Part shown: positions 1 through 64,000 of the stretch, one piece after another
How positions within the stretch are numbered: the first letter of the stretch is position 1
Layout: every line of letters starts with the position of its first letter
Origin: Minisyncoccia bacterium
GTDB lineage: Bacteria > Patescibacteriota > Minisyncoccia > Phycocordibacterales > UBA918
Direction of reading: 5' to 3'
DNA length: 64,000 nucleotides
NCBI GenBank assembly: GCA_046598345.1
Contig: JBKJIT010000004.1
Location: forward strand, 201,226-265,225
Notes under the pieces: model-generated
Database searches by the model: none
What the model was told of the DNA's origin: nothing
Seen by the model: the letters and a program-made list of their open reading frames with translations, nothing else
Made by a program: the position numbers and the translations under genes

Positions 1-558
1 TCTCAATAACATCCCCTGATCGTTCACAGGTGTTGTTACTTAATACCTGCTCGTTTGCTATGACTGTGTTGCATCCCGGACACCAGTTCACAGTTCCTTT
101 ACCACGGAAAGCAATTCCTTTTTCAAAAAATTGTGTGAACATCCACTGTGTCCAAGCGTAGTACTCCGGGTCAGTTGAGCTTGCTGTCTTGTCCCATGAG
201 TAGGAAGCTCCCATGCTATCAAACTGTGTGAGCATATATTTCACGTTGGCATCAGTCCAATCTTCTGGATCAAGATTACGCTTGATCGCTGCATTTTCTG
301 CAGGAAGACCAAAAGCATCAAACCCCATGGGAAACAATATCTGTATACCCTGCATTCGTCTCATGCGAACATAAATATCTGGAACTGCAAAGGTGTACCA
401 GTGGCCAATGTGAAGATTGCCTGATGGGTACGGCCACTCAATAAGCACATATTCCTTTTCTTTGTTTAGATCACGCGGACCAACATCATAGATGCCAGAT
501 TCCTTCCAGTTTTTCTGCCATTTTTTTTCTATTTCCGTGTGATCGAATTTTTTATGCA
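1..558 (-). CDS. leuS: leucyl-tRNA synthetase, N-terminal part (partial; gene continues past window start)
   Basis: Minus-strand translation from ATG at 558 reads MHKKFDHTEIEKKWQKNW...EYVLIEWPYPSGNLHIGHWYTFAVPDIYVRM...MGFDAFGLPAEN...NWCPGCNTVIANEQV. It has the class I HIGH motif and the LeuRS-type CP zinc motif. There is no stop before coordinate 1. It is absent from the ORF track because it is truncated. Confidence 0.88.
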
Positions 559-609
559 TGTGAAGAAGTACCGACTAAGCGTATGTGTGCGCTCTGGGAA
601 TGTTTCAGT

Positions 610-1512
610 TTAGCGCGTAGGTAGTAGGGTAATAACCCGTGTAAAGCACCAATTTCCGCTCGTATGTTCCCAATCGTATGGATTCTTGACCATACCTACA
701 TCCATCATTGGTGTGTTAGCGTATTGTGCTTGAATCGATGGTGCTGCAAACACAGCACAAAGCTCAAAGGTATCTACATCACTCACTTTGTATGAGTATG
801 CTTCTCGTCCCTCTGGTGCAGCGGGTATAGGAAGTTCACCGTAGGCTTCTTCAAGTGTCGTTGGCAAGTTTTCATTGATTCGGTAGTAATTTTCTACTGT
901 GTACTGAATCATCATGAGATCATTAATTTGAGTTTGATCGATTCGCGTCTCGCGTACCTCACTCGGTGTTTCGGTATTCATGAATCCAACGACGAGCGAA
1001 GCAAGAACTAATACCAGAACGATGCCTCCATACTGAATAGATTCACGTTCGTGTGATTGCCAAAAGTTACGCGCATCGAGTAGATAGTATACGAAACCGG
1101 CGCCAACTACGATAAGAACGACGAGTGCTTTTAATATAAATCGAATACCCAGTTCACCACTTAGGAATTCATTGATGACAGCGACCAGGTCACCTAGAAT
1201 CACCGCTCCCCCGATGAGGAGTGATAAATAAATGAGCCACTTAGTGAGTGAAAGGTATGTGCCTTGTTCTTTCCGGCGGATTTGGTTCACCAATCTCGTG
1301 AGGAGAAGATATGTTGGGAAAAATACAATTAGCATTGCCCCGAAGAACCGAATTGAGCGCGCAGCGCTTTCATATTCGTAATATCCATTTATAACATCAG
1401 GAAATCGTACGGTAATGACACCGAATAAGAATGCTATCAGAGCTGTTAATGAGATATAGAGCGAAATGAGTGACCCGAGCTGCAGAGCGAAGTTTTTTGC
1501 TGTATTTTCCAT
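610..1512 (-). CDS. hypothetical polytopic membrane protein with a C-terminal soluble domain
   Basis: 300-aa ORF with several hydrophobic helices in the first ~180 aa and a hydrophilic C-terminal region. No motif recognised. Confidence 0.5.
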   Translation of the reverse strand: MENTAKNFALQLGSLISLYISLTALIAFLFGVITVRFPDVINGYYEYESAARSIRFFGAMLIVFFPTYLLLTRLVNQIRRKEQGTYLSLTKWLIYLSLLIGGAVILGDLVAVINEFLSGELGIRFILKALVVLIVVGAGFVYYLLDARNFWQSHERESIQYGGIVLVLVLASLVVGFMNTETPSEVRETRIDQTQINDLMMIQYTVENYYRINENLPTTLEEAYGELPIPAAPEGREAYSYKVSDVDTFELCAVFAAPSIQAQYANTPMMDVGMVKNPYDWEHTSGNWCFTRVITLLPTR

Positions 1513-1629
1513 ATGAAGAAATTGTGCGCTTTAATTGTCTTTTTGTAAAGAACGTCCAGTAGTCCCAAGATTCTTTAGAAATCTAAAAAGCTGTATTTAA
1601 TTTTTTGCCTGTATTATACTTAAGGCCTT

Positions 1630-1899
1630 ATGAAAGCTGATGATCTTCAAACCGCACCTAAACTATTTTGTGAAAATATAAAACTCGCCTTCACACCTGA
1701 GTATTTCGCTATGGGCTTGAGTTCAGGAAGTCAGGCAACGATTTATTCACTTACGCCAGGGCATGCGAAGCGACTTATGCAGTATCTTTCCCACGAAATC
1801 GCCCAATATGAAAAAACACATGGCAAGATTGTTGCAGAATGGAGTCCACATATTGTGAGTCCGGTACAGAAGGCCAATAAACCCAACCCTAAGAGCTAG
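1630..1899 (+). CDS. small conserved hypothetical protein (DUF3467-like)
   Basis: 89-aa ORF. The segment NIKLAFTPEYFAMGLSS...ATIYSLTPGHAKRL resembles the DUF3467 small-protein family. This is from memory, not a search. Confidence 0.4.
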   Translation: MKADDLQTAPKLFCENIKLAFTPEYFAMGLSSGSQATIYSLTPGHAKRLMQYLSHEIAQYEKTHGKIVAEWSPHIVSPVQKANKPNPKS

Positions 1900-2034
1900 T
1901 GGTGCAAATACCTCATCTTTTGTGTTTACTGCAACATTCAAACGCTTACCGTATAGAGATACGGCTCACGTTCTCATACCGGTGAAATATGCTCCCAATA
2001 TATTTCACCCTTGAATCTGCGGCGACCTAAGCCC

Positions 2035-2580
2035 CTAGCTGACTGAAGTACGTGTTTTAAGAATGTACATATACAGAATAATTAGAAAGACAAATACGAA
2101 CGCAGACATTAACGGAAACGTTAGGAAATCAAATTCGTAGAAATAGCGTTTTGCGCAGTCTCCTCCAGACGCTGGACATGGAAGGAATGAACTACCGCCC
2201 ACTTGAAGATAGTGTTGGTAGAGTGCAATTATGGTACCCAGTGATGAGAGTACAATTCCATAACGCGCAACTGCCTTGTCTTTGTAATAGATTGCCATTC
2301 CAAGAAGAATGACCTGCGGAAAAAGGAATACCCGTTGCAACCAGCAGAGGCCGCAGGGCACAAACCCAAACACATCAGAATACACAAACCCCATTACTGT
2401 TGAGCCAGTTGTGAGTATGAATGCTGAGAGTAGCCCATAGGTCCGAACAAGGCCTGCGAGCACTTGTTTTCCTTTAAAATCAATAAGGAGCAGAGCAGCT
2501 CCAATACCTACACCAATGCCGAGAATGGCGAGGATAAGGTCTGTTGTCGCAATAATTTCAGCCATACATAGCTTATGCAC
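2035..2580 (-). CDS. disulfide bond formation protein B (DsbB/BdbC family)
   Basis: Four transmembrane segments with two Cys pairs (PCGLCWLQR; CPASGGDC), as in BdbC/DsbB. It overlaps the upstream thioredoxin-fold gene by a few nt, indicating an operon. Confidence 0.7.
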   Translation of the reverse strand: MHKLCMAEIIATTDLILAILGIGVGIGAALLLIDFKGKQVLAGLVRTYGLLSAFILTTGSTVMGFVYSDVFGFVPCGLCWLQRVFLFPQVILLGMAIYYKDKAVARYGIVLSSLGTIIALYQHYLQVGGSSFLPCPASGGDCAKRYFYEFDFLTFPLMSAFVFVFLIILYMYILKTRTSVS

Positions 2581-2986
2581 CGGTCGTTGGTTCAGTCGGA
2601 ACTACACAGTTTGTCTTTTCTGCGAGCGCATCAAACTGCTGTACACCATCAAGCTTGCTACCATCGGCGAAAATCCAGGTAGGATAGCTCTCTACACCGG
2701 CATCAGTACAGACTTGGTTCCTCCCCTGTCCGTTTGGTGTAGAACATTCAACGTATGGCAATTTCGTAGATTTCTTGAAGAGTTCCTTCTGATCTGCACA
2801 GTGCGGGCACCAGAATGCTCCATAGAACTTTGCGCCGGCATCGGCTAGACACTGTGCAAACCCGTCATACACACTCGCAGCTGCGATATTCTCGCGACTG
2901 GCCGTATTACGTACAAAAATAAGTCCTGCAACGAGTACTACTACCAAAATCACATATATATAGGTCATTTTCATAAAAAACAGCAT
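2573..2986 (-). CDS. thioredoxin-fold thiol-disulfide oxidoreductase (DsbA/BdbD-like), membrane-anchored
   Basis: Signal-anchor MKMTYIYVILVVVLVAGL followed by FYGAFWCPHCADQKELF (CPHC active site). The track ORF extends to 3175, but the first ~63 codons run through an intergenic hairpin. Likely starts at 2986, 2974 or 2968. Confidence 0.7.
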   Translation of the reverse strand: MLFFMKMTYIYVILVVVLVAGLIFVRNTASRENIAAASVYDGFAQCLADAGAKFYGAFWCPHCADQKELFKKSTKLPYVECSTPNGQGRNQVCTDAGVESYPTWIFADGSKLDGVQQFDALAEKTNCVVPTEPTTGA

Positions 2987-3005
2987 ATCATTTTTTTTCA
3001 AGTAG

Positions 3006-3036
3006 ATAAAGAAAAAACCCCATGTTGCCATGGGGC
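3006..3036 (-). terminator. hairpin (ccccatg/catgggg) plus U-run read on minus strand; terminator or attenuator just upstream of the dsbA-like start
   Basis: A 7-bp GC stem at 3018-3035 followed on the minus strand by tttttt ctttatc. Confidence 0.45.
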
Positions 3037-3195
3037 CGCTCTGGTTCGTTCGCACATCCGAGCGCAATGTACAAACTTCTGGAAGTCTGGACCGGAACAA
3101 ATTCCGAGATCTAGCTTTTATCACACCGGCCACTCCCGCTTTTGCCTGGCGAGAGGCTACGCAAGGATTATGCAAGAAAGTTTTAATATGTCAAC

Positions 3196-3229
3196 CAAAA
3201 AAGCACCTGCTTTCACAGGTGCTTTTTCC
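3196..3229 (-). terminator. rho-independent terminator of typA (bidirectional hairpin)
   Basis: Stem agcacctg/caggtgct at 3202-3223, directly after the typA stop at 3229-3231. Flanked by A6 on the plus strand (U6 on minus) and T5 on the plus strand. Confidence 0.7.
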
Positions 3230-5025
3230 TAGTTTTTGCGTGTTTTAGATCGTTCCCCTTCTTTCAGTACCTGTTTTCGAAGACGTGTAGATTGTGGTGT
3301 GACTTCAAGATACTCATCGTTAGACATGATTTCAAGTCCAATTTCAATAGAAAGTGGTCGGTGTGGAGTGAGTGTAAGCGCCTCGTCAGTTCCAGACGAG
3401 CGAACGTTTGAAAGCTGCTTTCCTTTTGTCGGATTTACCATCATTTCCTCACCTTTTGATGTATTTCCAATAACCATGCCTTCGTATACTTCAGCGCTCG
3501 GGCCGATGTAGAGCTGTCCACGATCCTGCAAATTCCAAAGAGAAAATCCAAGTGCTTTTCCTGCGGCCATTGAAACCATTGATCCAGCTTGGCGCTTCTT
3601 AATTTCACCTGCGTACGGCTTAAATCCAAGAACTCGAGAGCACAGAATTCCTTCACCTTTTGTATCAATAATGAACTGTCCTTTGTAACCCAGTAGTCCA
3701 CGAGTTGGACCTTCAAGAAGAAGGCGAACTTGATTTCCGTGCATGATCATGTCCGTCATAATAAATGCGCGCTTTCCAAGTCGTTCGATCACCGCACCTT
3801 GAAATTCACTTGGAATATCAACAGTCACTTCTTCGTACGGTTCGTATTTGCCATCTGCTCGTTCTTCGATGATTGCCTGTGGCTGAGAAACTTGCAGTTC
3901 ATACCCTTCACGTCTCATATTCTCGAGTAAAATTGAGATGTGCATTTCTCCTCGCCCGTACACCTTACATGAATCACCACTGTCAAAATCAACTTTGAGT
4001 CCAACGTTAATTTCAAGTTCACGCTCGAGTCGCTCCCGAATTTGACGTGTGGTTACATATTTACCTTCACGTCCCGCAAATGGGGAGTTGTTAACAACGA
4101 AATCAAGGGCAATGGTAGGTTGGTCAACAGCAATTGCAGCGAGCGGCACCGCAGACTCCGAGTCAGCAATCGTTTCCCCAATGTAAATATCATTAAATCC
4201 AGCGACAATGATAATGTCACCTGCATACGCAGTGTCAGACTCCACACGCTCAATGCCCTTAAAGGTGAAGAGCTTAGTAACCCTTCCTTTACGGACTGGT
4301 TGTCCTTCGTGAAGAATAAAAACATTCTGGCCACTTTTAATACTTCCTTCATAAATTCTAGCAATCGCGAGACGACCGAGAAAGTTGTCATACCCGAGGT
4401 TAAACACTTGAGCCTTGAGACCTTCTCCTGGGGTAAATACACGCGCTGGGGGCACTTTTTCTAAAATAACATCGAGAAGCGGAGTAAGATCAGCAGATTC
4501 ATCAGTAAGTTTGCGCTTCGCAATTCCCTGGCGCCCGATTGCGTATACCACGGTAAAATCGGCCTGTTCGTCATTTGCACCAAGTTCAAGGAAGAGTTCG
4601 AGTACCTGCTCTTCAGTCTTGTGTGGATCAGCAGCGGGCTTGTCAATCTTATTGATGACCACAATTGGCTTAAGGCCGAGTTCGAGAGACTTCTTGAGTA
4701 CGAACCGTGTCTGAGGCATGGGGCCTTCCTGAGCGTCTACAATGAGAAGCACAGAGTCGATTGAGCGAAGTACACGCTCTACCTCAGAACCGAAGTCGGC
4801 GTGTCCAGGAGTATCTACAATATTGATTTTTGTACCTTTGTACTCAATAGAGGTGTTTTTTGCGTAAATAGTAATACCTCGCTCCTGTTCAAGAGCGTTT
4901 GAGTCCATTGTCGCAGTAGCATCAGTTACGGCACCAGTTTGTCGCATGATGGCGTCAGTAAGAGTTGTCTTTCCATGGTCAACGTGAGCGATAATCGCAA
5001 TATTTCGTGTTTCTTTTCCGTGCAT
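3229..5025 (-). CDS. typA: translational GTPase TypA/BipA
   Basis: Begins [27 protein letters not shown]...[21 protein letters not shown]. 598 aa with EF-G-like domain organisation. Confidence 0.92.
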
Positions 5026-5088
5026 AAATAAGTAAAAAAATAAAATGCGCCAGCCTGGGCGCGATGTGTGGATTAAAATAACCTTAAA

Positions 5089-5358
5089 TTAACGTTTCGT
5101 CAACTTTTTAGCTCGGATAAGGGCAATTTTCTCATTTCGCGTGAGTTTCTTAATGGCTGCTTCACGTACCTGGGCCTCGCTTCGCGAAGCCCAGGTTTCC
5201 CTAAAAACAATCTCAATCGGAAAACGACCTCGTGTATATTTAGCACCTGTCTTCCCTTCCTTGTGCTCTCTGAACCGCCGGTCTACATCAGTGGTGACAC
5301 CAGTGTAGAGAGATGCATCACTGCACTTAAGAATATATACAAACCACTTTTGCATCAT
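5089..5358 (-). CDS. GIY-YIG nuclease family protein (UPF0213-like)
   Basis: WFVYILKCSDASLYTGVTTDVDRRFREH is a GIY-YIG motif. 89 aa. Confidence 0.75.
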   Translation of the reverse strand: MMQKWFVYILKCSDASLYTGVTTDVDRRFREHKEGKTGAKYTRGRFPIEIVFRETWASRSEAQVREAAIKKLTRNEKIALIRAKKLTKR

Positions 5359-5570
5359 TTTGTCTTCGACAACCGCTGGGACACTGCCATTGAAACTGCT
5401 GCCGTTCCTAAGAATATTGGAAGATTGTTTTTGAGGAGACTGACGTGGGTAAAGGTGAAGTTAAACAAGTCCTGCGCGATGAGGAGTGCAAGAAGCGCAA
5501 GCACGGTCGTAAGAAGCAAGTATTTAAAGCTTGAAAGAAACTTTGTAAAAAATGTGATGGTTTCGCTCAT
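5355..5570 (-). CDS. possible small membrane protein
   Basis: 71-aa ORF with one transmembrane helix. Its stop overlaps the GIY-YIG start as ATGA. No homology recognised. Confidence 0.3.
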   Translation of the reverse strand: MSETITFFTKFLSSFKYLLLTTVLALLALLIAQDLFNFTFTHVSLLKNNLPIFLGTAAVSMAVSQRLSKTK

Positions 5571-5647
5571 ATGAATATTCTGAATGTACTAATCCCATTA
5601 GTATACGTGATGAAGAAATGATCACCAAATTTCTTCATTTACATATT

Positions 5648-6745
5648 TTAAATCAAAAACTCAATCACATCACCCTCCTTCACAATGTATTCCTTCCCTT
5701 CCGTACGGAGTTTTCCTGTAGAGCGTGCGACTGCGATTGAGCCAGCGTTTACAAGGTCGTCGAATGCCACGACCTGCGCGCGGATATACTTTTCCTTAAA
5801 GTCAGTGTGAATAGCAGCACCTGCCTCAGGTCCCGTTGCACCTTGCTTTACTGTCCATGCACGGGTCTCCTTCTCACCAGTTGTAAAATAAGACATGAGC
5901 CCCAGGCGATGGTAGCAGGCCTTAATAAGCGAATCAATTCCAGAGTCCAGGGTTGCATACTCACGACGGAACTCCGTTTTTTCTTCTTCTTCTAAATCTT
6001 TAAGTTCATTTTCAATACCTGCATCAATGAGTACGTACTCAGAGTGAGTTGATTCCATAAAATCCATGAGCTCAGTCCACCGGTCATCATTTGTCTCATC
6101 AAAATTGTATCCACTATTCTTCTTGTTGAGGACATAGAGAAACTGCTTCATCGTAAGCAGATGAAGATGCTTTATAAGCATGAGTTCTTCCTCATCCATT
6201 GGAAGTGTGTTTGCAAGTTTGCCACCTTCGAGGTGAGGGAGAAGTCGTTCAAGAAGCGCTTTTTCCTTTACTGCTGACTTGTCGCCCCTTCGTGCATCTT
6301 TTTCGACATTCTGGTGTCGCTTCGCAACGGTTTCACCATCGGCAAGAATTAGTTCAAGATTGATGACTTCAATATCGGAAAGAGGATCTACTGCACCACC
6401 TACGTGAATGACATCGGGATCATCAAAAATACGCACTACTTCTGCAATCATATCGACTTCTCGAATATTTGAGAGAAATTTGTTTCCAAGCCCCTCACCT
6501 TCAGATGCTCCCTTTACAATTCCGGCAATATCAACGAATTCAACGACTGCATGAATGACTTTTTCAGAACTTGAGATCGCTGCGAGTGTTTGAAGTCGCG
6601 GGTCGGGAACAGCAACAACCCCCACTGAAGGATCAATGGTACAGAAAGGGTAGTTTTCAGCGGGGACAGAATTCTTCGTGAGTGCATTAAAAAGCGTAGA
6701 TTTTCCTACGTTTGGCAGCCCTACAATTCCAACGGATAGTGACAT
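5648..6745 (-). CDS. ychF: ribosome-binding ATPase YchF
   Basis: [18 protein letters not shown] and the C-terminal TGS domain (VKEGDVIEF). Confidence 0.92.
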
Positions 6746-6854
6746 ACGCTGTTAGCCTATCAGATTCTTACCGTATTTCAAAAAGATGAAGGCATTCACA
6801 TCTTTTGAAAGTGGTCTTCGAGTACAAACTGCGGAATAATAGCACTCACTAATC

Positions 6855-7076
6855 TCACTTGAGATATGATGCGAGAGCTTCTTCAGCCTCACGAACCAGC
6901 GCCTCGTCGTCAGCATTAATAAGACCATTTGCAAGTGTCTTGAGTACGCCATGAATTTCTTTTGCAGGATAGCCACGCTCTAATAGCTTCTCTGCTTCAA
7001 TAAGCACTTCATTTTCCTCAGTCATAAGACTTTTCTTTAATGCTCGCTCAAAAAAAGTGGTAAAGGGATGTGACAT
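6855..7076 (-). CDS. small hypothetical helical protein
   Basis: 73-aa ORF. The overlapping 6752-6976 ORF is the less likely alternative. Confidence 0.35.
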   Translation of the reverse strand: MSHPFTTFFERALKKSLMTEENEVLIEAEKLLERGYPAKEIHGVLKTLANGLINADDEALVREAEEALASYLK

Positions 7077-8149
7077 ATGAACTAGTATACGATACGAATA
7101 CCTGTCGTATACGTGGTTTTTGTGGTATTACATCAAGTATGGATACACTCCTTGTAGAAAAGGCAACTCAAAATGTGCGTGATATTCTTAGTGAGGCGAT
7201 TCTCTATACATCAGCAGAAAGGGCGCTCGTTGTATATGACACGGATTCGGAACTTGCACAGATTTTAGTTCAAGCATATAAAAACGCGCTTCCAGATGCG
7301 CGGTTTGTTGATTTCGGACAGTCACACAAAGATGAGATCATTGGACTTTTCAATTCACTTAGCCCTAAAGATCTTGTTGTGCTCATCCAAACATCAGATT
7401 TCAGGCTGAATGAGTTTCGAATACGGATTTATTTGTTTGAAAAAGGTCTTAAGGTCGTTGATCACCTCCACCTCTACCGCAATACTCCCGACTCTTACGA
7501 GACGTACATTGATGCGCTTGCGTACGATAGCGCATGGTATCGCGGTGTAGGTCGAAGGCTCAAAGGTATACTAGAAAAAACAGAAGAGCTCCGTATCATT
7601 GGCCGCGACACCACGCTCACTATTACAAAAGGACTTGAGGAGCCAAAACTGAACGTCGGAGACTACACTGGTATGAAAAATATTGGAGGAACGTTTCCTA
7701 TAGGGGAAGTATTTACTGAAGCCAAGGATTTTGGTGGAATGAATGGCTCGCTTCGCATTCACGCTTTTGCAAATATAGATTTCAACATTACTTTTTTCGA
7801 ACCTTTTACTATTCATATCACTGAAGGGATTCTTACAGGCTGGAGCGAGGACACCCCTCAGTCATTTATTGATGTAGTAGAACAGGTTCGAAGTCACGAG
7901 CGGGCACTCATCCGTGAAATTGGATTTGGAATGAATCGCGCAATTAGTCGTGAACGTCCACTTAAAGACATTACTGCGTTTGAACGTAATTTAGGACTCC
8001 ATGTCTCGCTAGGAGAAAAGCACAGTGTGTTTAAAAAACCTGGAATTAGTGCTGACAAAACTCGTTTTCACGTTGACCTCTTCCCTGCTGTTGATACCGT
8101 TTTTGCAGACGAGGAAATTATCTTTGAGAATGGTACGTACACCGTCTAA
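7070..8149 (+). CDS. M29-family aminopeptidase-like protein (AmpS/AmpT-like)
   Basis: FPIGEVFTEA, LIREIGFGMN and HVDLF resemble conserved aminopeptidase T blocks. This is a memory-based alignment. The start may be the internal Met at 7139. Confidence 0.45.
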   Translation: MTYELVYDTNTCRIRGFCGITSSMDTLLVEKATQNVRDILSEAILYTSAERALVVYDTDSELAQILVQAYKNALPDARFVDFGQSHKDEIIGLFNSLSPKDLVVLIQTSDFRLNEFRIRIYLFEKGLKVVDHLHLYRNTPDSYETYIDALAYDSAWYRGVGRRLKGILEKTEELRIIGRDTTLTITKGLEEPKLNVGDYTGMKNIGGTFPIGEVFTEAKDFGGMNGSLRIHAFANIDFNITFFEPFTIHITEGILTGWSEDTPQSFIDVVEQVRSHERALIREIGFGMNRAISRERPLKDITAFERNLGLHVSLGEKHSVFKKPGISADKTRFHVDLFPAVDTVFADEEIIFENGTYTV

Positions 8150-8658
8150 GCTCCCTCTGCATTAGATTTTTTTGCGTACTTTGCATAAAAGTACCAAACG
8201 TAGGCAACTAAAAGGAACGCGAGGTTCGGAAAAAAGATCATAGGATTTCCCCAGCCTACGCCATCAACTTTAAAATCCGAAAGCGGCCAGAGGAACGGCG
8301 TCGGGAAGAATGCATAACTGTGGGTGAAAATATCGAGAAGTATATGGAGTCCCCATCCTCCCATTTCCCATATCGGTCGACCGATGAAATACCATACGAG
8401 CATGAAGGCAATGGTAAAGGTGATGAAGCTGTGCGAAATATCGTAGAGGCGATATACGTAGTCAGGGATTGTGAGTGTAAGCGTCGAGGGTGCGAAATGA
8501 AAAAATGCATAGCCCTGACGAATAACACGTTCTATAAAGAATATGCCAAACGAAAATAGATCTGGAGCTATTCCAAACGCAAATGCGAGCCAGAAACTCT
8601 TCTTCGAAGTGCGTCCCAACGCTACACTACTCCATAAACCGTGCGAAATAATATCCAT
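8146..8658 (-). CDS. membrane-bound metal-dependent hydrolase (YdjM/DUF457-like)
   Basis: 170-aa polytopic protein with HxxxD-type motifs (GLHILLDIFTHS). Confidence 0.55.
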   Translation of the reverse strand: MDIISHGLWSSVALGRTSKKSFWLAFAFGIAPDLFSFGIFFIERVIRQGYAFFHFAPSTLTLTIPDYVYRLYDISHSFITFTIAFMLVWYFIGRPIWEMGGWGLHILLDIFTHSYAFFPTPFLWPLSDFKVDGVGWGNPMIFFPNLAFLLVAYVWYFYAKYAKKSNAEGA

Positions 8659-8738
8659 AAGTATGCTTCATGCCGAGTAATGTCCACCGTTCATAACGGT
8701 TTTATCATTGTGACACATGTAAGTTGATCAAAACAAGA

Positions 8739-8778
8739 TGTATGGACAACTTGACAAATATGTTGTATTGTATGGACA
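8739..8778 (+). promoter_or_regulatory. direct repeat TGTATGGACA x2 flanking a TTGACA -35-like hexamer upstream of the RND operon
   Basis: Exact 10-bp copies at 8739-8748 and 8769-8778, 30 bp apart. TTGACA at 8751-8756. The membrane-fusion-protein gene starts at 8804. Confidence 0.4.
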
Positions 8779-8803
8779 TTAGTACTATTTATTTTCGCTG
8801 GGT

Positions 8804-10321
8804 ATGTTAAACCGTCTGTATGGCTGGTATGGGAAGCGTGTTGTCCGAGGAGCACTCATCGTGCTTGTTTTACTTATTGGCGCAGGGATTTTTCTGAGTT
8901 CAAAGGATGGCGCTACTGAAGAAGTCGCAATTGAAACAAAGCTTCCTGTGGTAACCGTGAAAAGCGTTAAGGACTTTGGAAGCGAAAGCAATTTTACGGT
9001 TGTAGGAACAGTCCGAGCAGTATCTGAAGCATCACTTCAGGCAGAAGCGAGTGGCCGAATTACTGCGGTAAACGTGAAGCTTGGTGATCGCATACAAGCT
9101 GGACGCGTCCTTGCTTCAATTGAAAATTCACGTGAACAGGCAGCACTCCTCCAAGCGCAGGGTGCGTATGAATCAGCACAGGCATCTTCCCTTCAAAGTG
9201 GCTCCCGCCTTGAGGAAGCTAAGGTCGCAGTTCGAAATGCCTCAAGAGATGCATTCAGTACTTCTGAGAACGTCGTACGCAACCTCCTCGATGAGTTTTT
9301 CTCCAACCCGACCGGGGGTGGAATCGTAGGTTTTCGCCTTTCTGGTACTGGTAACGCTTATGCATATATCTCTGAGCGGCAAGCAGTCGAACCACTCCTT
9401 ACAAAATGGAAGTCAAACATTGATGCAGATTTTGCTGGAATGACTGAAGCTGCAATCTTGATTGAAGCCGAGACTACGATAAAAAGCGTGAGTGATTTTA
9501 CTGCTTCTATAGCAGCTATTATTTCTGACGAAGACGAGGCAGAAAGTTTCTTATCTACAACCCGTGAAAGCTATAAAACGCGTCTTGCAGCAGCTAGAGC
9601 TTCACTCGATGGTACGCTCTCGTCTATTTCAGGTGCCAGACTTGGGTATGACCAAGCAGTACTTGCAAGTGCAAAAGATAAATCAACTCCCACTCAGACA
9701 GATGCAATGATTAAGAGTGCTCTCGGAGTACTTCGGAGTGCTCAGGCAAATCTTGAAAAAACGTATATTCGAACGTCGATTAGCGGTAGTGTAAATGCGC
9801 TGTACGTAACTCTGGGTGAGTACATTTCACAGGGGCAGCCAGCTGCAATTGTTGCTAATAACGGTGCACTTGAAATAACAACAGCGCTTGGTGAACAGGA
9901 TTTAGATCTTATTGAAGTTGGAAGCCCAGTTCTCATCAATGATACTGTCACTGGTTCAGTTACACGGATTGCACCAGCAATTGATCCACTTACGGGAAAG
10001 AGTGAGGTTAAGATCAGTGTTGATGACGCAACTGATTTAAAAAATGGTAGCACAGTTTCTTTGGCATTTGTTCGTGCTTCAAATAGAGAGACCGAAAACA
10101 CCACAGTCATTCTTCCACTTAAAGCACTCAAGATGCTCGCGTCAGGGCCGGTTGTCTTTAGCGTAAATTCTGAGAATACGCTCGTGTCGCACCCTGTAAC
10201 ACTAGGTACGATTATAGGTGACGCAGTTGTTGTCTCTGATGGAATTACGAATGAGTCAGTGATTATCACCGATGCGCGAGGCCTCTCTGAGGGTGACGCA
10301 GTCACACTTACGCAACAGTAA
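8804..10321 (+). CDS. efflux RND transporter periplasmic adaptor (membrane fusion protein, HlyD family)
   Basis: N-terminal transmembrane anchor, then beta-barrel/lipoyl-like segments (ASGRITAVNVKLGDRIQAGRVLASIEN; ISGSVNALYVTLGEYISQGQP) and a long coiled-coil insert. Confidence 0.8.
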   Translation: MLNRLYGWYGKRVVRGALIVLVLLIGAGIFLSSKDGATEEVAIETKLPVVTVKSVKDFGSESNFTVVGTVRAVSEASLQAEASGRITAVNVKLGDRIQAGRVLASIENSREQAALLQAQGAYESAQASSLQSGSRLEEAKVAVRNASRDAFSTSENVVRNLLDEFFSNPTGGGIVGFRLSGTGNAYAYISERQAVEPLLTKWKSNIDADFAGMTEAAILIEAETTIKSVSDFTASIAAIISDEDEAESFLSTTRESYKTRLAAARASLDGTLSSISGARLGYDQAVLASAKDKSTPTQTDAMIKSALGVLRSAQANLEKTYIRTSISGSVNALYVTLGEYISQGQPAAIVANNGALEITTALGEQDLDLIEVGSPVLINDTVTGSVTRIAPAIDPLTGKSEVKISVDDATDLKNGSTVSLAFVRASNRETENTTVILPLKALKMLASGPVVFSVNSENTLVSHPVTLGTIIGDAVVVSDGITNESVIITDARGLSEGDAVTLTQQ

Positions 10322-10322
10322 T

Positions 10323-13300
10323 ATGCATTCAGTCTGGTATTTTTTGCTTCGCAAACGGGAATTTAGTGCGCTGCTTATTTTGACCCTCATTGCAATAGGT
10401 ATTTTCTCGTTGAATGCAATTCCTAAGGAGTCTTCCCCTGAGGTTATCGTACCTATTGGTATCGTAATTACAGTGCTCCCGGGTGCCTCTGCAATTGACA
10501 TTGAGGAGCTTATTACGAACAAGCTCGAGCAGGAAATTTCAAATCTCGATAACCTCGATTCCCTTACTTCAAGTTCGCGCGATGGATTTTCTCAGATTGC
10601 GGTAAATTTTGATGCTGATGCCGATATCGATAAATCAATTCAAGATCTCAAGGATGCTGTTGATACTGTAAAGGGTGAGCTCCCCCGTGATGCTAATGAT
10701 CCAATAGTAACTAAGGTAAATTTTGCTGATCAACCAATTCTTGTTCTTTCTATTTCATCAGATCTAGCAGCACTCGAATTTACGGAACTATCTGAAACAC
10801 TTGCTGACGAATTTGAAAGTGTTCCTGGTGTTTCAAAGGTGTCAATTGATGGACGAAGAGAGCGTGAGATTCAAGTTGTTGTACGTGAGTCAGCGCTTCA
10901 GACATTTGGATTGAACCTAAGTGATGTTACAAGGGCACTTGCAGGTGCAAACCTTACTATTCCCGTTGGAAATGTAATTACTGACAATGTGGAGTACGCA
11001 GTACGCTATGAAGGAAAGATTACTGATATTGCAGAGATTCAAAATATTCCAATTAGTACCGTCGCGGGTATTCCTGTGTACGTGCGAGATATTGCAACCG
11101 TCATTGATGGTGTTGCTCGGGAAGCAAGCATCTCTCGTGTATCTGTGGAGGGCAAGCCTTCGGAATCCGCTATCACACTCTCGATCTTTAAGCGTGCTGG
11201 TGTCGACGTTACCGAAATGGGTGATGCTGTTCATGCAAAGCTCGCCACACTACAGAGTGAAGGCGGAATACTTGCCTCTTCGCAGGTTCTTGTTGTGTTT
11301 GACCAAGCAAAGTATGTTCGGAAGGACTTGAACGACCTAATAGTTACGGGTTTTGAAACAGTGGCCCTCGTTATTCTCTGTCTCCTCCTTACTATTGGAT
11401 GGCGCGAATCCCTCGTCGCAGCATTATCGATCCCGCTCTCATTTGTGATCGCATTTATTGGACTGTACGCATCTGGGAATACTATTAACTTCGTTTCACT
11501 TTTTGCACTCATTCTTGCAATTGGTATTCTCGTCGACTCGGGTATTGTGATCACTGAGGCTATTCATACGCGTCTTCGTACTTATGGAAATGCGGATGAA
11601 GCAGCTCGTGCTTCAATTCAAGAATACGCGTGGCCTCTCATTGCTGGTACACTCACTACTGTTGCAGTATTTGCTCCACTTTTTTTCCTTTCAGGAATCA
11701 CTGGTGAATTCATAGCATCAATTCCATTCACTATTATTTTTGTTCTGATCGCCTCCATCATCGTTGCACTTGGAATGGTACCCCTTATTGCTATTTACCT
11801 TACCAAGCACTCGCACTCAAATAGGTTTGAAGAGCTTCAGGAAGAATATACGCACAAAGCACAGGCATGGTACAGAGAAAAACTAGTGCATTTCCTCGCA
11901 AACAAGAAAGCTCAGCGTTTCTTTCTCATTTCTCTTGCAGTAGGGTTTATACTCACCTGTATTCTTCCCTTTACTGGACTCCTTAAGATTATCTTTTTTC
12001 CACCAGAAGACGTTGATTTCGTATTCGTAGAGATTGAAGCAAAGCAAGGAACTCCTGTATCTGAAACTGATCTAACTCTTCGAGCTATGGAAGAAGTGCT
12101 GTATGAAAAGCCCTACGTTATCGCATTTACTTCTACAGCTGGTTCAGGTTCCGCATTTACTGGTACAGGCATCAGCGGTTCAAAATTTGGTAATTTTTCA
12201 ATTACTCTTCCTGAAGAACGAGAGGAATCAAGTGCTGAAATTGCAGCTGATCTACGCGAATCTCTTGGTGTATTCAAGAATGTAGACGTGCGGATAACTG
12301 AGCAACAGAATGGCCCACCTTCAGGTGCACCAGTATTCATCAAATTCTTTGGCGGTGACCTTTCAGAACTAGCTGTTATAGTTGAGCGTGCAGAAAAAAT
12401 TCTTACAACGATACAGGGTACAAGAGACGTAACACCAAGTACAAAAAGTAATGCAACAGAGCTTGTGCTCGAAGTAGACACAGACAAGGCGAGTGCTGCA
12501 GGAGTATCCCCACTTACAATCGGTGAGGTACTTCGTTCAGCAGTATTTGGACTTACTGCGACTACGATAACTAAGGAAGGTAATGACATTGATATCGTTG
12601 TTAAGCTTGAAGTAAATCCTGAAGCGCCTGACGTTACTGCAGCGCCAAATATCACTCTCGACGCACTTCGAAATCTCTCAGTGCCAACACAAACTGGTAC
12701 GTCTGTGCTACTTGGTTCCGTGGTACGTGAGCGTGCTGCACCGGCGAATGCTCTCATAAACCACGAAGACGAGGAGCGCATCGAATCAGTCTCAGCCTAC
12801 ACGGTTGCTCCAATGACAGCCGCAGAGGTTATTGCTGAGTTCAAGCGACGTGAGGCTGAACTCAATATCCCATCTACTGTTCGTATCTCTTACGGTGGTG
12901 AGACTGAGGATATTAATAAGTCATTCACAGAAATGGGACTCGCATTTGTTGCGGGACTCCTCCTGATGCTTGCGATTCTCGTACTTTCATTCAACTCAGT
13001 TCGCTATTCTCTCTACCTACTTCTTGCAGTACCGCTTTCGCTCATTGGAGTATTTGCAGGGCTCGCGCTCACTGGACTCGCCCTCTCGTTCACTTCTCTG
13101 CTTGGTGTAATTGCGCTTGCTGGAGTCATCATAAACCACGCAATTATACTCATGGATTCAATGATCCATCATCGTGACAATAGAAAGCCTGGGGAGTCAC
13201 TCATTGATGTTGTAGCTGATTCAGCGGTATCTCGCCTACGTCCAATCTTTCTCACCACAATCACAACTGTTGTGGGTATGATACCGCTTTCTACTATCTC

Positions 13301-13457
13301 AGACTTCTGGAGCCCACTCGCCTTTGCGATTATGTTCGGTCTTACCTTTGCGATGATTCTTACACTTGTACTTGTGCCGACACTCTTCTATCGCGCTGAA
13401 AAAAGAAAAGATGAAAAAGCTAAGAAACTGAACGCTGTAGAAACAGGAGCTTCCTAA
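10323..13457 (+). CDS. RND efflux permease (AcrB/HAE1-like), 12 TM
   Basis: Starts at the ATG one nt after the fusion-protein stop (the track ORF begins 51 nt earlier in the same frame). Two large loops, two TM bundles and the conserved TM4 region (ALILAIGILVDSGIVITE). Confidence 0.9.
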   Translation: MHSVWYFLLRKREFSALLILTLIAIGIFSLNAIPKESSPEVIVPIGIVITVLPGASAIDIEELITNKLEQEISNLDNLDSLTSSSRDGFSQIAVNFDADADIDKSIQDLKDAVDTVKGELPRDANDPIVTKVNFADQPILVLSISSDLAALEFTELSETLADEFESVPGVSKVSIDGRREREIQVVVRESALQTFGLNLSDVTRALAGANLTIPVGNVITDNVEYAVRYEGKITDIAEIQNIPISTVAGIPVYVRDIATVIDGVAREASISRVSVEGKPSESAITLSIFKRAGVDVTEMGDAVHAKLATLQSEGGILASSQVLVVFDQAKYVRKDLNDLIVTGFETVALVILCLLLTIGWRESLVAALSIPLSFVIAFIGLYASGNTINFVSLFALILAIGILVDSGIVITEAIHTRLRTYGNADEAARASIQEYAWPLIAGTLTTVAVFAPLFFLSGITGEFIASIPFTIIFVLIASIIVALGMVPLIAIYLTKHSHSNRFEELQEEYTHKAQAWYREKLVHFLANKKAQRFFLISLAVGFILTCILPFTGLLKIIFFPPEDVDFVFVEIEAKQGTPVSETDLTLRAMEEVLYEKPYVIAFTSTAGSGSAFTGTGISGSKFGNFSITLPEEREESSAEIAADLRESLGVFKNVDVRITEQQNGPPSGAPVFIKFFGGDLSELAVIVERAEKILTTIQGTRDVTPSTKSNATELVLEVDTDKASAAGVSPLTIGEVLRSAVFGLTATTITKEGNDIDIVVKLEVNPEAPDVTAAPNITLDALRNLSVPTQTGTSVLLGSVVRERAAPANALINHEDEERIESVSAYTVAPMTAAEVIAEFKRREAELNIPSTVRISYGGETEDINKSFTEMGLAFVAGLLLMLAILVLSFNSVRYSLYLLLAVPLSLIGVFAGLALTGLALSFTSLLGVIALAGVIINHAIILMDSMIHHRDNRKPGESLIDVVADSAVSRLRPIFLTTITTVVGMIPLSTISDFWSPLAFAIMFGLTFAMILTLVLVPTLFYRAEKRKDEKAKKLNAVETGAS

Positions 13458-13459
13458 AT

Positions 13460-13882
13460 TTAAAGATAGAACCATCCAATAACACCTGCCCCTATCCAGC
13501 TTATGCCTGAAACAGTCCCGCTTATAAAAAGCTGTGTCTTTTGTGTAGATGACAATTTAGCAAATGGTGTCTCAGAAGCAATTTTTGAAAGGCGTCCAAT
13601 AACAAAACTATTAGCGAAAAGTGCTAGAACCATACAAATCTTCAAATAAAATGGAGGATAGTATAAAAGCTCCTCAGACATTCGATAAAAAAGCATACCA
13701 CCAGTAAGTAGCATCAAGCTCAAACCAACAAATACTGTGTAATGCAGCTTGAGTGTACGTGAACGCGAAAGCGTTAGCTTTTTTCCAAATAGATATTGAA
13801 TTCCATCATGATCTGCTATGACAATAGCAATCGTCGTTAAGCAAAGTACTGCAAGATGTACGTTTACTAACTCAATTTCCAT
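13460..13882 (-). CDS. hypothetical membrane protein
   Basis: 140 aa with 4 hydrophobic helices. Confidence 0.45.
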   Translation of the reverse strand: MEIELVNVHLAVLCLTTIAIVIADHDGIQYLFGKKLTLSRSRTLKLHYTVFVGLSLMLLTGGMLFYRMSEELLYYPPFYLKICMVLALFANSFVIGRLSKIASETPFAKLSSTQKTQLFISGTVSGISWIGAGVIGWFYL

Positions 13883-13894
13883 AGGATTCCTTAA

Positions 13895-14470
13895 TTAGAC
13901 ACCCTTTGTTCCGAGTTCTTCCACTTGCTTTGCCCAGGCTACAAGCTTTACTTCTTGCACATGTTCAGAAGGTCCAAATGCCGAAACAGTAACTTTGAAT
14001 CCAGCAAAACCAAGGATACCGTGAGAGATTTCGTTCGTAAAATCTCCAAATTTCCACCAGGTTTTAAACGGACTCTCAGTACCAGCCACAATAATGACAC
14101 GCGCAGTCTTCCCTTTAAGACGCTGAATGAGCTTTCTTGTTACTTTATCAAAATTAAATGCAAAACCAGGAAGCCACATACGATCAAACATCCCTTTCAG
14201 TACCGCTGGCATTGTGCACCACCAGTTTGGATACACAAACACCACATGATCAGCCCAATTGATTTTCTCTTGAACCATCTTCAGATCAGGTTCGAGCTCC
14301 TGAATAACTTTGTATCCCTGATGAAGAATTGGATCAAACTGTAAATCCGAGATGTTGAGTCGCACCACCTGATGTCCAGCCTTTTGCGCAGCCTCTGCAT
14401 AGGTATCAGCTAATTTTCCTGAATACGTTGCTGCATCAGGATGTCCGAGAAATACAAGAATCTTTTTCAT
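13895..14470 (-). CDS. flavodoxin-like NAD(P)H dehydrogenase (quinone) family protein
   Basis: MKKILVFLGHPDAATYSGKL...VFVYPNWWCTMPAVLKGMFDRM is typical of the MdaB/KefF/NQO-like fold. Confidence 0.75.
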   Translation of the reverse strand: MKKILVFLGHPDAATYSGKLADTYAEAAQKAGHQVVRLNISDLQFDPILHQGYKVIQELEPDLKMVQEKINWADHVVFVYPNWWCTMPAVLKGMFDRMWLPGFAFNFDKVTRKLIQRLKGKTARVIIVAGTESPFKTWWKFGDFTNEISHGILGFAGFKVTVSAFGPSEHVQEVKLVAWAKQVEELGTKGV

Positions 14471-14543
14471 GTCGTAAATACAGCCACCATTTTAGCACGG
14501 AGAGAAAGTACTAATACAGTTTGCTGTTTAAAACCCGAACGAG

Positions 14544-14834
14544 CTATCGGTGCAGCGTTCCGTTTGGATTAAACCGTGTACCACTGCGCGTTGGGATCTT
14601 ATTGCCCATTGCTTCCTGGAGTTCAGCTTGATATTTAGGCATTACCTTCATAGCTGCAGCCATTTGATCCTTTCCCTTTTTCATCTCCGCCTGCATTTCA
14701 GTTGAAATTTTTTCAAATAGTTCTGGCTTCTTCTCAAGCATAGTGAGTATCATTTCTCTTTGTTCTGCTGGAGCATCCTTGAGTTGCCGCTCGAGGAGCT
14801 TTTTCATCATAAAATTTTTTGCTTTTCCAAACAT
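14544..14834 (-). CDS. hypothetical protein
   Basis: 96-aa charged helical ORF. Confidence 0.4.
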   Translation of the reverse strand: MFGKAKNFMMKKLLERQLKDAPAEQREMILTMLEKKPELFEKISTEMQAEMKKGKDQMAAAMKVMPKYQAELQEAMGNKIPTRSGTRFNPNGTLHR

Positions 14835-14855
14835 ATGGTCTAATGAAATTTATAC

Positions 14856-15014
14856 TTGACTAAAATTAACTATCGTGCTATTGTATATTATGTTGTTGTC
14901 GTGCGCTGTCGTGTCGCATTATCGCATGGTGCGCCCACGTCGCGTCGAGGCCTCCCTTCTCGAATCGACAGCAACTTTGCCGCGAGCATCCTCTGGGTGA
15001 GCGCGGTTTTTTTT
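14856..15014 (+). ncRNA. candidate small structured RNA (promoter-like TTGACT-17-TATTGT, GC-rich body, GC stem plus T8)
   Basis: TTGACT at 14856-14861, 17-nt spacer, TATTGT at 14879-14884. A ~110-nt GC-rich stretch follows (gtcgtgcgctgtcgtgtcgc...), clearly GC-richer than the flanks. It ends in ccgcg..cgcgg plus tttttttt at 15007-15014. No plus-strand CDS follows. Confidence 0.3.
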
Positions 15015-15037
15015 GTCCACATCGAGACTCTTGGTGG

Positions 15038-15289
15038 CTACAATAGTATTGTAACTTGATTTTGACTTACCTCAAGAATGCCATTTGAGATTTCATATTG
15101 CTCTAATTCTGTATTTCCCTTTTTTACAACGACAGTACCTGCTGTAAGCAACGAGATAAAGGGTTCGTGGTGTGCAAGCAAAGTGAGTGCACCCTCGCTT
15201 CCAGGAACAGTCACCGAAAGAGCTTGACCTCTAAATACAGGCTCATCGACTCGTGTGATAGTTAACTCAAAATGTGCTGATGAAGCCAT
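15038..15289 (-). CDS. atpC: F-ATPase epsilon subunit (short form, N-terminal beta-sandwich only)
   Basis: Last gene of the atp operon. 83 aa matching the epsilon N-domain (ELTITRVDEPVFRG..). There is no room for a C-terminal helical hairpin. Confidence 0.75.
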   Translation of the reverse strand: MASSAHFELTITRVDEPVFRGQALSVTVPGSEGALTLLAHHEPFISLLTAGTVVVKKGNTELEQYEISNGILEVSQNQVTILL

Positions 15290-15294
15290 AGTGT

Positions 15295-16689
<1,395 letters not shown>

Positions 16690-16719
16690 TTAATGGTGAA
16701 TGATAATTGATGGACAATT

Positions 16720-17631
16720 CTATTTTTGCTTCATGGCCTCGATACCTCCGGTGATTTCTGAAACTTCTGCTGTGATGACGCTCTGTCGTTCCTTGTTATA
16801 GAGGATGGTGAGCGCCTTACCTACCTCTTTTGCCTTGTCTGTGGCGTTCTTCATTGCAACCATGCGGGCTGAGTGCTCGCTCGCCTTTGATTCTAGGAGC
16901 GCATGGTAAATCATAATTTGTACTAGCTTTGGAAAAAGCGTATTAAGGACGCTTTCGTCAGAAGGTTCTACTGTATACGTGGTAGTACCAAGGCTTTGCT
17001 CGAAAGCACTAAACTTACCTTTCTTTGGAAGAATATCTTCAATCATTCGTTCAAGGTCTTCTTTTGCAATTGGAAGCAGCTTTCGCTTAGCTGCTTTTTG
17101 TTCAAATGTTGAGACAAAGTTTTGGAAGACGATTGAAACAGTATGGTATTTCCCACTCACAAACCCTTCAGTTACCTGTTCTGTTACTTCTTCAAGCTCT
17201 GTGAGGCTGATTTCATCACGTACGTTCAGATATTCTTTTTTGATCGTGTATCCACGTCTCGAGAAGAACTCAAATCCCTTTTTCCCAAATGAAAAAATCT
17301 CCACTTTGTCTGTATCGATTCCGGAAAGATGGAGAGTGGCTTCCTTGAGCACAGCTCCATTGAGGTTACCTGCAAGTCCTTTATCTGATGTAATAACAAT
17401 GAGACAGTCGTGTGTTCCGTTTCCTTCTTGCATATAGGCGCTTCCTTTAGCTTCGAGGCTTCCTGAAACACGCCCTAAAATACGTAGTGCTGCCTCAGCA
17501 TATGGCCTTCCAGTAAGTGCGCGTTCTTGGCTTTTCCGCATTTTTACAGCAGAAACAGCCTCCATCGCCTTCGTCACTTTACTCGTGCGACCGATCGACT
17601 TTATTTTGCTTTTAATATGCTTAAGCGCCAT
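16720..17631 (-). CDS. atpG: F-ATPase gamma subunit
   Basis: MALKHIKSKIKSIGRTSKVTKAMEAVSAVKMRK is a typical gamma N-terminus. Start chosen at the internal Met, 4 nt after the atpA stop. Confidence 0.9.
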   Translation of the reverse strand: MALKHIKSKIKSIGRTSKVTKAMEAVSAVKMRKSQERALTGRPYAEAALRILGRVSGSLEAKGSAYMQEGNGTHDCLIVITSDKGLAGNLNGAVLKEATLHLSGIDTDKVEIFSFGKKGFEFFSRRGYTIKKEYLNVRDEISLTELEEVTEQVTEGFVSGKYHTVSIVFQNFVSTFEQKAAKRKLLPIAKEDLERMIEDILPKKGKFSAFEQSLGTTTYTVEPSDESVLNTLFPKLVQIMIYHALLESKASEHSARMVAMKNATDKAKEVGKALTILYNKERQSVITAEVSEITGGIEAMKQK

Positions 17632-17635
17632 GTAG

Positions 17636-19201
17636 TTATGCTTGGTAGAATTCCTTATGAGTTTCAATAAACAATGTCATAGCAGTTTTAAGGTCAGCTT
17701 CAGTAACGTCCGAAATCGCGCGTTCATTTTTAATTGAATCAAAGATACTCATCTTTTCACGTTCGATCATTTCGAGGAATGCCGTCTCAATTTTTCGTAC
17801 ATCTTCAACGCGAGCTCCTTCAAGGAGACCGTTGTTTGCACCATAGATAGATACAACCTGCTTGTAGAATGGCATTGTCTCGTGCTGATTTTGCTTCAAT
17901 AGCTCTGTGTACTTACGTCCACTCAAAATTCGCTTCTTTGTGTCCTCATCGAGATCACTTGCAAACTGCATGAAAGCCTCAAGCTCACGAAACTGTGCAA
18001 GTTCAAGTCGAATTTTTCCAGCAACTTTTTTCATTGCCTTTGTCTGCGCGCTACTACCCACTCGAGATACTGAAATACCTACGTTAAGCGCTGGGCGAAT
18101 CCCTTTGTTAAAGAGGTCAGTCTCAAGGAAGATCTGTCCGTCCGTGATCGAGATCACATTCGTAGGAATGTACGCTGACACATCCCCTTCTTGTGTCTCA
18201 ATGATCGGAAGTGCTGTGAGAGAACCGCCACCAAGTTCTGGTGAAAGTTTTGCCGCTCGCTCAAGAAGCCTTGAGTGAAGATAAAAAATGTCTCCTGGGT
18301 ACGCCTCGCGTCCTGGTGGACGGCGGAGAAGTAGTGACATCTGGCGATACGCAACCGCGTGTTTGGAAAGGTCGTCATACACAATAAGTGCATCTTTTCC
18401 TTTTTCCATGAAATATTCTCCAATTGCAGCACCTGCAAACGGAGCGAGGAAGAGAAGCGCAGCAGGGTCAGCCGCTGAAGTTGATACGACGATAGTGTAT
18501 TCCATTGCGCCCTCAGCTTCGAGTTCAGCAACTATACGAGCAGTCTTTGATTCCTTCTGTCCAATCGCAACATATATACAAATAGGACGCGTTTCTTTCG
18601 GTTCATACTTCTGATTGATAATGGTATCAATCGCCACAACAGTTTTACCAGTGGCTCTGTCTCCAATGATGAGTTCCCGCTGACCACGTCCAATAGGAAT
18701 CATCGAGTCGATTGCCTTAATTCCAGTGTGTATTGGCTCGTTTACCGACGAGCGATCCATAACTCCATACGCAACACGTTCAATCGCCATCTCACGATCC
18801 GTAGTAAGTGCTGCTTTACCATCAAGCACTTCACCGAGTGGATTTACGATACGTCCTACAATGCTGTCTCCTACAGGAATACTGAGGAGTTTTCCAGTAC
18901 GCTTTACCTGCATACCTTCCCTGATGCGTGTGGCATCGCCAAGCACCACTGCTTTCACGGTTTCTTCCTCAAGGTTAAGGACGAGTCCATAGAGCACATC
19001 TGCATGTTCGATCGCTTCTTTAAGTGATCGCCCTTCGGTGTCGTCGAAGAGTATCATCTCCATCATCTGTGCGCTTCGGAGGCCTTCAATTTCTGCAACT
19101 CCGTCACCCACAGCGACTACTGAGCCAACTTCTTCAGTATTAGTTGCTACATCAAGGGATGCGATCTCTTTTTTAATGCGTTCAATAAGTGCAGTGCTCA
19201 T
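17636..19201 (-). CDS. atpA: F-ATPase alpha subunit
   Basis: [20 protein letters not shown]-loop. 521 aa. Confidence 0.97.
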
Positions 19202-19203
19202 AA

Positions 19204-19602
19204 TTAACTCGTTAATGTGCGGTAAAGCGTTAATAATTGTTTTTTGTAACTTGCATCAATAATTTTGTCCTCGTGCTTCACAACTACTCCTCCCACGATT
19301 GTCTCGTCGATGGTTAGGGTGTAGTCCGAATTAGTTGAAAGAGATTCTAGAAGATGTGTGATTTTTTCCTTGTGTGCGTTTTCATCCTTTGCTTTGGCAA
19401 GTGTAACTTGTGGCACAAGGGCGCCCTCTTCTGCCTCTATGCGTATCAAAAGACGCTTTAGGATTCGAGGAAGTAGACGAGTATGCCCTTTTCGAGTCAG
19501 ACTTTCCTTGAGTCTTTTGATGACGCTCTCTGGGGTCTTTCCTTCCCCAAGGAGTTCTAGAACGGCTGTTGTGTAATCTTCAGTCAGCATACTACTTTGC
19601 AT
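19204..19602 (-). CDS. atpH: F-ATPase delta subunit (OSCP), short
   Basis: Operon position between atpF and atpA. 132 aa; typical delta is ~175 aa. Confidence 0.7.
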
Positions 19603-20038
19603 CTTTTAAGATTTTTTCCGCCGCAAGAATCGCGATCTTTGCGATTTCGGCTTCACTTTCTCGTTCTGCCTTCTTTTTAAGTTCCTCAGCCTTTTCTGCA
19701 GCATCACTCATAACCCTTGTAGCTTTCTGCTCAGCTGCTCCTAGAATCTCAGCTCCTTTGACCTCGGCTCGCTCACTCGCCTTTCCTACAATGTCCTTTG
19801 CCTCATGTTCAGCATGCGTAAGAATCTCTCCACGCTTTGCATTCGCGTTTTCAAGCTCACGTCCCGCCGCCTCAGCGTCTTTCACACCTTTCTCAATCTT
19901 CTTTTGTCTATCCTGAAGAAGTGTAAGTACCGGCGTATAGAGGAAATACCACAATAGCCCCGCAAGGAGCGCGAAATTAAACATCTGGATGACAATGAGT
20001 CGCCAGTCGATGCCAAATGCTGTAAGTACTTCCTCCAT
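19592..20038 (-). CDS. atpF: F-ATPase subunit b
   Basis: N-terminal transmembrane helix plus a long charged helix (AEAE/KKK). Operon position. Confidence 0.8.
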   Translation of the reverse strand: MEEVLTAFGIDWRLIVIQMFNFALLAGLLWYFLYTPVLTLLQDRQKKIEKGVKDAEAAGRELENANAKRGEILTHAEHEAKDIVGKASERAEVKGAEILGAAEQKATRVMSDAAEKAEELKKKAERESEAEIAKIAILAAEKILKDAK

Positions 20039-20046
20039 ATAGTGAA

Positions 20047-20343
<297 letters not shown>

Positions 20344-20354
20344 TTATACACTAA

Positions 20355-21161
20355 TTAATGTGGTTCCTCGATCGCCAATTTAATAAAAAATAGGGTCAAA
20401 ACAGCAAAAATGAACGCTTGAATGAGCCCTACAAACATCTCAAAAGCTAGAATCGGTACAGGAAGGATAAACGGTACAAAAAACATGGCTATAACAAGCA
20501 GTGTTTTTCCCGCAAAAATATTTCCAAAGAGACGGAATGAGAACGAAATAAGTCGCGCAAGCTCACTAAAGAGCTCAATAATACCAATAAGAAATGCGAG
20601 CGGTGATTTAAAGTTAATGAACTTCCCTGCGTACTTCCAAAGTCCAATGATAAGAACTCCTGAGAGCTCGATTGCAACAAACGCTATGATTGCAATCGCA
20701 ATCGTCATATTGAGGTCAGTATTCACTGGGTGAAGAAATGGAATAAGCGTCTCTTCACCGTGTGAAGTGGAGTAGATTCCGATTGAATCAACTCCAGGAA
20801 TAAGACCAATCCAATTCATCGCGAGAATGAACACAAAAATGGTCATAATAAGCGGGAAAAAACGTTTTGCAAGATCCTTATTCTCAAAAACGTCAGAGAC
20901 ATAGTCGAACGCCCCACCCACAAGAGCTTCAGCAATAACTTGGGCTTTCCCAGGAATAAGGGCGAGCTTGCGCTTAAGGAGGAGTGCTGCCAGAACGAGC
21001 ACGAACATAGTAAGCCACGAGGTCACAAGAGTGCTCGTAATCGGTACCCCAAATGCATGCCCCAAAATGGGGGGTGCAAGGTGTATGGCAATGCCTTCTT
21101 CGGCTGCTGCGTATGCAATATTCATAGAAAATGCGCCCGAATAATAGCAGAAAAACACCAT
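20355..21161 (-). CDS. atpB: F-ATPase subunit a
   Basis: Conserved Arg helix region (ISFSFRLFGNIFAGKTLL). The start is possibly the Met at 21125. Confidence 0.9.
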   Translation of the reverse strand: MVFFCYYSGAFSMNIAYAAAEEGIAIHLAPPILGHAFGVPITSTLVTSWLTMFVLVLAALLLKRKLALIPGKAQVIAEALVGGAFDYVSDVFENKDLAKRFFPLIMTIFVFILAMNWIGLIPGVDSIGIYSTSHGEETLIPFLHPVNTDLNMTIAIAIIAFVAIELSGVLIIGLWKYAGKFINFKSPLAFLIGIIELFSELARLISFSFRLFGNIFAGKTLLVIAMFFVPFILPVPILAFEMFVGLIQAFIFAVLTLFFIKLAIEEPH

Positions 21162-21191
21162 AAGATAAAGCGCAGATTGTGTGTATGTATA

Positions 21192-21228
21192 GTAAACCCG
21201 CCAGAGTAACTTGGCGGGTTTACTTTTT
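21192..21228 (+). terminator. strong hairpin (11-bp stem gtaaacccgcc/ggcgggtttac) with T5 on plus strand, between the secreted-protein gene and atpB
   Basis: Perfect 11-bp stem, 10-nt loop, ttttt at 21224-21228. On the minus strand there is no U-run after the stem, so its role is ambiguous (attenuator, insulator or plus-strand terminator). Confidence 0.4.
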
Positions 21229-21243
21229 GATCAATAAAAAAAC

Positions 21244-21798
21244 TTACTTCTGAGTTTCCCAATACTTCAGCTCTGAGAACATATTCACGAGAGTCTTAAG
21301 AAGGTTGTAGATCGAGTCACGAAGCTCGCTAGCACGATCAGTACCAGTTGCTTCCGTAATGCCAGCATCTGGGTCAGCCTTTTCAAGATCCGCGATAAAG
21401 TCCTTGGCCATTTGCGAATCTGCTGGAAGTGTCTGAGTTACTGTACGTACACCAAATTCATTTATTGTTGTAAGAAATACAGTTGACTTCCCTTCTGCAG
21501 CTGGACCATTGCTGCAAAAATACTGCCAATCTTGACTCCACTGGTGCTCTACCCAGATCTTAGGAGCGACCCATCCCTTCAATGCCTTGGTAACGGTAAC
21601 TACTTGGGTATGATTGGAAGTGACTTTTGTCGCTGTTCCAATAAATACCTGTGTTTCCTCGTCAGTAACAACCAAGTTAAGATAATCTTCAACCGGAAGA
21701 CAACTGAGCGCGTGTGCGCTTCCTGCTCCAGAGAACAGCATAAGTGCAAGACCAATTGCTATTAAACCTTTTTGCATATTTTTTATACCAATACTCAT
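21244..21798 (-). CDS. secreted hypothetical protein
   Basis: MQKGLIAIGLALMLFSGAGSAHA signal peptide. No recognised domain. Confidence 0.5.
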   Translation of the reverse strand: MSIGIKNMQKGLIAIGLALMLFSGAGSAHALSCLPVEDYLNLVVTDEETQVFIGTATKVTSNHTQVVTVTKALKGWVAPKIWVEHQWSQDWQYFCSNGPAAEGKSTVFLTTINEFGVRTVTQTLPADSQMAKDFIADLEKADPDAGITEATGTDRASELRDSIYNLLKTLVNMFSELKYWETQK

Positions 21799-21883
21799 AC
21801 TTAATACTTATACTAAACATCGCTATATACTATTCTACGAGGGTTTAGAGAAAAGGTAACACTTCAACACTTCTACTATGTAT

Positions 21884-22783
21884 TTAACTCAAGAGTTTTA
21901 ATAGCAGGGCCATGCGCACCAAAACCCCATAACGAACCTGCCTAAAATAGGCTGCTTTGGGCAACACGTCGAGTGCTGGATCAATCTCATCAACACGAGG
22001 AAGTGGATGTAGTATGATTGCACCTGCTTTCATATGCTCAGTATTGCTGGGGGTTAAAATATAGCTCCCTTTGAATTTTTCATACTCACTCTCTGAAGAA
22101 AATCGTTCTTTTTGGATCCTTGTTTGATAAATAGCATCTACCTCTGTGACTAAATGTTCAAAGTGAGGATGCTCACTATATGAAACTCCATGCTTAGTGA
22201 GATACTCCTTAATATCATCACCAATTTTGAGTTCATCAGGAGAAACTAGATGGATCTGAATATTCTCATATTTACCCAAAAGATAGCAAAGTGAGCGCAC
22301 AGTTCTTCCATTCTTTAAATCACCCATGAGTGCAATATGAATCCCATCTATCTGCCCAAGCTCGCGCTCGAGCGTATACAAGTCTAGAAGTGCTTGCGTA
22401 GGATGTTGGCCGGTCCCATCTCCAGCATTAATTATGGGAACTGAAGAGACGTTAGCAGCACGCTCAGCTGTTCCTGCTTCGAAGTGTCTTAGTACAATTG
22501 CGTCAGCATAATTTCCTACAACTTTAATACTATCCTCAAGTGTCTCCCCTTTAATCGCTGAGGAAAACTCTTTCGCATTTTCTGTCGTAAGTACATTTCC
22601 CCCAAGGCGCATCATCGCTGATTCAAATGAAAGCCTTGTTCTCGTACTCGGCTCATAAAATAGTGAGGCGAGGATTTTCCCCTGAAGTGGTCTTTCTGTA
22701 TTGGTTTGACATGCATCAGCTACACTGAACAAATCCGTAAGCTCCTCACGATCAAACTGCTGAGCCTCAATAAGGTGTTTCAT
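21884..22783 (-). CDS. pyrB: aspartate carbamoyltransferase catalytic subunit
   Basis: FYEPSTRTRLSFE, HPTQAL and HPLP motifs. 299 aa, which is ATCase length rather than ornithine carbamoyltransferase length. Confidence 0.88.
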   Translation of the reverse strand: MKHLIEAQQFDREELTDLFSVADACQTNTERPLQGKILASLFYEPSTRTRLSFESAMMRLGGNVLTTENAKEFSSAIKGETLEDSIKVVGNYADAIVLRHFEAGTAERAANVSSVPIINAGDGTGQHPTQALLDLYTLERELGQIDGIHIALMGDLKNGRTVRSLCYLLGKYENIQIHLVSPDELKIGDDIKEYLTKHGVSYSEHPHFEHLVTEVDAIYQTRIQKERFSSESEYEKFKGSYILTPSNTEHMKAGAIILHPLPRVDEIDPALDVLPKAAYFRQVRYGVLVRMALLLKLLS

Positions 22784-22849
22784 GGGGATTAGTATATCAG
22801 TAAGGGGCTTCCACGCTCTGGAAACACTTTTACCGAGCTCATTCAGGCA

Positions 22850-23086
22850 CTAATTGGAAAGATCCTTCTTGTACCCAATAAATGACTTCATAATTTCAAG
22901 CGGAAGAGCGAAGACAACCGTGTTCGACTGGTCTGACGAAATATCATTCAATACCTGAAGCGTGCGTAGATGAAGTGCCCCATCTGATGCTGAGAGTATG
23001 CGTGCTGCTTGTGCCATATTTTCTGCTGCCGCAACACGCTCCCCCTGAGAAAGACGGATATCACCAGCAGCAAACATGCCTGGCAT
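22850..23086 (-). pseudogene. relic of the C-terminal FAD-binding segment of a pyridine-nucleotide-disulfide/glutamate-synthase-small-subunit-like oxidoreductase
   Basis: The 78-aa ORF begins PGMFAAGDIRLSQGERVAAAENMAQAARIL, which is the GxFAAGD C-terminal FAD motif. No upstream part of such a protein exists. Confidence 0.3.
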
Positions 23087-23119
23087 GAACGTCTGGACTC
23101 TCTCATATAACTTTTTGAG

Positions 23120-23890
23120 TTATTCCTTAATGGATTCAAGGCGCTTTACAGTCGCACCACTCTCAGACATTTCACCATATACATGTACTTTTTGAGCATC
23201 ATAGAATTTACTTGTGTCACATGGTGCAGATGTGCCATCAATCTCTATACATGTACTTTCACTTGTAAAATTAAGTGGTACATGGTGACCTTGCTGGTTA
23301 TTCTCTTCAAATATGATGTACCAGAAGTTAGGATCAAGTGGTGGAGGAACTGATTTAAGGAGAAATCCTTCTTTATCAAAGCTAAATTCCGTAATAGGTG
23401 CTACTTCGCCCGAAGAACAGGAGATGTTGTCAATAAACCAACCGTCATTAAGGCGATTCAGTGTAATGATTGTTTGGTCAGTAACCAGTTTATCCCTTGA
23501 TTTAACAATTACTTGAGTGGTGTCTGCTAAAGAAACCAATACTTTTCCACCAACTCTATCAGGTATCACTGTTTGGCAAATTACAGGATCCTTTTCGGAT
23601 GTCGGACGATCTTTTGCACGAGTGAGTGCCGCACTCAGATTTTTACTTAAAAGCGGATTGGTGTCCAAATTTGATTGATATGGATTGGTACTTGTTGATT
23701 TCACCGCATCAAGCCATGAGGCATAAAAATCTAATGCAATGTCGATGGGTTCATCTGTTGAGGTCGCTTGTTCAGCAAGCACAGGATCTGTTGTTTTTTT
23801 AGATACAAACAAGAGGTTGTACAAAATTCCCCCTATTAAGAGAATTGCTACTACGCCACCTACAATAAGTATTTTATATTTTGAAGTCAT
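23120..23890 (-). CDS. membrane-anchored extracytoplasmic hypothetical protein
   Basis: N-terminal transmembrane segment (ILIVGGVVAILLIGGIL) and a 230-aa soluble domain containing 4 Cys. Confidence 0.5.
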   Translation of the reverse strand: MTSKYKILIVGGVVAILLIGGILYNLLFVSKKTTDPVLAEQATSTDEPIDIALDFYASWLDAVKSTSTNPYQSNLDTNPLLSKNLSAALTRAKDRPTSEKDPVICQTVIPDRVGGKVLVSLADTTQVIVKSRDKLVTDQTIITLNRLNDGWFIDNISCSSGEVAPITEFSFDKEGFLLKSVPPPLDPNFWYIIFEENNQQGHHVPLNFTSESTCIEIDGTSAPCDTSKFYDAQKVHVYGEMSESGATVKRLESIKE

Positions 23891-23968
23891 TCAAGGAATT
23901 ATACTCTATTCTGCTAACAGGAAAAAACTTTTAAATCGGATGCTTTTGCAGCTCTACATAAGTCTAGC

Positions 23969-24637
23969 TTACTGTAACCCGTCGAATGAGTCAGTCTGGA
24001 TTCTTTCTTCAGGAATTCCCTTTTCTTTAAGTGAAACAACAATAGCATCTACGAATGATGGTGGGCCGGCGACCATAAAGATAGCATTTGGTTTTTGTTC
24101 CTGAAGAATATGTAATGTATCCTCAGTCTCCTCTCGAGTAATGTGAAGCTGTTCAATTGGGAAATAATCCAACTCATTTTTATACAAATAGTTTTCTCTC
24201 GCGATGTGGACTAATGTTGGTTTAAAGCCCAGGCTTCCTGCGGCATGCTCACGGATGATGGATCGAAATGGGGTAATGCCTATTCCACCTGCAATCATAA
24301 TAAGCTCCCCGTCTCTAGGAACTTCGAGATACGTTTTTATCTTGAAGAGCTCAATACTGTCACCTGGTTCCAGTTTTAGGATTTCAGTTTTAAACGGAGA
24401 ACCTGACTCCACCGTCGTCGTGAACATAAGGTGAGGGTCTGAAGGTGCAGCAGCTATGGAGAGGTCTCGCACTGCTTTGTGAGGCGCAGGAACAGAATGA
24501 ATGCGCATATGCACGTAATATCCTGGCCCAAATTCAAAATCAGAGGGTTTGTCGAAGATAAACGTATGAATATGCCCATACTCATGTCGCTTCTCACGAA
24601 GGACTACGTTTGGCCACCTCTTTGTTTCAGGTGGCAT
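23969..24637 (-). CDS. FNR-like FAD/NAD(P)-binding oxidoreductase
   Basis: RxYS-like FAD region and GGIGITPF NAD(P)-binding motif. Confidence 0.7.
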   Translation of the reverse strand: MPPETKRWPNVVLREKRHEYGHIHTFIFDKPSDFEFGPGYYVHMRIHSVPAPHKAVRDLSIAAAPSDPHLMFTTTVESGSPFKTEILKLEPGDSIELFKIKTYLEVPRDGELIMIAGGIGITPFRSIIREHAAGSLGFKPTLVHIARENYLYKNELDYFPIEQLHITREETEDTLHILQEQKPNAIFMVAGPPSFVDAIVVSLKEKGIPEERIQTDSFDGLQ

Positions 24638-24646
24638 ACATAAGTA

Positions 24647-25417
24647 TTAATTTTTTTGGATTTCAAGAATCCTTTTTGGTAAATGAGGATGAGATGCAAG
24701 TGCTTCAGAAAGCCATACAAAAAATCCCTTCTCTGTTTTTGTTTGTTCGATATATGATTCGATATTTACAAGATTGCCCATCGTCTTTCCAGAAACAAGC
24801 TTGACGAGGGCACGTTCACAGGTATTTTGATCAGGAACGAGTGCTTTCATTACTTGGTCAGCTGAATACTCTCGCGCACGCGACAGCGCTGAGTTAAGAA
24901 AAGGAATGAAGGGCACAAGAAACCAATTATAAAAATGAGTATGATTGAGAACATGATGTCCCAGCTCATGTGCAACCACTGCTTTTAGTTGTTCTCTATC
25001 GTTCCCTTCTGTGAGCGCGCTTGCCAGGTCAGAAAAGATTACAAGCATTTTTCTTGAAACTAAGCGGGTTGCGAAGGCGTTGAGTTCTCCACCGGCTTGC
25101 ATTATATGAAGATCGGGCGGTGTTTTAAGTCCAACACGTTCTGAAAGAACTCTCATGGCCTCCCATAACTCTGGAAATTGATTGGGGCCAGCCTTTACGC
25201 TATTGATACGAATCGCGGCCATTGCGAGGAAGTGAAAAAATATATAAAAACAAGTGATTGCAATAAGAATTGCAAGCCAGAAAAGTTCTCCATAATTACC
25301 TTTAAACACTGACCAAACTATCCAGCCGTAAAATAGAGCGCTTATCAGAACACTGCCCATAAAATAAAATTTTTCTTTAGATGTCCTATAGCTTCGGGCA
25401 TTAATATGCTGTTCCAT
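24647..25417 (-). CDS. M48-family zinc metallopeptidase (HtpX-like)
   Basis: HELGHHVLNH zinc motif, N-terminal transmembrane helices, and a later glutamate in REYSADQ. Confidence 0.8.
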   Translation of the reverse strand: MEQHINARSYRTSKEKFYFMGSVLISALFYGWIVWSVFKGNYGELFWLAILIAITCFYIFFHFLAMAAIRINSVKAGPNQFPELWEAMRVLSERVGLKTPPDLHIMQAGGELNAFATRLVSRKMLVIFSDLASALTEGNDREQLKAVVAHELGHHVLNHTHFYNWFLVPFIPFLNSALSRAREYSADQVMKALVPDQNTCERALVKLVSGKTMGNLVNIESYIEQTKTEKGFFVWLSEALASHPHLPKRILEIQKN

Positions 25418-25473
25418 TGTATTATAATCACACTAGTTTGACTTGTTTGTCAATTTAACTCCACAGGGTTACC

Positions 25474-25506
25474 CAGTGACAACACTGTGACAACACTGTG
25501 ACAACA
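25474..25506 (+). repeat. tandem 11-bp repeat (c)tgtgacaaca x3 upstream of the M48 peptidase gene, next to palindrome TTGACttgtttGTCAA (25439-25453)
   Basis: Read directly: cagtgacaaca ctgtgacaaca ctgtgacaaca. It lies 57-90 bp upstream of the minus-strand start at 25417. Confidence 0.6.
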
Positions 25507-25650
25507 TCATTTTTTAACATGTCTAGATTGTTGTATGGACGATATTGAAATTTCTTTATTAATTATTTCTTTGAAAATTCCACTATGAGATTTGATCTGG
25601 TTTTATGTTTTCGGAGTATAAATTTATTTCAGTTGGTAAATAGACCGTTA

Positions 25651-26208
25651 TTACGTAACTGAAGTGGGTGCAGAGGGCTGAACTGGAGGTTTTGGAGGGG
25701 GTGTAGGGCGGAATTTATGCAGTATCCAGGCACCAGCAACTACCGTGACTGCATACACTGCAAGAATTGAAACCATAGAGAGCCACATATCTGCAGGGAA
25801 GAATTTGATGCCGTTTGTAAGGAAAAACCCGAGAACGAATGCAACCCACCATCCAATGAATGAGAGTGCGCTTCCCCAGTAGAGGCCAATCTTACGCTTC
25901 GCGAGCATCCATGCATTCACATTGATAAGTACAATAATAATCATCTTCGCCCAAAACACTCCGTCTACGAGCCTAAAGAGTTGATTGTTCATCCAATATT
26001 CAATGATAAAGCCAAGGCCAGAAACAATAGCTATAATAGTTCCCAGACGAGTTATGAAAAAGCTCTTATGCAGAAAGAGCTTATCAGTATCATCCATTTT
26101 TCCATCTTTTAGCGCAGTATTGAGGTTGATCTCAATAAACGTAGCTCCTCCAACGCCTAAAATGGTTCCGATGAGGTGTGCCAGGAGAAGAAATACGTGA
26201 AAGTCCAT
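25651..26208 (-). CDS. hypothetical membrane protein
   Basis: 185 aa, 5 transmembrane helices, Pro-rich C-tail. Confidence 0.45.
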   Translation of the reverse strand: MDFHVFLLLAHLIGTILGVGGATFIEINLNTALKDGKMDDTDKLFLHKSFFITRLGTIIAIVSGLGFIIEYWMNNQLFRLVDGVFWAKMIIIVLINVNAWMLAKRKIGLYWGSALSFIGWWVAFVLGFFLTNGIKFFPADMWLSMVSILAVYAVTVVAGAWILHKFRPTPPPKPPVQPSAPTSVT

Positions 26209-26218
26209 GAAAATAGAA

Positions 26219-26434
26219 TTAAGCTGCTACAGAAGCGGTGTAGCCTAACTTTCCAATTTCTTCGATAATCTGCTCTGCTTTAATTTTTGAATCATCAATC
26301 TCCCATGTACCTTTCTTACCTTCGAGATCAACGAAAACTGACGAAACACCCTCCATTTGTTCCGTTACCATCTGAATACCTGTTGCGCATCCGCCACAGT
26401 GCATTCCGACGATGTTCATATTTAGTGTAGACAT
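26219..26434 (-). CDS. copZ: copper chaperone (HMA domain)
   Basis: 71 aa with GMHCGGC metal-binding motif. Confidence 0.8.
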   Translation of the reverse strand: MSTLNMNIVGMHCGGCATGIQMVTEQMEGVSSVFVDLEGKKGTWEIDDSKIKAEQIIEEIGKLGYTASVAA

Positions 26435-26521
26435 AATTCAAGGTTTAAATTTACGTAATTTCTGTGTTGCTCGATCGACTTTCTGCTGCAAAGTAGATTT
26501 CTACATTTTAGTAGCAAAGCC

Positions 26522-26548
26522 CTTGCGAAAGTATCCCACACTTTCTCA
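26522..26548 (+). repeat. palindromic element cttgcGAAAGTatcccacACTTTCtca, a member of a 4-locus repeat family
   Basis: About 88-115 bp upstream of copZ. Near-identical to 34241-34267. Related modules at 35394-35420 and 44670-44694. Confidence 0.6.
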
Positions 26549-26602
26549 TGCCTAGAACTTCCAGCAAAATTTAAACTTTGAGGAAGCTCTCTATTGATTA
26601 TA

Positions 26603-28984
26603 TCATCCTACTTTCGGCTTTGAAGCAGCCAATGCATCCTTCTCGCCTTTCTTAATCTGCTTCTCAATAGGCGGAACATACGAATGGAGTGTCATTGAAT
26701 TCAATACTACTGACACGGAACTAAACGCCATCGCAAATCCAGCAATTTCAGGGCGAAGTGTTGCTTGTGAAAGGTTAAAGAGCATTTGCCCAAATGAACC
26801 ATAATTAGCCTGCATAGCAACGACCCAACCTGCCGCAATACCGAACGAGGTTTGAGTAATGAGAAGGTGGGCTCCCGCAGCGACAGGAATCGCTGCCACG
26901 TTGTAGAAGAATGCCCAGAAAAGGTTTTGCCAGACCTTAATAATTGTCTTTCGTGAAAGCTGAATAGCTGTCGCAACATCACGAAGATCGTCCTTAACAA
27001 GAATGATTTCTCCCGTTTCAATTGCCACGTCGCTTCCTGAACCAATAGCAATACCCAAGTTTGCTTGTGCGAGCGCTGGTGAATCATTAATACCGTCTCC
27101 AACCATAGCTACGTTCTTGCCCTCCGCTTGAAGCTTCTTTACCATTGCTGCTTTGTCCTGCGGCAATACTTCTGAGAGCACGCGGGTGATACCAACTAGT
27201 TTTGCAATTGCCTGCGCAGTCTTCTCATTGTCACCAGTAATCATAATAACTTCCTTCCCCATGCGCTTAAATTCAGCGATCGCCTCCTTTGCGTATGGTT
27301 TTAGTGCGTCCGCCATTGCAATGAGTGCGACTGGCTTACCATCGATGAGAAGGAAGACTGTGGTTTTTGCCTGCTCTTGAAGTTCTCCGAGCTTAGTCTG
27401 GTAACCTTTTGTATCAATCTTCAAATTATCCATATAGGTAAGGTTTCCAATGATGACTTCCTTTACCTTTCCACTGTGAGGAATCATTGCCTTAATACCC
27501 ATACCCTGCATCGCTTCAAATTTCTTTAGCATAATAACCTCACCAAACGTCTTTCCATGCTCAATAACTGCTCGCGCAAGTGGATGCTCCGAACCCATTT
27601 CAGCAGAGGCTGCAAGGATCGCAGCTTCTTCGCTTTTTACACTCTGGTCAAGCATTACGAAGTCCGTGACAATTGGTTTACCTATTGTGAGGGTTCCGGT
27701 TTTATCGAGTGCAATCGTATTGACCTTGTATGCTTTCTCAAGCGCTTCTCCTCCCTTCAAGATGATGCCAAACTTCGCTGCGCGCCCAATACCGACTACG
27801 AGTGCGGTCGGCGTTGCGAGACCCATGGCGCACGGACATGAGATCACGAGTACCGCAATCATACGTAAAAGTCCCGCACGTACGGGTAGATCAGCAATAA
27901 ATACCCAGCCAATAAAGGTAAGTACTGAAAGCAGAACAACGGCTGGTACAAAGTACTCGCTCACTTTATCGACAAGATCCTGTACAGGAGCACGCTTCGC
28001 CTGCGCCTCCTCCACCATACGGATTATTTGATAGAGCAGTGTATCCTTACCAATTTTTACTGCCTTAAATTTGAAACGACCTTCTAGATTTACGGTCGCA
28101 CCGATCACATTGTCTCCAGCGATACGTTTAACTGGGAATGATTCTCCAGTAACTACTTTTTCATCAATATGTGTTTCCCCTTCAATAAGGACACCGTCAA
28201 CAGGAACTTTTTCTCCTGGCTTTACGATGATTATGTCTCCTTCAACGAGTTCTTCGAGTGGAATGGTGACTTCCTTTCCATCACGTTCAACATGCGCTTC
28301 TTTAGCTTCGAGCTTAAGAAGTTCCTTAATAGCACTAGACGCCCTTCCCTTTGCAACAACTTCTACGTAGCGTCCTAGAAGAATAAAGGCGATAAGCGCA
28401 GCTGAACTTTCCCAAAATGGATGGTCGATATTGAAGAATAAGAAGCCAATCGCACTGTAGAGGTACGCAGCTGTAGTACCCAATACCACGAGCACATCCA
28501 TGTTTGCAGCTCCAATTCTGACTGCAGACCACGCATTGCGATAGAATGGCCATCCGATAACAAACTGAATTGGTGTAGAAAGAACCCAGTAAATATAGTT
28601 GAGATCGATACCGAAAACCTGGTGTACGTGAGGCAGGTTGAACATGTGTACACCCATGTAATAGGCAATGATGGGCGCTGCAATTGCGAACGCTGCGATA
28701 ACGCGACGCTTTGCAAGCAACATTTCCTTTGCCTCAGCCTTCTCTTCGTCTTCAATCGAATTTGACTCCTCATCCGGACGAATCACATCGTATCCGAGCT
28801 TGTTCACAAATGCATCGATCTGGTTAATCGAAATCTTGGATTCATCAAACTCGAGTGCCACTTTCTGAGCACCATAGCTTGTATTCGACGCGACAACGCC
28901 TGCCTGTTTTAAAAGCAGTTTGTCGATCAGAATGGCGCAAGAGGCGCAATGCATTCCTTTTACTTTAAGTACAAGCTTTGTCAT
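26603..28984 (-). CDS. copA: copper-translocating P1B-type ATPase
   Basis: N-terminal HMA (GMHCASCA), the CPC transmembrane motif (ISCPCAMGLATP), DKTGTLT and GDGINDSPAL. Confidence 0.95.
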   Translation of the reverse strand: MTKLVLKVKGMHCASCAILIDKLLLKQAGVVASNTSYGAQKVALEFDESKISINQIDAFVNKLGYDVIRPDEESNSIEDEEKAEAKEMLLAKRRVIAAFAIAAPIIAYYMGVHMFNLPHVHQVFGIDLNYIYWVLSTPIQFVIGWPFYRNAWSAVRIGAANMDVLVVLGTTAAYLYSAIGFLFFNIDHPFWESSAALIAFILLGRYVEVVAKGRASSAIKELLKLEAKEAHVERDGKEVTIPLEELVEGDIIIVKPGEKVPVDGVLIEGETHIDEKVVTGESFPVKRIAGDNVIGATVNLEGRFKFKAVKIGKDTLLYQIIRMVEEAQAKRAPVQDLVDKVSEYFVPAVVLLSVLTFIGWVFIADLPVRAGLLRMIAVLVISCPCAMGLATPTALVVGIGRAAKFGIILKGGEALEKAYKVNTIALDKTGTLTIGKPIVTDFVMLDQSVKSEEAAILAASAEMGSEHPLARAVIEHGKTFGEVIMLKKFEAMQGMGIKAMIPHSGKVKEVIIGNLTYMDNLKIDTKGYQTKLGELQEQAKTTVFLLIDGKPVALIAMADALKPYAKEAIAEFKRMGKEVIMITGDNEKTAQAIAKLVGITRVLSEVLPQDKAAMVKKLQAEGKNVAMVGDGINDSPALAQANLGIAIGSGSDVAIETGEIILVKDDLRDVATAIQLSRKTIIKVWQNLFWAFFYNVAAIPVAAGAHLLITQTSFGIAAGWVVAMQANYGSFGQMLFNLSQATLRPEIAGFAMAFSSVSVVLNSMTLHSYVPPIEKQIKKGEKDALAASKPKVG

Positions 28985-29004
28985 GACGAATAATTACTAA
29001 TTGA

Positions 29005-29481
29005 TTAATTTACGAGGTTTGAAAGTGCATTCACAACAAATTTTCCAAGATGCTCAAAATGCCCACGAAAAATTCCCGTGTAAGGGCCCTCTTGAACAAC
29101 TCCTCCTGGGAGATTTCCTGTCGCTTTACTGTCACTGCAGGAGACTGAACAGTAGAATGGGAATTCACCCTCCTTTGAGGCTACAAAATCAACCTCAATG
29201 CGTCCGCTCGCCGGAAGTCTTTGAGAAATACCGAGTGCATCGATTGCAAACCCGTGGTCGAATGTGTCCTCATTAATTACGGTAATGTGCACACGATCAC
29301 ATTTGTTTACAGTGATGCTTTCTGGGTCGAATCTCCACTCAAGTTTCTTTGAAACCACAGTCACATCGCGTGCAATACCCATGTTAGCTGAGCAATCATC
29401 GGTATCAGTAGTGCGACTAAAGATAAACCCGCCTCCAAGAAGTACGACGAGCACGATCCCCATAATTACAAATTTGTTCAT
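29005..29481 (-). CDS. cupredoxin-like domain protein, membrane-anchored (non-canonical ligand set)
   Basis: Start MNKFVIMGIVLVVLL is adjacent to the stop of the upstream giant ORF. ...HITVINEDTFDHGFAI...GEFPFYCSVSCSD resembles the Cupredoxin_1 fold, but the His after the Cys is missing. Confidence 0.45.
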   Translation of the reverse strand: MNKFVIMGIVLVVLLGGGFIFSRTTDTDDCSANMGIARDVTVVSKKLEWRFDPESITVNKCDRVHITVINEDTFDHGFAIDALGISQRLPASGRIEVDFVASKEGEFPFYCSVSCSDSKATGNLPGGVVQEGPYTGIFRGHFEHLGKFVVNALSNLVN

Positions 29482-29482
29482 G

Positions 29483-32400
29483 TTATTTAATTTCAGCTTT
29501 AAGATACTTTTTAACGACGAGGACGAGTGGCACCGTGAGTAGTAGGGAGATGATAAGGAGAATCCACCACTTCTTGTTTGGTGACCATCCAAAATTGTCT
29601 ACACTAAATGATGGTGTGCCAACCTCAATATCGAAGGTTGCAATGCGTGGTGCACTCTCCCCCTTAAGGACAAACGAGACGAAAGCGCGATACTGTCCTT
29701 CAGTCGGAAACTGAGTGGGTACTGAATAGGTTCGTCCACCTGCGGCGACCTCATGCCCATCTGCTATGCCCCCGTGTGCATATGCTACCGGAATACTAAA
29801 TAATGAAGGGGGCAACATTGAGTGTAAGTGTGGCATCGATTCATTAAATCCGGGAGCACCTGGTACGTTCTGGTCTCCAGCGGGAACCGTAGTCGGCTCT
29901 GGAAATGTAGTGTTGCCTGGGTAGGTCACGAAACGTACAGAACCGTCACTTCTCACAAAGGTAATGGTAATCGGTCGGGGAATTACATCGTCGAGCACCA
30001 TTGCTGCACCTTGAGAATCTGAAAATGTAAGTGCTAATAGCGTGTTCTTTCCTACTTCCACAAACCTAGTGTCAGCACTGACTGTGTATTCTCTATCACT
30101 TACTTGATCAGTATAGGAATATGCAAGTGGTTCAACACTTCCTGGGGTAACTGGTCCACCGGACGTTGCACCAGCTGGTGGAGGTGTTGATCCTGAAGCG
30201 GTTGGCTTCACAGTCGCGCGAAATTCATCCCCAATTGCATTTCCATTCTGATCTTCAACACGGAAAGAGAACATCATGCCTGCATGGAGGTGCTCCGAAA
30301 TGTGACAATGTGCCATCCATACACCAGGATTACTCATCTCAACTAGAACATCGATGTACTCACTTGGTGGCACAAGCGCTGTGTCCTTCCACACCATGTT
30401 GTCATTCGGCACGCCATTATTTGAGAGAACTACAAACCGTTGCCCATGAAAGTGGATTGGATGCTGCATGACGTGCGCGGCCATCATGTCATTCGTAAAT
30501 CTGATCTTTACGAGTGAACCTTGTTTAAAGGTCCAGTCATTGATACCCATATTGATCTTTCCGGTTGTCTGATCAATGATATTCCACGCCACATTTTCAG
30601 TCGTGTTAACTTTGTCAGTATTTTGTGCATCATCCCATTGCATTGCCTCAATACCACTTTGCATCATTGGCATTGCAGTTCCAGCGCCATGCCCATGTGG
30701 CATTGATTCATCCACTGATGTGGCCGAAGCAGCTCCTCCGTGTGCGTGTGCGTTGTGATCTACAGCACCGGTAAGTGTGACTGTGAGCAGTGCGCGCTTT
30801 TCAGGTTCTTGTGCCAAATACGCCTGTCTATACTGATCGAAAAGTGCTTTCTCTTCAATATTACGCCTGGCCACATTGAAGTTTTCAACATACGATGGTA
30901 ATGCCTCTTCTTCCTGTGCATCAAATTGAGCTACCACAATTTGGCGATCTGGAAGCATGTTCAGGAGTTTGTAGAGACCCTCCTCCGGGAAATACACTTC
31001 GACAACCAGTCGTTCTGCTGGCGAAAGAAGTACACTTTCCTCATACACTTCTTGTTCAAGTCTTCCCCATTCAGCTCCTACTACTTTTATTTGCGCCCCA
31101 GGGATAGCGAGCTTATAGGTACGTGCATTAGAAACATTGGTAAGGAAGAATCGAACTACCTCTCCCGCCTTTACATCGAGAAGTGCATCGGACTCTCCAT
31201 TAACGAGGTACATATTTCCAAAGCGACCAAGTAGTGCGTGATCAACCGTGTCTTTGTAGAAGTCAGCAATTTGATTGTTCTCAATGAGCACATCGTCAAT
31301 CATGATTGGCACTTCACGGTTCACCTCCGACCAATAGTCAGGGTTGTTCGATGCAACAATATAGCTTCCGTAGAGACCCATTTCTTGGCCATAATCATCT
31401 CTCGTGTGTGGGTGATACCAGGCAACACCAGCGTCGGGGAATGAGAGCGTATAGGTGAATGATTCCCCAGGTTTTACGACGTTTTGGGAAAGATCAGGAG
31501 TACCATCCATGAGATTGTTTAGGCGGAGACCGTGTGAGTGGATGGTTTGATCAACATCAGTATTGTTCTTGAAATTAACAGTAATCACAGAACCTTCAGT
31601 TGTTTTAATGAAAGGCCCAGGGACTGAACCATTGTACGCAAGCATGCGAACCATTTTGTTACCAATCTCCTTCTTTACGTACCCTGCTGTGATGTTATAC
31701 GTATCTCCATTTGCAAGCTCCACAAAGAGCGGGCCAGTAGCTTCTGGAAGACCTGTAATGTCTTTTGTAAATGTAGGGCGCTCTAGTACTGGTGCTTGCG
31801 TAGTGGGTGTCGCGACGTGATGTGTTGTTGCTGCGGGATCAAACTGTTTAAGATAGAAGTTTCGTGGAAGGAAATAAATGAAGAGAATTGCCAAGAATAC
31901 AGAAATCGCAATAAGATAATTGCGCTGAATGCCCAGTATTTTTTCTTCGTATCCGCGAGCAACTGGATCTTTGTAGACACCCGTCTCGCCATATGCAACC
32001 TTAGCTTCTTCGGCTCTTCGAGTTGCTTCAAGTGCATCAATTTCTTCACGGGCATGCTTAAGGTCATAGGTTACCTCGAGCTCATCGACATTCATCATGG
32101 TTTCGACTTGACGTCGATCCCTTTCGAGACGATCTATTTGCGCTTCAAGTGCTGCAACCTTGTACGCAGGACTATTATGCATCTCTCGTCGTCGACGTGC
32201 GTACCACCACCAAATCGGAAGTAGCCACACAAACACGAGGAACCAACTTCCGAGTTCAAGTGGAAGCCCGAAAAGACCAGTACCTGCTTCAATTCCATGT
32301 AGATGAGCAACATTTGTGCCAAGCGTATCGTTCATTATGGCGTTCACCTTCCCTTCCTGCGTCACTGATTCAAGCGCACTATGAATGCCTGAGTTCACCC

Positions 32401-33232
32401 ACCACTTATGTGAGAAAAGTCCAAGCGTAAGAATAAACCCAGAAACGAACACCATAGCCCAACCCGTTGCACGTTCGAGCTTGTCCTTACGAGCCATGAG
32501 CCAGTTAAGACCGTTTACTCCAAGAATTGCGAGGAATGCAAGAAGAAGAAGTGGTAGCACACGTCCTACGGCGTGAATGAGGAACATCGTCCATCCATAA
32601 AGTACATCTCCACTCGAAGCTATTTCAATCAAAATAAGCGGCGTTGCTGGATGCGGGCAGCCAACCCCTACATTTCCTAAAAATGCGCCAAGAAAGAACG
32701 CCTTGAGAATTTCCTGTCTTTTTTGAATAAATGCCGGCGCCGCACCTGAATAGGTCGGCATATGAAAATTCATGAGTCCTATTTCCGAGAGCGCAAAAAG
32801 AAGCGCAAACGTACCGGCACCAAAATAAATCCAGTTCTTAATAGCTTCCAGATCAGCCCCAAGTGAACTTACTGCAATTCCACCGAGAAGAGCTGCTGCA
32901 ATACCATAGAGACTGAGTGTAAAAGCAACTCCAAAACCGAATGCGAGTGCCATACTAAGGCCCTTTATCATTCCCTTTCCCATAGAGAGCGGAACAATAA
33001 CGAACGCAAGCGGCAGTGTGCATGGCATTACGATCATTGTTAGACCTGTTGCAAATGAAAATAAATACCAGCCGATACTGCCATCTGGTACTGACGGAGC
33101 AATTACAAAAAGATAGAGAAGCCCGAAAATAATGGCTGCTGCCACAAAGAGTGTGCCACTGATGAGCCAACCCCGAAGCCCTGACATTCCGCCCGGGGAC
33201 GCTAGAGATGAGGATGGGGTTTCTGTTGTCAT
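29483..33232 (-). CDS. fusion protein: CcdA/DsbD-type thiol-disulfide transporter TM domain + three-domain multicopper oxidase (CueO-like, Met/His-rich insert) + C-terminal domain and TM anchor
   Basis: N-terminal ~300 aa is a polytopic TM domain with CcdA-like paired Cys motifs (MPCTLPLAFV; GVGCPHPATP). The MCO copper motifs are HSHGLRL, WYHPH, HPIHFHGQRF and HCHISEHLHAGM. The Met/His-rich run is DHNAHAHGG..MPHGHGAGTAMPMM. It ends with a terminal hydrophobic helix. Single uninterrupted 1249-codon ORF. Confidence 0.85.
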   Translation of the reverse strand: MTTETPSSSLASPGGMSGLRGWLISGTLFVAAAIIFGLLYLFVIAPSVPDGSIGWYLFSFATGLTMIVMPCTLPLAFVIVPLSMGKGMIKGLSMALAFGFGVAFTLSLYGIAAALLGGIAVSSLGADLEAIKNWIYFGAGTFALLFALSEIGLMNFHMPTYSGAAPAFIQKRQEILKAFFLGAFLGNVGVGCPHPATPLILIEIASSGDVLYGWTMFLIHAVGRVLPLLLLAFLAILGVNGLNWLMARKDKLERATGWAMVFVSGFILTLGLFSHKWWVNSGIHSALESVTQEGKVNAIMNDTLGTNVAHLHGIEAGTGLFGLPLELGSWFLVFVWLLPIWWWYARRRREMHNSPAYKVAALEAQIDRLERDRRQVETMMNVDELEVTYDLKHAREEIDALEATRRAEEAKVAYGETGVYKDPVARGYEEKILGIQRNYLIAISVFLAILFIYFLPRNFYLKQFDPAATTHHVATPTTQAPVLERPTFTKDITGLPEATGPLFVELANGDTYNITAGYVKKEIGNKMVRMLAYNGSVPGPFIKTTEGSVITVNFKNNTDVDQTIHSHGLRLNNLMDGTPDLSQNVVKPGESFTYTLSFPDAGVAWYHPHTRDDYGQEMGLYGSYIVASNNPDYWSEVNREVPIMIDDVLIENNQIADFYKDTVDHALLGRFGNMYLVNGESDALLDVKAGEVVRFFLTNVSNARTYKLAIPGAQIKVVGAEWGRLEQEVYEESVLLSPAERLVVEVYFPEEGLYKLLNMLPDRQIVVAQFDAQEEEALPSYVENFNVARRNIEEKALFDQYRQAYLAQEPEKRALLTVTLTGAVDHNAHAHGGAASATSVDESMPHGHGAGTAMPMMQSGIEAMQWDDAQNTDKVNTTENVAWNIIDQTTGKINMGINDWTFKQGSLVKIRFTNDMMAAHVMQHPIHFHGQRFVVLSNNGVPNDNMVWKDTALVPPSEYIDVLVEMSNPGVWMAHCHISEHLHAGMMFSFRVEDQNGNAIGDEFRATVKPTASGSTPPPAGATSGGPVTPGSVEPLAYSYTDQVSDREYTVSADTRFVEVGKNTLLALTFSDSQGAAMVLDDVIPRPITITFVRSDGSVRFVTYPGNTTFPEPTTVPAGDQNVPGAPGFNESMPHLHSMLPPSLFSIPVAYAHGGIADGHEVAAGGRTYSVPTQFPTEGQYRAFVSFVLKGESAPRIATFDIEVGTPSFSVDNFGWSPNKKWWILLIISLLLTVPLVLVVKKYLKAEIK

Positions 33233-33236
33233 ACGC

Positions 33237-33497
33237 TTATGAAAGTTCCTTTAACTTATTTATAAAATCTTTTTCGTTCACCCCTCCGGTTGAGAAAAGC
33301 TCGCCATTTATGATAATTCCTGGAGAGGCAAATATTTGATGCTTTTGTACAAGTTCTTGTCCTGCAGGATCCATAAGGCTTACCTCTGAGAATTTTACAT
33401 TCGGCCAATCCGCTTTTATCGTCTCCCAAAACGCTTTAAAAGCCGCGCAGTGTGTGCATCCCGGTGATGATAGTTCCTCAAGTAAAATTTCTCGCAT
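33237..33497 (-). CDS. small cytoplasmic thioredoxin-fold protein (CxxC = CTHC), the usual CcdA partner type
   Basis: 86 aa with SPGCTHCAAF and no signal peptide. Ends 4 nt before the CcdA-MCO start. Confidence 0.7.
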   Translation of the reverse strand: MREILLEELSSPGCTHCAAFKAFWETIKADWPNVKFSEVSLMDPAGQELVQKHQIFASPGIIINGELFSTGGVNEKDFINKLKELS

Positions 33498-33580
33498 GCA
33501 AAATGCTCTTAGGTGATTACTAGTTCATTGTAACAACTCATTCTTTTAGTTTTGTCGAGTTGTACCCAGAAAATCTGAAG

Positions 33581-34153
33581 CTAGCAAGAAATTTCTTGAT
33601 ATCTAAAACAATCTTTGATGTGATCGTTTACCATTCCTACAGCTTGCATGTGCGCGTACCAAACTGTCGGTCCCAAGAACTTAAAACCTCGCTTTTTAAG
33701 ATCTTTAGACATTGCTATAGCCAGATCGGTGATCACAGGAATGTTCTTCCCCGTCTTTCTTTTTCCATCAATTGGTTTATCTGCAACCCAATTCCACATG
33801 TACGTACTAAAACTTCCAAACTCTTTCTGAACCTTAAGAAATGCCTGAGCATTTGTAATCGTCGAAGTAATTTTAAGACGATTTCTAATTACAGATGCCT
33901 CATTACAGAGCCTCTCAGCGTCTTGTCCAGTCATTTTTGCTACTTTCTTTGGCTCAAAATTTTTGAATGCTTTCCTATACCCTTCTCGCTTATTTAAAAT
34001 GATTCTCCAGGAAAGCCCTGCTTGGGCACTTTCGAGCACTATAAATTCAAAGAGTTTTTGATCGTCGTATATTGGTACTCCCCATTCTTCATCATGGTAC
34101 TTAACATAGAGATCGTCACCTCCTTCTGTCCATTTGCATCTTTTCATATGCAA
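33581..34153 (-). CDS. tag: DNA-3-methyladenine glycosylase I
   Basis: MKRCKWTEGGDDLYVKYHDEEWGVP...LESAQAGLSW is a Tag hallmark. Confidence 0.9.
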   Translation of the reverse strand: MHMKRCKWTEGGDDLYVKYHDEEWGVPIYDDQKLFEFIVLESAQAGLSWRIILNKREGYRKAFKNFEPKKVAKMTGQDAERLCNEASVIRNRLKITSTITNAQAFLKVQKEFGSFSTYMWNWVADKPIDGKRKTGKNIPVITDLAIAMSKDLKKRGFKFLGPTVWYAHMQAVGMVNDHIKDCFRYQEISC

Positions 34154-34335
34154 AGAGTACCAATTAACTGGTCCGTCTTACAGACGCTGTACACCCTGTC
34201 GATATTTCTTTTCGTCTCCTCAAGGAGTATCTGACAGGGTCTTGCGAAAGTCTCCCAGACTTTCTCACCCCATTCAGTATCGTGATAACGAATATACAGC
34301 TCATCTCCGTTTTTTACCCAGTCGCACCGTCTCAT
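34144..34335 (-). pseudogene. truncated, degenerate second copy of the tag N-terminus
   Basis: MRRCDWVKNGDELYIRYHDTEWGE parallels the Tag N-terminus. It then degenerates, with an apparent ~10-aa deletion, and stops after 63 aa. The repeat element 34241-34267 lies inside it. Confidence 0.45.
34241..34267 (+). repeat. second copy of the palindromic element cttgcGAAAGTctcccagACTTTCtca
   Basis: 25 of 27 identical to 26522-26548. It lies 88-114 bp upstream of the tag start. Confidence 0.6.
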
Positions 34336-34468
34336 ATTTTTATGTGTATCAGTCCTTGAAACTTCATGCGTGAGCTATATACCTTGTCGCTATTATTTTT
34401 GATTGCAGAGATTCTAGCTGAAAAAGTCCTGCAAGATGAAAATACAAAATCTTGTACAAAAATGTGTT

Positions 34469-34933
34469 TTAGCGAGTCACGACCATCTCTTCATCTTCAG
34501 TGTACGCGAATGGAGCGCAAACACTGATGCGACCCCCTGGTGTCTTAATAATCCTGTATGAAGTTCCTTGGTCAGTAGACTCAGCAGGATCACTTGGAAT
34601 GTTAGTCAAATACTTCTCGTCGGTAATCAAATCGTCAATTCTAATACCATCACAAGAAAAACCTACTTTACAAATATCAAGTCCATCTTCAATGCACGAT
34701 GCCCCAGTAGGAATATCTCCTGGGTATGTACCTTGATTATCAATAGCATATTGGTGCACAGCATCAAGAATTGATCGAATATCACTTCTTCTTTGGGCAT
34801 CTTGTGCCTCACTAAATTGCTTTCCAGGATTAATCGCAACAATCACTACGGCAGCTAGAATTGCAAGAATTGCAATAACAAGAAGTACTTCAATAAGAGT
34901 GAAACCCTGTGTGTTGTTATTTCCTTTAAGCAT
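34469..34933 (-). CDS. type IV pilin / pseudopilin (prepilin-type N-terminal methylation domain)
   Basis: TQGFTLIEVLLVIAILAILAAVV is a class III signal with G|FTLIE. 5 Cys in the globular part. Confidence 0.8.
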   Translation of the reverse strand: MLKGNNNTQGFTLIEVLLVIAILAILAAVVIVAINPGKQFSEAQDAQRRSDIRSILDAVHQYAIDNQGTYPGDIPTGASCIEDGLDICKVGFSCDGIRIDDLITDEKYLTNIPSDPAESTDQGTSYRIIKTPGGRISVCAPFAYTEDEEMVVTR

Positions 34934-35160
34934 ACTTTGTTAAAAACTAATATGGCTACAATAACGGCAACATTACCATCACGTCAACAGTATACAATAT
35001 GGTTACTCTATCTTTTGGTATTCTATTTATAAGAGTCTTAATCCTGTACTAGTTTCTACATACAATGACATTTCTTCATATTTACTTAAATTCAAATAAA
35101 AACACATTCTCAACTCTTTCTGGCTTAGACACTGCAGTCTTCACTCTGGGATAGACTGTA

Positions 35161-35189
35161 TTGACCAAAAAGCTGAATTTGCGTATGAT
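35161..35189 (+). promoter_or_regulatory. candidate sigma70-type promoter for tRNA-Ala (TTGACC-17-TATGAT)
   Basis: TTGACC at 35161-35166 and TATGAT at 35184-35189. The tRNA starts 28 nt downstream. Confidence 0.4.
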
Positions 35190-35217
35190 TGGCGGGCTTA
35201 ATGTTTAATTTCAGAGT

Positions 35218-35291
35218 GGGCCCGTAGCTCAGTTGGCTAGAGCGTCTGTTTTGCACTCAGAAGGTCGCAGGTTCAATTCCTGTCGGGTCCA
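35218..35291 (+). tRNA. tRNA-Ala (anticodon TGC)
   Basis: Manual cloverleaf: acceptor GGGCCCG/CGGGTCC with the G3:U70 Ala identity pair, D-arm GCTC/GAGC, anticodon loop TTTGCAC, T-arm GCAGG-TTCAATT-CCTGT. No CCA encoded. Confidence 0.88.
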
Positions 35292-35352
35292 CTCTGAAAT
35301 AAAACAAGTAGGTACGTAGCTAAGGCTTAACCTATTATATAGTTGGCTATTC

Positions 35353-35381
35353 AAAATCCGTCTCCCAGACGGATTTTGCTA
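35353..35381 (+). terminator. hairpin aaaatccgtct-ccc-agacggatttt after tRNA-Ala
   Basis: Perfect 11-bp stem with 3-nt loop, followed by gctattttg. Confidence 0.5.
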
Positions 35382-35393
35382 TTTTGCGCAGAG

Positions 35394-35460
35394 AAGGTAG
35401 AAAAGTATGGGATATTTTTCTAAATCCTTGAGCATCCGCCAGCTGGCTGAGTGCGAAAAG
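35394..35460 (-). repeat. composite repeat (module 2 then module 1, inverted relative to the copy at 44637-44694)
   Basis: Reverse complement of 35426-35460 = ttttcgcactcagccagctggcggatgctcaagg, compared with 44637-44669 = tttcgcactccgccagctagcggatgctctagg. 35394-35420 is related to the GAAAGT...ACTTTC palindromic module. Confidence 0.55.
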
Positions 35461-35632
35461 TGTACTGACCATGTTAATGCTGTCGAGGGCACAATTTAAT
35501 TGCCCAAAGCTGGCATTACTATCGTATATCCACGCACTGTGAAGAAATAAAAAATTGATTAGAGTGATACACTTTACTAATGATATTGGTGAACGTCCTA
35601 ATGAATAACATTTAATAAAATTTAAATACATT

Positions 35633-36976
35633 ATGAAAAAAGTTGTTATCCTACTTATTTTACTGGTTATTCTTGGAGGAGTAAGTGTTGCTTATTATTT
35701 TTCAAGTGAACCAAAGGAGCTACAATCGAATGAGTCAATAATTATCCTATGGGCAGAATGGGCTCCTGCTGATTCACTTAAGGAACTTGTAAAAGATTTC
35801 ACAAAAGAAACTGGCATTGATGTAACTGTTGCTACTGTGCCCTGGGCTGATTTTTCAAAAACAACCTTTGATGTATTTGAAAAGAAAGGTCAAGATTTTG
35901 ACATGGTAGTAGGTGATTCGCAATGGCTTGGAAAAGGTTCACGTGACGGGAATTATGTTGAATTAACTCAGTTTGTTAAAGCAAACAAGATTAATGAGTC
36001 TATGCATCCAGTTGCACTTGAGGGGTACGGGGAGTATCCAAAAGGAAGCCATAGATACTGGGCAGTACCACTAGAAGGCGATGCGTTTGGATGGGCATAT
36101 CGTAAAGATCTTTTTGAGGATGCAACCGAAAAAGCTGCTTTCATGAAAAAATATGGTTACCCTCTTGATGTTCCTGAAACATGGGCACAAGTACGAGACA
36201 CAGCCGAATTTTTTCATCGACCGGAAAGTGGATTTTACGGCATTGGCATTCCTACAGGAGTTGCTCATGACACTCTTTCTATGGGAGTTGAAAATCTTAT
36301 CTGGGCGATGGGTGGAGAGCTTGGTGATTATGAGTCACATAAAGTTGAAGGAATACTCAATAGTAACAAAAGCATTGCTGGACTTGAATTCTACAAGGAA
36401 TTATACAAATTTACTCCACCAAATTACGAAGATGCTTTTTACACTGTTCCGCTCGTTGATTTTGAAAAAGGAAAATTGCCGATGTTCTTTAGTTATTTTG
36501 CTTTTTTTCCTGAGCTCGAAGATCCATCAAAAAATCCACATTATGAAAATACTGGCTATTTTGCTATGCCAAAGGGTCCGCTTGGTGATCGAGTTGCTTC
36601 GCTTGGAGGGCAAGGACTTTCAATTAACAGCTATTCAACCAAGAAGGATGCCTCACTCACATTCATGAAATGGTTTATTAAAGAGGATGTCCAGCAGAAA
36701 TGGGCGAGATTGGGTGGGTTCAGTGTGAATAAGAAAGTTCTTGCATCCGATGAATTTTTAACCACAGGTGCTCGCTTCAACCCCGTATTTGCAGAGTCTA
36801 TAGGAATGTTAAAAGATTTTTGGGCTGACCCAGTATATTCAGAACTACTTGAGGCATCACAAGCTAGATGGAGTAAATTCATAACTACTGATGAAGTCAC
36901 CGCGCAAAAAACAATGGATACGCTTGCGGAGGAATGGGAGAATATATTTGAAATTAACGGTTATTATAGAGAATAA
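35633..36976 (+). CDS. extracellular solute-binding protein, family 1 (sugar-type SBP); no cognate ABC permease/ATPase adjacent
   Basis: N-terminal signal/anchor, ~420-aa SBP_bac_1-like body (WAEWAPADSLKELVKDF...). The next plus-strand genes are a sensor and a small membrane protein. Confidence 0.8.
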   Translation: MKKVVILLILLVILGGVSVAYYFSSEPKELQSNESIIILWAEWAPADSLKELVKDFTKETGIDVTVATVPWADFSKTTFDVFEKKGQDFDMVVGDSQWLGKGSRDGNYVELTQFVKANKINESMHPVALEGYGEYPKGSHRYWAVPLEGDAFGWAYRKDLFEDATEKAAFMKKYGYPLDVPETWAQVRDTAEFFHRPESGFYGIGIPTGVAHDTLSMGVENLIWAMGGELGDYESHKVEGILNSNKSIAGLEFYKELYKFTPPNYEDAFYTVPLVDFEKGKLPMFFSYFAFFPELEDPSKNPHYENTGYFAMPKGPLGDRVASLGGQGLSINSYSTKKDASLTFMKWFIKEDVQQKWARLGGFSVNKKVLASDEFLTTGARFNPVFAESIGMLKDFWADPVYSELLEASQARWSKFITTDEVTAQKTMDTLAEEWENIFEINGYYRE

Positions 36977-36985
36977 GTAGATTCA

Positions 36986-38392
36986 GTGCTCATGAAAGGA
37001 GGAAGGAAAACTATTGGATTGAAGCTGGGGATTATGCTCCTATGCATGGTTACTATACCCACTCTTTCACTTGGCCTTCTTACATACTTTACGTTTAAAA
37101 ATGAAACAAATACAAGTGCGGCTACTGAACTTGCAGTCATTGCTCATGACTGGAAAGTCATTACTGAGACGTATATACAGCAAGAAGAGCGGGTTCTGCG
37201 TCGTGAGGAAACTCTTGTTGAAACACGCCTTAAATCGATCTCACTTCATGTCAAAGCACTCATTGAAGCCGAAGAAGACGAGTCTGGAACCGTTTCAGAA
37301 CATGTAATTGAGCTTATTGATAGTATTGAGTTAGGACGTAATGGATATGTTTTTTTGCTTGATTATGCGGGAAATTTTGTTCAAACAAATACACAAACGA
37401 ATCAAAGCAAGAAATTCTCAAAAGTCACAAATAATGAAGGCGAGGATATAACTGCTGAGATTCTTAAGAAAAGCCATGAGCTTCGTAATGGTCAAACGTA
37501 TACCGCACAATTTGTATGGTATGAAGAGGGATCAAACGAACCTCGAAAACAACTCGCGGTTTTTAGTTATAGTGAAAAACTAGATATTATCGTTGGCGCT
37601 CTTTCTTTCTATTCAGATTTTCAAAGCTCAGATCTACGATGGATACTTCAAGATGAGCTGCGTACCCTGATGTCAGAGCAAACGATAAAGGATAATGGTT
37701 ATGTTTGGGCCTTGAATAGTCAAGGAGATTATCTTGTCTCAAAGGAAAAACTACGCGATGGAGAAAATATTTATAGTACACAAGATTCAAAGGGACAATA
37801 TATCATTCAAGATCTTATAGCTTCTGTTACTGCACTCGAAGCAGACGGGATCTATACGACTCAATTTGCATGGAAAAATTTGGGAGAAATTAGTGCTAAA
37901 GAACAACTAACTGCAGCAACGTATGTTCCTGAATGGGATTGGATCATTGCAGTGAGTGCAAACGAAGATGATTATCTAAAAGGGCTAACCCGCATTCAGT
38001 GGTATATTTTCTTTGTGAGTATTTTTGCGATTCTTGCAGGCTCTCTTGCAAGTTATATTTTTTCTCAATACATTACAAGGCCACTCAAATCGCTTCAGAA
38101 AGCCGCCCTAGAAATGAGGGATGGTAATCTAGATCACCCAATTACAAACTCTTCACACGATGAAGTGGGATTACTTGCTGATGATCTTGAGGTTATGAGA
38201 CAGCAACTAAAAAGCCGAAATCAAAACTTGGAGCAAACTAATACTGCTCTCAAGGAATTATCTCTAGATCTGACTACGAAAAATGAATCCGTTGAAAAGC
38301 TCAACAAGTTTATGATTGATAGAGAACTCAAAATGATAGAGCTAAAAAAGGAAATTGTAGATCTTAAGAAAAAGAATTTTCCTAATTCTTAA
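36986..38392 (+). CDS. membrane sensor with periplasmic double-Cache-like domain, HAMP domain and C-terminal coiled coil, no recognisable output domain
   Basis: TM1 (LLCMVTIPTLSLGLL), ~300-aa extracytoplasmic region, TM2 (IQWYIFFVSIFAILAGSLASYIF), HAMP-like ITRPLKSLQKAALEMRDGNLDHPI...DEVGLLADDLEVM, then ~70 aa of heptad-like sequence to the stop. Confidence 0.65.
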   Translation: MLMKGGRKTIGLKLGIMLLCMVTIPTLSLGLLTYFTFKNETNTSAATELAVIAHDWKVITETYIQQEERVLRREETLVETRLKSISLHVKALIEAEEDESGTVSEHVIELIDSIELGRNGYVFLLDYAGNFVQTNTQTNQSKKFSKVTNNEGEDITAEILKKSHELRNGQTYTAQFVWYEEGSNEPRKQLAVFSYSEKLDIIVGALSFYSDFQSSDLRWILQDELRTLMSEQTIKDNGYVWALNSQGDYLVSKEKLRDGENIYSTQDSKGQYIIQDLIASVTALEADGIYTTQFAWKNLGEISAKEQLTAATYVPEWDWIIAVSANEDDYLKGLTRIQWYIFFVSIFAILAGSLASYIFSQYITRPLKSLQKAALEMRDGNLDHPITNSSHDEVGLLADDLEVMRQQLKSRNQNLEQTNTALKELSLDLTTKNESVEKLNKFMIDRELKMIELKKEIVDLKKKNFPNS

Positions 38393-38568
38393 TTAAAACC
38401 TTAGCTCGCAGGACCCTCGTCGCAAGCGGATGGCGCATTCTTATCGTTCGTTAGCAAATCTTCTTCTACAGTCACACTAAAATATCATACAATCTGAACC
38501 GTTCATGTAATGCAGAATTCCTGTGAGCTGCCTATCTATGGCATCAGCTTGATATTCTGTGGCATACT

Positions 38569-39057
38569 GTGCCTATGTCACCTCATGGTATCGATAAAGT
38601 GATTAGTGCAGTGGGGTCAGTCTCATCCCTCCTCATCCATACTTGTCTTTTTGCTAGTGCTTTTCTCCTTGCGCTTTTTGGTGTTGTGGAATGGAGTATT
38701 ATGCTCCTTATTCTAACAACCGTTGTATCACTGGAGGCAATTTATCTTGCAATTTTTATTCAAATGAGTGTTACAAGGCAAGCTAAAGATCTTGAAAGTG
38801 TTAGTGAAGATGTTGAGGATATTCAAGAAGACATCGAAGAAATTAGTCACGATGTGGATGAGATTCAAAAAGACGTTGATGAGATTCAGGAGGACGTAGA
38901 CGAAATTCAAGAGGATGTTGAGGAGATTCAGGAAGATGTGGAAGAAATCACAGAAGAACCCGAAATCCACAATCAAAGTTCGCAAACTGTCTCTATAGAT
39001 GAACTGACATCAGATCTTCGAAAAATTCTTGCGAACTTAGAGCGACTCCAAAAATAA
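38569..39057 (+). CDS. small 2-TM membrane protein with acidic heptad-repeat tail (DUF1003-like)
   Basis: Two hydrophobic helices, then 7 tandem 21-bp (7-aa) repeats DV(D/E)EIQE at ~38806-38952. Confidence 0.5.
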   Translation: MPMSPHGIDKVISAVGSVSSLLIHTCLFASAFLLALFGVVEWSIMLLILTTVVSLEAIYLAIFIQMSVTRQAKDLESVSEDVEDIQEDIEEISHDVDEIQKDVDEIQEDVDEIQEDVEEIQEDVEEITEEPEIHNQSSQTVSIDELTSDLRKILANLERLQK

Positions 39058-39063
39058 CAAACA

Positions 39064-39098
39064 CCCTGTTACGCAGGGTGTTTGTTATTTTTGTGTAA
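39064..39098. terminator. bidirectional rho-independent terminator between convergent genes
   Basis: 13-bp stem aacaaacaccctg/cagggtgtttgtt flanked by an A-run and a T-run (aaaaataacaaac....gttatttttgtg). Confidence 0.75.
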
Positions 39099-39133
39099 GT
39101 GCAAACCTCTTGTGACGAGAACAGCACCAATGA

Positions 39134-42022
39134 TTATTGGTTTAATATTGTGCGTGTTTTTGGCCCTACGGTACCTGTGGGCTCAATTACATGCTTTAGT
39201 TGCAGGAATTTGACGGCAGATTTAGTTAGGTCTCCAAAGTAACCGGTTATGTCTCCATTGTAAACCTCAAGTGAGGTAAGTAGCTTCTGAAGCTCCGACA
39301 CCTCGGTTCCGCTAGAGCCAAGTTGTAGATCTTTTGTAAAAAAGTATTTAGAAGCACCCATGACTTCTGAAGATACTGTTTGTAATACGGTTAAATCTAC
39401 TTCATTACTCAATAAACCGTTCGGAAGCTGTGCAGAGATTTTGTGGAGCCCTATACTTGTTACTGGAACATAAAAGGTGAGTTGGTTTTCAGAAGGAGTG
39501 TTAATAAGAGCTGGTCGATTCTTATCGAACATGATGTAGGTAACACCTCTCAAATTTATGCCTTCTACGGTAATTAATCTGCCGATTTCAGCTGAACTTG
39601 CGGAAATTGATCCAATATATGGAGCGTCGCTGCACTGATCTAGGAGGATTTTAATACTGGAAATATCAGAAGCAGTAATGGTAAGACTTGCATTTAGATC
39701 AGCTTTGTCATCGAAACCAGAATTGGAAGAAATAAGCCCAGACTTTGATTTAACATATTCAACATCTTTTGCGTCAATAGAACCATCTCCGTTTACATCG
39801 GCATTTGAACACGTTGGTGCAGCAGTTCCTGAAGTACTTACAGTGTAAGTGAGAACCGTACAATTATTCGTTTCACTTGATTCACTCACAATCCCTGAAG
39901 AATCAACACAGTGCCTCACTTGCAGAGTCCCTGATTTAGTAAGTGCTAAACTAGCTGAAGTATCAAGGAACCGTCCTCCTGCAGCTGTTGTTCCTCGAGG
40001 ACTTGTAGTATTCAATGCTTCCCATGGACTTATGGTGTCGTAGCGGTAAGAAAAACTATCGACATACATTGACGGTGCATTTACTGTACTGCTATTTTTT
40101 ACTTCAGCAGTAAATGAAAGAGTCTGCCCCACTGTATAAACTGAGCTATTTCCTGAAACGAGAGTAAATGCTTGGCTGATAAGATCGGGTAATGCTGCGT
40201 TAGTTTGCGTAACCGATACAGAAACTGTTGCAGATTTAGAAACTGAGCCAGCTGAATTTGAACAAGTAATAGTATAGGTTGTCGTTTCTGTAGGATTTAC
40301 AATCGCTGTCGCAGAAGTCTTGCCAGAATCCCATCCAACATTCGTGGCGCTACAATAATCGGCACCAGTGGACGAAAGTGTTAGCGAACTACTTTGCCCG
40401 ACAGTGATGCTTGACGGTGTTGCTGCAAAATTTGTGATTATTGGTAGCGTCGATAAAGTATTTGGATTAACACTATACACGACTATAGTGCAATTATTGG
40501 TTTCGTTGGATTCGCTTACAATCCCAGAAGAATCAACGCAATGTTTTACTTCCAATAATCCTGCCTGAGTAAGCATGAGTGATGATGAGGTATCGAGGAA
40601 CCTACCCCCCGCAGCAGTGGTTCCGCGAGGACTTGTGGTATTGAGGGTAATCCAAGAACCGGACGACCCGTAGCGGTACGAGAATGTATCAACATACATT
40701 GATGGAGACTGGGTAGTGCTATTGTTTTTTACTTCTGCCGAAAATGAGATAGTTTGTCCGACAGTGAGCACTGGACTGGGGCCCGAGCTAAGACCAAAGG
40801 TTTGGCTAATGAGATCTGGCAATCCGGTAGTAACTTCAGTTACGGGTGCACACGCATTGAGCCACGAGAGGATTGAGCTTGCTTCGGTCCGTCTTGCTCC
40901 AGTGCCAACCGCTCCAGTTGTGAGCGAACTCCCTGTAAGCCCTGTGAGATACCTTGTGATTATAAGTCCGTCTGTGAGTGAAGAAATTTTGTCATCACCG
41001 TCTGCGTCGTAATCATGAGTTGCAATAAAGTTTTCAATGGCCGTTGAAGTTATGCGCGTAGCACCTGCCCCAATCACACCAGTAATGAGCTGGCTCCCTC
41101 GGTAGGAGTTAAGGTACCGAGTAATTAACAAGCCATCTGTAAGCGCATCTTTTTTTCCGTTACCATCGATGTCGAGGTTACAAGCTTCTACAGTTGAATC
41201 TGAATCCAATGAAGGTGTACCCCCAATTGTGAAAGGCCCAGTTTGGCCATCACCAGTTCCACCTCTATGGATTCCTGTGCTGTAATCGTAGACAGTCAGG
41301 GCGTATGCTCCATTTTTTAAGTTCGGATCATGGGCCCAAACAAAACTACCTGTATTTGAGATGCCTTGAGCAAGATATTTTGCTACTTGGCCGTTTTTTT
41401 CTCCTGATGCAAAAAAAAGTGCAATACCTATTTTATGATCGCCTAATCCTGACGAGGTCCATCTTATAGTTGCAATTGGTGAATTACCCGTTCCTTTTGT
41501 ACCACTATTATCTAAACTATACCCTGCTTGTGGATAGGTTACAGTAATAGCTGGCGTTTCAGCAACTGGAAGAGGTATGTCTGACTCGCATGTGTAAAAT
41601 GCATTTAGTTTTGCACGTGTACTTGGGCCCGTCTTCCCTGTTCCATAGAGAAGGCCATACGGTGCAAGGATTTCGCTCGCATACTTTTGTTGGAAGCCCG
41701 TTACGGCAGCCGCAGTTGCCTCGTCGTAGGATGTGGAATCATTGGAGTTAAAACCTTGAAGCTTAAGTGCTGTCTTTAATGCAATCACTTCAGCGCCGGA
41801 ATCACCCACATTCAAGTTATATGTAAACTCATGACAAAACGATCCACTGGATGTCTCACCAGTAGTTCTGCCAGTCATAGTATTAACTTGTGCCTGAAGT
41901 TGCGTAATGAGAGCAAGCAACTGCTGAATTTGTGCAAGCATTTCGTCAATCGTTGCCGCCTTCGAAACAATGGGTGTAAATAGTGCGAATACAAGCAAAG
42001 TGCTAACAAGGAGTTTTTTCAT
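39134..42022 (-). CDS. large secreted surface protein: signal peptide, PG_binding_1-like domains at both ends, dockerin/EF-hand-like Ca-binding repeats, two CARDB-like domains
   Basis: MKKLLVSTLLVFALFTPIVSKA signal. PG-binding-like VGDSGAEVIALKTALKLQGF... and C-terminal LQLGSSGTEVSELQKLL... Asp/Gly-rich repeats DIDGNGKKDALTDGLLITRYL and DYDADGDDKISSLTDGLIITRYL. Two ~115-aa paralogous segments ending ...SESNETNNC / ...SESSETNNC (CARDB E-x-NE-x-NN signature). Confidence 0.7.
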   Translation of the reverse strand: MKKLLVSTLLVFALFTPIVSKAATIDEMLAQIQQLLALITQLQAQVNTMTGRTTGETSSGSFCHEFTYNLNVGDSGAEVIALKTALKLQGFNSNDSTSYDEATAAAVTGFQQKYASEILAPYGLLYGTGKTGPSTRAKLNAFYTCESDIPLPVAETPAITVTYPQAGYSLDNSGTKGTGNSPIATIRWTSSGLGDHKIGIALFFASGEKNGQVAKYLAQGISNTGSFVWAHDPNLKNGAYALTVYDYSTGIHRGGTGDGQTGPFTIGGTPSLDSDSTVEACNLDIDGNGKKDALTDGLLITRYLNSYRGSQLITGVIGAGATRITSTAIENFIATHDYDADGDDKISSLTDGLIITRYLTGLTGSSLTTGAVGTGARRTEASSILSWLNACAPVTEVTTGLPDLISQTFGLSSGPSPVLTVGQTISFSAEVKNNSTTQSPSMYVDTFSYRYGSSGSWITLNTTSPRGTTAAGGRFLDTSSSLMLTQAGLLEVKHCVDSSGIVSESNETNNCTIVVYSVNPNTLSTLPIITNFAATPSSITVGQSSSLTLSSTGADYCSATNVGWDSGKTSATAIVNPTETTTYTITCSNSAGSVSKSATVSVSVTQTNAALPDLISQAFTLVSGNSSVYTVGQTLSFTAEVKNSSTVNAPSMYVDSFSYRYDTISPWEALNTTSPRGTTAAGGRFLDTSASLALTKSGTLQVRHCVDSSGIVSESSETNNCTVLTYTVSTSGTAAPTCSNADVNGDGSIDAKDVEYVKSKSGLISSNSGFDDKADLNASLTITASDISSIKILLDQCSDAPYIGSISASSAEIGRLITVEGINLRGVTYIMFDKNRPALINTPSENQLTFYVPVTSIGLHKISAQLPNGLLSNEVDLTVLQTVSSEVMGASKYFFTKDLQLGSSGTEVSELQKLLTSLEVYNGDITGYFGDLTKSAVKFLQLKHVIEPTGTVGPKTRTILNQ

Positions 42023-42101
42023 TAAAAGTGATTAGATTTATATACTTTCAGCATATCACCTTCATGATAAAAATATGAAGTTCTCCCCTATTCCAAGGTG
42101 A

Positions 42102-44117
42102 TTACCTGTTTAAGAGGGCTCGAGTTTGTGCACCTATAATTCCAACCGCAGGCAGCTGAAAGGCTCCCTGGAAGTGAAGCGCAGCGAGTTTAGTAGCCTC
42201 ACCAAAGAATCCGGTTGGCTCTCCAGAGAAAAATCCTTTTTGAGTAAGTACTTTCTGAAGTTCAGTAACTTCAGTACCACTGTCTCCAAATTGTAAAGTT
42301 TTAGTAAAATTATATTTGTACGTTCCGAGTACCTGACCGGGTGTCACAATCATAAATATGGTATTGCAGTTATTCACCTCATTTGATTCAAGCGTTACAT
42401 TGGTTGTGTCTACACAGTGCATCACTTCTAGTACGCCACTTTCCGATAGATAAATTTGCCCAGAAATGTCCATGAAACGACCTGATTCTGCTGTGGTCCC
42501 GTGCATGCCGGTGTTATTAACTGTTGTCCAAGGAGTTCCTGATGCATACCTGTAATAAAATGTATCAATGTAACCACTCGGAGCCTGTGCATATATTGAG
42601 TCATTTTTAACTTCTGCAGTGAAATTAACTGATTGTCCTTTTACCAAACTACCGGAAGACAACCTGAGTGCTTGACTGATAAGGTCTGGTCTTGTTGTGG
42701 TTCCGCCAGGTTGTACAACAACTGTTACAGAAGATGAAGCTGAGCCGTAAGAGTTAAAGCAAGTGACGCTATAAGTAGTTGTCTGCTTGGGATAGAAAAA
42801 CTGAACTGCAGTCGTAGCGTTCGTTGCATTTGCTGTATTCTTACATGCAGTGGCATTCGAACTTGAATACTTTAGGGCAGTATAATTTCCTGCTGTAATT
42901 AAATTTGGTGAAGCTGAAAGCGTCACTGTAGGATATGAGGGTTGTGGTACCGGTTGATTAATGCCGCGAATCATTTGATAGTTAGTAGCAAATTCTCCGA
43001 TAGGAAGGGGCAGATATTGATATCCAAGCGTTGTTGTAGTGCTGAAGTTAAGACTAGTCAATTCAGCTCTTATTGACTCCGTAAAAGCACCATTCAATTT
43101 CATAACTCCGTTAAAATTGAACGAACGTGTTGTTCCTGCGGCAATTTTATACAAATTCACTGGCTCTTCTAAAGAAGAAGATTCTAAAGATGCACTGACG
43201 ACAGAAATATATCCAGGAACTATTCCATCAGGTTTTTTAGCAGTAAAAGTAAGTCCCAAGCCTGTACTCGTCGACATGGCTGTAAACGTTGAATTTCGTC
43301 CAATGTACACATCCACTACTGGAGCGGTTACCTCAAACTCAATCGAATATACACCATGCACTTCTCCCGAATCTCCTATGGGTCTACTCTCTGCACTTGA
43401 ATCTGCAAAATCAATAATTGGATCTGGGATGGGAATTATTTTTACTGTAACAATATTACTCTGTCCATTTTCATTTGTTATATAAAGAGGATACGTGTTC
43501 CCAGGCGTAAGAGAAAATGGAACTGTAATCATAAGTTGAGTGTCTGTCGCCCACTTTGCTTTTGCTTGCATCCCTCCAATGGAAGCAGAAATTGCATCAA
43601 TAGAATTAATTCCAAGATACTTTCCATTAATAACCAAGTCCCCTGATGCATATGCTTCAAAACTTTGCGCTGCATAAGCTTCTGTTGATGCGATATACGG
43701 TTTGTATGAAAGTCCTGATGTTTGGGCAAGATTGAAATAATCGTTGCTATAGTCACACAATGGTTTAGAGGAAACAGGATCAATAGTCCCGTTATCGCAG
43801 ACGGCAACTTTATATTTACCAGGAGCAACAGTTGCAGGAACAGCAAGTGAATCAATTTGTTTTTTCTTTACATTGGTAAAGAGTGGAATTTTTGACACGA
43901 CACTCGCATTCATTGGGCTGTACAAAAAGGCAACCGGTTGTTTGGGAACATGGGTAGCACTCCAGGTAAAAGGAAGAAGATTTACATCTTTTCTTCCTAA
44001 AGAAATGGTCTCACCACCGTTAGGGGTAAGAATAGTAATTGAGGGAGTCTGCGCGGATGAGACTGCCGGCATAAGTAAACCAAGCGCAAATATAAAGCTT
44101 AGAAGCAGTTTTTTCAT
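42102..44117 (-). CDS. paralogous secreted surface protein with one CARDB-like domain and C-terminal PG_binding_1-like domain
   Basis: Signal MKKLLLSFIFALGLLMPAVSSA. CARDB-like segment ...LESNEVNNC. C-terminal LQFGDSGTEVTELQKVL... Its upstream region is homologous to the upstream region of the 39134-42022 gene (shared agcatatcacc...tatgaag...cccc). Confidence 0.7.
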   Translation of the reverse strand: MKKLLLSFIFALGLLMPAVSSAQTPSITILTPNGGETISLGRKDVNLLPFTWSATHVPKQPVAFLYSPMNASVVSKIPLFTNVKKKQIDSLAVPATVAPGKYKVAVCDNGTIDPVSSKPLCDYSNDYFNLAQTSGLSYKPYIASTEAYAAQSFEAYASGDLVINGKYLGINSIDAISASIGGMQAKAKWATDTQLMITVPFSLTPGNTYPLYITNENGQSNIVTVKIIPIPDPIIDFADSSAESRPIGDSGEVHGVYSIEFEVTAPVVDVYIGRNSTFTAMSTSTGLGLTFTAKKPDGIVPGYISVVSASLESSSLEEPVNLYKIAAGTTRSFNFNGVMKLNGAFTESIRAELTSLNFSTTTTLGYQYLPLPIGEFATNYQMIRGINQPVPQPSYPTVTLSASPNLITAGNYTALKYSSSNATACKNTANATNATTAVQFFYPKQTTTYSVTCFNSYGSASSSVTVVVQPGGTTTRPDLISQALRLSSGSLVKGQSVNFTAEVKNDSIYAQAPSGYIDTFYYRYASGTPWTTVNNTGMHGTTAESGRFMDISGQIYLSESGVLEVMHCVDTTNVTLESNEVNNCNTIFMIVTPGQVLGTYKYNFTKTLQFGDSGTEVTELQKVLTQKGFFSGEPTGFFGEATKLAALHFQGAFQLPAVGIIGAQTRALLNR

Positions 44118-44278
44118 CAGAATGAGTTTAGATTAATATGCACTTAGCATATCACCGTTCTCACAATATTATGAAGATGTCCCCAATGTCAGCCAATTTC
44201 AGCCCGATCTGATGGATTTGCTGGCTCTCTTTACTTACATTTAACTAAAAACAAATGCTTTTTGTTACACTTTCCTCG

Positions 44279-44451
44279 TTCATCGGGCTGTAAAAAAGTT
44301 TTCAACCCTCGTCTCGAAAGTAATATCCATATAAATATGATATTCTTTCTCGACTTCGGGCTGGATAAAGCATTTATACATCTCCTTTTCATTCGGTCAC
44401 AGTATCAAATAATGTATTTGTGATACTATGACACTCATTCATCGGGCTGTA
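44279..44451 (+). repeat. three direct copies of (c)(a/g)TTCATCGGGCTGTA-type motif upstream of tRNA-Pro (44279-44293, 44352-44365, 44436-44451); inverted CAGCCCGA at 44697-44704
   Basis: Read directly. Copies 1 and 3 are 15/16 identical. Copy 3 runs into a tRNA-like fragment. Confidence 0.55.
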
Positions 44452-44481
44452 GTATACCGGTAGTACGCGTCCATGTCGGGG
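44441..44481 (+). other. degenerate partial copy of the tRNA-Pro 5' half (acceptor/D-arm/anticodon-stem 5' side)
   Basis: gggctgtaGTATAccGGTAGTACGcgTCCATG compared with the tRNA cggggtataGTATAgtGGTAGTACGtaTCCATG, located 14 bp upstream of the intact gene. Confidence 0.45.
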
Positions 44482-44494
44482 AAAAAATAATTGT

Positions 44495-44565
44495 CGGGGT
44501 ATAGTATAGTGGTAGTACGTATCCATGGGGTGGATATAGTCTGAGTTCGATTCTCGGTACCCCGA
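44495..44565 (+). tRNA. tRNA-Pro (anticodon GGG)
   Basis: Manual fold: acceptor CGGGGTA/TACCCCG, D-arm GTAT/GTAC, anticodon stem TATCC/GGATA with loop ATGGGGT (U33, GGG, G37), T-arm CTGAG-TTCGATT-CTCGG, discriminator A. Confidence 0.82.
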
Positions 44566-44578
44566 CAATTAATTTTTC

Positions 44579-44599
44579 CAGAAGCATGAGATGCTTCTG
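44579..44599 (+). other. perfect 9-bp hairpin cagaagcat-gag-atgcttctg downstream of tRNA-Pro
   Basis: Read directly; preceded by aattttt. Confidence 0.4.
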
Positions 44600-44636
44600 A
44601 TGTAGACCGGTTCACATCCTACAGATGCTGTATACC

Positions 44637-44694
44637 TTTCGCACTCCGCCAGCTAGCGGATGCTCTAGGTCTTGCGAAGCTCTGCTTCTCACCC
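44637..44694 (+). repeat. composite repeat (module 1 at 44637-44669 plus module 2 at 44670-44694), same family as 35394-35460, 26522-26548, 34241-34267
   Basis: See the paired alignment given for 35394-35460. Module 2 tcttgcgaagctctgcttctcaccc resembles ggtcttgcgaaagtctcccagactttctcaccc at 34238-34270. Confidence 0.55.
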
Positions 44695-44720
44695 GGCAGC
44701 CCGACAAACACAAAGGAAAT

Positions 44721-45020
44721 TTAATTAAGTCTCAGCCCATCTATCTTCTTTGCAAGTTCAAAGTCTGAATGCGTCAGACCTTTTGCATCATGCGTCGTAA
44801 GTGTGATCTTCACCTTGCCATACGATAGCTCCACAACTGGGTGATGGTTTAAGATTTCTGCATGTACAGTCACCTTTGCAATAAAGGCGAGGCCATTTAT
44901 GAATGAAGGGAAAAGAAACGTCTTAGAAAGTTCAGTCTTCTTTTTATTAAGTTGCCACTCCGAAAGAGCCTTTAATTTTTTATCAATATCTTTTGCGAGA
45001 AGTGCTTTCAGTGTACTCAT
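44721..45020 (-). CDS. pterin-4a-carbinolamine dehydratase (PCD/DCoH)
   Basis: 99 aa with NGLAFIAKVTVHAEILNHHPVVELSYGKVKITLTTHD, a PCD signature. Confidence 0.78.
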   Translation of the reverse strand: MSTLKALLAKDIDKKLKALSEWQLNKKKTELSKTFLFPSFINGLAFIAKVTVHAEILNHHPVVELSYGKVKITLTTHDAKGLTHSDFELAKKIDGLRLN

Positions 45021-45040
45021 ACAGTAAGAATACCATGTTC

Positions 45041-46015
45041 CTATGGGCGCTCTAGTGCGTCAATGAGAAGATGAGTTATAAAATCCTTGTACGTTCCACC
45101 AACTGCAAGAATTGCTTTTGGCAATAATGAGTTAGGTGTTAATCCTGGAAGTGTATTAACTTCGAGAAAATAGATTCCGTCAGGGGCAACTATAAAGTCT
45201 GACCGTGAATACTGCGAGAGATCAAGTGTTTCATGTGCTAGTTTCGCCCACGCTTCCAGAGTTGCTTTTGTTTCATGATTAAATCTCGAAGGGCAGATTT
45301 CCTCTGTTTCACCCGAATACTTCACCTCTCTATCAAAAAACTCAGCGTGAGGCGGTGGTACGATCTCAATTGGTGGTAGTGCGTAAAGTGCCGTATCTCG
45401 ATAATTCTCAACTACACCACAAGTTGCTTCCCTTCCCTCAATTCGTGCTTCTACAATGACCTCTTCAAAGTTCTTCAGTGCATCGGTAAGCGCTTGTGGT
45501 AGAAGTGCAGGATTTTTGACCATCATCGTTCCCACGGAAGAACCAGATGAAACTGGTTTAATAACATACTGTGGACCAAATCTATCAACGATCTTATTCG
45601 AAATGGCGTGGACATCATGGAGAGCGTCCCTCCTCACGATCATATGCGGAGCCATTTTGATCCCGGTATCCTTCAGCATGTCTTTCGTAAGGCCTTTATT
45701 CATTGCTATTCCGGAGGCCAGTGCCTTACTCCCTGTATATTTCACCTTGTAGCGATCGAGAATTCGCTGGACAGTTCCGTCTTCTCCGTATGCCCCGTGA
45801 AGCGCATTAAAAACGACGTCTACTGCGTGGAGTACCTGCTCGGGGAGACGCTCCCGTCCATCAATGAGCCACTCTCCGCGTTTCGTAATTACAATATCAA
45901 TAGGATCAAACCGCGAGCGATCGAGAGCAGCAAGAACTCCTGCACCGGTTTCGAGTGAAATCGGGTATTCGTCACTTGGCCCGCCGCGCAAAACTGCTAC
46001 CCGTATGTTATGCAT
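45041..46015 (-). CDS. ddl: D-alanine--D-alanine ligase
   Basis: VAVLRGGPSDEY...ALHGAYGEDGTVQ...ATP-grasp...FLEVNTLPGLT. Confidence 0.9.
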   Translation of the reverse strand: MHNIRVAVLRGGPSDEYPISLETGAGVLAALDRSRFDPIDIVITKRGEWLIDGRERLPEQVLHAVDVVFNALHGAYGEDGTVQRILDRYKVKYTGSKALASGIAMNKGLTKDMLKDTGIKMAPHMIVRRDALHDVHAISNKIVDRFGPQYVIKPVSSGSSVGTMMVKNPALLPQALTDALKNFEEVIVEARIEGREATCGVVENYRDTALYALPPIEIVPPPHAEFFDREVKYSGETEEICPSRFNHETKATLEAWAKLAHETLDLSQYSRSDFIVAPDGIYFLEVNTLPGLTPNSLLPKAILAVGGTYKDFITHLLIDALERP

Positions 46016-46109
46016 ACCGTAAGTTTATCATGCAGACTTTTCTGCCGGCGCATATTTATACAGGTCACGATATGCTATTTTTTTCACATTGGGTGTAACT
46101 GGCAGTGCG

Positions 46110-47342
46110 CTACTTTCGTTGTATTTTCCTTTTTGATCTGTGATACGTAATGGCAAAACGGTGTGCCTCAGCGTTCGCAAGCAAGATTTCATTTTGATAC
46201 TCACGCACAATTTTGGTAGCCCCAATCACTCGTACTGGTTTATGAGCTTCATTCTTTACTACACCAACCACTGGTATTACCATCGCGTGTCGCTTTAGTA
46301 CGCGTTCCGCTGCATTTTTTTGCGCTGTACTGCCATCTACCACAATAATTTGGGGAAATGGCCATTCAGGATGTCCAAGGCGCCTTTCAAGGACTTCACG
46401 CAGTGCCGCTGTGTCATTTGATTTTTGGACACTCTCGATCTTAAACTTACGATAACTGTCCTTAGCGAGTGTACCCGATTCAAGTACAGTCATAACCCCC
46501 ACCATATGTTCACCTCCCATATGTGCAATATCATACGCCTCAATTCGAATCTCTTTTTCATCTCGGTACACGCGCGTCTCTTCCTTCATCAGTGCAATGT
46601 CCTGAATGTGGGTTAACGCAAAAATCTTTCGCTTTACGGTAGTAGCTTCCTCAAATCGCTCAGCCTTAGCAAGGAGCACCATCTCTCGAGTAAGTTCTTT
46701 AATGATCTGTCCCTTTTTGCCTTCAAAAAATAGCTTGATATGTCGTATCGTCTTTGCGTACTCTTCTTTACTTTGTACTCCTGGATAGAGGCCAATCTGT
46801 CGATTAAAATCTATTTTCCCTCGCGACATTTTAGTTGTGCTTTCTTGCACTGACTTTGTCGTATCATAAAATTGAAAAAGCTTCCTGATGATTTTTAAAG
46901 CATCCCTAAACAGCAGTCCATTAGGAAACGGACCAAATACATACTTGCAATCGAGCTCATCATATTTTTCGTGGAGATCCTTTCCACGTATAACAAGCAC
47001 GCGAGGGAACTCTTCATTAGTAATAATGAGATGGTTAAAACTTTTATCATCTTTCGAGCGCGTATTGCAGCGAGGTTTGTGCGTACGAATGAGATTTACT
47101 TCAAGAATCATCGCCTCAAGCACAGAATCAGTGATCGTCCAACTAATCTCGCGAGCATCTCTTACCATCTGCGAAATAAGCTCGCTCCGTTTCTCGTGAA
47201 GTGCTGGATCAAAATAACTTCGAATGCGGTGACGAAGAGACGTAGCTTTTCCAATGTACAGAATTTCCTTATTTCTTCCGAGAAAAAAATATACCCCAGG
47301 AGTATCGGGGATATTTCGCTTTGTAAATCGATCTTTCGTCAT
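46110..47342 (-). CDS. uvrC: excinuclease ABC subunit C, short form lacking the C-terminal (HhH)2 domain
   Basis: GIY-YIG N-terminus (TPGVYFFLGRNKEILYIGKATSLRHRIRSYF) and EndoV/RNaseH-like region (...NEAHRFAITYHRSKR). Ends after 410 aa. Confidence 0.8.
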   Translation of the reverse strand: MTKDRFTKRNIPDTPGVYFFLGRNKEILYIGKATSLRHRIRSYFDPALHEKRSELISQMVRDAREISWTITDSVLEAMILEVNLIRTHKPRCNTRSKDDKSFNHLIITNEEFPRVLVIRGKDLHEKYDELDCKYVFGPFPNGLLFRDALKIIRKLFQFYDTTKSVQESTTKMSRGKIDFNRQIGLYPGVQSKEEYAKTIRHIKLFFEGKKGQIIKELTREMVLLAKAERFEEATTVKRKIFALTHIQDIALMKEETRVYRDEKEIRIEAYDIAHMGGEHMVGVMTVLESGTLAKDSYRKFKIESVQKSNDTAALREVLERRLGHPEWPFPQIIVVDGSTAQKNAAERVLKRHAMVIPVVGVVKNEAHKPVRVIGATKIVREYQNEILLANAEAHRFAITYHRSKRKIQRK

Positions 47343-47346
47343 GTAG

Positions 47347-49995
47347 TTAGAGAAGACGCTTTAAATACTGTCCAGTGTACGATTTAGGATTCTTTGCAAC
47401 TTCTTCTGGAGTTCCCTTCGCAACAAGTGAGCCGCCATGCTCACCACCTTCGGGTCCAATATCAATCACATAGTCAGCACACTTAATAAGATCGAGATTG
47501 TGCTCAATTACCATAACCGTATTTCCTCGCTCAACGAGCTGTTGCAGAATATGAATCAGATTTTTAACATCTTCAAAGTGAAGTCCAATTGTTGGTTCGT
47601 CGAGTAAATACATGGTTTTTTGCGTGTGTGGTCGATACAGTTCCGATGCAATTTTAACACGTTGAGCCTCCCCTCCCGAAAGGGTCGTAGCACTTTGCCC
47701 TAGTTCTAGATAGCCTAGGCCGACATCGAGCAGTGACTGTAATCGCTCATGAATAGGCGGCACATCCTTAAAAAAGGCATCTGCTTCCTCAATCGTCATA
47801 TGGAGTACTTCGTGAATATTTTTCTTTTTATAGGTAACTTCAAGTGTCTCTTTAGTAAAGCGTTTTTCATCACAGACATCGCATATCACAAAGACTGTGG
47901 GAAGAAAGTGCATCTCGACTGCAATAAGTCCGTTTCCTTGGCACGCTTCACAGCGACCGCCCTTCACGTTAAATGAAAAGCGTCCGGCCTTCCATCCCCG
48001 AGCACGAGCTTCGCTTGTTGCGGCAAAAAGATCACGAATGTGCGTAAAAGCCCCAGTGTACGTAGCGGGGTTTGACCTCGGTGTTCTACCAATTGGCGAC
48101 TGATCAATAAGAATGGTTCTGCCGAGATATTCTGACCCCGTAAAGCTTGCTGCGTTGTAGGTATGCGGTGTGCGAAATTTCTTCTCTAATCTTGAGCGAA
48201 GATTCTTGTGGAGAATCTCATACATGAATGTCGATTTTCCACTTCCAGAAACACCCGTGACCGCTATCAGGCGGCTGAGTGGAATATCAACGTGTAAGTT
48301 TTGAATGTTGAAGGCTTTACCACCTCGAATCTTGATGCTTCCGCGTTCAGCTTCTCGACGTTTCTCTGGTACCTCAATCTTTCGTTTGCCGCGAAGGTAA
48401 TCCAGGGTGATCGAGTTTGAAGTATTTGTTTTTGCCTTAAGGAGTGGGTCAAGATAGCCAGCAACTACAATTTCTCCTCCATGAATGCCTGCCCCAGGAC
48501 CAATATCAACGATGTAATCTGATGCAAAAATTGTATCTTCGTCGTGTTCTACAATAATAATGGTATTGCCCAAATCTCGAAGTGATGTGAGTGTTTGTAT
48601 GAGTCGCTCATTGTCTCGCTGATGAAGGCCAATAGTTGGCTCATCGAGTACATACATTGCTCCCACAAGTCCTGATCCAAGTTGTGATGCGAGGCGGATA
48701 CGCTGTGCTTCTCCTCCAGAAAGGGTGTTCGCTCGACGATCCAGGGTGAGATACTGAATACCAACATTGACCATGAAATCGAGTCGTTCAATGATTTCAC
48801 GGAGCGCAGGCCACGCAATATCTTGGTCTTTTTTTGAAAGCTTCAGTGTTGTTATAAATGCAACAGCGTCCTTAATAGTCATGCTCGTGAAATCCACAAT
48901 ATTCTTACCCAAATCATTTTTTCCATCTCCGCCAAGGTACACGCGAAGTGCCTCTTTTCGGAGACGTGCCCCATTACAGCTCCCACAAACGTCTGTATTA
49001 AAAATCCCAGCTGTTCCGAGTCCATTACACTCCTCACATGCGCCATATGGAGAATTGAAGGAAAAGAGTCGGGGCTCAACCTCAGGAAAAGATGATCCGT
49101 CCGTTGGGCAGATAAATTTCGCTGAGAGAATTCGCTCGTGTCCATCAGGAGTAATTATTTTAACCATGCCGTTTGACTCCTTAAGTGCAAGCTCCACCGC
49201 TTCCGAAAGTCGTTCTTTTGAGCCTTTTGGATCATGCGAGAATTCACTGACATAGATTTCATCAATGAGCACATCAATGTCGTGTCGATGTGTCTTTGAG
49301 AGAATGATTTTTTCTCTGAGCTGCTTTATTTCACCATCAATCTTCACGGCCTCATACCCCTTTCCAAGAAGATCATAGAGAAGTTGGTAATACTCACCCT
49401 TTCGACCTACGACAAGCGGCGAGAAAATGGAAACTCGATGCGAACTGACCTCAACTCCCATCACCTCAGTTTTAGAATCTTTTTTGGCTTTTTTGATTTC
49501 CTTATCTTGAATTGATTTAAGAATAATTCCCAAGATTTCATCTTGTGAGAGCTTTTCAATTTTTACATCAACATCAAGACAGTATGGTTGTCCAATGCGT
49601 GCATAGAGAATACGAAGATAGTCATAAATTTCCGTGATTGTAGCTACAGTAGAGCGCGGATTTCTTGAAGCAGATTTTTGATCAATCGAAATTGCAGGAC
49701 TGAGACCTGAAATCTCATCGACGTCTGGCTTCTGCATCTGTTTAAGAAACTGTCGAGCATATGCTGAGAGTGATTCTACATACCGACGCTGTCCCTCTGC
49801 AAAAATAGTATCGAATGCAAGCGATGACTTCCCACTCCCTGAAAGACCAGTAAAAACCGTCATTTTATTCCGTGGCATCGTAAGATCCACGTTTTTGAGG
49901 TTGTGGGTACGAGCACCGCGTATTACGATTTCATCGTTTTTCTCATTCCACGAAGTTTTAATAGGTTTCTTTTGCATACAAATATACCCCCGCAT
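47347..49995 (-). CDS. uvrA: excinuclease ABC subunit A
   Basis: Two ABC modules ([14 protein letters not shown]; [15 protein letters not shown]; second module GVSGSGKST...[15 protein letters not shown]) and zinc-finger Cys clusters. Confidence 0.95.
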
Positions 49996-50079
49996 GAGGG
50001 CAAAGGTATACCTACTTTATCACATTCAGAGAACGGGAGATAATTATGAGTTTTTGAGGGATGTACCCTGTACTTGCTA

Positions 50080-51417
50080 TTACCTAGGGAGAGTTAGCAC
50101 TACTTGAGTACCAACTCCTTTGATAGATTCCACCCCAATAGAGCCCCCCATGAGTTCGACAAGCTCTTTGGTAATCCACATACCAAGCCCCGTCCCGGTC
50201 ACCTGTTCTACTTCTTTTGAATTCACTCGGTAAAACGGAGCAAAAAGCTTCTTTTGATTTTCTGCCGAGATTCCCATACCGGTATCTTTGACGCGAATCT
50301 CTATTCGATCACTTCTTGATTCCAGGGCCACAACAATTGATCCCCGCTCCGTGTATTTAATTGCATTGCTCATTACATTAGTAAGGATCTGAAACAAACG
50401 TTTTTCGTCAGTTGTGATCAAAACCTCAGCGTTAATCCCCTCTGCAGTAATAACAATATTTTTCTCATGAGCAGAAATCTGGATTGCTTCAACAACCCCA
50501 GCAATCACCGATCCAACATCAGTATCTTTTTTAACAATATTCATTTTCCCTGATTGGAGTCGCGCAATATCAAGGAGATCGCTCACAATAGTTACCAAAC
50601 GTTCTGCAGAAGATTCAATTCGTGAAGCCTGTGTGCGCGTTTCAGAATCGATTTGCTTCTTTTCTCTAATAAGACTTGCGTAGCCTCGTATGGCGGTAAG
50701 TGGCGCGCGTAATTCATGTGCGACCATATTAGTGAACATATCTTTGGTTTCACTAGCACGCTTTGTTTCTTGATAGAGATAGGCATAGTCAATGAGTCGC
50801 ACATGACGAATGATGAGAAAAAGCACTATTACAATAATACCAAAGAGCCAGTAGTACGCGGTCATGATCCTAGAGGCGAAAAGTGTATCGATATGGAGAA
50901 GTGAGGTCTCTGTACTAATAAAATATGTTTCCCCATCTACTCCATGCACCAGCTTCATACTCTGCCAATAGCGCACGCCATGAGCTGCAAAGGGCGTTAT
51001 TAGAGATTCATTAGGGTTTGTGTAGGCAATCCGGTATGGCAGTTCATTTTCAATTGTAGTTCCTATCGTTGTTGTATCGAGTGATGCAATAATTTTGATA
51101 GACCCCTGCTCTTCAACTGCAATATTAAATGAAACAATATCCAGGTTCTCCACTGCTAGTTTCTTGAGTTCTAATTGTATAAGTGCAGGATCATACGAAG
51201 CTGCGTGTATGAATGAGGTAAATACATCATGGAGGAGTCCAATTCGATCTTTCTCCAGTCGTTCTTGATTTTCTCGTGCGGCATTCAAAAATTGCTGGCC
51301 ACTGAGAAGAAACGCAAGAGGTACAATCAAAACCAGCACGAACGTCATGACAAGCTGTGGGTGTCTTCCGACATATCCACCACCACGCGTCACGAGTGAG
51401 ATTAGTTTGCTGATCAT
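50080..51417 (-). CDS. sensor histidine kinase (2 TM, extracytoplasmic domain, HisKA+HATPase_c); no response regulator adjacent
   Basis: H-box [17 protein letters not shown]-box [11 protein letters not shown]-boxes DTGMGI and GTGLGMWI. Its start overlaps the upstream gene's stop (ATGA). Confidence 0.85.
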
Positions 51418-54200
51418 TGTGGGAGCGGTTCAAGAACCCTCCTCGTATTTACATGAAGACCAAGGAGAATGAGTACGAGGCCAAGTGCTACAACAGCGAT
51501 TGATCCAACGACGAGCATCATGTGACTACTGAGAAGCGATGGGGCTTCTGATTCCACAATGACAGGATCTGCCGCACGCTCGTCTCCTTGTGCATACGCT
51601 TCAGCTGTTTTCACAAAAGAGAACGGGTTACTTTTAGCAACAATACGTCCGGCATTATCTGTGATCCCCACATATATTTCATGCTCCCCATCTTCAAGTT
51701 CCTTATCAAATATGTAACTCCATGCGCCATCATCATCAGTTTTTACAGTAACCACGATCGGTGTGCTGAAAATGTACAATGTTACAAAACTATTCGGAAG
51801 CCCGGTTCCAGAAATAATTGCAGGTGCTATTTCACTTTCCACAACCTCATCTTCGGTGCGGGGTCGGAGCGCAGAAATTGCAGTCACTTGGAAAAGGTTC
51901 TCATTTGTGATTCCTGATTCGCGAGGAGATTCAAACGCAACGAGTGTTTCACCTTTAGGGTTTTTGGGATCAAAACCACTTCTTATTTCAGCCCCGTCAG
52001 TAAATCCGTCAGCATCGGAATCTGCAGCAAACGGGTCTGTATCATAGAGATTAACTTCATCGTAGTCACTAATTCCATCATAGTCTGAGTCTTTAAGAAC
52101 TGCGTCACCAATACGATTCTTAATCATAGTTTCGTTGCGGACGGTAAGTTCCTCAAGCTCATGCACAATGCGAGTAAGATGTTCGTCGATCTTGGTAAGA
52201 ATTTCCTTTCTCTCAATAGAAAGCGGTACCGTTGTAAGTAGCTCTTCTTTGATTTTCTGAATACGCGCCTTTATTTCTGCGATCATCTCAGCATCATTTT
52301 CTCGCACAGCTCGCGCAAGTAATTCCAAATCTGCATCAATCAAACCTTTGAAGGATTCAAGTATTGGCACAATTCCATCATATTCCTCCGGAGTAACCTC
52401 AATGTCATTCATTATTGCAGTCAGCGGAGTAAGCGTAATTTGAGGCACACCGGGAGGAGGCGGGGATGATGTAGGGTCGTCAGGATCGATTATAGAGTCA
52501 GTAACTTCTGTATTAACTACTCGATATGTTTCAATCTGCTTAATTTCCTCCGGAGTTACTTTTGTGACGATTTCATTTTGCACAACTGCCTTAATGCGAC
52601 TACTCTCAGAAATACCATATTTGTGTTTTGCTCGTGCGAAGACTATGTACACATTATTTGGAGATTGCGTAGTGCGCCACATAAATCTCCATCGTACTTC
52701 ACTTTGCTTTTGTGCGAGTCCTAGGAAAATAGGAGTGAGCGCATTTTCAGGAAGTGCATACACTTCAACAAATGCAGCACCAGGTACGTCAACACTGACA
52801 TCAACGTCACCCTTAAGTGGGTCTGGTTCAGCTATTATTACGATAATGTCTGGCTCAAGCTCTTCAGTGATGCTGTCAGTCAGTATAGTAGGTTCTAAGA
52901 GCTCATTCGCTGTATCGCCTTCTTCAGTTGTTTCAGCAGTGGTCTTTGATTGAGTTCCTCCGTGTTGAATCAAGATAGGCAATACATTGCTCGTCTTCGA
53001 TGTCAGAGGAAATACAACTTGAGCCTTGAGCACATACTCCCCGTTTGCATATTTGGTAGTATCGAGTAAAAAACGCCATGTGCCTGCACTCACAAGTGGT
53101 GCATACCCGAGTAAAGAGAACGAAGAGTCCCCCTCCTTTCGCATCAATAATTTTGCCTGTGTGCCTCCAGCGCCTTTTATGGTAAATGGAACAACCCCAG
53201 TGAGAGCTGAGCCTCCGCCACCCTGAAGTGTGACCAATGATTCGGTAGAGGTTGTTGTGGGAGTGGTCGAAATGATTGTCACTGTTCCTGTCGCCGTCCC
53301 CGAATTTACTAATGTGGTTGTTTCATTCTGTGTCGAAGCCACTCCATCAGTCTGCGAGTTTGTCGTGGTTTCTACCGGATAATTCTCTACGGTCACATAC
53401 GAAGACTCAATATGATCGTAGCTACCAAAACTATTGGTCACAAGTACTTTAAGTTTATACTCTCCATCATTCACCCTCTTTGTATCCCAGTAAAAACGCC
53501 ACATGGTTTCATTGACTTTCACAGCAGTTCCGAGCGTCATGCTTGTAGCTCCGTTTTTATAATACGCATGCAGGGTAACGGCGGTCGCTCGCTCGACATA
53601 GACATTGACAGGAACTATGCCACTCATGGGTGAATTTGTATCTATGACCACATCGATTGCAGGTGTTTGGTTTATCGTAGCCGTAGCTTCAATCGTTCCG
53701 AGAGTGCAGTACGTCTGATTGTAATTAGGACTCCCAGGGTCTGTGCAGTTGTACTGCGTAGATCCGACTTGAGCGGTATTCCCTTCACCCCCAATCACCA
53801 TATTCATATTAAGCAACGCACAGACCGCGCCAATGAGTACAAAAAACACCCCTGAAACACGGGCCATCTGAGACGCCATCTTTGCAGAGTCCAGAGGAAA
53901 ACGGAAGGGTGACAGGAGTGCGAGTTTAACAGACGGTGAAATAATCGGCACAATTTCCTTTGCTTCCTCAGCGCTCCGTTTCTTCTTTTTAATACGTCGA
54001 GTGCGAGATATTTTCTTCTGTGCATTCGACGAGCTATGAATAGGAACAACAGACAGTACGTCGCTCGACTCCACTTTTACTACTTGTTGTTTAGATGAGG
54101 TACGTACAGCTTTGACTGGCTTTACTTTCTTAGGTTTCACTTCTTCCTTAGAAACAGTAATGGCAACCTCATCATGAGAAATAACTTTCTTTCGGGGCAT
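51414..54200 (-). CDS. large bitopic surface protein: Lys-rich cytoplasmic N-tail, TM, repeated Ig-like beta domains, Asp-rich Ca-binding-like motif, C-terminal TM
   Basis: ~100-aa basic N-terminal region (..RTRRIKKKKRSAEE..), TM (VSGVFFVLIGAVCALL), repeated ~120-aa segments with YKLKV/YVLKAQV motifs, DSDYDGISDYDEVNLYDTDPFAADSDADGFTDGAEI, and C-terminal helix MMLVVGSIAVVALGLVLILLGL. Confidence 0.55.
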   Translation of the reverse strand: MPRKKVISHDEVAITVSKEEVKPKKVKPVKAVRTSSKQQVVKVESSDVLSVVPIHSSSNAQKKISRTRRIKKKKRSAEEAKEIVPIISPSVKLALLSPFRFPLDSAKMASQMARVSGVFFVLIGAVCALLNMNMVIGGEGNTAQVGSTQYNCTDPGSPNYNQTYCTLGTIEATATINQTPAIDVVIDTNSPMSGIVPVNVYVERATAVTLHAYYKNGATSMTLGTAVKVNETMWRFYWDTKRVNDGEYKLKVLVTNSFGSYDHIESSYVTVENYPVETTTNSQTDGVASTQNETTTLVNSGTATGTVTIISTTPTTTSTESLVTLQGGGGSALTGVVPFTIKGAGGTQAKLLMRKEGDSSFSLLGYAPLVSAGTWRFLLDTTKYANGEYVLKAQVVFPLTSKTSNVLPILIQHGGTQSKTTAETTEEGDTANELLEPTILTDSITEELEPDIIVIIAEPDPLKGDVDVSVDVPGAAFVEVYALPENALTPIFLGLAQKQSEVRWRFMWRTTQSPNNVYIVFARAKHKYGISESSRIKAVVQNEIVTKVTPEEIKQIETYRVVNTEVTDSIIDPDDPTSSPPPPGVPQITLTPLTAIMNDIEVTPEEYDGIVPILESFKGLIDADLELLARAVRENDAEMIAEIKARIQKIKEELLTTVPLSIERKEILTKIDEHLTRIVHELEELTVRNETMIKNRIGDAVLKDSDYDGISDYDEVNLYDTDPFAADSDADGFTDGAEIRSGFDPKNPKGETLVAFESPRESGITNENLFQVTAISALRPRTEDEVVESEIAPAIISGTGLPNSFVTLYIFSTPIVVTVKTDDDGAWSYIFDKELEDGEHEIYVGITDNAGRIVAKSNPFSFVKTAEAYAQGDERAADPVIVESEAPSLLSSHMMLVVGSIAVVALGLVLILLGLHVNTRRVLEPLPQ

Positions 54201-54243
54201 GTAACCAGTATACGATTTTACGGCCCTAAAAATTCATGAATTT

Positions 54244-56289
54244 TTATGAATCTGTCGATAACTTTCGTTTCTTTTTCAGAGCCTCGAGTGCACGAATCTC
54301 GTCACGCAGGATTGCAGCCGTTTCAAAATCGAGAACTTTAACAGCTTCCTCCATTTGTGTACGCTTATCTTTCAACATTCCTTTCGGATCCTTAGCATAG
54401 AGCTCAGCGTCCACAATAAGAAGTGACTCCACCGTTTTCATATGCTCTGTCTTCATGTGCTCTGTAATATCTTTAATTTCCTTAGCAATGGTCTGCGGAG
54501 TGATTCCATGTTCCTTGTTATACATAAGTTGAATTTCACGTCGTCTATTAGTTTCAGTAATTGCGAACGTGAGTGCCTTAGTAAGTTCGTCAGCATACAG
54601 AAGAACACGACCTTTTATATTCCTTGCAGCACGTCCTATTGTTTGAATAAGCGCTGTTTCAGATCGAAGAAATCCCTCCTTGTCTGCATCAAGAATAGCG
54701 ACCAGTTCCACTTCAGGTAGATCGAGCCCTTCCCGAAGCAAGTTTACACCAACGATACAATCAAACACTCCTTTTCTAAAATCTGTCAGAATCTGAATGC
54801 GTTCCATCGTCTTTATATCACTGTGAATATATTTTGAACTCACGCCACGTTCCGTAAGAAACTCCGAAAGATCTTCTGCCATCTGTTTTGTAAGCGTGGT
54901 AACTAGCACTCGCCCTTTCTGGGTTATTGTTTTAACAGACTCTTCAATAAAATCCTTAATTTGCCCAGGATAACTTCCTTTTTCACTCACTGGTCGCACA
55001 TCGATTATTGGGTCCACAAGGCCTGTTGGACGAATGATCTGGTCAACAAGCTGTCCTCTTTTTCCATCAACTCGAGCAAATTCGTACTTACCTGGCGTTG
55101 CCGAAGTGTAAATCCTTTGACCAACACGCTCTTCAAATTCTTCAAAATTAAGTGGACGATTATCAATTGCACTCGGAAGACGAAAACCATGCTCAACCAG
55201 TGTGAGCTTCCTTGAACGATCTCCTGCGTACATACCTCCGAGCTGTGGAATAGTCACATGGGACTCATCAATCACTGTAAGAAAATCGGGTTTCCCGTCC
55301 TTAGTGTGCGGAAAATACGAGAGGAGCGTATACGGGGCTTCCCCGGTCTTTCGTCCATCAAAATGCCGTGAGTAGTTCTCAATACCATTGCAGTAACCAA
55401 CCTCGCGTATAAGTGCAAGATCATGGTCTGTTCGGCGTTTCAGACGTTGCGCCTCAAGCAGCTTTTCTTCTTTTTTAAATTTCTGTAACTGTTCATCCAG
55501 TTCGAGCTTGATATCTTCAATCGCACGTTTTCGCTCACCTTCAGGTGTCACAAAATGTTTTGCAGGAAACAGAAAAAACACTTCACTCTCCTCGATTATC
55601 GATCGTGATATCGCATCGATCTTTGTGATTGCTGAAACACTGTTTCCAGTGAATCCAAGACGATAAATAACCCGATCATTAATCGGCATAATCTCAATCT
55701 TATTTCCCACAGCACGAAAATGACCGGGTGTAAGATCAGCATTCGTACGCTCAAAGTACATGGACACGAGAAGTCTGAGCATATCCGCTCGGGAAATTAC
55801 AAAACCCTTTTCAATTTTCTTATGTACCTTTTCGTATTCGATTGGAGAGCCCAAACCATAAATGCACGAAACTGATGCAACAATAATCACGTCCTTTCGT
55901 GTAAGAAGCGCCTGTGTGGAGGCGTGACGAAGACGATCTATTTCCTCATTGATCATTGCCTCTTTTTCAATATACGTATCTGAAATTGGCATGTACGCCT
56001 CAGGCTGGTAGTAGTCATAATATGAAACAAAGTAATGGACGGCATTGTCAGGGAAAAAATCACGGTACTCTTGCGCAAGCTGTGCAGCGAGCGTTTTATT
56101 GTGTGCGATTACGAGCGTGGGTTTCTGCACGTACTGAATCACGTTCGCAGCCGTAAACGTTTTACCAGACCCAGTTACTCCAAGAAGAGTCTGGTGTTTC
56201 ATTCCCATTTCGTAACCTCTGACGAGCTTTTCGATCGCTTTTGGCTGGTCGCCTGCTGGAGTTTTGTCTGTAGAGAGCTTAAATTGCAT
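54244..56289 (-). CDS. uvrB: excinuclease ABC subunit B
   Basis: Begins PAGDQPKAIEKLVRGYEMGMKHQTLLGVTGSGKTFT, with helicase motifs and a C-terminal UVR domain (ETAAILRDEIRALE). Confidence 0.95.
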   Translation of the reverse strand: MQFKLSTDKTPAGDQPKAIEKLVRGYEMGMKHQTLLGVTGSGKTFTAANVIQYVQKPTLVIAHNKTLAAQLAQEYRDFFPDNAVHYFVSYYDYYQPEAYMPISDTYIEKEAMINEEIDRLRHASTQALLTRKDVIIVASVSCIYGLGSPIEYEKVHKKIEKGFVISRADMLRLLVSMYFERTNADLTPGHFRAVGNKIEIMPINDRVIYRLGFTGNSVSAITKIDAISRSIIEESEVFFLFPAKHFVTPEGERKRAIEDIKLELDEQLQKFKKEEKLLEAQRLKRRTDHDLALIREVGYCNGIENYSRHFDGRKTGEAPYTLLSYFPHTKDGKPDFLTVIDESHVTIPQLGGMYAGDRSRKLTLVEHGFRLPSAIDNRPLNFEEFEERVGQRIYTSATPGKYEFARVDGKRGQLVDQIIRPTGLVDPIIDVRPVSEKGSYPGQIKDFIEESVKTITQKGRVLVTTLTKQMAEDLSEFLTERGVSSKYIHSDIKTMERIQILTDFRKGVFDCIVGVNLLREGLDLPEVELVAILDADKEGFLRSETALIQTIGRAARNIKGRVLLYADELTKALTFAITETNRRREIQLMYNKEHGITPQTIAKEIKDITEHMKTEHMKTVESLLIVDAELYAKDPKGMLKDKRTQMEEAVKVLDFETAAILRDEIRALEALKKKRKLSTDS

Positions 56290-56363
56290 GAGAGTGAGTA
56301 TATCTTAATTTCTGAACTAAAAAAATGCCGGCTCGCTTTGGCAAACCGACATTGGTACTCGCG

Positions 56364-57011
56364 TCACACAGGTTTTCTCATTGCTTCCTCCAGCTCATGA
56401 ATCATGAACACCTGGCGCTCAGCGAGAGGGAGATAATGTGCTCGTGTTTCCGCAAACTTCTCTTGACGATACCTGACGCTTCTTTCTTCTTCCCATGCAT
56501 CCATAAGGTTTTCAACTCGATCCGCAATTTTGATAAGAGCAGGCGGACGAGGCATGATGATGAATGTTGAAAAAAATGCATGATTCCGAGCATCCTTGTC
56601 ACCGTTGAAGTCTTCAAGCTTTCCTTTTGATGTCCACCCGACAATTTCAGCGACCTCAGGATTAAACTGAAGCGCTAGCCTTGACTCCGGCCAGCGTTGC
56701 TTGTCTTCCCCAGTGTCATGATGAAGTGCGGCACATAGGGTATTTGCATCGTAAATCCTGTAGTACATGAGAACGAGAGTAACCCTCCTCAGATGCTCAA
56801 AATACCGCTCACCACTGAGACGTCTGTCTTCAGCAAAGATCTCCTTGGCGGTTTCATAGCCCCTCATCACGAGCCGCGATTCTGGGCTATACTCCGGATA
56901 CCGTTGGCCTAGTAAAGCTTGAAAGGACTTCTTGTCTGGATGCGTTGCAAAGAACGCTTTAATCTCTTTAAGCACGGATTTCTCCTTTTGCTGTGATGTA
57001 AAGTGATTCAA
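56364..57011 (-). CDS. HD-domain small (p)ppGpp hydrolase-like protein (SpoT/Mesh1-type)
   Basis: ERYFEHLRRVTLVL...LCAALHHDTGEDK and LIKIADRVENLM parallel the RelA/SpoT HD hydrolase motifs. Memory-based. Confidence 0.55.
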   Translation of the reverse strand: MNHFTSQQKEKSVLKEIKAFFATHPDKKSFQALLGQRYPEYSPESRLVMRGYETAKEIFAEDRRLSGERYFEHLRRVTLVLMYYRIYDANTLCAALHHDTGEDKQRWPESRLALQFNPEVAEIVGWTSKGKLEDFNGDKDARNHAFFSTFIIMPRPPALIKIADRVENLMDAWEEERSVRYRQEKFAETRAHYLPLAERQVFMIHELEEAMRKPV

Positions 57012-57035
57012 TCTTGCAACCTAGCGTATCAAAAG

Positions 57036-58241
57036 TCAATTGCCTGCAAGAACTCGCTCGCGAATATTTTTTGTCCAATTCACGATGAAGTATAGGTTAT
57101 GTAGTGAAGCGAGATGTGCTCCAAGGATTTCTTCTGAACGGAAAAGGTGTGCAAGGTAGGCCTTCGTGTAGTGGGTACAGACATAGCAATCACATCCCTC
57201 GTCTGGTTTTGAAAAGTCTCTCTGGTAAACGGTATTTTTTAAATTAATCTTAGTTGTGCCATCGTTTGTATGTGCATAGATGGTGCCCGTACGTGCAAGC
57301 CGCGTTGGGAGCACGCAGTCAAATGTGTCGCACCCCATTCGTACACCATTTACAATATCTTCCGGTTCACCAATGCCAAGTAAATGTCGGGGTTTATCTT
57401 CCGGCAAAATTTCATTCACAACACGGAGTGACTCACCAAGGTCTTCTTTTGAAAATGAACCTCCAATACCAAAACCATCAAAATCCATAGCGCTCAGTGT
57501 CCGTGCACTTTCTTGGCGCAGATCAGTGTATCGTCCACCTTGTACGACACCGTAGAGACCCTGTTTCTTCAGTGCTCCGTAATCTTGTTTGTGAGCCAGA
57601 ACTGAGCGCTTTGCCCACCGATGCGTCCGATCCATTGCTTCTTTTTGATACTCATACGCTGCTCCTGGGGATGTGCACTCATCAAATGCAACAATTATAT
57701 CTGCACCGATAGCATGCTGAATTTCAATTGATCGTTCAGCGGTGAAGCGGTGCATAGAACCATCGTGATGTGAAGTGAAGGTAACCCCCTCCTCGTCGAT
57801 AACACAGAGCTTCCCATGACTCTCCGCAAGTTCTTTCGAATATACATTAAGACCCTGTTTAGGCGCTATGCTTTCGTCAACATCTTCCTTGGCAAACTTT
57901 GTTACCCCTTTACCAAATGCAGCTCCAAGCGAAAACACCTGGAATCCGCCAGAATCTGTCATGAGTGGACCATTCCAGTTCATAAATGCATGGAGCCCAC
58001 CAGCTTCTTTTATGATTTCCGCTCCAGGCTGAAGATAGAGGTGGTAGGTGTTTGCGAGCGCAACTTGATTCCCTACATACTCGCGCATATCTTCAGACTT
58101 CACTGACTTCACCGTGCCCTTAGTACCCACAACAACGAACGCTGGAGTTTCAATGTCTCCATGTGGGGTATGAATAACACCAACGCGAGCGAGTGTTCCT
58201 CGCTCGCGTTTTAGAATTTCAAAGGTAACTGGAGCAGCCAT
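57036..58241 (-). CDS. tgt: queuine tRNA-ribosyltransferase
   Basis: TPAFVVVGTKGTVK..., catalytic Asp region, and the C-terminal zinc motif CDCYVCTHYTKAYLAHL. Confidence 0.9.
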   Translation of the reverse strand: MAAPVTFEILKRERGTLARVGVIHTPHGDIETPAFVVVGTKGTVKSVKSEDMREYVGNQVALANTYHLYLQPGAEIIKEAGGLHAFMNWNGPLMTDSGGFQVFSLGAAFGKGVTKFAKEDVDESIAPKQGLNVYSKELAESHGKLCVIDEEGVTFTSHHDGSMHRFTAERSIEIQHAIGADIIVAFDECTSPGAAYEYQKEAMDRTHRWAKRSVLAHKQDYGALKKQGLYGVVQGGRYTDLRQESARTLSAMDFDGFGIGGSFSKEDLGESLRVVNEILPEDKPRHLLGIGEPEDIVNGVRMGCDTFDCVLPTRLARTGTIYAHTNDGTTKINLKNTVYQRDFSKPDEGCDCYVCTHYTKAYLAHLFRSEEILGAHLASLHNLYFIVNWTKNIRERVLAGN

Positions 58242-58786
58242 TACTTAATCTCCACCAGTTCAAGTGCAAAGACCAAGTTTGAGCCAGCTGGAATAGGCCC
58301 CACCTGTCTGTTTCCATATGCCATGCTTGCGGGAATGACGAGAATACGATTGCCGCCAACTTTCATGCCAATCAATCCCTTATCCCATCCTTCAATAACC
58401 TTACCTTCTCCAACTCTAAAAGTATATGGCTCTCCACGAGTGTATGAATTATCAAACTGCACGCCGTCTTGCGTGGTTCCAATGTAGTTAACACTGATCG
58501 TATCCCCTTCCTTCACAGCTTCACCAGTTCCAACTTTAATATCATCAATTACGAGACGCACAAGCTCCCCGCTTGCGGTTGCTGCTTCACCGAGTGCTTG
58601 TGCAAGCTCTCCGTCGCTTCTAAGCGTAGTATCACCCTCAACTACTAATGCGCCTTGCGTATTTGGCTCAATTGAAGCAAGTGGTGAATTTTCAACGCCC
58701 TTGAACCGAACCATTGCAAGCGCTACCGCCATAATTGCAATACTGAAGAAGATACCCAGGGCCTCAAATTTTGTGACAGCATTCAT
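58241..58786 (-). CDS. FKBP-type peptidyl-prolyl cis-trans isomerase, membrane-anchored
   Basis: TM, then the FKBP core (VNYIGTTQDGVQFDNSYTRGEPYTFRVGEGKVIEGWDKGLIGMKVGG). Confidence 0.8.
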   Translation of the reverse strand: MNAVTKFEALGIFFSIAIMAVALAMVRFKGVENSPLASIEPNTQGALVVEGDTTLRSDGELAQALGEAATASGELVRLVIDDIKVGTGEAVKEGDTISVNYIGTTQDGVQFDNSYTRGEPYTFRVGEGKVIEGWDKGLIGMKVGGNRILVIPASMAYGNRQVGPIPAGSNLVFALELVEIK

Positions 58787-58841
58787 ATGTAATTAGTTAA
58801 CCCGTCCATAATAGCCATGATTCACAAATATGCAAACTGAG

Positions 58842-59861
58842 TCAGCGTTTTGTACTAAAATGCATTCGTCCAACATCATCGACGTGTAGGAGATCATCTG
58901 GTACAAATGACTGAACAAACACAAGCCCTTCTGCCCTTGACATGGGATTCGGCTGGCCCTTTTTCTCTATACTCGTTACCGGAATTAAAGTGAAATTAAT
59001 ATTCTCCTCTTTCAAAGTGAGTACCAGTGCCAATCCCTTCTGAACTATCTCAGAAAAATACTGATCAAATACAAAATTACCGAGTGAATAAAAAATTGCT
59101 TTTTCTTTGTAGACCTCAATATCTTGCACAACATGCGGGTGATGACCAATCACCGCGTCCACACCAGAGTCAATAAGAAAATGTGCCAGAGCTTCTTGCT
59201 CAACGCTATGCACTGCCTCGTATTCTGTTCCCCAATGCACATATACAATCTGAATATCAGTTGCTTTTTCGAGTGCTTGGAGCTCTCGTGTAAGCACCGC
59301 TTCGTCTGGAGACGCGAAGAGTGTGTGGAGGAATACCAAACCTACGTCTGTGCTTCCCACCTGTACCGTTTCAATTATAAATGGAACTTCATTGAAAGGG
59401 TGCCCCTGACAGCGCATCGCAACTTCAGCACAAACCAATTTGGTGTTAAAGAATCCTTCATTCCCGTAGTCGAGGCTATGATTATTTGCAAGCGAAAGTA
59501 CGTCAAATCCAACTTGGGAAAGTGTTTGCATGAACGGTTTGTCTATTGAAAATAGAAACGTGAGTTCAGGGGTTTGTGTATGTATTTCGGGTATTGCTCC
59601 TTCAAAATTCCCAATAGACACATTTGATTCAGATATGTGCGATCTCATTGCGTCAAAGAAATAATCTGAACCATGCTCTCTACCCCATGTTTCTACTTTC
59701 CGCCCGAGCATGATATCTCCTGCAAAAAACATTGTTCCTTCTGTATATCGGTTACCTATGAGGCCCCACGCACCTTGAAAAACCGGACTTGGAAACCCCA
59801 GATGCCATGAAAGCATAAACCCCCAGATAAGGGAGAGTATAAAACTGAAAATAATACCCAT
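58842..59861 (-). CDS. CapA-family (PGA_cap) metallophosphoesterase-like protein
   Basis: GDIMLGR, GNFEGAIP, LANNHSLDYG, VHWGTEYE and GHHPHVVQ. Confidence 0.78.
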   Translation of the reverse strand: MGIIFSFILSLIWGFMLSWHLGFPSPVFQGAWGLIGNRYTEGTMFFAGDIMLGRKVETWGREHGSDYFFDAMRSHISESNVSIGNFEGAIPEIHTQTPELTFLFSIDKPFMQTLSQVGFDVLSLANNHSLDYGNEGFFNTKLVCAEVAMRCQGHPFNEVPFIIETVQVGSTDVGLVFLHTLFASPDEAVLTRELQALEKATDIQIVYVHWGTEYEAVHSVEQEALAHFLIDSGVDAVIGHHPHVVQDIEVYKEKAIFYSLGNFVFDQYFSEIVQKGLALVLTLKEENINFTLIPVTSIEKKGQPNPMSRAEGLVFVQSFVPDDLLHVDDVGRMHFSTKR

Positions 59862-59870
59862 TTTGACTCG

Positions 59871-60269
59871 CTATACTTCGAACGGTCCTATCTTAAGGAT
59901 ATATAGCGCAAAAGTAAAACTTACTCCTGCAAGTATAAACGACACACAGAAGACTGTGGCGCCATGAATCATTTTAACGAAGGTTGTTTCTCTTCCTGAT
60001 GCACTGTGTTTCAGTAGCGCATCTTCGTGAGCGTGTACATGAATATTGCATAACGAGAGCACTGATTCGGGACTTAGAGTATCAACACGAAAAAGGGATT
60101 TTTCGCGCTTCTCTCCTGAGTCAGTTCCTCGCAGGACAGTAACTGCCTCCCTTGCCTCAAGGCCAGTCCATCCCACTTCTTTGAGTTTAAGGATTATTGA
60201 ATCATCACTGTCAGCAACGGGTATATCATTGATGCGGAGAAAACTCTCAACATATGGTTTCGCAACCAT
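59871..60269 (-). CDS. hypothetical protein with C-terminal TM helix
   Basis: 132-aa ORF, tightly spaced between neighbouring genes. Confidence 0.4.
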   Translation of the reverse strand: MVAKPYVESFLRINDIPVADSDDSIILKLKEVGWTGLEAREAVTVLRGTDSGEKREKSLFRVDTLSPESVLSLCNIHVHAHEDALLKHSASGRETTFVKMIHGATVFCVSFILAGVSFTFALYILKIGPFEV

Positions 60270-60271
60270 AC

Positions 60272-61303
60272 TTAGGATTGCCCTTTACGCACCTGAATGG
60301 CATAGAGTTCAAGGAGTACTGTAAAGAGACTGATTATAACTGGTCCCAAAATAAACCCAATTGGTCCAAATAGCACGATTCCTCCCAATACTGAAAGTAG
60401 GATTAGAAGTGGGTGGAGTGAGTTTCCTCTACTCATGAGATACGGCCCGAGCATGTTATCGATCATACCCACAGCAATTACGCCCCACACAGCAAGTCCT
60501 CCAGCAAGCAAATGAGAGCCAGTCACAATAAGATAGATGACAGCTGGAATAAAGACGATCGTTGTTCCTACCCCTGGGACGAGTGCTCCGATCGCAGCGA
60601 CAGCACCCCAGAGCACTGCATGCTCAAATCCAAAGAGTGAAAGTCCAACACCAGTAAGTACTCCTTGAATGAGTGCAACAAGTACAGTGCCGAGCGCAAC
60701 TGAGCGTATCGAGCGAGAGAGGCGCTTTATGATTAGTTCGTCCTGTACATTCTTAAGAGGACTAATTTGGATAAGAAAATTTGTAAATGTCTTCCCGTCC
60801 CGAAAAAAATAAAACGATGAAATAAGTGCGATGAAAAAAAGAAAAAGAGTTGACGCAGTACCAGCAAAAAAACTAACTAGGTGACTCGCAATGAACTCTG
60901 CTGCCTGAGCAATGAAACTTGAGAGGTCAAGAGAAAACCCAGGAATGAAGCGACCAACGAGTGCCTCAATATATTCAACAGCTCCACTAAATGAAAGGTA
61001 CGTTGTTGAGTTAACGAGTGAGTACATCGAGAGTGCTTCGCGTAAAATAAATGAACCGATAACAACGAGCGGAAAGAACACAATGAGCACTACAAACAGC
61101 ACTGTGAGGAATGCAGCGAGAGAAGCGTTGCGTTTTGGGGTACGCGCTAGGATTCGTTCATATACCGGATAGCAGATAGTTACAATAATGGCTGCAAGCG
61201 CAATCGCGCCACTAAATGGTGCGAGAAGCTTCCACGTGAGAAATGCAACACCTCCAAGGATTGCAAAGAAGAAAATATACTCAATGAGTTTATTTGAAAG
61301 CAT
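60272..61303 (-). CDS. AI-2E family transporter (UPF0118/PerM-like)
   Basis: 343 aa, 8 TM, with the typical PFxxAxxLAxxI start and Gly-rich C-terminal helices. Confidence 0.78.
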   Translation of the reverse strand: MLSNKLIEYIFFFAILGGVAFLTWKLLAPFSGAIALAAIIVTICYPVYERILARTPKRNASLAAFLTVLFVVLIVFFPLVVIGSFILREALSMYSLVNSTTYLSFSGAVEYIEALVGRFIPGFSLDLSSFIAQAAEFIASHLVSFFAGTASTLFLFFIALISSFYFFRDGKTFTNFLIQISPLKNVQDELIIKRLSRSIRSVALGTVLVALIQGVLTGVGLSLFGFEHAVLWGAVAAIGALVPGVGTTIVFIPAVIYLIVTGSHLLAGGLAVWGVIAVGMIDNMLGPYLMSRGNSLHPLLILLSVLGGIVLFGPIGFILGPVIISLFTVLLELYAIQVRKGQS

Positions 61304-61332
61304 ATACGAGTATTCTACCTTGGAAAGGAAAT

Positions 61333-61370
61333 TAAAAAAGGGTCAAGCAGTGTGCGCTTGACCCTTTTCT
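61333..61370. terminator. bidirectional intrinsic terminator (aaaaaagggtcaagc-agtgtgc-gcttgacccttttct)
   Basis: 9-bp GC-rich stem extended by A/T pairs, with T-runs on both strands. Confidence 0.7.
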
Positions 61371-61372
61371 CT

Positions 61373-61519
61373 TTACTCAAGATTCTGTCTTGAAGCGAGT
61401 GCTGCAGCTTCAAGTGTCTCAAATGTGGCTTTACCGGCCGTATCGAGAGCAGCAAAACTTTGAGTAAAAAGATGTGACGCATACCAAAGTATGATCACAA
61501 AACCTATTGCTCTCCACAT
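61373..61519 (-). CDS. possible 48-aa single-TM small protein
   Basis: Reads MWRAIGFVIILWYASHLFTQSFAALDTAGKATFETLEAAALASRQNLE. Its stop abuts the terminator. It is below the track's length cut-off and has no homology support. Confidence 0.2.
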   Translation of the reverse strand: MWRAIGFVIILWYASHLFTQSFAALDTAGKATFETLEAAALASRQNLE

Positions 61520-61674
61520 ACATATGATTTAGCGAATGCTACCTTCCCCGACGAGAGAAGACTGGATAATTTCCGCAGTCGCTAGGAGAGTTGGGAAGAA
61601 CCCCGAACTTTCTGTAGTATATCACAAAACTGGAAACTGTAAAGTTTCATGGAGATTTCATATTTTAAAATACA

Positions 61675-62262
61675 TCACCTGGTGAGCAATTCGTCAATCT
61701 CCGCCTTCAATTCATCATAGTGTAGTGAACCACGCTCATGGAATCTGAGAGAACCCAAGTCGTCATACACAATTGTTTCCGGCATCGCATAGCCCTCTAT
61801 AGTCTTAAAAAACATGTCCGCCTCGTCTACGGCATACACAATCCCCTCTCCGCGACCGATATAATCGAGATATGCATTCGCTGTTTCCTTAGTCTCCATG
61901 CGATTCATTGCAATCACGCTAATTTCTTTACCAAAATCAGATTTAATTCGTTCGAGCACATCAAAGTCATTTTTTGACAGCGGACTCCAAGAAGCCCAGG
62001 AGTTAATAATTACAGGTTTCCCTTCATACGATTTGAGATCAAAAGAATTACCCTCCAAATCGGAGTACACAGGAGTCTCTTCATTTTGAATCGCACGAAG
62101 GTCAGAATGCTGACGTGCATAAAATCCTCGTGGTGAAGTTAATTCATACGCAATAAACGCCACGACGATAAGCACGCTAATGAGTACTCCACTCGTAATG
62201 ACCGTACTTTTAGAAAGCTTTTGAATCACACTATATTCTACATCACGAGAGGCAGAGACCAA
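61675..62262 (-). CDS. TlpA/ResA-like thioredoxin-fold protein with CxxC replaced by SxxS (WASWSPLS), membrane-anchored
   Basis: N-terminal TM, then KPVIINSWASWSPLSKNDFDVLERIKSDFGKEISVIAMN, aligned to the TlpA consensus ..WATWCPPC.. Both Cys are replaced by Ser. Confidence 0.6.
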   Translation of the reverse strand: MVSASRDVEYSVIQKLSKSTVITSGVLISVLIVVAFIAYELTSPRGFYARQHSDLRAIQNEETPVYSDLEGNSFDLKSYEGKPVIINSWASWSPLSKNDFDVLERIKSDFGKEISVIAMNRMETKETANAYLDYIGRGEGIVYAVDEADMFFKTIEGYAMPETIVYDDLGSLRFHERGSLHYDELKAEIDELLTR

Positions 62263-62279
62263 TACACTTCTGTATAAAT

Positions 62280-62753
62280 CTATTCTTTGAGAAACAGCTC
62301 AAAATCATCGGGCGTCTCTCCTTCTCCAGGAGGAATAAGATTGAGTGCAATTGCGCGTCCTTCAAGGGTTGCCCTAATATCAACTGCTTCACTTCCAGCA
62401 AATTCGACTTTGAAACGCTGGTCCGTAAGCGCCTGTGCACAAGTTTCAGCGGTATTAATTACGTCAAAATTAATACTTGCAGTGTCGGGAGTTATGCTCG
62501 TGGCTACATCCCAATTGAGAAGATCACATGCAGTTGGCATCGTTATCGTTCCTACAAGTGTATGAACACCATCAATAAAGAAATGCTTTGCATCAATCCG
62601 CGTGATGCTGTCGTACGGGCCAGCAATAGGAGTTTCCGTTGTAGGGGTATTTGTTTCATTCATCTCTGATTTCTTTAGAAATGCAAAGACAAACATACCA
62701 ATAATGAGGACTACGAAAAGAATTACCGCGACAATAATCCCATTGTTCTTCAT
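62280..62753 (-). CDS. membrane-anchored hypothetical protein
   Basis: 157 aa; N-terminal TM plus a soluble domain with 2 Cys. Confidence 0.45.
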   Translation of the reverse strand: MKNNGIIVAVILFVVLIIGMFVFAFLKKSEMNETNTPTTETPIAGPYDSITRIDAKHFFIDGVHTLVGTITMPTACDLLNWDVATSITPDTASINFDVINTAETCAQALTDQRFKVEFAGSEAVDIRATLEGRAIALNLIPPGEGETPDDFELFLKE

Positions 62754-62814
62754 ATATTTGAAAACCTAACTAATAGTCGATTAGTATAGCACAATGGCTT
62801 AAAATATAGGTATT

Positions 62815-64000
62815 CTAGTCATTTAAAGCCCTTTCAGCCTCAATCTCTTCATTAGTCAAGACCTTGTCGCGATCTCCCTCCTGAATGATAACTTCATATT
62901 CTCTACCACTCTTAGAGGCATCGCTCACATACAAAACTGCTCCAACAAATATCAAAATGAGTATTAGAACAGAAATGAAGAACAAACGATACTGCACCAC
63001 AAATCTGAAGATTGTGTGTACCACATCAATAAGTTCATCTACTTCACTAAGGCGGTCACGAAGATCTCTTGCACCGCTTTGTAGCGGCGCAGTTACGGTT
63101 TTATACTTTGGTTTCAAAACGATACTTTTGTCATGAACGGCCAAACTTTTCTTATCTACCTTCCTAAGGTCAGCTTCCCTTTCTACATCTACACCCGCAA
63201 GTATAAGCATGCGCCTGACGTACAGTTTGATCATCCATGAGATAAGGAGGACGACGGCAATTAGTGTACCTAGGGTGATTAATGTCGCCTTGATTGGTAT
63301 CACCCAAAAATACGAAGTTGCTGAAGCGCTCTTTACACCATTTTCACCATATGCAAGTGTTGCAATTGCTTTGTAGCGGCCGATATCTGTAAGTGATGAC
63401 TCTCCTTTCCATGAAAACTTGAAATCACGAATACTTCTGGGAAGCACGTTCCCAAAATGTGTTTGATTATTGACTGGGATAACACCCCGTTCTGTCCCCC
63501 ACATATTTGTAATAATAATATCCCCGCGTGGCTGCACCAATACATTTCCCTTGTTCTCAAACCGTAGTGAGAACTCAGCACTTGGTGTCTCAGTTACCCC
63601 TTCGGTTACAGAAAATTCTCGTATATCAGCTAATTCCACAACATCACCCTCCACTCGAACGAAGAACAGTGACGTAATGGTTTGTGAGGTGTGAAATGCA
63701 ATTGGAGAATCTTTCTCTTTTGGGGGTTCGGTATTAACTAAGATTGCTGCAAAGTGTCCTCCGGGGGCTGCATCCTTAGGTATCTCAACAAAAAACTGAA
63801 TTTCCTTACTCTGCTCTGGAGGAATTACGTACGGGCCTCCCGGAACTTCGATCCACTCTGCGAGCGTAGCTTCTCGTTCCGTGTCATTCAAGATCGGTAT
63901 AAATTTTCCACGCCCTTCTTCGCCCATCGCCTCAAAGTTAACCACCTCAGTGTATACGGTAAGCTCATATGGATTTCCATTTACTACCTTAAGTGAGCTT
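62815..64000 (-). CDS. hypothetical protein with two TM segments (partial; ORF continues past the window end)
   Basis: The track start is a GTG. The reading frame stays open upstream through 64000, so the true start is outside the window. Confidence 0.5.
   Translation of the reverse strand, partial: SSLKVVNGNPYELTVYTEVVNFEAMGEEGRGKFIPILNDTEREATLAEWIEVPGGPYVIPPEQSKEIQFFVEIPKDAAPGGHFAAILVNTEPPKEKDSPIAFHTSQTITSLFFVRVEGDVVELADIREFSVTEGVTETPSAEFSLRFENKGNVLVQPRGDIIITNMWGTERGVIPVNNQTHFGNVLPRSIRDFKFSWKGESSLTDIGRYKAIATLAYGENGVKSASATSYFWVIPIKATLITLGTLIAVVLLISWMIKLYVRRMLILAGVDVEREADLRKVDKKSLAVHDKSIVLKPKYKTVTAPLQSGARDLRDRLSEVDELIDVVHTIFRFVVQYRLFFISVLILILIFVGAVLYVSDASKSGREYEVIIQEGDRDKVLTNEEIEAERALND

Follow-up and report, generated by a model that had tools for sequence, protein, structure and literature searches.

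Within the window, i.e., the whole 64-kb stretch of DNA that was analysed, six copper-handling genes are packed on the minus strand. They code for a Trx-like protein, a CcdA-multicopper oxidase (MCO) fusion, a cupredoxin, CopA, CopZ and a DUF2214-like protein. The locus raises the question why a reductant line should reside next to an oxidase, an arrangement that looks paradoxical, and which protein this line might serve.

Organization of the cassette

33581..34153, minus strand: DNA-3-methyladenine glycosylase I (Tag; PF03352, E 4.9e-78)
33237..33497, minus strand: Trx-like protein, 86 aa (PF13192, E 2.9e-8)
29483-33232, minus strand: CcdA-MCO fusion, 1249 aa (PF02683 plus Cu-oxidase_3, Cu-oxidase and Cu-oxidase_2)
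32198..33232, minus strand: CcdA-like membrane module of the fusion, aa 1-345 (PF02683, alignment, hydropathy)
31733..32197, minus strand: charged linker (aa ~346-437) and TM8 (aa 438-456) of the fusion (sequence, hydropathy)
30233..31732, minus strand: three-domain multicopper oxidase ectodomain of the fusion, aa ~501-1000 (PF07732, PF00394, PF07731)
29483..30232, minus strand: C-terminal extension of the fusion, aa 1001-1249 (AlphaFold2 mean pLDDT 79.8, Foldseek)
29005..29481, minus strand: membrane-anchored, putative CuA-type cupredoxin, 158 aa (PF13473, Cupredoxin_1)
26603..28984, minus strand: CopA, P1B-1 Cu(I)-exporting ATPase, 793 aa (TIGR01511, PF00122, PF00702, PF00403)
26443..26553, minus strand: dispersed three-hairpin repeat, diverged full-length copy (covariance model R1)
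26219..26434, minus strand: CopZ-type HMA copper chaperone, 71 aa, with MHCGGC (PF00403, E 1.9e-12)
25651..26208, minus strand: sixth gene, 185-aa polytopic membrane protein, distantly DUF2214-like

The first-pass annotation had described five minus-strand genes separated by 2-20 nt, except for 168 bp in front of copZ. The ORFs and domains of all five were verified. Their exact spacers are 4 nt (Trx-like gene to fusion, as claimed), 1 nt (fusion to cupredoxin), 20 nt (cupredoxin to CopA) and 168 nt (CopA to CopZ, also as claimed). The compact packing was thus confirmed, but the true range, apart from the 168 nt, is 1-20 nt. Likewise, the single unit stood while its gene number did not, since the gene of the 185-aa membrane protein begins 10 nt beyond copZ.

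We presume that the cassette genes are co-transcribed. copZ and the sixth gene may have a transcript of their own, as the repeat element and a promoter-like match (26624-26597) part CopA from CopZ. Counts in the consensus scans were at the level of shuffled sequences (promoter-like sites, 21 vs 21.2 expected; terminator-like sites, 12 vs 10.2), and these scans carry no information. On the other side of the cassette, the Tag gene lies on the same strand 83 nt upstream of the Trx-like gene. It precedes the Trx gene in loci L002, L005, L082 and L083 as well, in L083 with two extra genes in between, and was not seen at this position in the other 76 genome loci. Tag is possibly co-transcribed with the cassette and probably stands outside of it functionally.

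Conservation in related loci

Linkage was studied in 80 loci containing the CcdA module from Patescibacteria, which are tiny, uncultured bacteria; 42 of these loci were well flanked (at least 1.5 kb upstream and at least 9 kb downstream). In 67 of the 80 loci, the CcdA module is preceded by a Trx gene on its own strand. In the well-flanked subset, same-strand partners are Trx upstream (38/42), the cupredoxin (40/42), CopA (39/42) and CopZ (36/42), and CopZ is located downstream of CopA in 36 of the 42. Dispersal of the homologs in relatives, which would have spoken against one linked unit, was checked; all five genes are kept together on one strand in 35 of the 42 loci. A cupredoxin gene encoding CxxxC is present in 68/80 loci, and in 35 of these 68 it overlaps, or begins at most 20 nt from, the preceding ORF encoding the ectodomain. 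CopA follows the cupredoxin gene within 60 nt in 34/63 loci. The clustering is far beyond chance, given that most of the 80 loci show the same gene order. Judged from the sequences, the cassette is conserved across Patescibacteria (Parcubacteria/Paceibacteria).

The sole variable part of the cassette among the loci is the ectodomain fused to CcdA. The CcdA-MCO fusion is indeed present in the window, but as a conserved core it had to be given up; the CcdA module is conserved, while the ectodomain differs by lineage. A multicopper oxidase domain was detected in 19 of the 80 loci. Oxidation cannot be the core function of the cassette, since 61 loci are devoid of the oxidase.

The CcdA-multicopper oxidase fusion

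In the fusion, PF02683 matches residues 58-234, and Cu-oxidase_3, Cu-oxidase and Cu-oxidase_2 together match residues 525-995. The CcdA module scored 37.1 bits against PF02683 (gathering score 27.1) and is composed of an extra N-terminal TM, the CcdA core, an outward loop and one further TM. Hydropathy and K/R counts (positive-inside analysis) would agree with an N-in extra TM and a core with both of its ends outside. Among 25 aligned homologs, C71 (PCTLP) and C192 (GCPHP), the His adjacent to C192, and four His of the outer loop (H275, H284, H310 and H312) are invariant. The usual second CcdA motif is xPCxxP, a form from which GCPHP departs; therefore, a non-canonical role of the module is possible. 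A sequence search against solved structures gave no CcdA or DsbD at E<=1. In relatives the same module is joined to other ectodomains, all of which are rich in His and Met.

The linker (aa ~346-437) is probably helical and cytoplasmic, its coiled-coil character having been read from the sequence by eye. RRRRE directly follows TM7, and three to four K/R are situated at either end of the linker/TM8 segments. TM8 is predicted to bring the chain back outside. Embedded in a polytopic chain and held in the membrane by TM8 and by the TM at the C-terminus, the oxidase domain is not a soluble, Tat-exported protein. All four of its copper motifs are present and invariant (H565xH567, H607xH609, H924xxH927xH929, H975-C976-H977...H981...M986), and a His/Met-rich insert is located at aa 826-860. 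The top NCBIfam match was CueO (NF008205), which at 162 bits remained below the cut-off of 525.

The C-terminal extension combines a Pro/Gly-rich spacer and the C-terminal TM anchor with an Ig-like sandwich, predicted by AlphaFold2, that has seven strands and a disordered loop rich in His (MPHLH...AYAHGG...DGH). No Pfam family matched the extension and Foldseek gave generic Ig-like and CARDB folds only, which did not point to a function. In relatives, many proteins with the CcdA module have a homolog of the Ig-like domain as their only ectodomain. Only three cysteines occur in the whole fusion: C71 and C192 of the CcdA core, and C976, which is the T1 copper ligand. The electron acceptor must therefore be a separate protein, and the Cys pair of the cupredoxin is the best candidate acceptor of electrons from Trx and CcdA.

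The Trx-like protein and its redox context

The Trx-like protein carries CTHC at residues 14-17 (nt 33447-33458) and gave weak MJ0307/MTH895-type matches. No TM, hydrophobic segment or signal was found in it, and its CxxC is invariant in 72/72 homologs from related loci. This fits the earlier suggestion of a cytoplasmic CTHC protein as electron donor to CcdA, the role that we also propose from these sequence features.

An oxidising pathway is encoded in the window by DsbB and a membrane CPHC Trx-like protein. CcdA normally serves thioredoxin-like partners and not cupredoxins. An extracytoplasmic partner of this kind was found neither in the cassette nor among the recurrent clusters of neighbouring ORFs, of which representative clusters were scanned. 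The only redoxin in the window (62262-61675) was considered as the missing partner and rejected, as it has no cysteines and exhibits WASWSP as its motif. Homologues of TlpA, Sco and PCuAC were not found in the cassette either.

The putative CuA-type cupredoxin

The start of the cupredoxin gene given in the ORF list (29592) is an upstream TTG; the ATG at 29481, which yields 158 aa, is common to most listed homologs. Putative ligands are H76, C111-x3-C115 (CSVSC, nt 29137-29151), H141 and H144, arranged as H76-x34-C111-x3-C115, a loop of 25 residues, and H141-x2-H144. In 190 homologs H76, C111, C115 and H141 are invariant, and His, Met or Gln is found at position 144. The Cys-to-His loop varies in length among the homologs, from the 3 residues canonical for CuA to as many as 26. 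Profile matches were obtained with nitrosocyanin (8e-12) and the CuA domain of NosZ (1e-8), with HG and YCSxxC aligned; the CxxxC corresponds to C618 and C622 of NosZ, both of them CuA ligands. A Greek-key cupredoxin fold is supported by the AF2 model (pLDDT 80) and by Foldseek, which returned cupredoxin_1 (4HCF/4HCI), nitrosocyanin, CuA domains and FtrB with a probability of 1.0. The former label, a cupredoxin-like membrane protein, was correct as far as it went; the fuller reading is a cupredoxin, probably of the CuA type, whose CxxxC is invariant. Copper is its predicted metal.

In the protein of the window, the charge around the TM is ambiguous. Close homologs possess charged, cytoplasmic N-tails of 40 aa ahead of the TM, and lipoboxes occur in 31 of 133 CxxxC-bearing family representatives. 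Moreover, the Cys pair C30/C61 co-varies perfectly in the 190 homologs (both in 123, neither in 67, one alone in 0). From these features of its relatives, the cupredoxin is probably extracytoplasmic.

The pneumococcal protein CupA (4F2E) was among the fold matches (E 3e-4). We rejected an identification with CupA, as the sequence relation is negligible (profile E 0.6) and the ligands are His/Cys/Cys/His/His, whereas those of CupA are Cys/Cys/Met/Met; just the fold and the gene position are alike.

CopA, CopZ and the sixth gene

The designation as a CPx-type Cu+ ATPase was borne out for CopA, which scored 562.5 bits against TIGR01511 (cut-off 397) and has one N-terminal HMA domain. The protein contains the motifs CASC13-16, TGES279, CPC383-385, DKTGT427, SEHPL465, GDGIND629, YN694 and MAFSS752. 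CopZ is an HMA chaperone, as had been read before, by virtue of its PF00403 match; the CopZ-specific NCBIfam models stayed below their cut-off (50 vs 95).

The sixth protein itself matched no Pfam family. PF09980 was matched by 10 of 35 of its homologs (best E 5.6e-6), and TM1 of the product harbors an invariant His. The homologs form 98 clusters, and the few with source names are Patescibacterial. The gene is present in 9/80 loci and follows copZ in L082 and L083, two close relatives whose contigs reach that far.

The copA-copZ gap and regulation

Most of the 168-nt gap is occupied by the dispersed repeat (R1, 41.1 bits, E 1.6e-9, model positions 1-93), which has a 26-nt core in common with positions 34241-34266 (0 expected by chance). 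The palindromes upstream of copZ, on which regulation had been supposed to rest, are hairpins A and C of this repeat. Rfam gave no match in the gap, the RNA fold of which is ordinary (z = -1.6), and in the close relatives L002, L082 and L083 the gap comprises only 7, 9 and 27 nt. On these grounds we discarded a copper operator at this position. Over 56 loci, the gap spans -26 to 2142 nt.

The observation that no CsoR/CopY/CueR-like regulator gene is visible was upheld. Pfam domains of CsoR, CopY, CueR and ArsR were absent from 20 small ORFs across the 64-kb window, and among the recurrent neighbouring-ORF clusters of the 80 loci no regulator was evident except a response regulator in 7 loci.

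Elsewhere the repeat adjoins unrelated genes, which likewise spoke against an operator. As a by-product of the analysis, a widespread structured repeat absent from Rfam is a separate lead.

Relation to known copper systems

The Scs systems (ScsB/ScsC/ScsD) of Salmonella, Proteus and Caulobacter employ a DsbD-family conduit for copper tolerance, which obtains its electrons from cytoplasmic thioredoxin (PMC10907172). Their first extracytoplasmic acceptor, the alpha domain of ScsB, is an Ig-like beta-sandwich with a redox-active CX3C receiving electrons from the membrane domain, and Scs components bind copper (PMC10907172). In contrast, the conduit described here consists of a CcdA-type core, lacks the alpha and gamma redox domains, carries an oxidase, a His-rich Ig-like ectodomain or both as fusion partners, and is genetically linked to copA and copZ. 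The CX3C resides in a separate, putative CuA-type cupredoxin, and no thioredoxin-fold partner of the ScsC/ScsD type was found. Hence, of the Scs parallel drawn earlier the logic remains, but not the periplasmic thioredoxin-like partner, for which neither the cassette nor the recurrent neighbour clusters offer a candidate.

A second relative is the maturation of CuA by TlpA-ScoI-CoxB in Bradyrhizobium, where the reductant also crosses the membrane and a Cys-x3-Cys is reduced before copper is inserted (PMC9145763, PMC6669012). CcdA moves electrons outward from TrxA, and TlpA maintains the CuA cysteines reduced (PMC9145763). The cassette differs in that no homologue of TlpA, Sco or PCuAC was found in it. 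Its cupredoxin is a stand-alone, anchored protein rather than a part of NosZ or the subunit II of an oxidase, and has an expanded C-to-H loop with His in place of Met.

Like the cop/cue efflux units (CopA-CopZ with CueO or CutO), the cassette contains a P1B-1 ATPase with CPC, YN and MxxSS as well as an HMA chaperone. A CueO-like oxidase of three domains, with an insert rich in His and Met, is also shared; oxidase maturation is tied to CopA (PMC8456105). Here, however, the oxidase has a membrane tether at either end and forms one chain with CcdA; CueR, CsoR or CopY were not found, and genes for a Trx, a cupredoxin and a DUF2214-like protein are added. Finally, the pneumococcal copY-cupA-copA operon contains a small N-terminally anchored copper protein with a cupredoxin fold just upstream of copA (PMC5646241). 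CupA is described as cytoplasmic, whereas the family studied here looks extracytoplasmic, and CopZ is also present in our cassette. A copper pump, an electron conduit in the membrane and a small protein that binds copper are each part of known systems; literature searches for their combination in Patescibacteria did not disclose any description.

Proposed function and alternatives

On balance, we consider it probable, with some reservation, that the locus is a copper-handling cassette with its own reductant line serving the CuA-type cupredoxin. We infer all steps of electron and copper transfer and the direction of copper flow as follows. Inside the cell, CopZ would pass Cu(I) to CopA for export. 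Outside, the exported copper would be handled by three membrane-tethered copper proteins: the oxidase ectodomain, which may convert Cu(I) to Cu(II) like CueO, the His-rich Ig-like domain behind it, and the small cupredoxin, which would bind copper via H76, C111, C115, H141 and H144. For this binding C111 and C115 would have to be reduced, in an envelope holding a DsbB-type oxidising system and Cu(II), and this need may be why the cassette carries a reductant line of its own. The cytoplasmic CTHC protein would reduce C71/C192 of the CcdA module, which would transfer the electrons outward to the CxxxC of the cupredoxin, the most likely client of the conduit.

The last transfer may be direct, given that the cassette did not reveal any thioredoxin-like intermediate. 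That a CcdA-type conduit reduces a stand-alone CuA-type cupredoxin without a thioredoxin-fold intermediate, the whole forming a self-contained extracytoplasmic copper redox machine, is put forward tentatively, as a possibility about which we have more doubt than confidence. In the variants with an oxidase, to which the window belongs, electrons could even run from Trx through CcdA to the cupredoxin and from there via the oxidase to O2, a thiol-driven detoxification of oxygen and copper; the host organisms are, to our knowledge, not known to respire.

A rather improbable alternative is a general, Scs-like repair of envelope thiols under copper stress. Trx and CcdA would then reduce many extracytoplasmic proteins mis-oxidised by Cu(II), the cupredoxin would be a mere copper sink or chaperone with cysteines that CcdA does not serve specifically, and CopA, CopZ and the oxidase would perform classical efflux and oxidation. 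It is well established that copper tolerance can follow DsbD/ScsB logic (PMC10907172). In the well-flanked loci, CcdA is paired with CopA (39/42) and CopZ (36/42), and the DsbB-type pathway encoded in the window would cause such damage. However, neither the cassette nor the representative recurrent neighbour clusters contain an extracytoplasmic thioredoxin-like isomerase, and in the absence of such an isomerase CcdA is not known to act on a variety of substrates. Of all neighbours, the cupredoxin with the invariant CxxxC is coupled most closely (overlap or at most 20 nt in 35/68 loci).

It is unlikely that the cassette serves cuproprotein assembly and oxidase function instead of detoxification. 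In that case CopA and CopZ would load the oxidase and the cupredoxin with Cu(I), CcdA and Trx would make the CuA cysteines ready, the task of TlpA in the case of cytochrome oxidase, and the loaded cupredoxin would be an electron-transfer partner, e.g., feeding the oxidase, which reduces O2. The ligand pattern H-x34-C-x3-C-...-H-x2-[H/M/Q] is of the electron-transfer CuA type, the four copper sites of the oxidase are all intact, CuA metallation is preceded by reduction of the TlpA type (PMC9145763), and MCO maturation depends on CopA-type export (PMC8456105). On the other hand, 61/80 loci have the cupredoxin context but no oxidase, which indicates that the cupredoxin is not generally an oxidase partner. 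There is also no evident electron donor for it, and its C115-H141 loop is long and variable (3-26 residues), unlike rigid electron-transfer CuA sites. Nor did a gene for a haem-copper oxidase or NosZ come to notice in the cassette or among its conserved neighbours.

Finally, the atypical GCPHP with its invariant His, the invariant four-His extracytoplasmic loop, the abundance of His and Met in all fused ectodomains and the missing match to solved CcdA or DsbD would suit a copper-binding or -conducting membrane domain (C71, C192, H194 and the four-His loop) supplied by the CTHC protein as a copper chaperone of thioredoxin fold, but we deem this very improbable, as the module matches Pfam DsbD_TM above threshold with both canonical Cys positions, CopA and CopZ already constitute a complete Cu(I) export route, and CcdA proteins are not known to transport metals.

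Implications

The cassette unites efflux of the P1B type, a reductant conduit of the DsbD family and a predicted CuA-type cupredoxin, which are separate elsewhere. The fusion of CcdA with copper ectodomains is a natural "Rosetta stone" pointing to the client of the conduit. A direct step from CcdA to the cupredoxin, if true, would broaden the client range of CcdA and provide a minimal system for studying the reduction and metallation of CuA-type sites. Patescibacteria have very small genomes. That many of them devote approximately 8 kb to this cassette implies that their life attached to surfaces is strongly constrained by the chemistry of copper and of envelope thiols.

Gene content of the cassette

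By ORF and domain analysis, six closely spaced genes were identified on the minus strand between positions 33497 and 25651. The first-pass annotation had listed five of them as a compact copper/thiol operon but had overlooked the sixth, which encodes a 185-aa membrane protein after copZ.

Genes of the cassette
Gene 1, minus strand: thioredoxin-fold protein (Trx), 86 aa, PF13192, CTHC motif, without a hydrophobic segment
Gene 2, minus strand: CcdA-multicopper oxidase (MCO) fusion protein, 1249 aa, start 4 nt after gene 1
Gene 3, minus strand: Cupredoxin_1 protein, 158 aa, start 1 nt past the end of the fusion gene
Gene 4, minus strand: CopA, 793 aa, 20 nt after the cupredoxin gene
Gene 5, minus strand: HMA chaperone (CopZ), 71 aa, MHCGGC motif, 168 nt after copA
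Gene 6, minus strand: polytopic membrane protein, 185 aa, 10 nt after copZ

The conserved ATG of the cupredoxin gene is located at position 29481; the ORF caller had instead chosen a TTG farther upstream. CopA exceeded the cut-off of TIGR01511 and contains the motifs CASC, TGES, CPC, DKTGT, SEHPL, GDGIND, YN and MAFSS. The sixth protein itself matched no Pfam family, and DUF2214 was matched by 10 of its 35 homologs. Base composition across the region is unremarkable. The gene for the Tag glycosylase lies on the same strand, 83 nt upstream of the cassette.

The CcdA-MCO fusion protein

Domains of the fusion protein
Residues 1-345: CcdA-like module, PF02683 score above threshold
Residues ~500-1000: multicopper oxidase of three domains, all four copper motifs present, His/Met-rich insert
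Residues ~1020-1215: Ig-like sandwich of seven strands, its His-rich loop disordered (AF2 pLDDT 79.8)

According to hydropathy and the positive-inside rule, the CcdA-like module comprises an extra N-in transmembrane segment (TM) followed by a core with both ends outside. C71 (PCTLP) and C192 (GCPHP) are invariant among homologs, as are four histidines (H275, H284, H310, H312) in the outward loop after the core. The TM beyond this loop closes inside with RRRRE, after which a charged, probably helical linker runs through the cytoplasm before TM8 brings the chain back outside. The best named match of the oxidase domain was CueO, with a score well under the equivalog cut-off, while the Ig-like domain gave generic fold matches only. 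The protein ends with a TM anchor. Its only cysteines are C71, C192 and the T1 copper ligand C976; therefore, the target of the CcdA module is a different protein.

A cupredoxin of putative CuA type

We regard the cupredoxin as the central component of the cassette. A profile built from 39 of its homologs matched nitrosocyanin (8e-12) as well as the nitrous-oxide reductase (NosZ) CuA domain (1e-8). The alignment with NosZ covers the HG and YCSxxC segments and pairs the two cysteines of the latter with C618 and C622, two CuA ligands. The AF2 model (pLDDT 80) matched B. anthracis cupredoxin_1, nitrosocyanin, CuA domains, FtrB and CupA, although by sequence the protein is not CupA. Among 190 non-identical homologs, H76, C111, C115 and H141 are invariant, and position 144 is occupied by His (123), Met (41) or Gln (26). 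The loop from the second cysteine to the histidine comprises 3 to 26 residues (25 in the window protein); with three residues it represents the canonical CuA pattern C-x3-C-x3-H-x2-[M/Q].

Three lines of sequence evidence suggest that the cupredoxin domain is probably extracytoplasmic. First, C30 and C61 are both present in 123 of the 190 homologs and both absent from 67, neither ever occurring alone, a perfect co-variation as expected for a disulfide. Second, the best 150 of the 4786 representatives of the wider family (E<=1e-3) retained CxxxC in 133, an N-terminal hydrophobic segment in 123 and a lipoprotein box in 31 cases. Third, close homologs possess a charged tail of ~40 aa ahead of the TM, so that the N-terminus must lie inside and the C-terminus outside.

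Conserved linkage in Patescibacteria

Fusion proteins of this family occur commonly among Patescibacteria, with more than 90 clusters of 45-71% identity, whose source names include Paceibacteria, Parcubacteria and Kaiserbacteria and whose source annotations give domain names only. The N-terminal CcdA module (55-69% identical) also occurs alone (~350 aa) or fused to other, His/Met-rich ectodomains, fused proteins having ~500, ~700-800 or ~1020 aa. Linkage was determined by tblastn with the window proteins at 80 loci from the scan (one genome per species), of which 42 were well flanked (at least 1.5 kb upstream and at least 9 kb downstream). Genes had to reside on the same strand as the CcdA module.

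Linkage to the CcdA module (all loci; well-flanked loci)
Trx, upstream, same strand: 67/80; 38/42
Cupredoxin, downstream, same strand: 68/80; 40/42
CopA, downstream, same strand: 65/80; 39/42
CopZ, after CopA, same strand: 55/80; 36/42
Trx, cupredoxin, CopA and CopZ together, same strand: 35/42 well-flanked loci
MCO domain: 19/80; 9/42
Ig-like His-rich domain: 28/80; 18/42
Sixth (DUF2214-like) gene, same strand: 9/80; 7/42

The cupredoxin gene overlapped the preceding ectodomain-encoding ORF or lay at most 20 nt from it in 35 of 68 loci, and CopA followed the cupredoxin gene at a distance of no more than 60 nt in 34 of 63 loci. Both close relatives whose contigs reach far enough (L082 and L083, with 68-69% identity between the fusion proteins) exhibited the identical six-gene order with the ATP synthase operon directly behind it; the contig of L084 (71% identical) stops after copA. 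With these counts and gene orders, a dispersal of the homologs in relatives, which would have spoken against the operon, is clearly not seen: 35 of the 42 well-flanked loci are linked. Trx, the CcdA module, cupredoxin, CopA and CopZ constitute the conserved core, and the oxidase is one among several interchangeable ectodomains.

A ~135-aa membrane protein without Pfam family is encoded at 50 loci (e.g., L041, 9559-9966), in 41 of them between the Trx and CcdA genes. It is absent from the window and is probably a further cassette component missing in this organism. Between the sixth gene and the ATP synthase operon, where L082 and L083 have no intervening genes, the window harbors two genes with a 9-nt spacer, one for an M48 (HtpX-like) peptidase and one for an NAD-binding, FNR-like oxidoreductase (23969-25417, minus strand).

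A dispersed repeat in the copA-copZ gap

No metal-sensor family was found among 20 small ORFs across the 64-kb window, nor did the recurrent neighbour clusters at the 80 loci include an evident regulator, in agreement with the first-pass annotation. Scans for promoters and terminators remained at chance level. The further suggestion that regulation rests on a palindrome upstream of copZ did not hold up, as this palindrome, AAATTACGTAAATTT, is the third hairpin of a dispersed repeat. Two instances of the 26-nt core of this repeat, GAGAAAGTNTGGGANACTTTCGCAAG, were found in the window, one in the gap (26522-26547) and one upstream of tag (34241-34266), against a chance expectation of none. A 23-nt version of the core was used for a metagenome scan and matched at least 120 contigs; a stretch of 23 nt, GAGAAAGUNUGGGANACUUUCGC, is nearly invariant. 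The copies share a three-hairpin architecture of ~90-110 nt with compensatory changes in 12 of 22 predicted stem pairs, and matched no family in Rfam 15. Four window copies were located by a covariance model.

Repeat copies in the window
34272-34170, minus strand: 93.6 bits
26553-26443, minus strand: copy in the copA-copZ gap, full length, 41.1 bits, E 1.6e-9
44696-44611, minus strand: 39.6 bits
35393-35485, plus strand: 23.7 bits

Outside the window, the repeat was located in L085-L204. A genome may contain several copies, which point either way and in some cases form arrays of alternating orientation. Among related cop loci, L084 contains four copies of alternating orientation within about 400 nt (1-407), and in L042 a copy occupies the copA-copZ spacer on the opposite strand (6217-6310). 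Some copies directly follow a sequence resembling a tRNA 5'-half (L142, L169, L096). Diverse genes lie downstream of the metagenome copies (51 ORFs forming 40 clusters). The copA-copZ spacing is 7 nt in L002, 9 nt in L082 and 27 nt in L083, and ranges overall from -26 to 2142 nt. Because of the shared core, the copies elsewhere, their varied neighbours and the short gaps in relatives, we concluded that the 168-nt gap arose when a dispersed element, REP/BIME-like or MITE-like, was inserted; on the same grounds, the gap was ruled out as a copper operator. The element may be REP/BIME-like or MITE-like, or an RNA of Patescibacteria without known family.

Immediately upstream of the copy near tag, a diverged second version of tag codons 1-23 (MRRCDWVKNGDELYIRYHDTEWG versus MKRCKWTEGGDDLYVKYHDEEWG) was found at 34267-34335 on the minus strand. 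The ORF containing it (34144-34335) runs through the element, and its end overlaps the genuine start of tag in ATGA. The duplicate may be a scar from element insertion or recombination. Another copy and a tRNA-Pro flank a homologue of pterin-4a-carbinolamine dehydratase (PF01329; 44721-45020, minus strand), 18 kb from the cassette. Homologues of this gene reside near the cassette in five loci, represented by L023 (13346-13684, between copA and copZ).

Proposed function

Gene content and synteny are firmly established; the biochemistry proposed here is read from the sequences. CopZ and CopA would export Cu(I), which the oxidase ectodomain would oxidise outside the cell, where copper would be bound by the cupredoxin and perhaps by the His-rich loops. 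The window encodes a DsbB homologue (CGLC; 2035-2580, minus strand) adjoining a membrane-anchored thioredoxin-like protein (FWCPHC; 2573-3175, minus strand), a pair predicted to form disulfides outside the cytoplasm and encoded here in a small genome, so the envelope is presumably oxidising. There, the putative Cys-x3-Cys copper site of the cupredoxin would need a reductant, and the Trx and CcdA module encoded in the cassette itself would be its obvious source. Three published precedents are available. [quoted passage not shown] ScsB passes its electrons first to an Ig-like domain that carries CX3C (PMC10907172). Multicopper oxidases require CopA for their maturation (PMC8456105).

No Trx-fold partner for CcdA was found in the cassette or among the recurrent neighbouring-ORF clusters of the loci. 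The only redoxin of the window, a membrane-anchored Redoxin/AhpC-TSA protein (61675-62262, minus strand), exhibits SWSP in place of the active-site CxxC (WASWSPLS). It is a cysteine-less TlpA/ResA-like protein and was ruled out as partner by the loss of its cysteines. Thus, direct electron transfer from CcdA to the cupredoxin would be the most economical reading.

Among the rival readings, we consider a general Scs-like envelope repair rather unlikely. A cuproprotein-assembly or oxidase system is less probable still. That the atypical GCPHP module conducts copper in a non-redox role is very improbable.

Full-text searches of the literature revealed no description of this gene combination. The cassette belongs to none of the named systems: the alpha and gamma domains of ScsB are missing, ScsC/D, TlpA, Sco and PCuAC were not found in it, and its oxidase is membrane-tethered and no CueO equivalog. 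By analogy, it would work like a merger of a cop/cue efflux unit, a reductant pathway of the Scs/DsbD type and a TlpA-type preparation of a CuA site.

Follow-up and report, generated by a model that had tools for sequence, protein, structure and literature searches.

What family, if any, unites the short repeats that recur at four loci in a 64-kb (64,000-nucleotide) stretch of a Minisyncoccia genome, hereafter the window? An initial annotation, made from the letters of the DNA, had described two modules, two of the loci lying beside tRNA genes, and had offered three readings: (i) a miniature repeat element, (ii) a shared operator, and (iii) integration-site scars. Both modules are real. Module 2 (CTTGCGAAAGTNTCCCANACTTTCTCA) lies at exact sites 26522-26548 and 34241-34267 (+), which are 25/27 identical, with 0 matches in 100 dinucleotide shuffles. 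Module 1 lies at 35426-35458(-) and 44637-44669(+), 31/33 identical, with none in shuffles, and diverged copies of module 2 adjoin it (35394-35425(-) and 44670-44694(+)). The gene context also agrees in its coordinates (copZ, tag with a 5′ pseudo-fragment, tRNA-Ala, tRNA-Pro). Two perfect hairpins noted near the tRNAs exist, yet neither belongs to the repeat. The division into two modules is only apparent: they are parts of one longer element, about 71-102 nt, which we named E (77-102 nt in the window) and which is to be read as the reverse complement of the sequence first quoted. Of the three readings the first is supported, in that the loci belong to a dispersed, phylum-wide family. We consider it likely, taking the mobility explanation set out below as a whole, that they are two intact and two decayed copies of a structured repeat dispersed in the genomes of ultra-small bacteria (Patescibacteria/CPR).

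E has the layout G/UGAGAAAGUC-UGGGA-GACUUUCGCAAG (P1), CGCAAG, P2, G-N-ACAG, P3, where the slash marks its 5′ boundary. P1 is a hairpin of 10 bp with a single conserved A.G mismatch and a GGG triloop, P2 is a variable hairpin that in many copies has a GAG/CGA internal loop, and P3 is a third conserved hairpin of 5 bp with an invariant GUA triloop. The GGG loop and the CGCAAG and ACAG junctions are likewise invariant. Module 2 corresponds to P1, and module 1 to a lineage-specific tip of P2. Alignment of the copies revealed a fixed 5′ end preceded by G in 87/87 copies from outside the window, at insertion points that are G-rich; target-site duplication is absent.

The retrieval pattern for outside copies covered P1 only, so that P1 conservation in the alignment is partly imposed by the search, whereas P2 and P3 played no part in retrieval. 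We trained a covariance model on the 87 outside copies together with window copies B and D, leaving out A and C, and scanned the whole window with filters off. Four sites only were found at an E value <= 5e-4 (Table 1), followed by a weak fifth match at 34357-34498(-) with an E value of 0.085; beyond these, the scan gave no window match below 0.1.

Table 1. Copies of element E and neighbouring features in the window (CM, covariance model score).
Feature	Position	Strand	Description
copZ (HMA domain)	26219-26434	-	
Copy A	26447-26548	-	Decayed; CM 41 bits, E value 6e-9; outside training set
tag	33581-34153	-	
Copy B	34174-34267	-	Canonical, full-length; CM 95 bits, E value 3e-23
Copy B, parts	P1 34267-34243, P2, GUACAG, P3 34186-34174	-	Aligned with 87 outside copies
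tag′	34268-34335	-	Diverged 5′ tag fragment (MRRCDWVKNGDELYIRYHDTEWG); ends exactly at copy B 5′ end
tRNA-Ala	35218-35292	+	
Perfect hairpin	35352-35378	+	12-bp stem, then T-run; terminator-like, serves tRNA-Ala; outside E family
Copy C	35398-35481	+	Decayed; CM 22 bits, E value 5e-4; outside training set
Old tRNA-Pro, 5′ half (CGGGCTGTAGTATACCGGTAGTACGCGTCCATG)	44443-44475	+	Near-identical to L128
tRNA-Pro, intact	44495-44566	+	
Perfect hairpin	44580-44598	+	8-bp stem, not terminator-like; outside E family (CM 10.5 bits, E value 0.7)
Old tRNA-Pro, middle piece	44599-44614	+	Right flank of D; anticodon-stem 3′ strand, variable loop, T-stem 5′ strand
Copy D	44615-44691	-	Full-length, P1 shortened (GAGAAGC-aga-GCUUCGC); CM 41 bits, E value 5e-9
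Old tRNA-Pro, last 15 nt (CCCGGCAGCCCGACA)	44692-44706	+	Left flank of D; T-stem 3′ strand and acceptor 3′ strand

Copy B alone folds into the three consensus hairpins (z=-3.65), and the base before it, 34268, is the G seen before E copies. Copy D also folds into the consensus hairpins, with module 1 as its P2 tip and P3 at 44615-44627. In copy A, which is preceded by A and not G, P1 is intact, P2 has decayed, and ACAG and P3 (26447-26463) are still recognisable. This copy lies in the gap that runs from the copA stop (26603) to the copZ start (26434), and would fall in the copZ 5′ UTR of a transcript from the promoter-like site 26624-26597(-). Copy C, with compensatory changes in P1 and an eroded P2 base and P3, stands behind the tRNA-Ala terminator, 150 nt upstream of a solute-binding-protein gene (35633). 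The P2 tip common to C and D had 0 further matches elsewhere, which points to a recent common source for these two copies. We estimate a density of about one E per 16 kb, both in the window and around other copies.

The alignment bears the marks of a maintained fold. The 22 consensus pairs are paired in 97.6% of cells, compared with 48-50% for slid partners. Double-change cells number 299 (30-78 with slid partners) and are present in 14 of the 22 pairs, and the covariation score is 0.439, versus 0.14 in shuffles and at most 0.10 with slid partners; 0/500 shuffles matched the observed score. In P2 and P3, 12/12 pairs covary while the sequence itself varies freely. Compensatory substitutions thus keep the pairs, as in a structured single-stranded nucleic acid, and a single strand must therefore fold. 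G.U pairs exceed A.C pairs on the given strand (43 vs 12), which favours it as the folding strand. Orthologous copies in eight species differ in P2 by compensatory changes that keep the fold. These orthologues sit inside a conserved non-coding stretch of about 250 nt, a context that recurs in 29 loci.

Matches to the P1 pattern numbered at least 120 in species-representative genomes, with at least 120 further loci in metagenomes. Among the matches listed, nearly all are Patescibacteria, often with several copies per genome; the record titles of the genome matches listed include Saccharibacteria, Kaiserbacteria, Paceibacteria, Taylorbacteria, Nomurabacteria, Doudnabacteria, Roizmanbacteria and Minisyncoccia. 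The rest of E was missing from just four of the genome matches listed, and by our own estimate roughly two chance matches to the pattern are expected. The model matched 143 times in 716 kb of CPR loci versus 0 times in 446 kb of viral DNA, so that no true copy was found in the viral contigs scanned. Two MAGs labelled Acidimicrobiales and Azotimanducaceae hold true copies; either these were wrongly binned or E is not strictly limited to CPR. Homologues of the window proteins come from Minisyncoccia, Pacebacteria and Patescibacteria. None of the 4227 models of Rfam 15 (HEARO, group I/II introns, small ribozymes, attC-like motifs, tmRNA and RNase P included) matched E. Scans at gathering thresholds over the window and 18 loci gave tRNA and rRNA plus two group I introns located outside E, and nothing else, and E-value mode up to 5 over one copy (L120 900-2000) gave nothing overlapping it. 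We found no description of E in the literature.

Most copies are intergenic, and tandem or inverted pairs and clusters are common (six copies within 1.6 kb at locus L054). Orientations relative to flanking genes fall into four classes of 23, 16, 14 and 8 copies and so follow no rule, distances to genes range from 5 to >1000 nt, and the neighbours are unrelated housekeeping genes. We rejected a cis-regulatory RNA (riboswitch or leader), as neither orientation nor position is fixed and the gene set is not coherent.

The insertion sites are informative where E interrupts a gene. Copy D is placed inside the T-loop of an old tRNA-Pro, antisense to the tRNA. Its left flank matches the tRNA of relative L129 at 15/15 positions, and three to four T-loop bases are absent between its two flanks. 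An insert carrying the intact tRNA-Pro separates the old 5′ half from the remaining pieces, and the second perfect hairpin of Table 1 stands between this intact cassette and the old middle piece. Comparison with relatives L127/L128 revealed an empty orthologous site, with an uninterrupted tRNA-Pro. At copy B, the translation of tag′ matches Pfam Adenine_glyco positions 1-23, and its ORF runs through the element to a stop TGA (34146-34144) that overlaps the ATG of intact tag (34147-34145). Across the family, targets include tRNA-fMet, other tRNAs, 5S rRNA, rnhB, msrA, comM, GH1, a P-loop kinase and tag. In most cases examined, a truncated fragment and E stand beside an intact gene copy. In two exceptions, the 5S copy in L047 and the resident tRNA-Pro at D, an intact gene copy nested in the interrupted one disrupts it further. 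E replaces two target bases in about ten of the 12-14 duplication cases examined (L215 and L054 among them), a skip that is readable only where an intact target copy stands nearby. Several insertions are antisense to the gene, and 5′-truncated copies exist (the L058 group and a possible relic in the window). No known transposition chemistry accounts for the partial gene duplications beside E.

We propose that E is a structured repeat that is mobile or was formerly so, a reading that draws its mobility from the one empty-site comparison and from insertion anatomy. E may be, or may have been, mobilised as a single-stranded nucleic acid by a hypothetical trans-acting enzyme recognising the P1 end, much as REP/REPIN or IS200/IS605-derived elements rely on a transposase encoded elsewhere. 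The 64-kb window holds no transposase, reverse transcriptase or integrase, with no Y1_Tnp match among its 45 ORFs, and no transposase or other mobilising-enzyme gene is consistently found within 1.5-2.5 kb of E at about 240 loci. Hits in needed genes would survive only when a short partial duplication restores an intact gene beside E, and such rescue by rearrangement could have led to the tag′-E-tag and tRNA-Pro′-E-tRNA-Pro layouts of the window. Resident copies would be transcribed within their neighbours' transcripts, here the 5′ UTRs of copZ and tag, and the 3′ end of the pterin-4a operon. With its fold apparently under selection, E probably also works as a module at the RNA level, in stability, processing or protein binding.

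The same fold invites a second reading, compatible with a mobile repeat: E could be chiefly a host-functional non-coding RNA (a protein-binding or processing platform, a stabiliser, or a multi-copy small RNA) whose spread is secondary, the gene fragments being left over from local rearrangement where a structure is hard to replicate. The invariant loops and junctions, the strong covariation, the conserved context and fold-keeping changes of the eight-species orthologues, and the place of window copies in likely UTRs all fit such an RNA. A P1 near-invariant across classes, together with compensatory evolution, suits it at least as well as a selfish element. We nevertheless regard it as possible but rather unlikely, given that orientation and distance to genes are not fixed, copies occur in dead gene fragments and antisense to tRNA and 5S, the decay of A and C is tolerated, relatives have an empty site, and no promoter or terminator pattern of its own was found per copy.

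Sequences flanking E raise a third reading, in which E is a guide RNA scaffold, the 5′ gene fragment X′ its guide and a short 3′ fragment Y′ a second arm, serving an RNA-guided nuclease, recombinase or repressor, as IscB/IsrB omega-RNA or a 2-nt-core bridge RNA does. In about 20 loci, the sequence up to the 5′ end of E copies 20-80 nt of a nearby gene, after the 3′ end a 7-15 nt copy resumes two bases further on, and the scaffold is close in length to an sgRNA scaffold. However, >80% of copies have no detectable cognate sequence nearby, and the flank repeats, where present, span 20-88 nt with spacer included (X′ itself can reach 56-88 nt, promoters and spacers included). X′ and Y′ agree with the target in sense, E can be antisense to the gene, the mirror arrangement is also found, no Cas, Cas9, IscB, TnpB or IS110-type gene lies near E at about 240 loci, and HEARO and other guide families in Rfam do not match. 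We give this reading a slim chance.

Slimmer still is the chance that the repeats are att scars of integrase-mediated genomic islands targeting tRNA genes, the third proposal of the initial annotation. Its observation of tRNA proximity stands in part: two copies are near tRNA genes, and D lies inside an old tRNA-Pro whose fragments flank it and which is uninterrupted in relatives. Copy C, in turn, is simply behind a terminator, no tRNA lies near A, B or most outside copies, and the window copies show none of the tRNA 3′-end duplication that an integrase att site would leave. The inserted DNA is the 80-100 nt element alone, free of cargo (77 nt at D, with no integrase in the 64-kb window). At 7 of about 240 loci, large serine recombinase genes do occur no more than 1.5 kb from E, and serine recombinases cut with a 2-nt stagger. 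These loci collapse to three independent contexts, a proximity not clearly above chance, and two target bases are lost at E, whereas serine recombination requires both sides to keep them.

That E is a very small intron-like element spliced from tRNA, rRNA and mRNA seems highly improbable. Its insertion positions are conserved in tRNA (D-arm, T-loop), 5S rRNA and coding motifs (DEVG/, EWG/, GKG/, FYWG/), and its 5′ end reads G/UGAG; but the interrupted copy is mostly a truncated fragment beside an intact gene (the nested L047 5S and D tRNA-Pro excepted), two exon bases are absent, several insertions are antisense, and the majority of copies are intergenic. The operator reading, by which module 2 would bind a transcription factor common to copZ, tag and other genes, is scarcely credible: P1 is a 25-bp imperfect palindrome lying 88 nt upstream of both the copZ and tag ORF starts, a coincidence that follows from element length plus short linkers, but P2 and P3 always follow it with free sequence and kept pairing, and E is also found after operons and within fragments of tRNA and 5S, in every orientation, next to functionally unrelated genes.

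Among known systems, the mobile repeat proposed here is closest to REP/BIME or Rickettsia palindromic elements (RPE), yet distinct from both. REP/BIME/REPIN of proteobacteria are 20-40 nt imperfect palindromes with a conserved 5′ tetranucleotide, mobilised by RAYT, IS200/IS605-type Y1 transposases whose gene is usually REP-flanked in the same genome. Like them, E is short, structured, multi-copy and mostly intergenic, occurs singly, in tandem, in inverted pairs or in clusters, has a conserved base 5′ of its hairpin (the invariant G), carries no gene of its own, with a trans-acting enzyme presumed, and would frequently be co-transcribed at operon ends. Unlike them, it has two to three times their length and folds into three different hairpins instead of one palindrome, its triloops and junctions being invariant; entire classes of the phylum share it where REP are species-specific, and it inserts inside genes with loss of two bases and partial gene duplications alongside, and has no RAYT or Y1 transposase within the distances searched. 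RPE are likewise structured repeats of about 100 nt in reduced genomes, inserted into protein-coding genes, RNA genes and intergenic DNA. However, they are in-frame and translated in functional genes, whereas gene copies hit by E are dead fragments beside an intact copy, and RPE belong to another phylum and lack sequence or structural similarity to E.

Like MITEs (Correia/NEMIS, ERIC, RUP, BOX), E is small, dispersed and non-autonomous, and its copies could be transcribed together with neighbouring genes and influence those transcripts. Terminal inverted repeats and a duplicated target site define a MITE. We rejected E as a classical MITE: its consensus 5′ end TGAGAAAGTC is unrelated to its 3′ end (...CTGTAAGAAG; reverse complement CTTCTTACAG, no similarity), and the two bases after the insertion point are lost in about ten cases, with no duplication of fixed length. 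Site-specific retroelements that use R2-type target-primed reverse transcription leave a 2-bp target loss. With these and SINE-like non-autonomous RNAs E would share an RNA-like structured unit, a 2-nt target deletion, rRNA and tRNA targets and 5′-truncated copies, but both its ends are precise and no reverse transcriptase is linked. Omega-RNA/sgRNA scaffolds (IscB, IsrB, Cas9) and IS110 bridge RNA are similar in size with host-derived sequence in front, and the unpaired 2-nt 'core' of bridge RNA has its like between the two flanking copies of E; in contrast, the flanks of E have the same sense as the target, vary in length up to 88 nt and are missing from most copies, with no effector gene nearby and no Rfam match.

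Relative L125 has a tag′-E-tag layout too, with another junction and another E subtype, which suggests that it arose independently of that in the window. In the window itself, the stretch 34357-34425(-), upstream of tag′, is a possible decayed older copy: it would retain the 3′ half of P2, AUAG and a degenerate P3 (CM 14 bits for the weak fifth match), and its 39-nt spacing to the tag′ ATG is the same as that of copy B to the tag ATG.

The short repeats beside copZ, tag and the two tRNA genes are parts of one element of about 80-100 bases with three hairpins, P1, P2 and P3. The initial annotation had described two modules. Both sequences are real (25/27 identical positions between copies of module 2, 31/33 for module 1), and neither pattern matched in 100 dinucleotide-preserving shuffles of the window. 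They are not separate units: module 1 is the tip of P2 in copies C and D, and module 2 is P1. Diverged copies of module 2 do adjoin module 1 at both tRNA-proximal sites, and the calls of copZ, copA, multicopper oxidase, tag, tRNA-Ala(UGC) and tRNA-Pro(GGG) are correct. The window otherwise carries housekeeping genes, plus a DUF5671 protein and a type IV pilin. It is Patescibacterial, with homologues of Tag and the pterin dehydratase named Minisyncoccia, Pacebacteria or Patescibacteria. Module 2, taken as its reverse complement, forms the hairpin GAGAAAGU-N-UGGGA-N-ACUUUCGC. Outside the window the element spans 71-99 nt in the order P1, CGCAAG, the long variable hairpin P2, G-N-ACAG, and P3, a 5-bp hairpin with an invariant GUA loop that the first reading had overlooked. 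Copy B is canonical and copy D complete. P1 of copy C has changed in a compensatory way: two G-C pairs became A-U, and a mismatch became G-C. P1 of copy D is retained as a shorter hairpin.

Coordinates of the element and of neighbouring features (window unless a locus outside it, L, is named; scores are from the covariance model)
Feature	Coordinates (strand)	Score	Remark
Copy A	26447-26548 (-)	41 bits, E-value 6e-9	P3 at 26447-26463
Copy B	34174-34267 (-)	95 bits	P3 at 34174-34186
Copy C	35398-35481 (+)	22 bits, E-value 5e-4	
Copy D	44615-44691 (-)	41 bits	P3 at 44615-44627
Weak fifth site		14 bits, E-value 0.085	directly 5' of tag'
Module 2	26522-26548; 34241-34267		
Module 1	35426-35458 (-); 44637-44669 (+)		
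tag' fragment	34268-34335 (-)		abuts 5' end of copy B
tag' ORF	34144-34335 (-)		63 codons
Old tRNA-Pro, three pieces	44443-44475; 44599-44614; 44692-44706		
Perfect hairpin	44580-44598		
Inverted repeats around tRNA genes	35202-35224 / 35284-35306; 44480-44501 / 44558-44579		22-23 nt
CTC(A/G)TTCATYGGGCTGTA	43896-43922; 44262-44292; 44425-44451		
21-nt tandem repeats	38806-38948		
Internal duplication	39858-40012 / 40488-40642		
Similar gene starts and upstream regions	42002-42091 / 44097-44187		
Six-copy cluster	L054 600-2260		both orientations
Nested 5S rRNA	L047 1607-2100		
tRNA genes with group I introns	L002 2158-2422 (-); L003 7319-7578 (+)		
Second element type	L007 2119-2300; L023; L076; L093 6400-6509 (-); L111 4650-4841 (-), 120-312 (-)		
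Conserved region of ~250 nt	L120 1290-1590 (-); L285 4040-4330; L107; L077; L063; L027; L094; L090; L020		and ~20 more loci
Stretch with GGTCACGAGTTGCTAA...	L125 2520-2720; L129 2650-2810		
GTCATTCCTGCGAAGGCAGGAATCCAG-like repeat	L065 3040-3100; L093 6250-6300; L111 4270-4720		

Patescibacteria (CPR) make up a large, poorly understood share of bacterial diversity, with genomes of about 1 Mb that are considered to hold very little repetitive or mobile DNA. We scanned the GTDB representatives, one genome per species, with the degenerate pattern TRRRAAAGTNTGGGANAYTTTYSYA, for which we estimate about two chance matches. The repeat, first noted at four loci, was found at 120 or more further loci; nearly all those listed are in Patescibacteria MAGs, often on several contigs of one genome. 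A second scan, of metagenome contigs, gave at least 120 additional loci. Because every outside copy was retrieved through P1, variants with another 5' hairpin are under-sampled. A covariance model of the element, run across the whole window with filters off, recovered copies A and C, which were absent from its training set; besides B, D and the weak fifth site, no other site fell below an E-value of 0.1. At E-values of 0.01 or less it identified 143 copies in 716 kb of CPR loci, about 43 of them beyond the seeds; tandem and inverted pairs are among the copies. L054 packs six copies and several interspersed 5S rRNA fragments into 1.6 kb; the label of this MAG, Acidimicrobiales, may reflect mis-binning. 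True copies occur in two MAGs with non-CPR labels. The model found no copy in 446 kb of unrelated viral DNA, and a search for a phage origin with three patterns in viral contigs gave no true copy. Extrapolation from the density seen here suggests tens of copies per genome, and the element could mark CPR contigs in binning.

We aligned 87 outside copies with copies B and D, and RNAalifold returned a consensus of 22 pairs, 14 of which show compensatory double changes. Standard pairs fill 97.6% of the alignment cells, versus 48-50% when the partners are slid by 1-3 columns, and double-change cells number 299 versus 30-78. The covariation score is 0.439, versus 0.14 in shuffled alignments (0/500 reach 0.439) and at most 0.10 with slid partners. 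All seven pairs of P2 and all five of P3 covary, and both hairpins lie outside the retrieval pattern. That pattern partly imposes the near-invariance of P1, which still shows G-C/A-U and C-G/G-C/U-A exchanges. On the given strand, G.U and U.G pairs outnumber A.C and C.A pairs (43 vs 12, counts that are not phylogenetically independent), which suggests that this is the folding strand (the minus strand in copies A, B and D and the plus strand in C). Thermodynamics by itself did not discriminate between the strands of the element. Folded alone, copy B forms the three consensus hairpins (z = -3.65) and copy D does likewise; A and C are eroded. Eight orthologous copies, which lie inside a conserved non-coding region of 250 nt, differ by compensatory changes in P2. 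In this region, highly conserved between species, a long hairpin with a T-run behind it holds the element in its loop; we found no Rfam match to the region and, with ARAGORN, no tmRNA with or without the element. The three-hairpin fold is kept across classes, yet it is missing from RNA-family catalogues: Rfam 15 gave no match at gathering thresholds, nor at E-values up to 5 over one copy, and a literature search by sequence and topic found nothing relevant.

The position before the element is G in 87/87 copies; position -2 is a purine, and -3 is mostly G, whereas downstream of the same copies there is no consensus. The element is mostly intergenic, follows no orientation rule toward the adjoining genes, and neighbours unrelated housekeeping genes. 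Of about 200 loci that could be evaluated, about 20 carry a sequence (X') that abuts the element's 5' end and duplicates 20-88 nt of another sequence close by (X); X runs on into an intact gene. The targets, with the insertion point marked by a slash, are tRNA-fMet (GCGGGG/), other tRNAs (GGTAGAG/, GGCTGAG/), 5S rRNA in both orientations, the protein genes rnhB (DEVG/), msrA (FAG/), a GH1 glycosidase (FYWG/) and a P-loop kinase (GKG/), and, in antisense, the 3' end of comM. Where a 7-15-nt copy of the downstream target (Y') follows P3, it begins two bases past the junction, and therefore the element replaced two target bases. The two-base skip is seen in about 10 of the 12-14 duplication cases examined; the rest have no recognisable Y'. 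The initial annotation had proposed defining boundaries and target-site duplications; the 5' boundary is precise, and 2 nt of the target are lost instead of duplicated. The element accounts for otherwise puzzling tRNA, 5S rRNA and protein-gene pseudo-fragments beside intact copies. The interrupted partial copy usually lies upstream of the intact gene; it lies downstream in L299, a mirror case that contradicts a polar mechanism always duplicating the 5' flank. The intact gene is nested inside the interrupted copy in L047 (5S rRNA) and at copy D, and as a general rule this nested arrangement fails in the other cases. A DGR template/variable repeat does not apply, since the flank copies do not differ specifically at A. 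Units made of element, spacer and X are repeated two or three times in L017, L262 and L288. In L002 and L003, the intact tRNA genes 3' of the element have their anticodon loops interrupted by group I introns.

Copy D could be compared with relatives that lack it. At the orthologous site, L127 and L128 (pterin dehydratase 82% identical) have the stop codon, 7 nt and an uninterrupted opposite-strand tRNA-Pro, with no element. In the window, the first 15 nt of this old tRNA-Pro met toward D (15/15 identical to L129) stop at the G preceding D, its following 15-16 nt come after P3 of D, and three or four T-loop bases are missing between the pieces. Then follow a hairpin, a complete, more diverged tRNA-Pro (22-nt leader/trailer complementarity) and lastly the 5' half of the old tRNA. 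The complete tRNA-Pro, with its flanking inverted repeats and the perfect hairpin, occupies the anticodon-loop position of the old one. The L127 contig (CAZCWH010000041.1) stops 38 nt into tRNA-Pro, at the locus rearranged in the window, which hints that this locus breaks assemblies; the element may explain some assembly breaks.

The initial annotation had also reported a degenerate tag duplicate, and the short ORF 5' of tag, MRRCDWVKNGDELYIRYHDTEWG, is indeed a diverged version of the Tag N-terminus MKRCKWTEGGDDLYVKYHDEEWG. This fragment, tag', ends in GAATGGGG at the 5' junction of copy B, and intact tag lies 26 nt beyond B. The tag' ORF is open through all of B, and its TGA overlaps the tag ATG (ATGA), which is the layout of a putative translational coupling. 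In L286 the corresponding uORF ends 3 nt short of the start codon; in L125 and L017 it ends inside P2. L125 has the same tag-thioredoxin-oxidase synteny and likewise the order tag'-element-tag; its junction follows the first Trp codon (MIKKRCVW/) and its element has a different P2 type, which points either to repeated events at this locus or to an older insertion that was remodelled later. The weak fifth site lies as far from the tag' ATG (39 nt) as B does from the tag ATG, and would represent an older unit. Copy A occupies most of the copA-copZ spacer, ending 12 nt (model match 8 nt) before the copZ start, and a predicted promoter-like site in the end of copA would place it in the copZ leader. 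Copy C lies 3' of a terminator-like tRNA-Ala hairpin and 150 nt 5' of a solute-binding-protein gene. The P2 tips of C and D are nearly identical, and this tip had no match in the metagenome collection; C and D therefore have a recent shared source within the lineage.

These copies belong to a phylum-wide family of structured repeats that is multi-copy and clustered and has a precise G-dependent 5' boundary. Insertion costs the target 2 nt, and at least one orthologous site lacks the element. From that empty site and the anatomy of the insertions we infer mobility. We file the element under structured dispersed repeats, though it may well be something more distinct. It is closest in behaviour to REP/BIME/REPIN elements and to Rickettsia palindromic elements and appears to be a member of neither; unlike a MITE, it lacks terminal inverted repeats and does not duplicate its target. 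A coding origin drew on an 'EKVWETFAR' frame that is open through P1 in several copies; the GG/U junction explains this frame, the covariation reflects structural constraint, and ORFs across outside copies are short and spurious. As for module 2 being a sigma-54 or MerR/CueR-type promoter or operator, the hexamer spacings do not fit, and covariation in P2 and P3 opposes a protein-binding palindrome. The element is not an integrase att scar, an effector-linked guide-RNA scaffold or a cis-regulatory leader. We also rejected hammerhead, pistol, hatchet, HDV, RNase P P4-mimic and T-box-like identities, whose motifs do not fit and for which Rfam gave nothing over one copy at E-values up to 5.

We tentatively entertain, as a serious possibility, that the element is an undescribed phylum-wide structured class of one of two kinds: (i) a mobile element with its own insertion chemistry, in which a strict G at -1 and the loss of two target bases would be accompanied by regeneration of the hit gene through partial duplication; or (ii) a new conserved non-coding RNA module, which reduced genomes would have embedded in many transcripts. 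Our favoured reading is that an enzyme acting in trans mobilises the element as a single strand and recognises its P1 end. A second element type, which has P1 alone in common with this one, is found at the same D-arm position of tRNAs. An insertion into a needed gene would survive only where a partial duplication rebuilds that gene, and the new joint 7-15 nt from the element suggests a structure-provoked rearrangement. Resident copies are predicted to be co-transcribed, with their fold under selection. Genes for a transposase, reverse transcriptase or integrase were absent from the window and did not recur beside copies, and two rounds of clustering of neighbouring ORFs for a linked protein family gave only housekeeping genes and a large serine recombinase. 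This recombinase lies within 1.5 kb of the element at seven loci, which represent three independent contexts, and is only a lead as its enzyme. Five loci of the ~250-nt conserved region have a large serine recombinase gene 240-610 nt upstream, divergently oriented. If the element is mobile, its G-specific, 2-nt-deleting insertion points to a new enzyme; an RNA module would imply an RNA-binding partner shared among CPR bacteria. Either partner would be a new component of CPR biology, and cultivated Saccharibacteria make both questions testable.

The second element type has only P1 and the preceding G in common with the first, and continues with AGGGCGGAGGACGACGGTCCGAGCC... and an A/T-rich hairpin. 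It occupies the D-arm position in L007, L023, L076, L093 and L111; in L093 it lies 3' of a tRNA 5' fragment (GGCAGAG/) and 5' of an intact tRNA-Thr. The tRNA-Ala and tRNA-Pro genes of the window are both intact and lack an encoded CCA. Their flanking inverted repeats add leader-trailer pairing of about 15 bp to the acceptor stem, which is not obvious in the tRNA-Pro of L127 and L128. The leader and first 9 nt of the old tRNA-Pro, CTC(A/G)TTCATYGGGCTGTA, occur three times: the copy at 44262 is a truncated fragment with no adjoining element, and that at 43896, within a PG_binding_1 ORF, may be chance. A conserved, apparently non-coding stretch adjoins tRNA-Ala in the relatives L125 and L129. Another short repeat of CPR loci, GTCATTCCTGCGAAGGCAGGAATCCAG-like ('ggattcccgc...gaatgac'), is unrelated to the element. 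The window has three other repeats: the 21-nt tandem repeats inside a DUF948/LPP-like ORF, a duplication spaced 630 nt within a 962-aa PG_binding_1 ORF, and the similar starts and upstream regions of two adjacent PG_binding_1 genes.

Follow-up and report, generated by a model that had tools for sequence, protein, structure and literature searches.

Thiol-disulphide carriers of the CcdA/DsbD-beta type (Pfam DsbD_TM, PF02683; TtCcdA, PDB 5vkv) have, to our knowledge, only thioredoxin-fold proteins or DsbD's own domains as clients. In the pathways that assemble the CuA centre, CcdA or DsbD feeds electrons to TlpA, and related pathways obtain their copper from a dedicated copper ATPase. DsbD-family proteins have also been linked to copper tolerance (ScsB/ScsC, DsbD/DsbC). 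Before they are metallated, the CuA cysteines need a dedicated reductase to keep them reduced, a task that TlpA performs for subunit II of cytochrome oxidase (PMC6669012). CuA assembly in B. subtilis is aided by a membrane copper protein through the YtkA-type domains fused to it (PMC13344008).

The locus described here lies in a window of 64,000 nucleotides from the genome of an uncultivated member of the Patescibacteria (candidate phyla radiation). All features are given on the minus strand of this window. A single ATG-started ORF (29483..33232, 1249 aa) joins a CcdA/DsbD-type membrane module to a complete multicopper oxidase (MCO), as a sequence-only reading had described. The protein runs from TM0 over a six-TM CcdA/DsbD-type core, a histidine loop, TM7, a cytoplasmic helical linker and TM8 to a three-domain MCO, an Ig-like domain and TM9. 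The DsbD_TM domain and the three Cu-oxidase domains proposed earlier scored, like all Pfam matches of the ORF, above their gathering cut-offs. The whole protein contains three cysteines, C71, C192 and the T1 copper ligand C976. Hydropathy and the positive-inside rule were mutually consistent and predicted an N-in topology that places the MCO on the extracytoplasmic face.

The fusion is real and has been retained in evolution. The same Pfam architecture was found in more than 90 homologue clusters, with 45-72% identity over the full length, and since their representatives come from independent assemblies (NCBI, JGI, ENA and Logan), the ORF is not an assembly chimera. Errors are possible in MAG assemblies, and split versions in other genomes break at one and the same loop, as a chimera or a frameshift-masked gene pair without a real fusion protein would have it. 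However, the linker itself is conserved and its profile also matches coil-only proteins, the composition is even across the junction, and the contig context with the ATP synthase downstream recurs at the loci L001 and L003. The artefact is effectively refuted and retains practically no chance. A chance origin was ruled out for a 3.7-kb ORF carrying such profile matches. No description of the fusion was found in the full-text literature searched, and the sequence-only reading knew of none, but such proteins already carry the automatic JGI name 'FtsP/CotA-like multicopper oxidase.../cytochrome c biogenesis protein CcdA'. The fusion is new to the literature searched and already annotated in databases.

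The membrane module (32198..33232, aa 1-345) matched DsbD_TM at aa 58-234 with 37.1 bits against a cut-off of 27.1. When it was compared with E. coli DsbD by hhalign (probability 89.5%, E 2e-6), C71 aligned to Cys163 and C192 to Cys285 of DsbD (mature numbering), which upholds the CcdA/DsbD-likeness by profile. An extra helix, TM0 (aa 22-45, from hydropathy), precedes the core. Of the six core helices, TM1 contains C71 (MPCTLP) and TM4 contains C192 (GVGCPHP), both motifs being invariant in 72 full-length homologues, and the core is predicted to be oriented as in DsbD-beta. The outside loop 275-318 has the invariant residues H275, H284 and H310-x-H312-G and leads into TM7 (aa 319-344), after which an RRRR stretch lies in the cytoplasm. 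A redox relay of the CcdA type by this module is plausible, given these alignments and the thioredoxin gene upstream.

A charged, coiled-coil-like helical linker (31940..32197, aa 346-431) follows on the cytoplasmic side, with helices predicted by AF2 at 355-379, 382-388 and 391-415. The next segment is the signal-anchor helix TM8 (31853..31939, aa about 432-460, from hydropathy, with the TM segment itself at 435-455), which is predicted to place the MCO outside the cell and at which no twin-arginine motif was found. The sequence-only reading had counted three more hydrophobic segments after the CcdA core and a charged coiled-coil stretch behind them; there are two, TM7 and TM8, and the stretch is present but lies between them. 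The linker is the junction of two ancestral genes. In some genomes the halves are adjacent separate genes, a module gene and then an MCO or Ig gene headed by the TM8 helix, where the end of gene 1 and the start of gene 2 both fall within the cytoplasmic TM7-TM8 loop. This loop is short in the Ig-type relatives. A break in relatives, which had been named as a possible objection, thus occurs at this loop in some genomes alongside the recurring fusion. Here two genes that neighbour each other in a copper operon have been joined end to end by a natural fusion.

The MCO (30233..31735, aa about 500-1000) is of the CueO or Thermus-MCO kind, with Cu-oxidase_3 at aa 525-629, Cu-oxidase at aa 673-748 and Cu-oxidase_2 at aa 881-995, and has the full T1/T2/T3 ligand set. 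Its copper motifs HSHG (H565, H567), WYHPH (H607, H609), HPIHFHG (H924, H927, H929) and HCHISEHLHAGM (H975, C976, H977, H981, M986) are invariant in the 72 full-length homologues, so that these four and the two cysteine motifs quoted earlier are all present. The NCBIfam CueO model was covered near end to end (positions 49-528 of 529) with 162 bits, which falls below the equivalog cut-off of 525 bits. The nearest solved structures are 4f7k, 6vox/6vow, 3zx1, 2xu9 and CueO itself (1kv7). Between domains 2 and 3 lies a His/Met-rich insert (30629..30769, aa about 822-868; DHNAHAHG...MPHGHGAGTAMPMMQ) with H826 and H829 invariant in the 72 homologues, at the same relative place as the Met-rich segment of CueO. 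The insert had been noticed before, but it precedes the third copper motif and does not follow the fourth. Since C976 is the only cysteine outside the membrane module, with none else in the MCO or the C-terminal domain, the MCO contains nothing reducible.

The C-terminal part consists of an extracytoplasmic Ig-like beta-sandwich domain (29588..30145, aa about 1030-1215) and TM9 (29504..29578, aa 1219-1243, from hydropathy and the AF2 model) with a KK...K cytoplasmic tail. The AF2 model (pLDDT 80.6) reproduced the beta-rich domain and terminal TM helix that had been read from the letters. The conserved H1137 and H1160 are placed in flexible loops of a fold that resembles the copper proteins CrdA and CopC. 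The Ig-type relatives end in a domain homologous to this one (26% identity, E 3e-9), and their first Ig domain gave weak YtkA matches. Because the tail of TM9 is cytoplasmic, the unit of MCO and Ig-like domain is predicted to be tethered to the membrane at both ends.

The gene ahead of the fusion ORF encodes a thioredoxin-fold protein (Thioredoxin_3, here Trx_3; 33237..33497, 86 aa) with the active site SSPGCTHC and the cis-Pro motif SPG, which matched Pfam with 34 bits against a cut-off of 24.8. It is small, has no signal peptide and is cytoplasmic, and its stop codon lies 4 nt ahead of the fusion ATG. The CxxC and the cis-Pro loop were invariant in 5 aligned orthologues, and the CxxC was found in all 76 copies of the related loci, usually with a His in the dipeptide. 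Trx_3 occurs upstream of the module at 63/74 related loci with enough flank and is presumed to be the electron donor of the CcdA-like module.

Only 1 nt past the fusion stop codon is the ATG of a membrane-anchored CuA-like cupredoxin (29005..29481, 158 aa; H77, C112-x3-C116, H142; Pfam Cupredoxin_1). A profile of five orthologues matched nitrosocyanin, the CuA domain of NosZ and CoxB; in the NosZ alignment H77 falls on the HG histidine and C112/C116 on the two cysteines of YCSWFC, which we take to be CuA ligands. Among 75 loci the His and each Cys were conserved in 75 and the second His in 68. Of the canonical CuA motif (CxxxCxxxHxxM) the second half is missing, the second His being 8-26 residues away in most copies. 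The cupredoxin is found downstream at 73/76 loci, and besides its CxxxC no extracytoplasmic cysteine pair is conserved in the operon. We propose that it is the client of a thiol relay and/or a Cu(I) acceptor.

The cluster continues with a CopA-type P1B copper ATPase (26603..28984, 793 aa; N-terminal HMA, CPC motif; Pfam HMA, E1-E2_ATPase and Hydrolase) and a CopZ-type copper chaperone (26219..26434, 71 aa, MHCGGC; Pfam HMA, 47.8 bits). CopA was present at 64/64 loci counted, a figure that overstates the evidence because loci counted on account of their CopA are in the denominator; CopZ is kept after it in related loci. The last gene encodes a polytopic membrane protein of 185 aa (25651..26208) that is conserved after CopZ in MCO-type loci. 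The window copy had no Pfam matches, and the L001 orthologue gave weak matches to DUF2214/DUF2269. DoxX-like and FMN-reductase genes are also carried by related operons.

Trx_3, module, cupredoxin with invariant CxxxC, CopA and CopZ form an operon, its conservation followed across 84 loci, that is specific to the Parcubacteria group of the Patescibacteria. The module is the constant part of this operon, to which different C-terminal partners, the MCO among them, can be attached interchangeably: 32 members are Ig-type, 10 coil-only and 7 module-only, and about 23 have an MCO, which may also be of the two-domain class. This distribution bears on the idea that the locus encodes a minimal oxidase chain that has neither cytochromes nor quinones, in which electrons would pass from Trx_3 over the CcdA-like cysteines and the CuA-like cupredoxin to the T1 copper of the MCO and on to O2, giving water at the cell surface. 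A fermentative bacterium without a respiratory chain could so dump electrons or remove O2, and CopA and CopZ would serve only to metallate the two cuproproteins. It is established that CuA-type cupredoxins carry electrons and that MCOs turn O2 into water; the cupredoxin here could be aligned to CuA domains, MCOs of two different classes occur fused to this module, the 4-nt and 1-nt gaps couple relay, carrier and oxidase in translation, and the DoxX-like and FMN-reductase genes would suit such a chain. However, since most members of the family have no MCO, O2 reduction cannot be the core function. The CueO-type Met/His-rich insert rather suits Cu(I), the CuA ligand set of the cupredoxin is incomplete, the module cysteines are lost in one MCO fusion and no precedent is known for the chain, which makes it very improbable.

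We tentatively favour a surface copper machine, an explanation that we regard as quite possible if somewhat short of probable. The part derived from gene 1 would be an 8-TM CcdA/DsbD-type carrier whose membrane-embedded C71 and C192 take reducing equivalents from the cytoplasmic Trx_3 and hand them on to the outer face. The part derived from gene 2 would be a membrane-anchored CueO-like MCO with an Ig-like copper-binding domain outside the cell, presumably exported unfolded and then metallated there, as it has no Tat motif. CopZ would hand Cu(I) to CopA for export, and the tethered MCO would turn it into the less toxic Cu(II) directly at the membrane. Cells of this type are thought to have neither outer membrane nor periplasm. 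The Ig-like domain and the neighbouring cupredoxin may handle copper, and the relay from Trx_3 over the CcdA-like module would most probably keep the copper-binding CxxxC of the cupredoxin reduced in this oxidising, copper-rich setting. As the MCO has no reducible cysteine, the relay would not act on the MCO itself; if the relay operates, the fusion would give co-localisation and fixed stoichiometry and not a direct redox link.

Several observations count against such a thiol relay. The module is a remote, compact subfamily: phmmer returned only 271 matches among 1.84 billion cluster representatives, and TtCcdA in the PDB was reached by neither sequence nor profile searches. Both cysteines are missing in a few relatives, one of them with an intact MCO, the CuA motif of the cupredoxin is incomplete, and we know of no CcdA-type membrane domain that reduces a cupredoxin directly. 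The module also has copper-ligand-like features that electron transfer does not need, namely the TM4 CPH, the TM1 Met and the four invariant outside histidines (H275, H284, H310-x-H312-G). These features suggest that the module might handle copper itself, which we consider unlikely, though of real weight. In one form it would be a thiol-driven cupric reductase, in which Trx_3 reduces C71/C192 and these in turn Cu(II) held by the outside His cluster; in the other it would be a conduit along which Cu(I) moves on a path lined by Cys, His and Met. Copper would be captured by the extracellular Ig domains, like by CopC and YtkA for the CopD channel in B. subtilis YcnJ, and CopZ and CopA would re-export it to metallate the cupredoxin and the MCO. 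The TM4 motif G[VI]GCPHP was present in 85/85 module ORFs of the fetched loci and its Cys-Pro-His resembles the CPx metal motif of P1B ATPases, M66, M84, M158 and H220 are likewise invariant, and the DsbD family is placed in a transporter superfamily rich in metal-ion carriers. The His usual in the Trx_3 dipeptide and the architecture parallel to YcnJ (CopC-CopD-YtkA), for which a model lets copper transit the cytosol (PMC13344008), point the same way, as does the speculation that archaeal DsbD homologues bind Cu+ (PMC7785015). Yet TM4 reads mostly GCPNP in the wider family, so that the His of CPH is not ancestral, and both cysteines are exactly at the DsbD catalytic positions. Electron carriers classically pair with just such a dedicated thioredoxin-fold neighbour bearing a cis-Pro loop. 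A copper pump and a chaperone are already encoded in the operon, and fusing a reductase to an oxidase that acts on the same ion would set up a futile cycle.

The sequence-only reading had suggested that the fusion covalently couples Cu(I) detoxification to the repair of copper-damaged thiols. More generally, the module could supply electrons for copper-oxidised envelope cysteines in the manner of ScsB/ScsC or DsbD/DsbC, and its fusion to a cuprous oxidase would let both copper defences act together. The copper-tolerance link of these proteins, the conserved catalytic cysteines with their thioredoxin donor, the exporter and chaperone of the detoxification kind and the position of dsbD directly beside cutA (annotated 'copper binding protein CutA') in E. 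coli K-12 agree with this. However, neither a thioredoxin-fold acceptor of the ResA/TlpA/ScsC type nor a DsbC/ScsC-like one came up when 84 loci were scanned locally with HMMs or when the gene calls of five loci were read; an acceptor gene elsewhere in the genome would lie beyond the reach of a 64-kb window. This absence from the loci also counts against the relay to the cupredoxin. Coupling would need an extracytoplasmic thiol client, and as the MCO and the C-terminal domain offer none except the T1 ligand, it is unsupported as stated. The MCO is an interchangeable partner or the separate next gene, one lineage keeps it with a module that has lost both cysteines, and the invariable partner of the module, with the operon's only conserved outside cysteine pair, is a specific CxxxC cupredoxin and not a general oxidoreductase. 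General thiol repair is accordingly improbable. The earlier observation is confirmed with three small corrections (the two hydrophobic segments, the place of the insert and the total of three cysteines), and its interpretation is partly supported.

Compared with ScsB/ScsC and DsbD/DsbC, the locus likewise suggests a DsbD-family carrier tied to copper tolerance, but those systems use soluble thioredoxin-fold ScsC or DsbC, not seen in the operons here, and have no MCO fusion. With TlpA-ScoI/PcuC-CoxB of Bradyrhizobium (PMC6669012), the favoured reading shares a reductant that keeps the CxxxC site of a membrane-anchored cupredoxin domain reduced, and an Ig-like Cu(I) chaperone. In contrast, TlpA or Sco intermediates were not seen in these loci, the cupredoxin is stand-alone with an incomplete CuA motif and not an oxidase subunit, and the electron carrier has the chaperone-like domain fused to it. 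In YcnJ (PMC13344008), too, a polytopic membrane copper protein is fused to extracellular Ig-like domains that bind copper, one of them, at the C-terminus, of the YtkA type; the membrane part of YcnJ is CopD instead of DsbD_TM, and it has neither the redox cysteine pair nor the thioredoxin partner.

The module shares with CcdA and DsbD-beta the Pfam match, the aligned cysteine pair, the TM1 PCxxP, a six-TM core of the same inferred orientation and a cytoplasmic thioredoxin-fold partner encoded next to it, and with DsbD the fusion to extracytoplasmic domains. It differs in its remoteness and compactness, in TM0 and TM7, in the TM4 G-C-P-H-P instead of P-C-x-x-P and in the invariant outside His cluster with HxHG. 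The fused domains are copper proteins without cysteines except the T1 ligand, not thioredoxin or Ig redox domains, and a cytochrome c maturation context is absent. Like the E. coli Cue system (CopA and CueO) and the Thermus thermophilus MCO, the locus pairs a P1B Cu(I) exporter with a three-domain MCO of four copper motifs, encoded together with CopZ and CopA. Its MCO resembles CueO nearly end to end and in the position of the Met/His-rich insert, although with a score far below the equivalog cut-off. Unlike CueO, it has no Tat signal and would have to be metallated outside the cell, in an organism that probably has no periplasm, and, joined to a polytopic membrane protein, it has a TM anchor at each end.

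The 1249-codon ORF at 29483-33232 on the minus strand of the window starts with an ATG and is uninterrupted, and the base composition is even throughout this region. Pfam placed DsbD_TM (PF02683) at residues 58-234 (37.1 bits, gathering score 27.1), followed by Cu-oxidase_3 (525-629), Cu-oxidase (673-748) and Cu-oxidase_2 (881-995), each above its gathering score. Every motif that had been quoted in the sequence-only reading was present in the ORF. Hydropathy and the positive-inside rule gave one self-consistent topology with a cytoplasmic amino terminus. TM0 (residues 22-45 by hydropathy) is followed by a six-helix CcdA core, with C71 in TM1 and C192 in TM4, and the cytoplasmic side carries the short K/R-rich loops behind TM1, TM3 and TM5. 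The loop after TM6 (275-318) is predicted to be extracytoplasmic, and TM7 (319-344) has RRRR behind it on the cytoplasmic side. The charged helical linker (345-431) also lies in the cytoplasm, before TM8 (435-455), which crosses from the inside to the outside. The multicopper oxidase (MCO, residues ~500-1000) and a beta-rich domain (~1030-1215) are located outside, and TM9 (1219-1243) ends the protein with a basic tail in the cytoplasm. In the predicted topology the oxidase is therefore extracytoplasmic and tethered to the membrane at both ends.

Upwards of 90 cluster representatives, drawn from NCBI, JGI, ENA and Logan assemblies, share this four-Pfam architecture, with 45-72% identity over the full length, so that the fusion recurs in related genomes. 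These homologues and the conserved loci rule out an assembly chimera, and the chance that the fusion is an artefact of any kind is practically nil. When one genome per GTDB species was scanned by pattern, 148 loci were found to encode the module, the membrane part of residues 1-345, and the best 80 of the 148 were kept. Most locus titles name candidate phyla of the Patescibacteria/Parcubacteria group or no phylum. The named groups are Kaiser-, Lloyd-, Ryan-, Sung-, Lipton-, Wildermuth-, Vogel-, Wolfe-, Yanofsky- and Giovannonibacteria and others, among which the lineage of Kaiserbacteria alone was confirmed. Many loci are deposited as 'uncultured Candidatus Saccharibacteria', which we suspect to be a pipeline default, and two bear other labels, Azotimanducaceae and Acidimicrobiales, which we suspect to be binning errors.

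The relationship of the module to CcdA and DsbD was tested with profiles. When a profile of 29 module sequences was aligned to E. coli DsbD with hhalign (probability 89.5%, E 2e-6), C71 fell on Cys163 (TPCVLP) and C192 on Cys285 (SPC) of mature DsbD, and both residues were invariant in three alignments (A1, A4 and A6). The NCBIfam models for DsbD and for the rhodanese/DsbD fusion TsoB also matched the amino terminus of the fusion, with E ~1e-8. A phmmer search with the module against 1.84 billion cluster representatives returned just 271 matches at E up to 1e-3. When the PDB was searched with phmmer and hmmsearch, nothing meaningful was found, TtCcdA included, and Foldseek of the module model against the PDB gave transporter matches only, all of them non-significant. 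By its sequence the module is CcdA/DsbD-like, as had been proposed and as the DsbD_TM score and the aligned catalytic cysteines indicate, yet a remote branch that forms a small, sharply bounded subfamily.

The subfamily is marked by [FVI]LPCT[LF]P in TM1 and G[VI]GCP[HN]P in TM4. In the fusion, M-P-C-T-L-P of TM1 is a canonical P-C-x-x-P motif, and in G-C-P-H-P of TM4 a glycine replaces the proline before the cysteine and the prolines come after it. The histidine form GCPHP was present in 85/85 module ORFs of the fetched loci. It is not the ancestral state of the wider family, which mostly has CPN. In the loop after TM6 two histidines, H275 and H284, are invariant, and an HxHG motif follows (H310, H312; window 32297-32410 for residues 275-312); together they look like a candidate copper site. 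To our knowledge, canonical CcdA ends after TM6 and has no counterpart of this loop. The CPH motif, the methionine residues, the four outside histidines and the analogy with YcnJ might mean that the module itself handles copper, as a cupric reductase or a Cu(I) conduit. We consider this unlikely, since the wider family has CPN and the cysteines occupy the catalytic positions of DsbD, and since one protein that both reduced and oxidised copper would run a futile cycle.

The oxidase part consists of three cupredoxin domains with four conserved copper motifs, which supply the 10 histidines, one cysteine and axial methionine expected of a three-domain MCO. In 72 aligned sequences the two module cysteines and all twelve ligands (H565, H567, H607, H609, H924, H927, H929, H975, C976, H977, H981 and M986) were invariant. 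In the predicted topology this MCO, complete in its ligand set, is extracytoplasmic and doubly anchored. The best NCBIfam model was CueO (NF008205), which aligned at model positions 49-528 of 529 with 162 bits; the equivalog cut-off is 525, and orthology to CueO is not supported. A Met-rich segment before domain 3 is a hallmark of cuprous oxidases, and CueO has its segment at the same relative place. The fusion carries a His/Met-rich insert at residues 822-868, between Cu-oxidase and Cu-oxidase_2; the sequence-only reading had noticed this insert correctly but had ordered it after the copper motifs, and it lies between MCO domains 2 and 3. The nearest solved relatives were the three-domain bacterial enzymes 4f7k, 6vox and 6vow, the entry 3zx1, named merely 'oxidoreductase, putative', the Thermus MCO 2xu9 and, after other bacterial MCOs, CueO itself (1kv7). 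No twin-arginine (Tat) motif was found at TM8 before the internal MCO, and the versions encoded as separate genes open with a single-Arg signal anchor. In the subgroup of P0092 the module is fused to a two-domain MCO that comes closest to the structures 3g5w and 2zwn rather than to the three-domain enzymes. The loci of this subgroup (L082, L083 and L085) have the thioredoxin-fold gene downstream of the fusion rather than upstream.

The beta-rich carboxy-terminal domain has an Ig-like beta-sandwich fold. It shares homology (E 3e-9) with the final domain found in the Ig-type relatives, where Ig-like domains instead of the MCO are joined to the module. Pfam YtkA (PF13115) did not match the query; sub-threshold YtkA matches of 18-21 bits vs 25.9 came from the first of the Ig domains in those relatives. 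A relative of the carboxy-terminal domain in the PDB was not found at the sequence level.

The fusion gene lies in a tightly packed cluster that is entirely on the minus strand. A Thioredoxin_3 gene (Trx_3; 33237-33497) ends 4 nt before the ATG of the fusion, and the ATG of a Cupredoxin_1 protein (29005-29481) follows 1 nt after its stop. The cluster continues with a CopA-type P1B ATPase (26603-28984), CopZ (26219-26434) and a membrane protein of 185 residues (25651-26208). The same gene order was observed around three other MCO-type genes and two Ig-type genes. The Ig-type loci carry additional genes for a DoxX-like protein and an FMN reductase, which suggests a larger thiol/flavin redox module. 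The DoxX/MauE-like gene lies between Trx_3 and the CcdA-like gene and the FMN reductase (Flavodoxin_2/FMN_red) after CopZ, as seen in the locus of P0105 and in L005 (2387-2764 and 7939-8556). In P0143 (880 residues) DoxX is fused to the CcdA-like module. Scans for promoters and terminators over 25.3-34.3 kb gave counts like those of shuffled sequence and so do not delimit the operon, and the only Rfam matches in the window were two tRNAs, neither of them near the operon.

The remainder of the window is ordinary chromosome, with genes for ATP synthase, UvrA/UvrB and BipA and the two tRNAs. Just downstream of the copper cluster are an M48 peptidase and a 222-residue ORF with a ferredoxin/ferric-reductase-type NAD-binding domain, at 23969-24637 and 24647-25417 on the minus strand. 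Upstream of Trx_3 the window has an Adenine_glyco (3-methyladenine DNA glycosylase) gene (33581-34153, minus strand), as does locus L001 (5065-5643), and in L005 this gene is found farther upstream (288-824) with two genes between; this adjacency is probably plain synteny. Near the operon, a type IV pilin-like protein with an N_methyl motif (GFTLIEVLLVIAILAILAAV) is encoded at 34469-34933 on the minus strand. Large predicted surface proteins occupy 39134-44117 and 51414-54200 on the same strand. Two of them have a carboxy-terminal PG_binding_1 domain, one of these also CARDB and dockerin repeats, and a third has Big_13 and bacterial TSP3 repeats. A 1061-residue RND transporter of the AcrB/AcrD/AcrF family (584 bits) is encoded at 10272-13457 on the plus strand; the organism is expected to have no outer membrane.

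To survey the operon, 84 loci were scanned with HMMs built locally from alignments. Trx_3 was upstream of the module in 63/74 loci with enough flank and the cupredoxin downstream in 73/76. CopA was present in 64/64, a denominator that includes loci counted because CopA was found. Trx_3 has no signal peptide, an invariant PGCxxC motif that usually contains a histidine and a cis-Pro loop, and by gene context, 4 nt upstream of the module, it is the putative cytoplasmic electron donor. The cupredoxin has an amino-terminal anchor helix, and its profile produces matches to nitrosocyanin, to the CuA domain of N2O reductase and to subunit II of cytochrome oxidase. In the alignment with NosZ, H77 falls on the HG histidine and C112/C116 on the two cysteines of YCSWFC. 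The histidine and the CxxxC are conserved in 75/75 copies and a second histidine in 68/75. The canonical CxxxCxxxHxxM is not kept, as the next histidine is mostly 8-26 residues on and stands 3 residues after the second cysteine in only 5/75, and no methionine is conserved there.

Besides the T1 copper ligand C976, the whole fusion protein has no cysteines other than C71 and C192, and a relay that reduces the MCO was ruled out because the MCO has no free cysteines. The fusion protein contains no extracytoplasmic thioredoxin-fold acceptor (ResA, CcsX, TlpA, DsbC, ScsC or the DsbD gamma domain), and none was seen among the genes called at five loci or in the HMM scan of the 84 loci. Within the system it is the cupredoxin that carries the one conserved pair of extracytoplasmic cysteines. 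The sequence-only reading had proposed that copper-damaged thiols are repaired and that the fusion covalently couples Cu(I) detoxification to this repair. DsbD-family proteins are tied to copper tolerance, and dsbD adjoins cutA in E. coli; at no locus was a thioredoxin-fold acceptor found, and the fused domains have no cysteines for such a reaction. Generic repair of envelope thiols is therefore improbable, and the direct redox coupling found no support, with an MCO that offers no reducible cysteine and loci in which no acceptor was seen.

The architecture of the module gene was recorded at the 84 loci. The module was joined to Ig-like domains in 32 and to the MCO in 11, and stood alone with an Ig protein as the next ORF in 12. 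Module, linker, MCO and Ig domain were combined as in the window in 7, and module, MCO and Ig domain without a linker match in 2; one further ORF with module, linker and MCO ended at the contig end. Only the cytoplasmic helical linker followed the module in 10 loci, and the module stood alone in 7, or with an MCO as the next ORF in 2. At the split loci the first gene ends just after the basic tail of TM7 and the second starts a few residues before TM8, so that the split point coincides with the helical linker of the query. The fused and split gene pairs are a clear 'Rosetta stone' sign of proteins that work together, and the MCO is one of several interchangeable partners of the module. A variant of ~510-585 residues with module, linker and TM8 and no extracellular domain was found in L016-L024, L030 and L077, several of them deposited as Lloydbacteria MAGs; these have the same operon, and the ORF that matches the cupredoxin profile is longer (~600-750 nt). 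A few relatives have lost both module cysteines; of these, P0210 (988 residues) keeps the MCO and Ig part intact, and P0174 (416 residues) is a Cys-less protein of module and linker only.

We tentatively favour, at somewhat below an even chance, a relay that serves the cupredoxin while the tethered MCO oxidises exported Cu(I). Trx_3 would reduce C71/C192, and these would export reducing equivalents, most likely to the CxxxC copper site of the cupredoxin, which O2 and Cu(II) would oxidise without this supply. CopZ and CopA would bring Cu(I) to the outer face, where the tethered CueO-like enzyme would oxidise it. The fusion probably arose by the joining of two translationally coupled neighbour genes. 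The cells probably have no periplasm to retain soluble partners, and the fusion would most plausibly provide proximity and 1:1 stoichiometry. The Ig-like domain would probably shuttle copper. In B. subtilis, CuA assembly is helped by domains of the YtkA type that are part of a membrane copper protein by fusion (PMC13344008).

An electron path from thioredoxin through CcdA and cupredoxin to the MCO and O2 would suit organisms expected to be without a respiratory chain, but most of the operons have no MCO, and such a path is quite improbable. Rather unlikely, too, is the broader idea that the core of Trx_3, module and cupredoxin, with or without MCO, is an unrecognised coupling of cytoplasmic thiol reductant to extracellular copper chemistry, either as a thiol-driven cupric reductase in the membrane or as a Cu(I) conduit, using the Cys-Pro-His, methionine and outside histidine sites or, with the MCO, as a thioredoxin-to-O2 path free of cytochromes and quinones. 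If true, respiration-poor Patescibacteria would gain a novel surface redox machine.

Within ~8 kb the operon would bring together an entire surface copper system, which supplies electrons and copper and includes a copper-thiolate protein and, in certain lineages, an oxidase. It offers a concrete, testable case for the role of a CcdA-type carrier; the hosts are expected to have no c-type cytochromes. It suggests that a member of the CcdA family may serve a non-thioredoxin client or copper directly, and it shows how a cell can use an MCO with neither a Tat signal nor, probably, a periplasm. On present evidence no new catalytic principle is shown.

The sequence-only reading knew of no earlier account of the fusion, and we likewise located no description of it or of the operon in the literature searched; databases already annotate such proteins automatically with both names. 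The fusion is lineage-specific, well conserved and built from known kinds of parts, a CcdA carrier, a CueO-like oxidase and a cop operon. The nearest report describes DsbD-family genes and MCOs of one archaeon that are co-induced by copper limitation, where DsbD was speculated to bind Cu+ (PMC7785015). A link of the DsbD family to copper is not new. For the reduction of the cupredoxin CxxxC the comparison is with TlpA, which is fed by CcdA/DsbD. As the closest precedent, TlpA acts on the CuA cysteines of CoxB and on the CxxxC of ScoI and keeps both reduced before metallation (PMC6669012).
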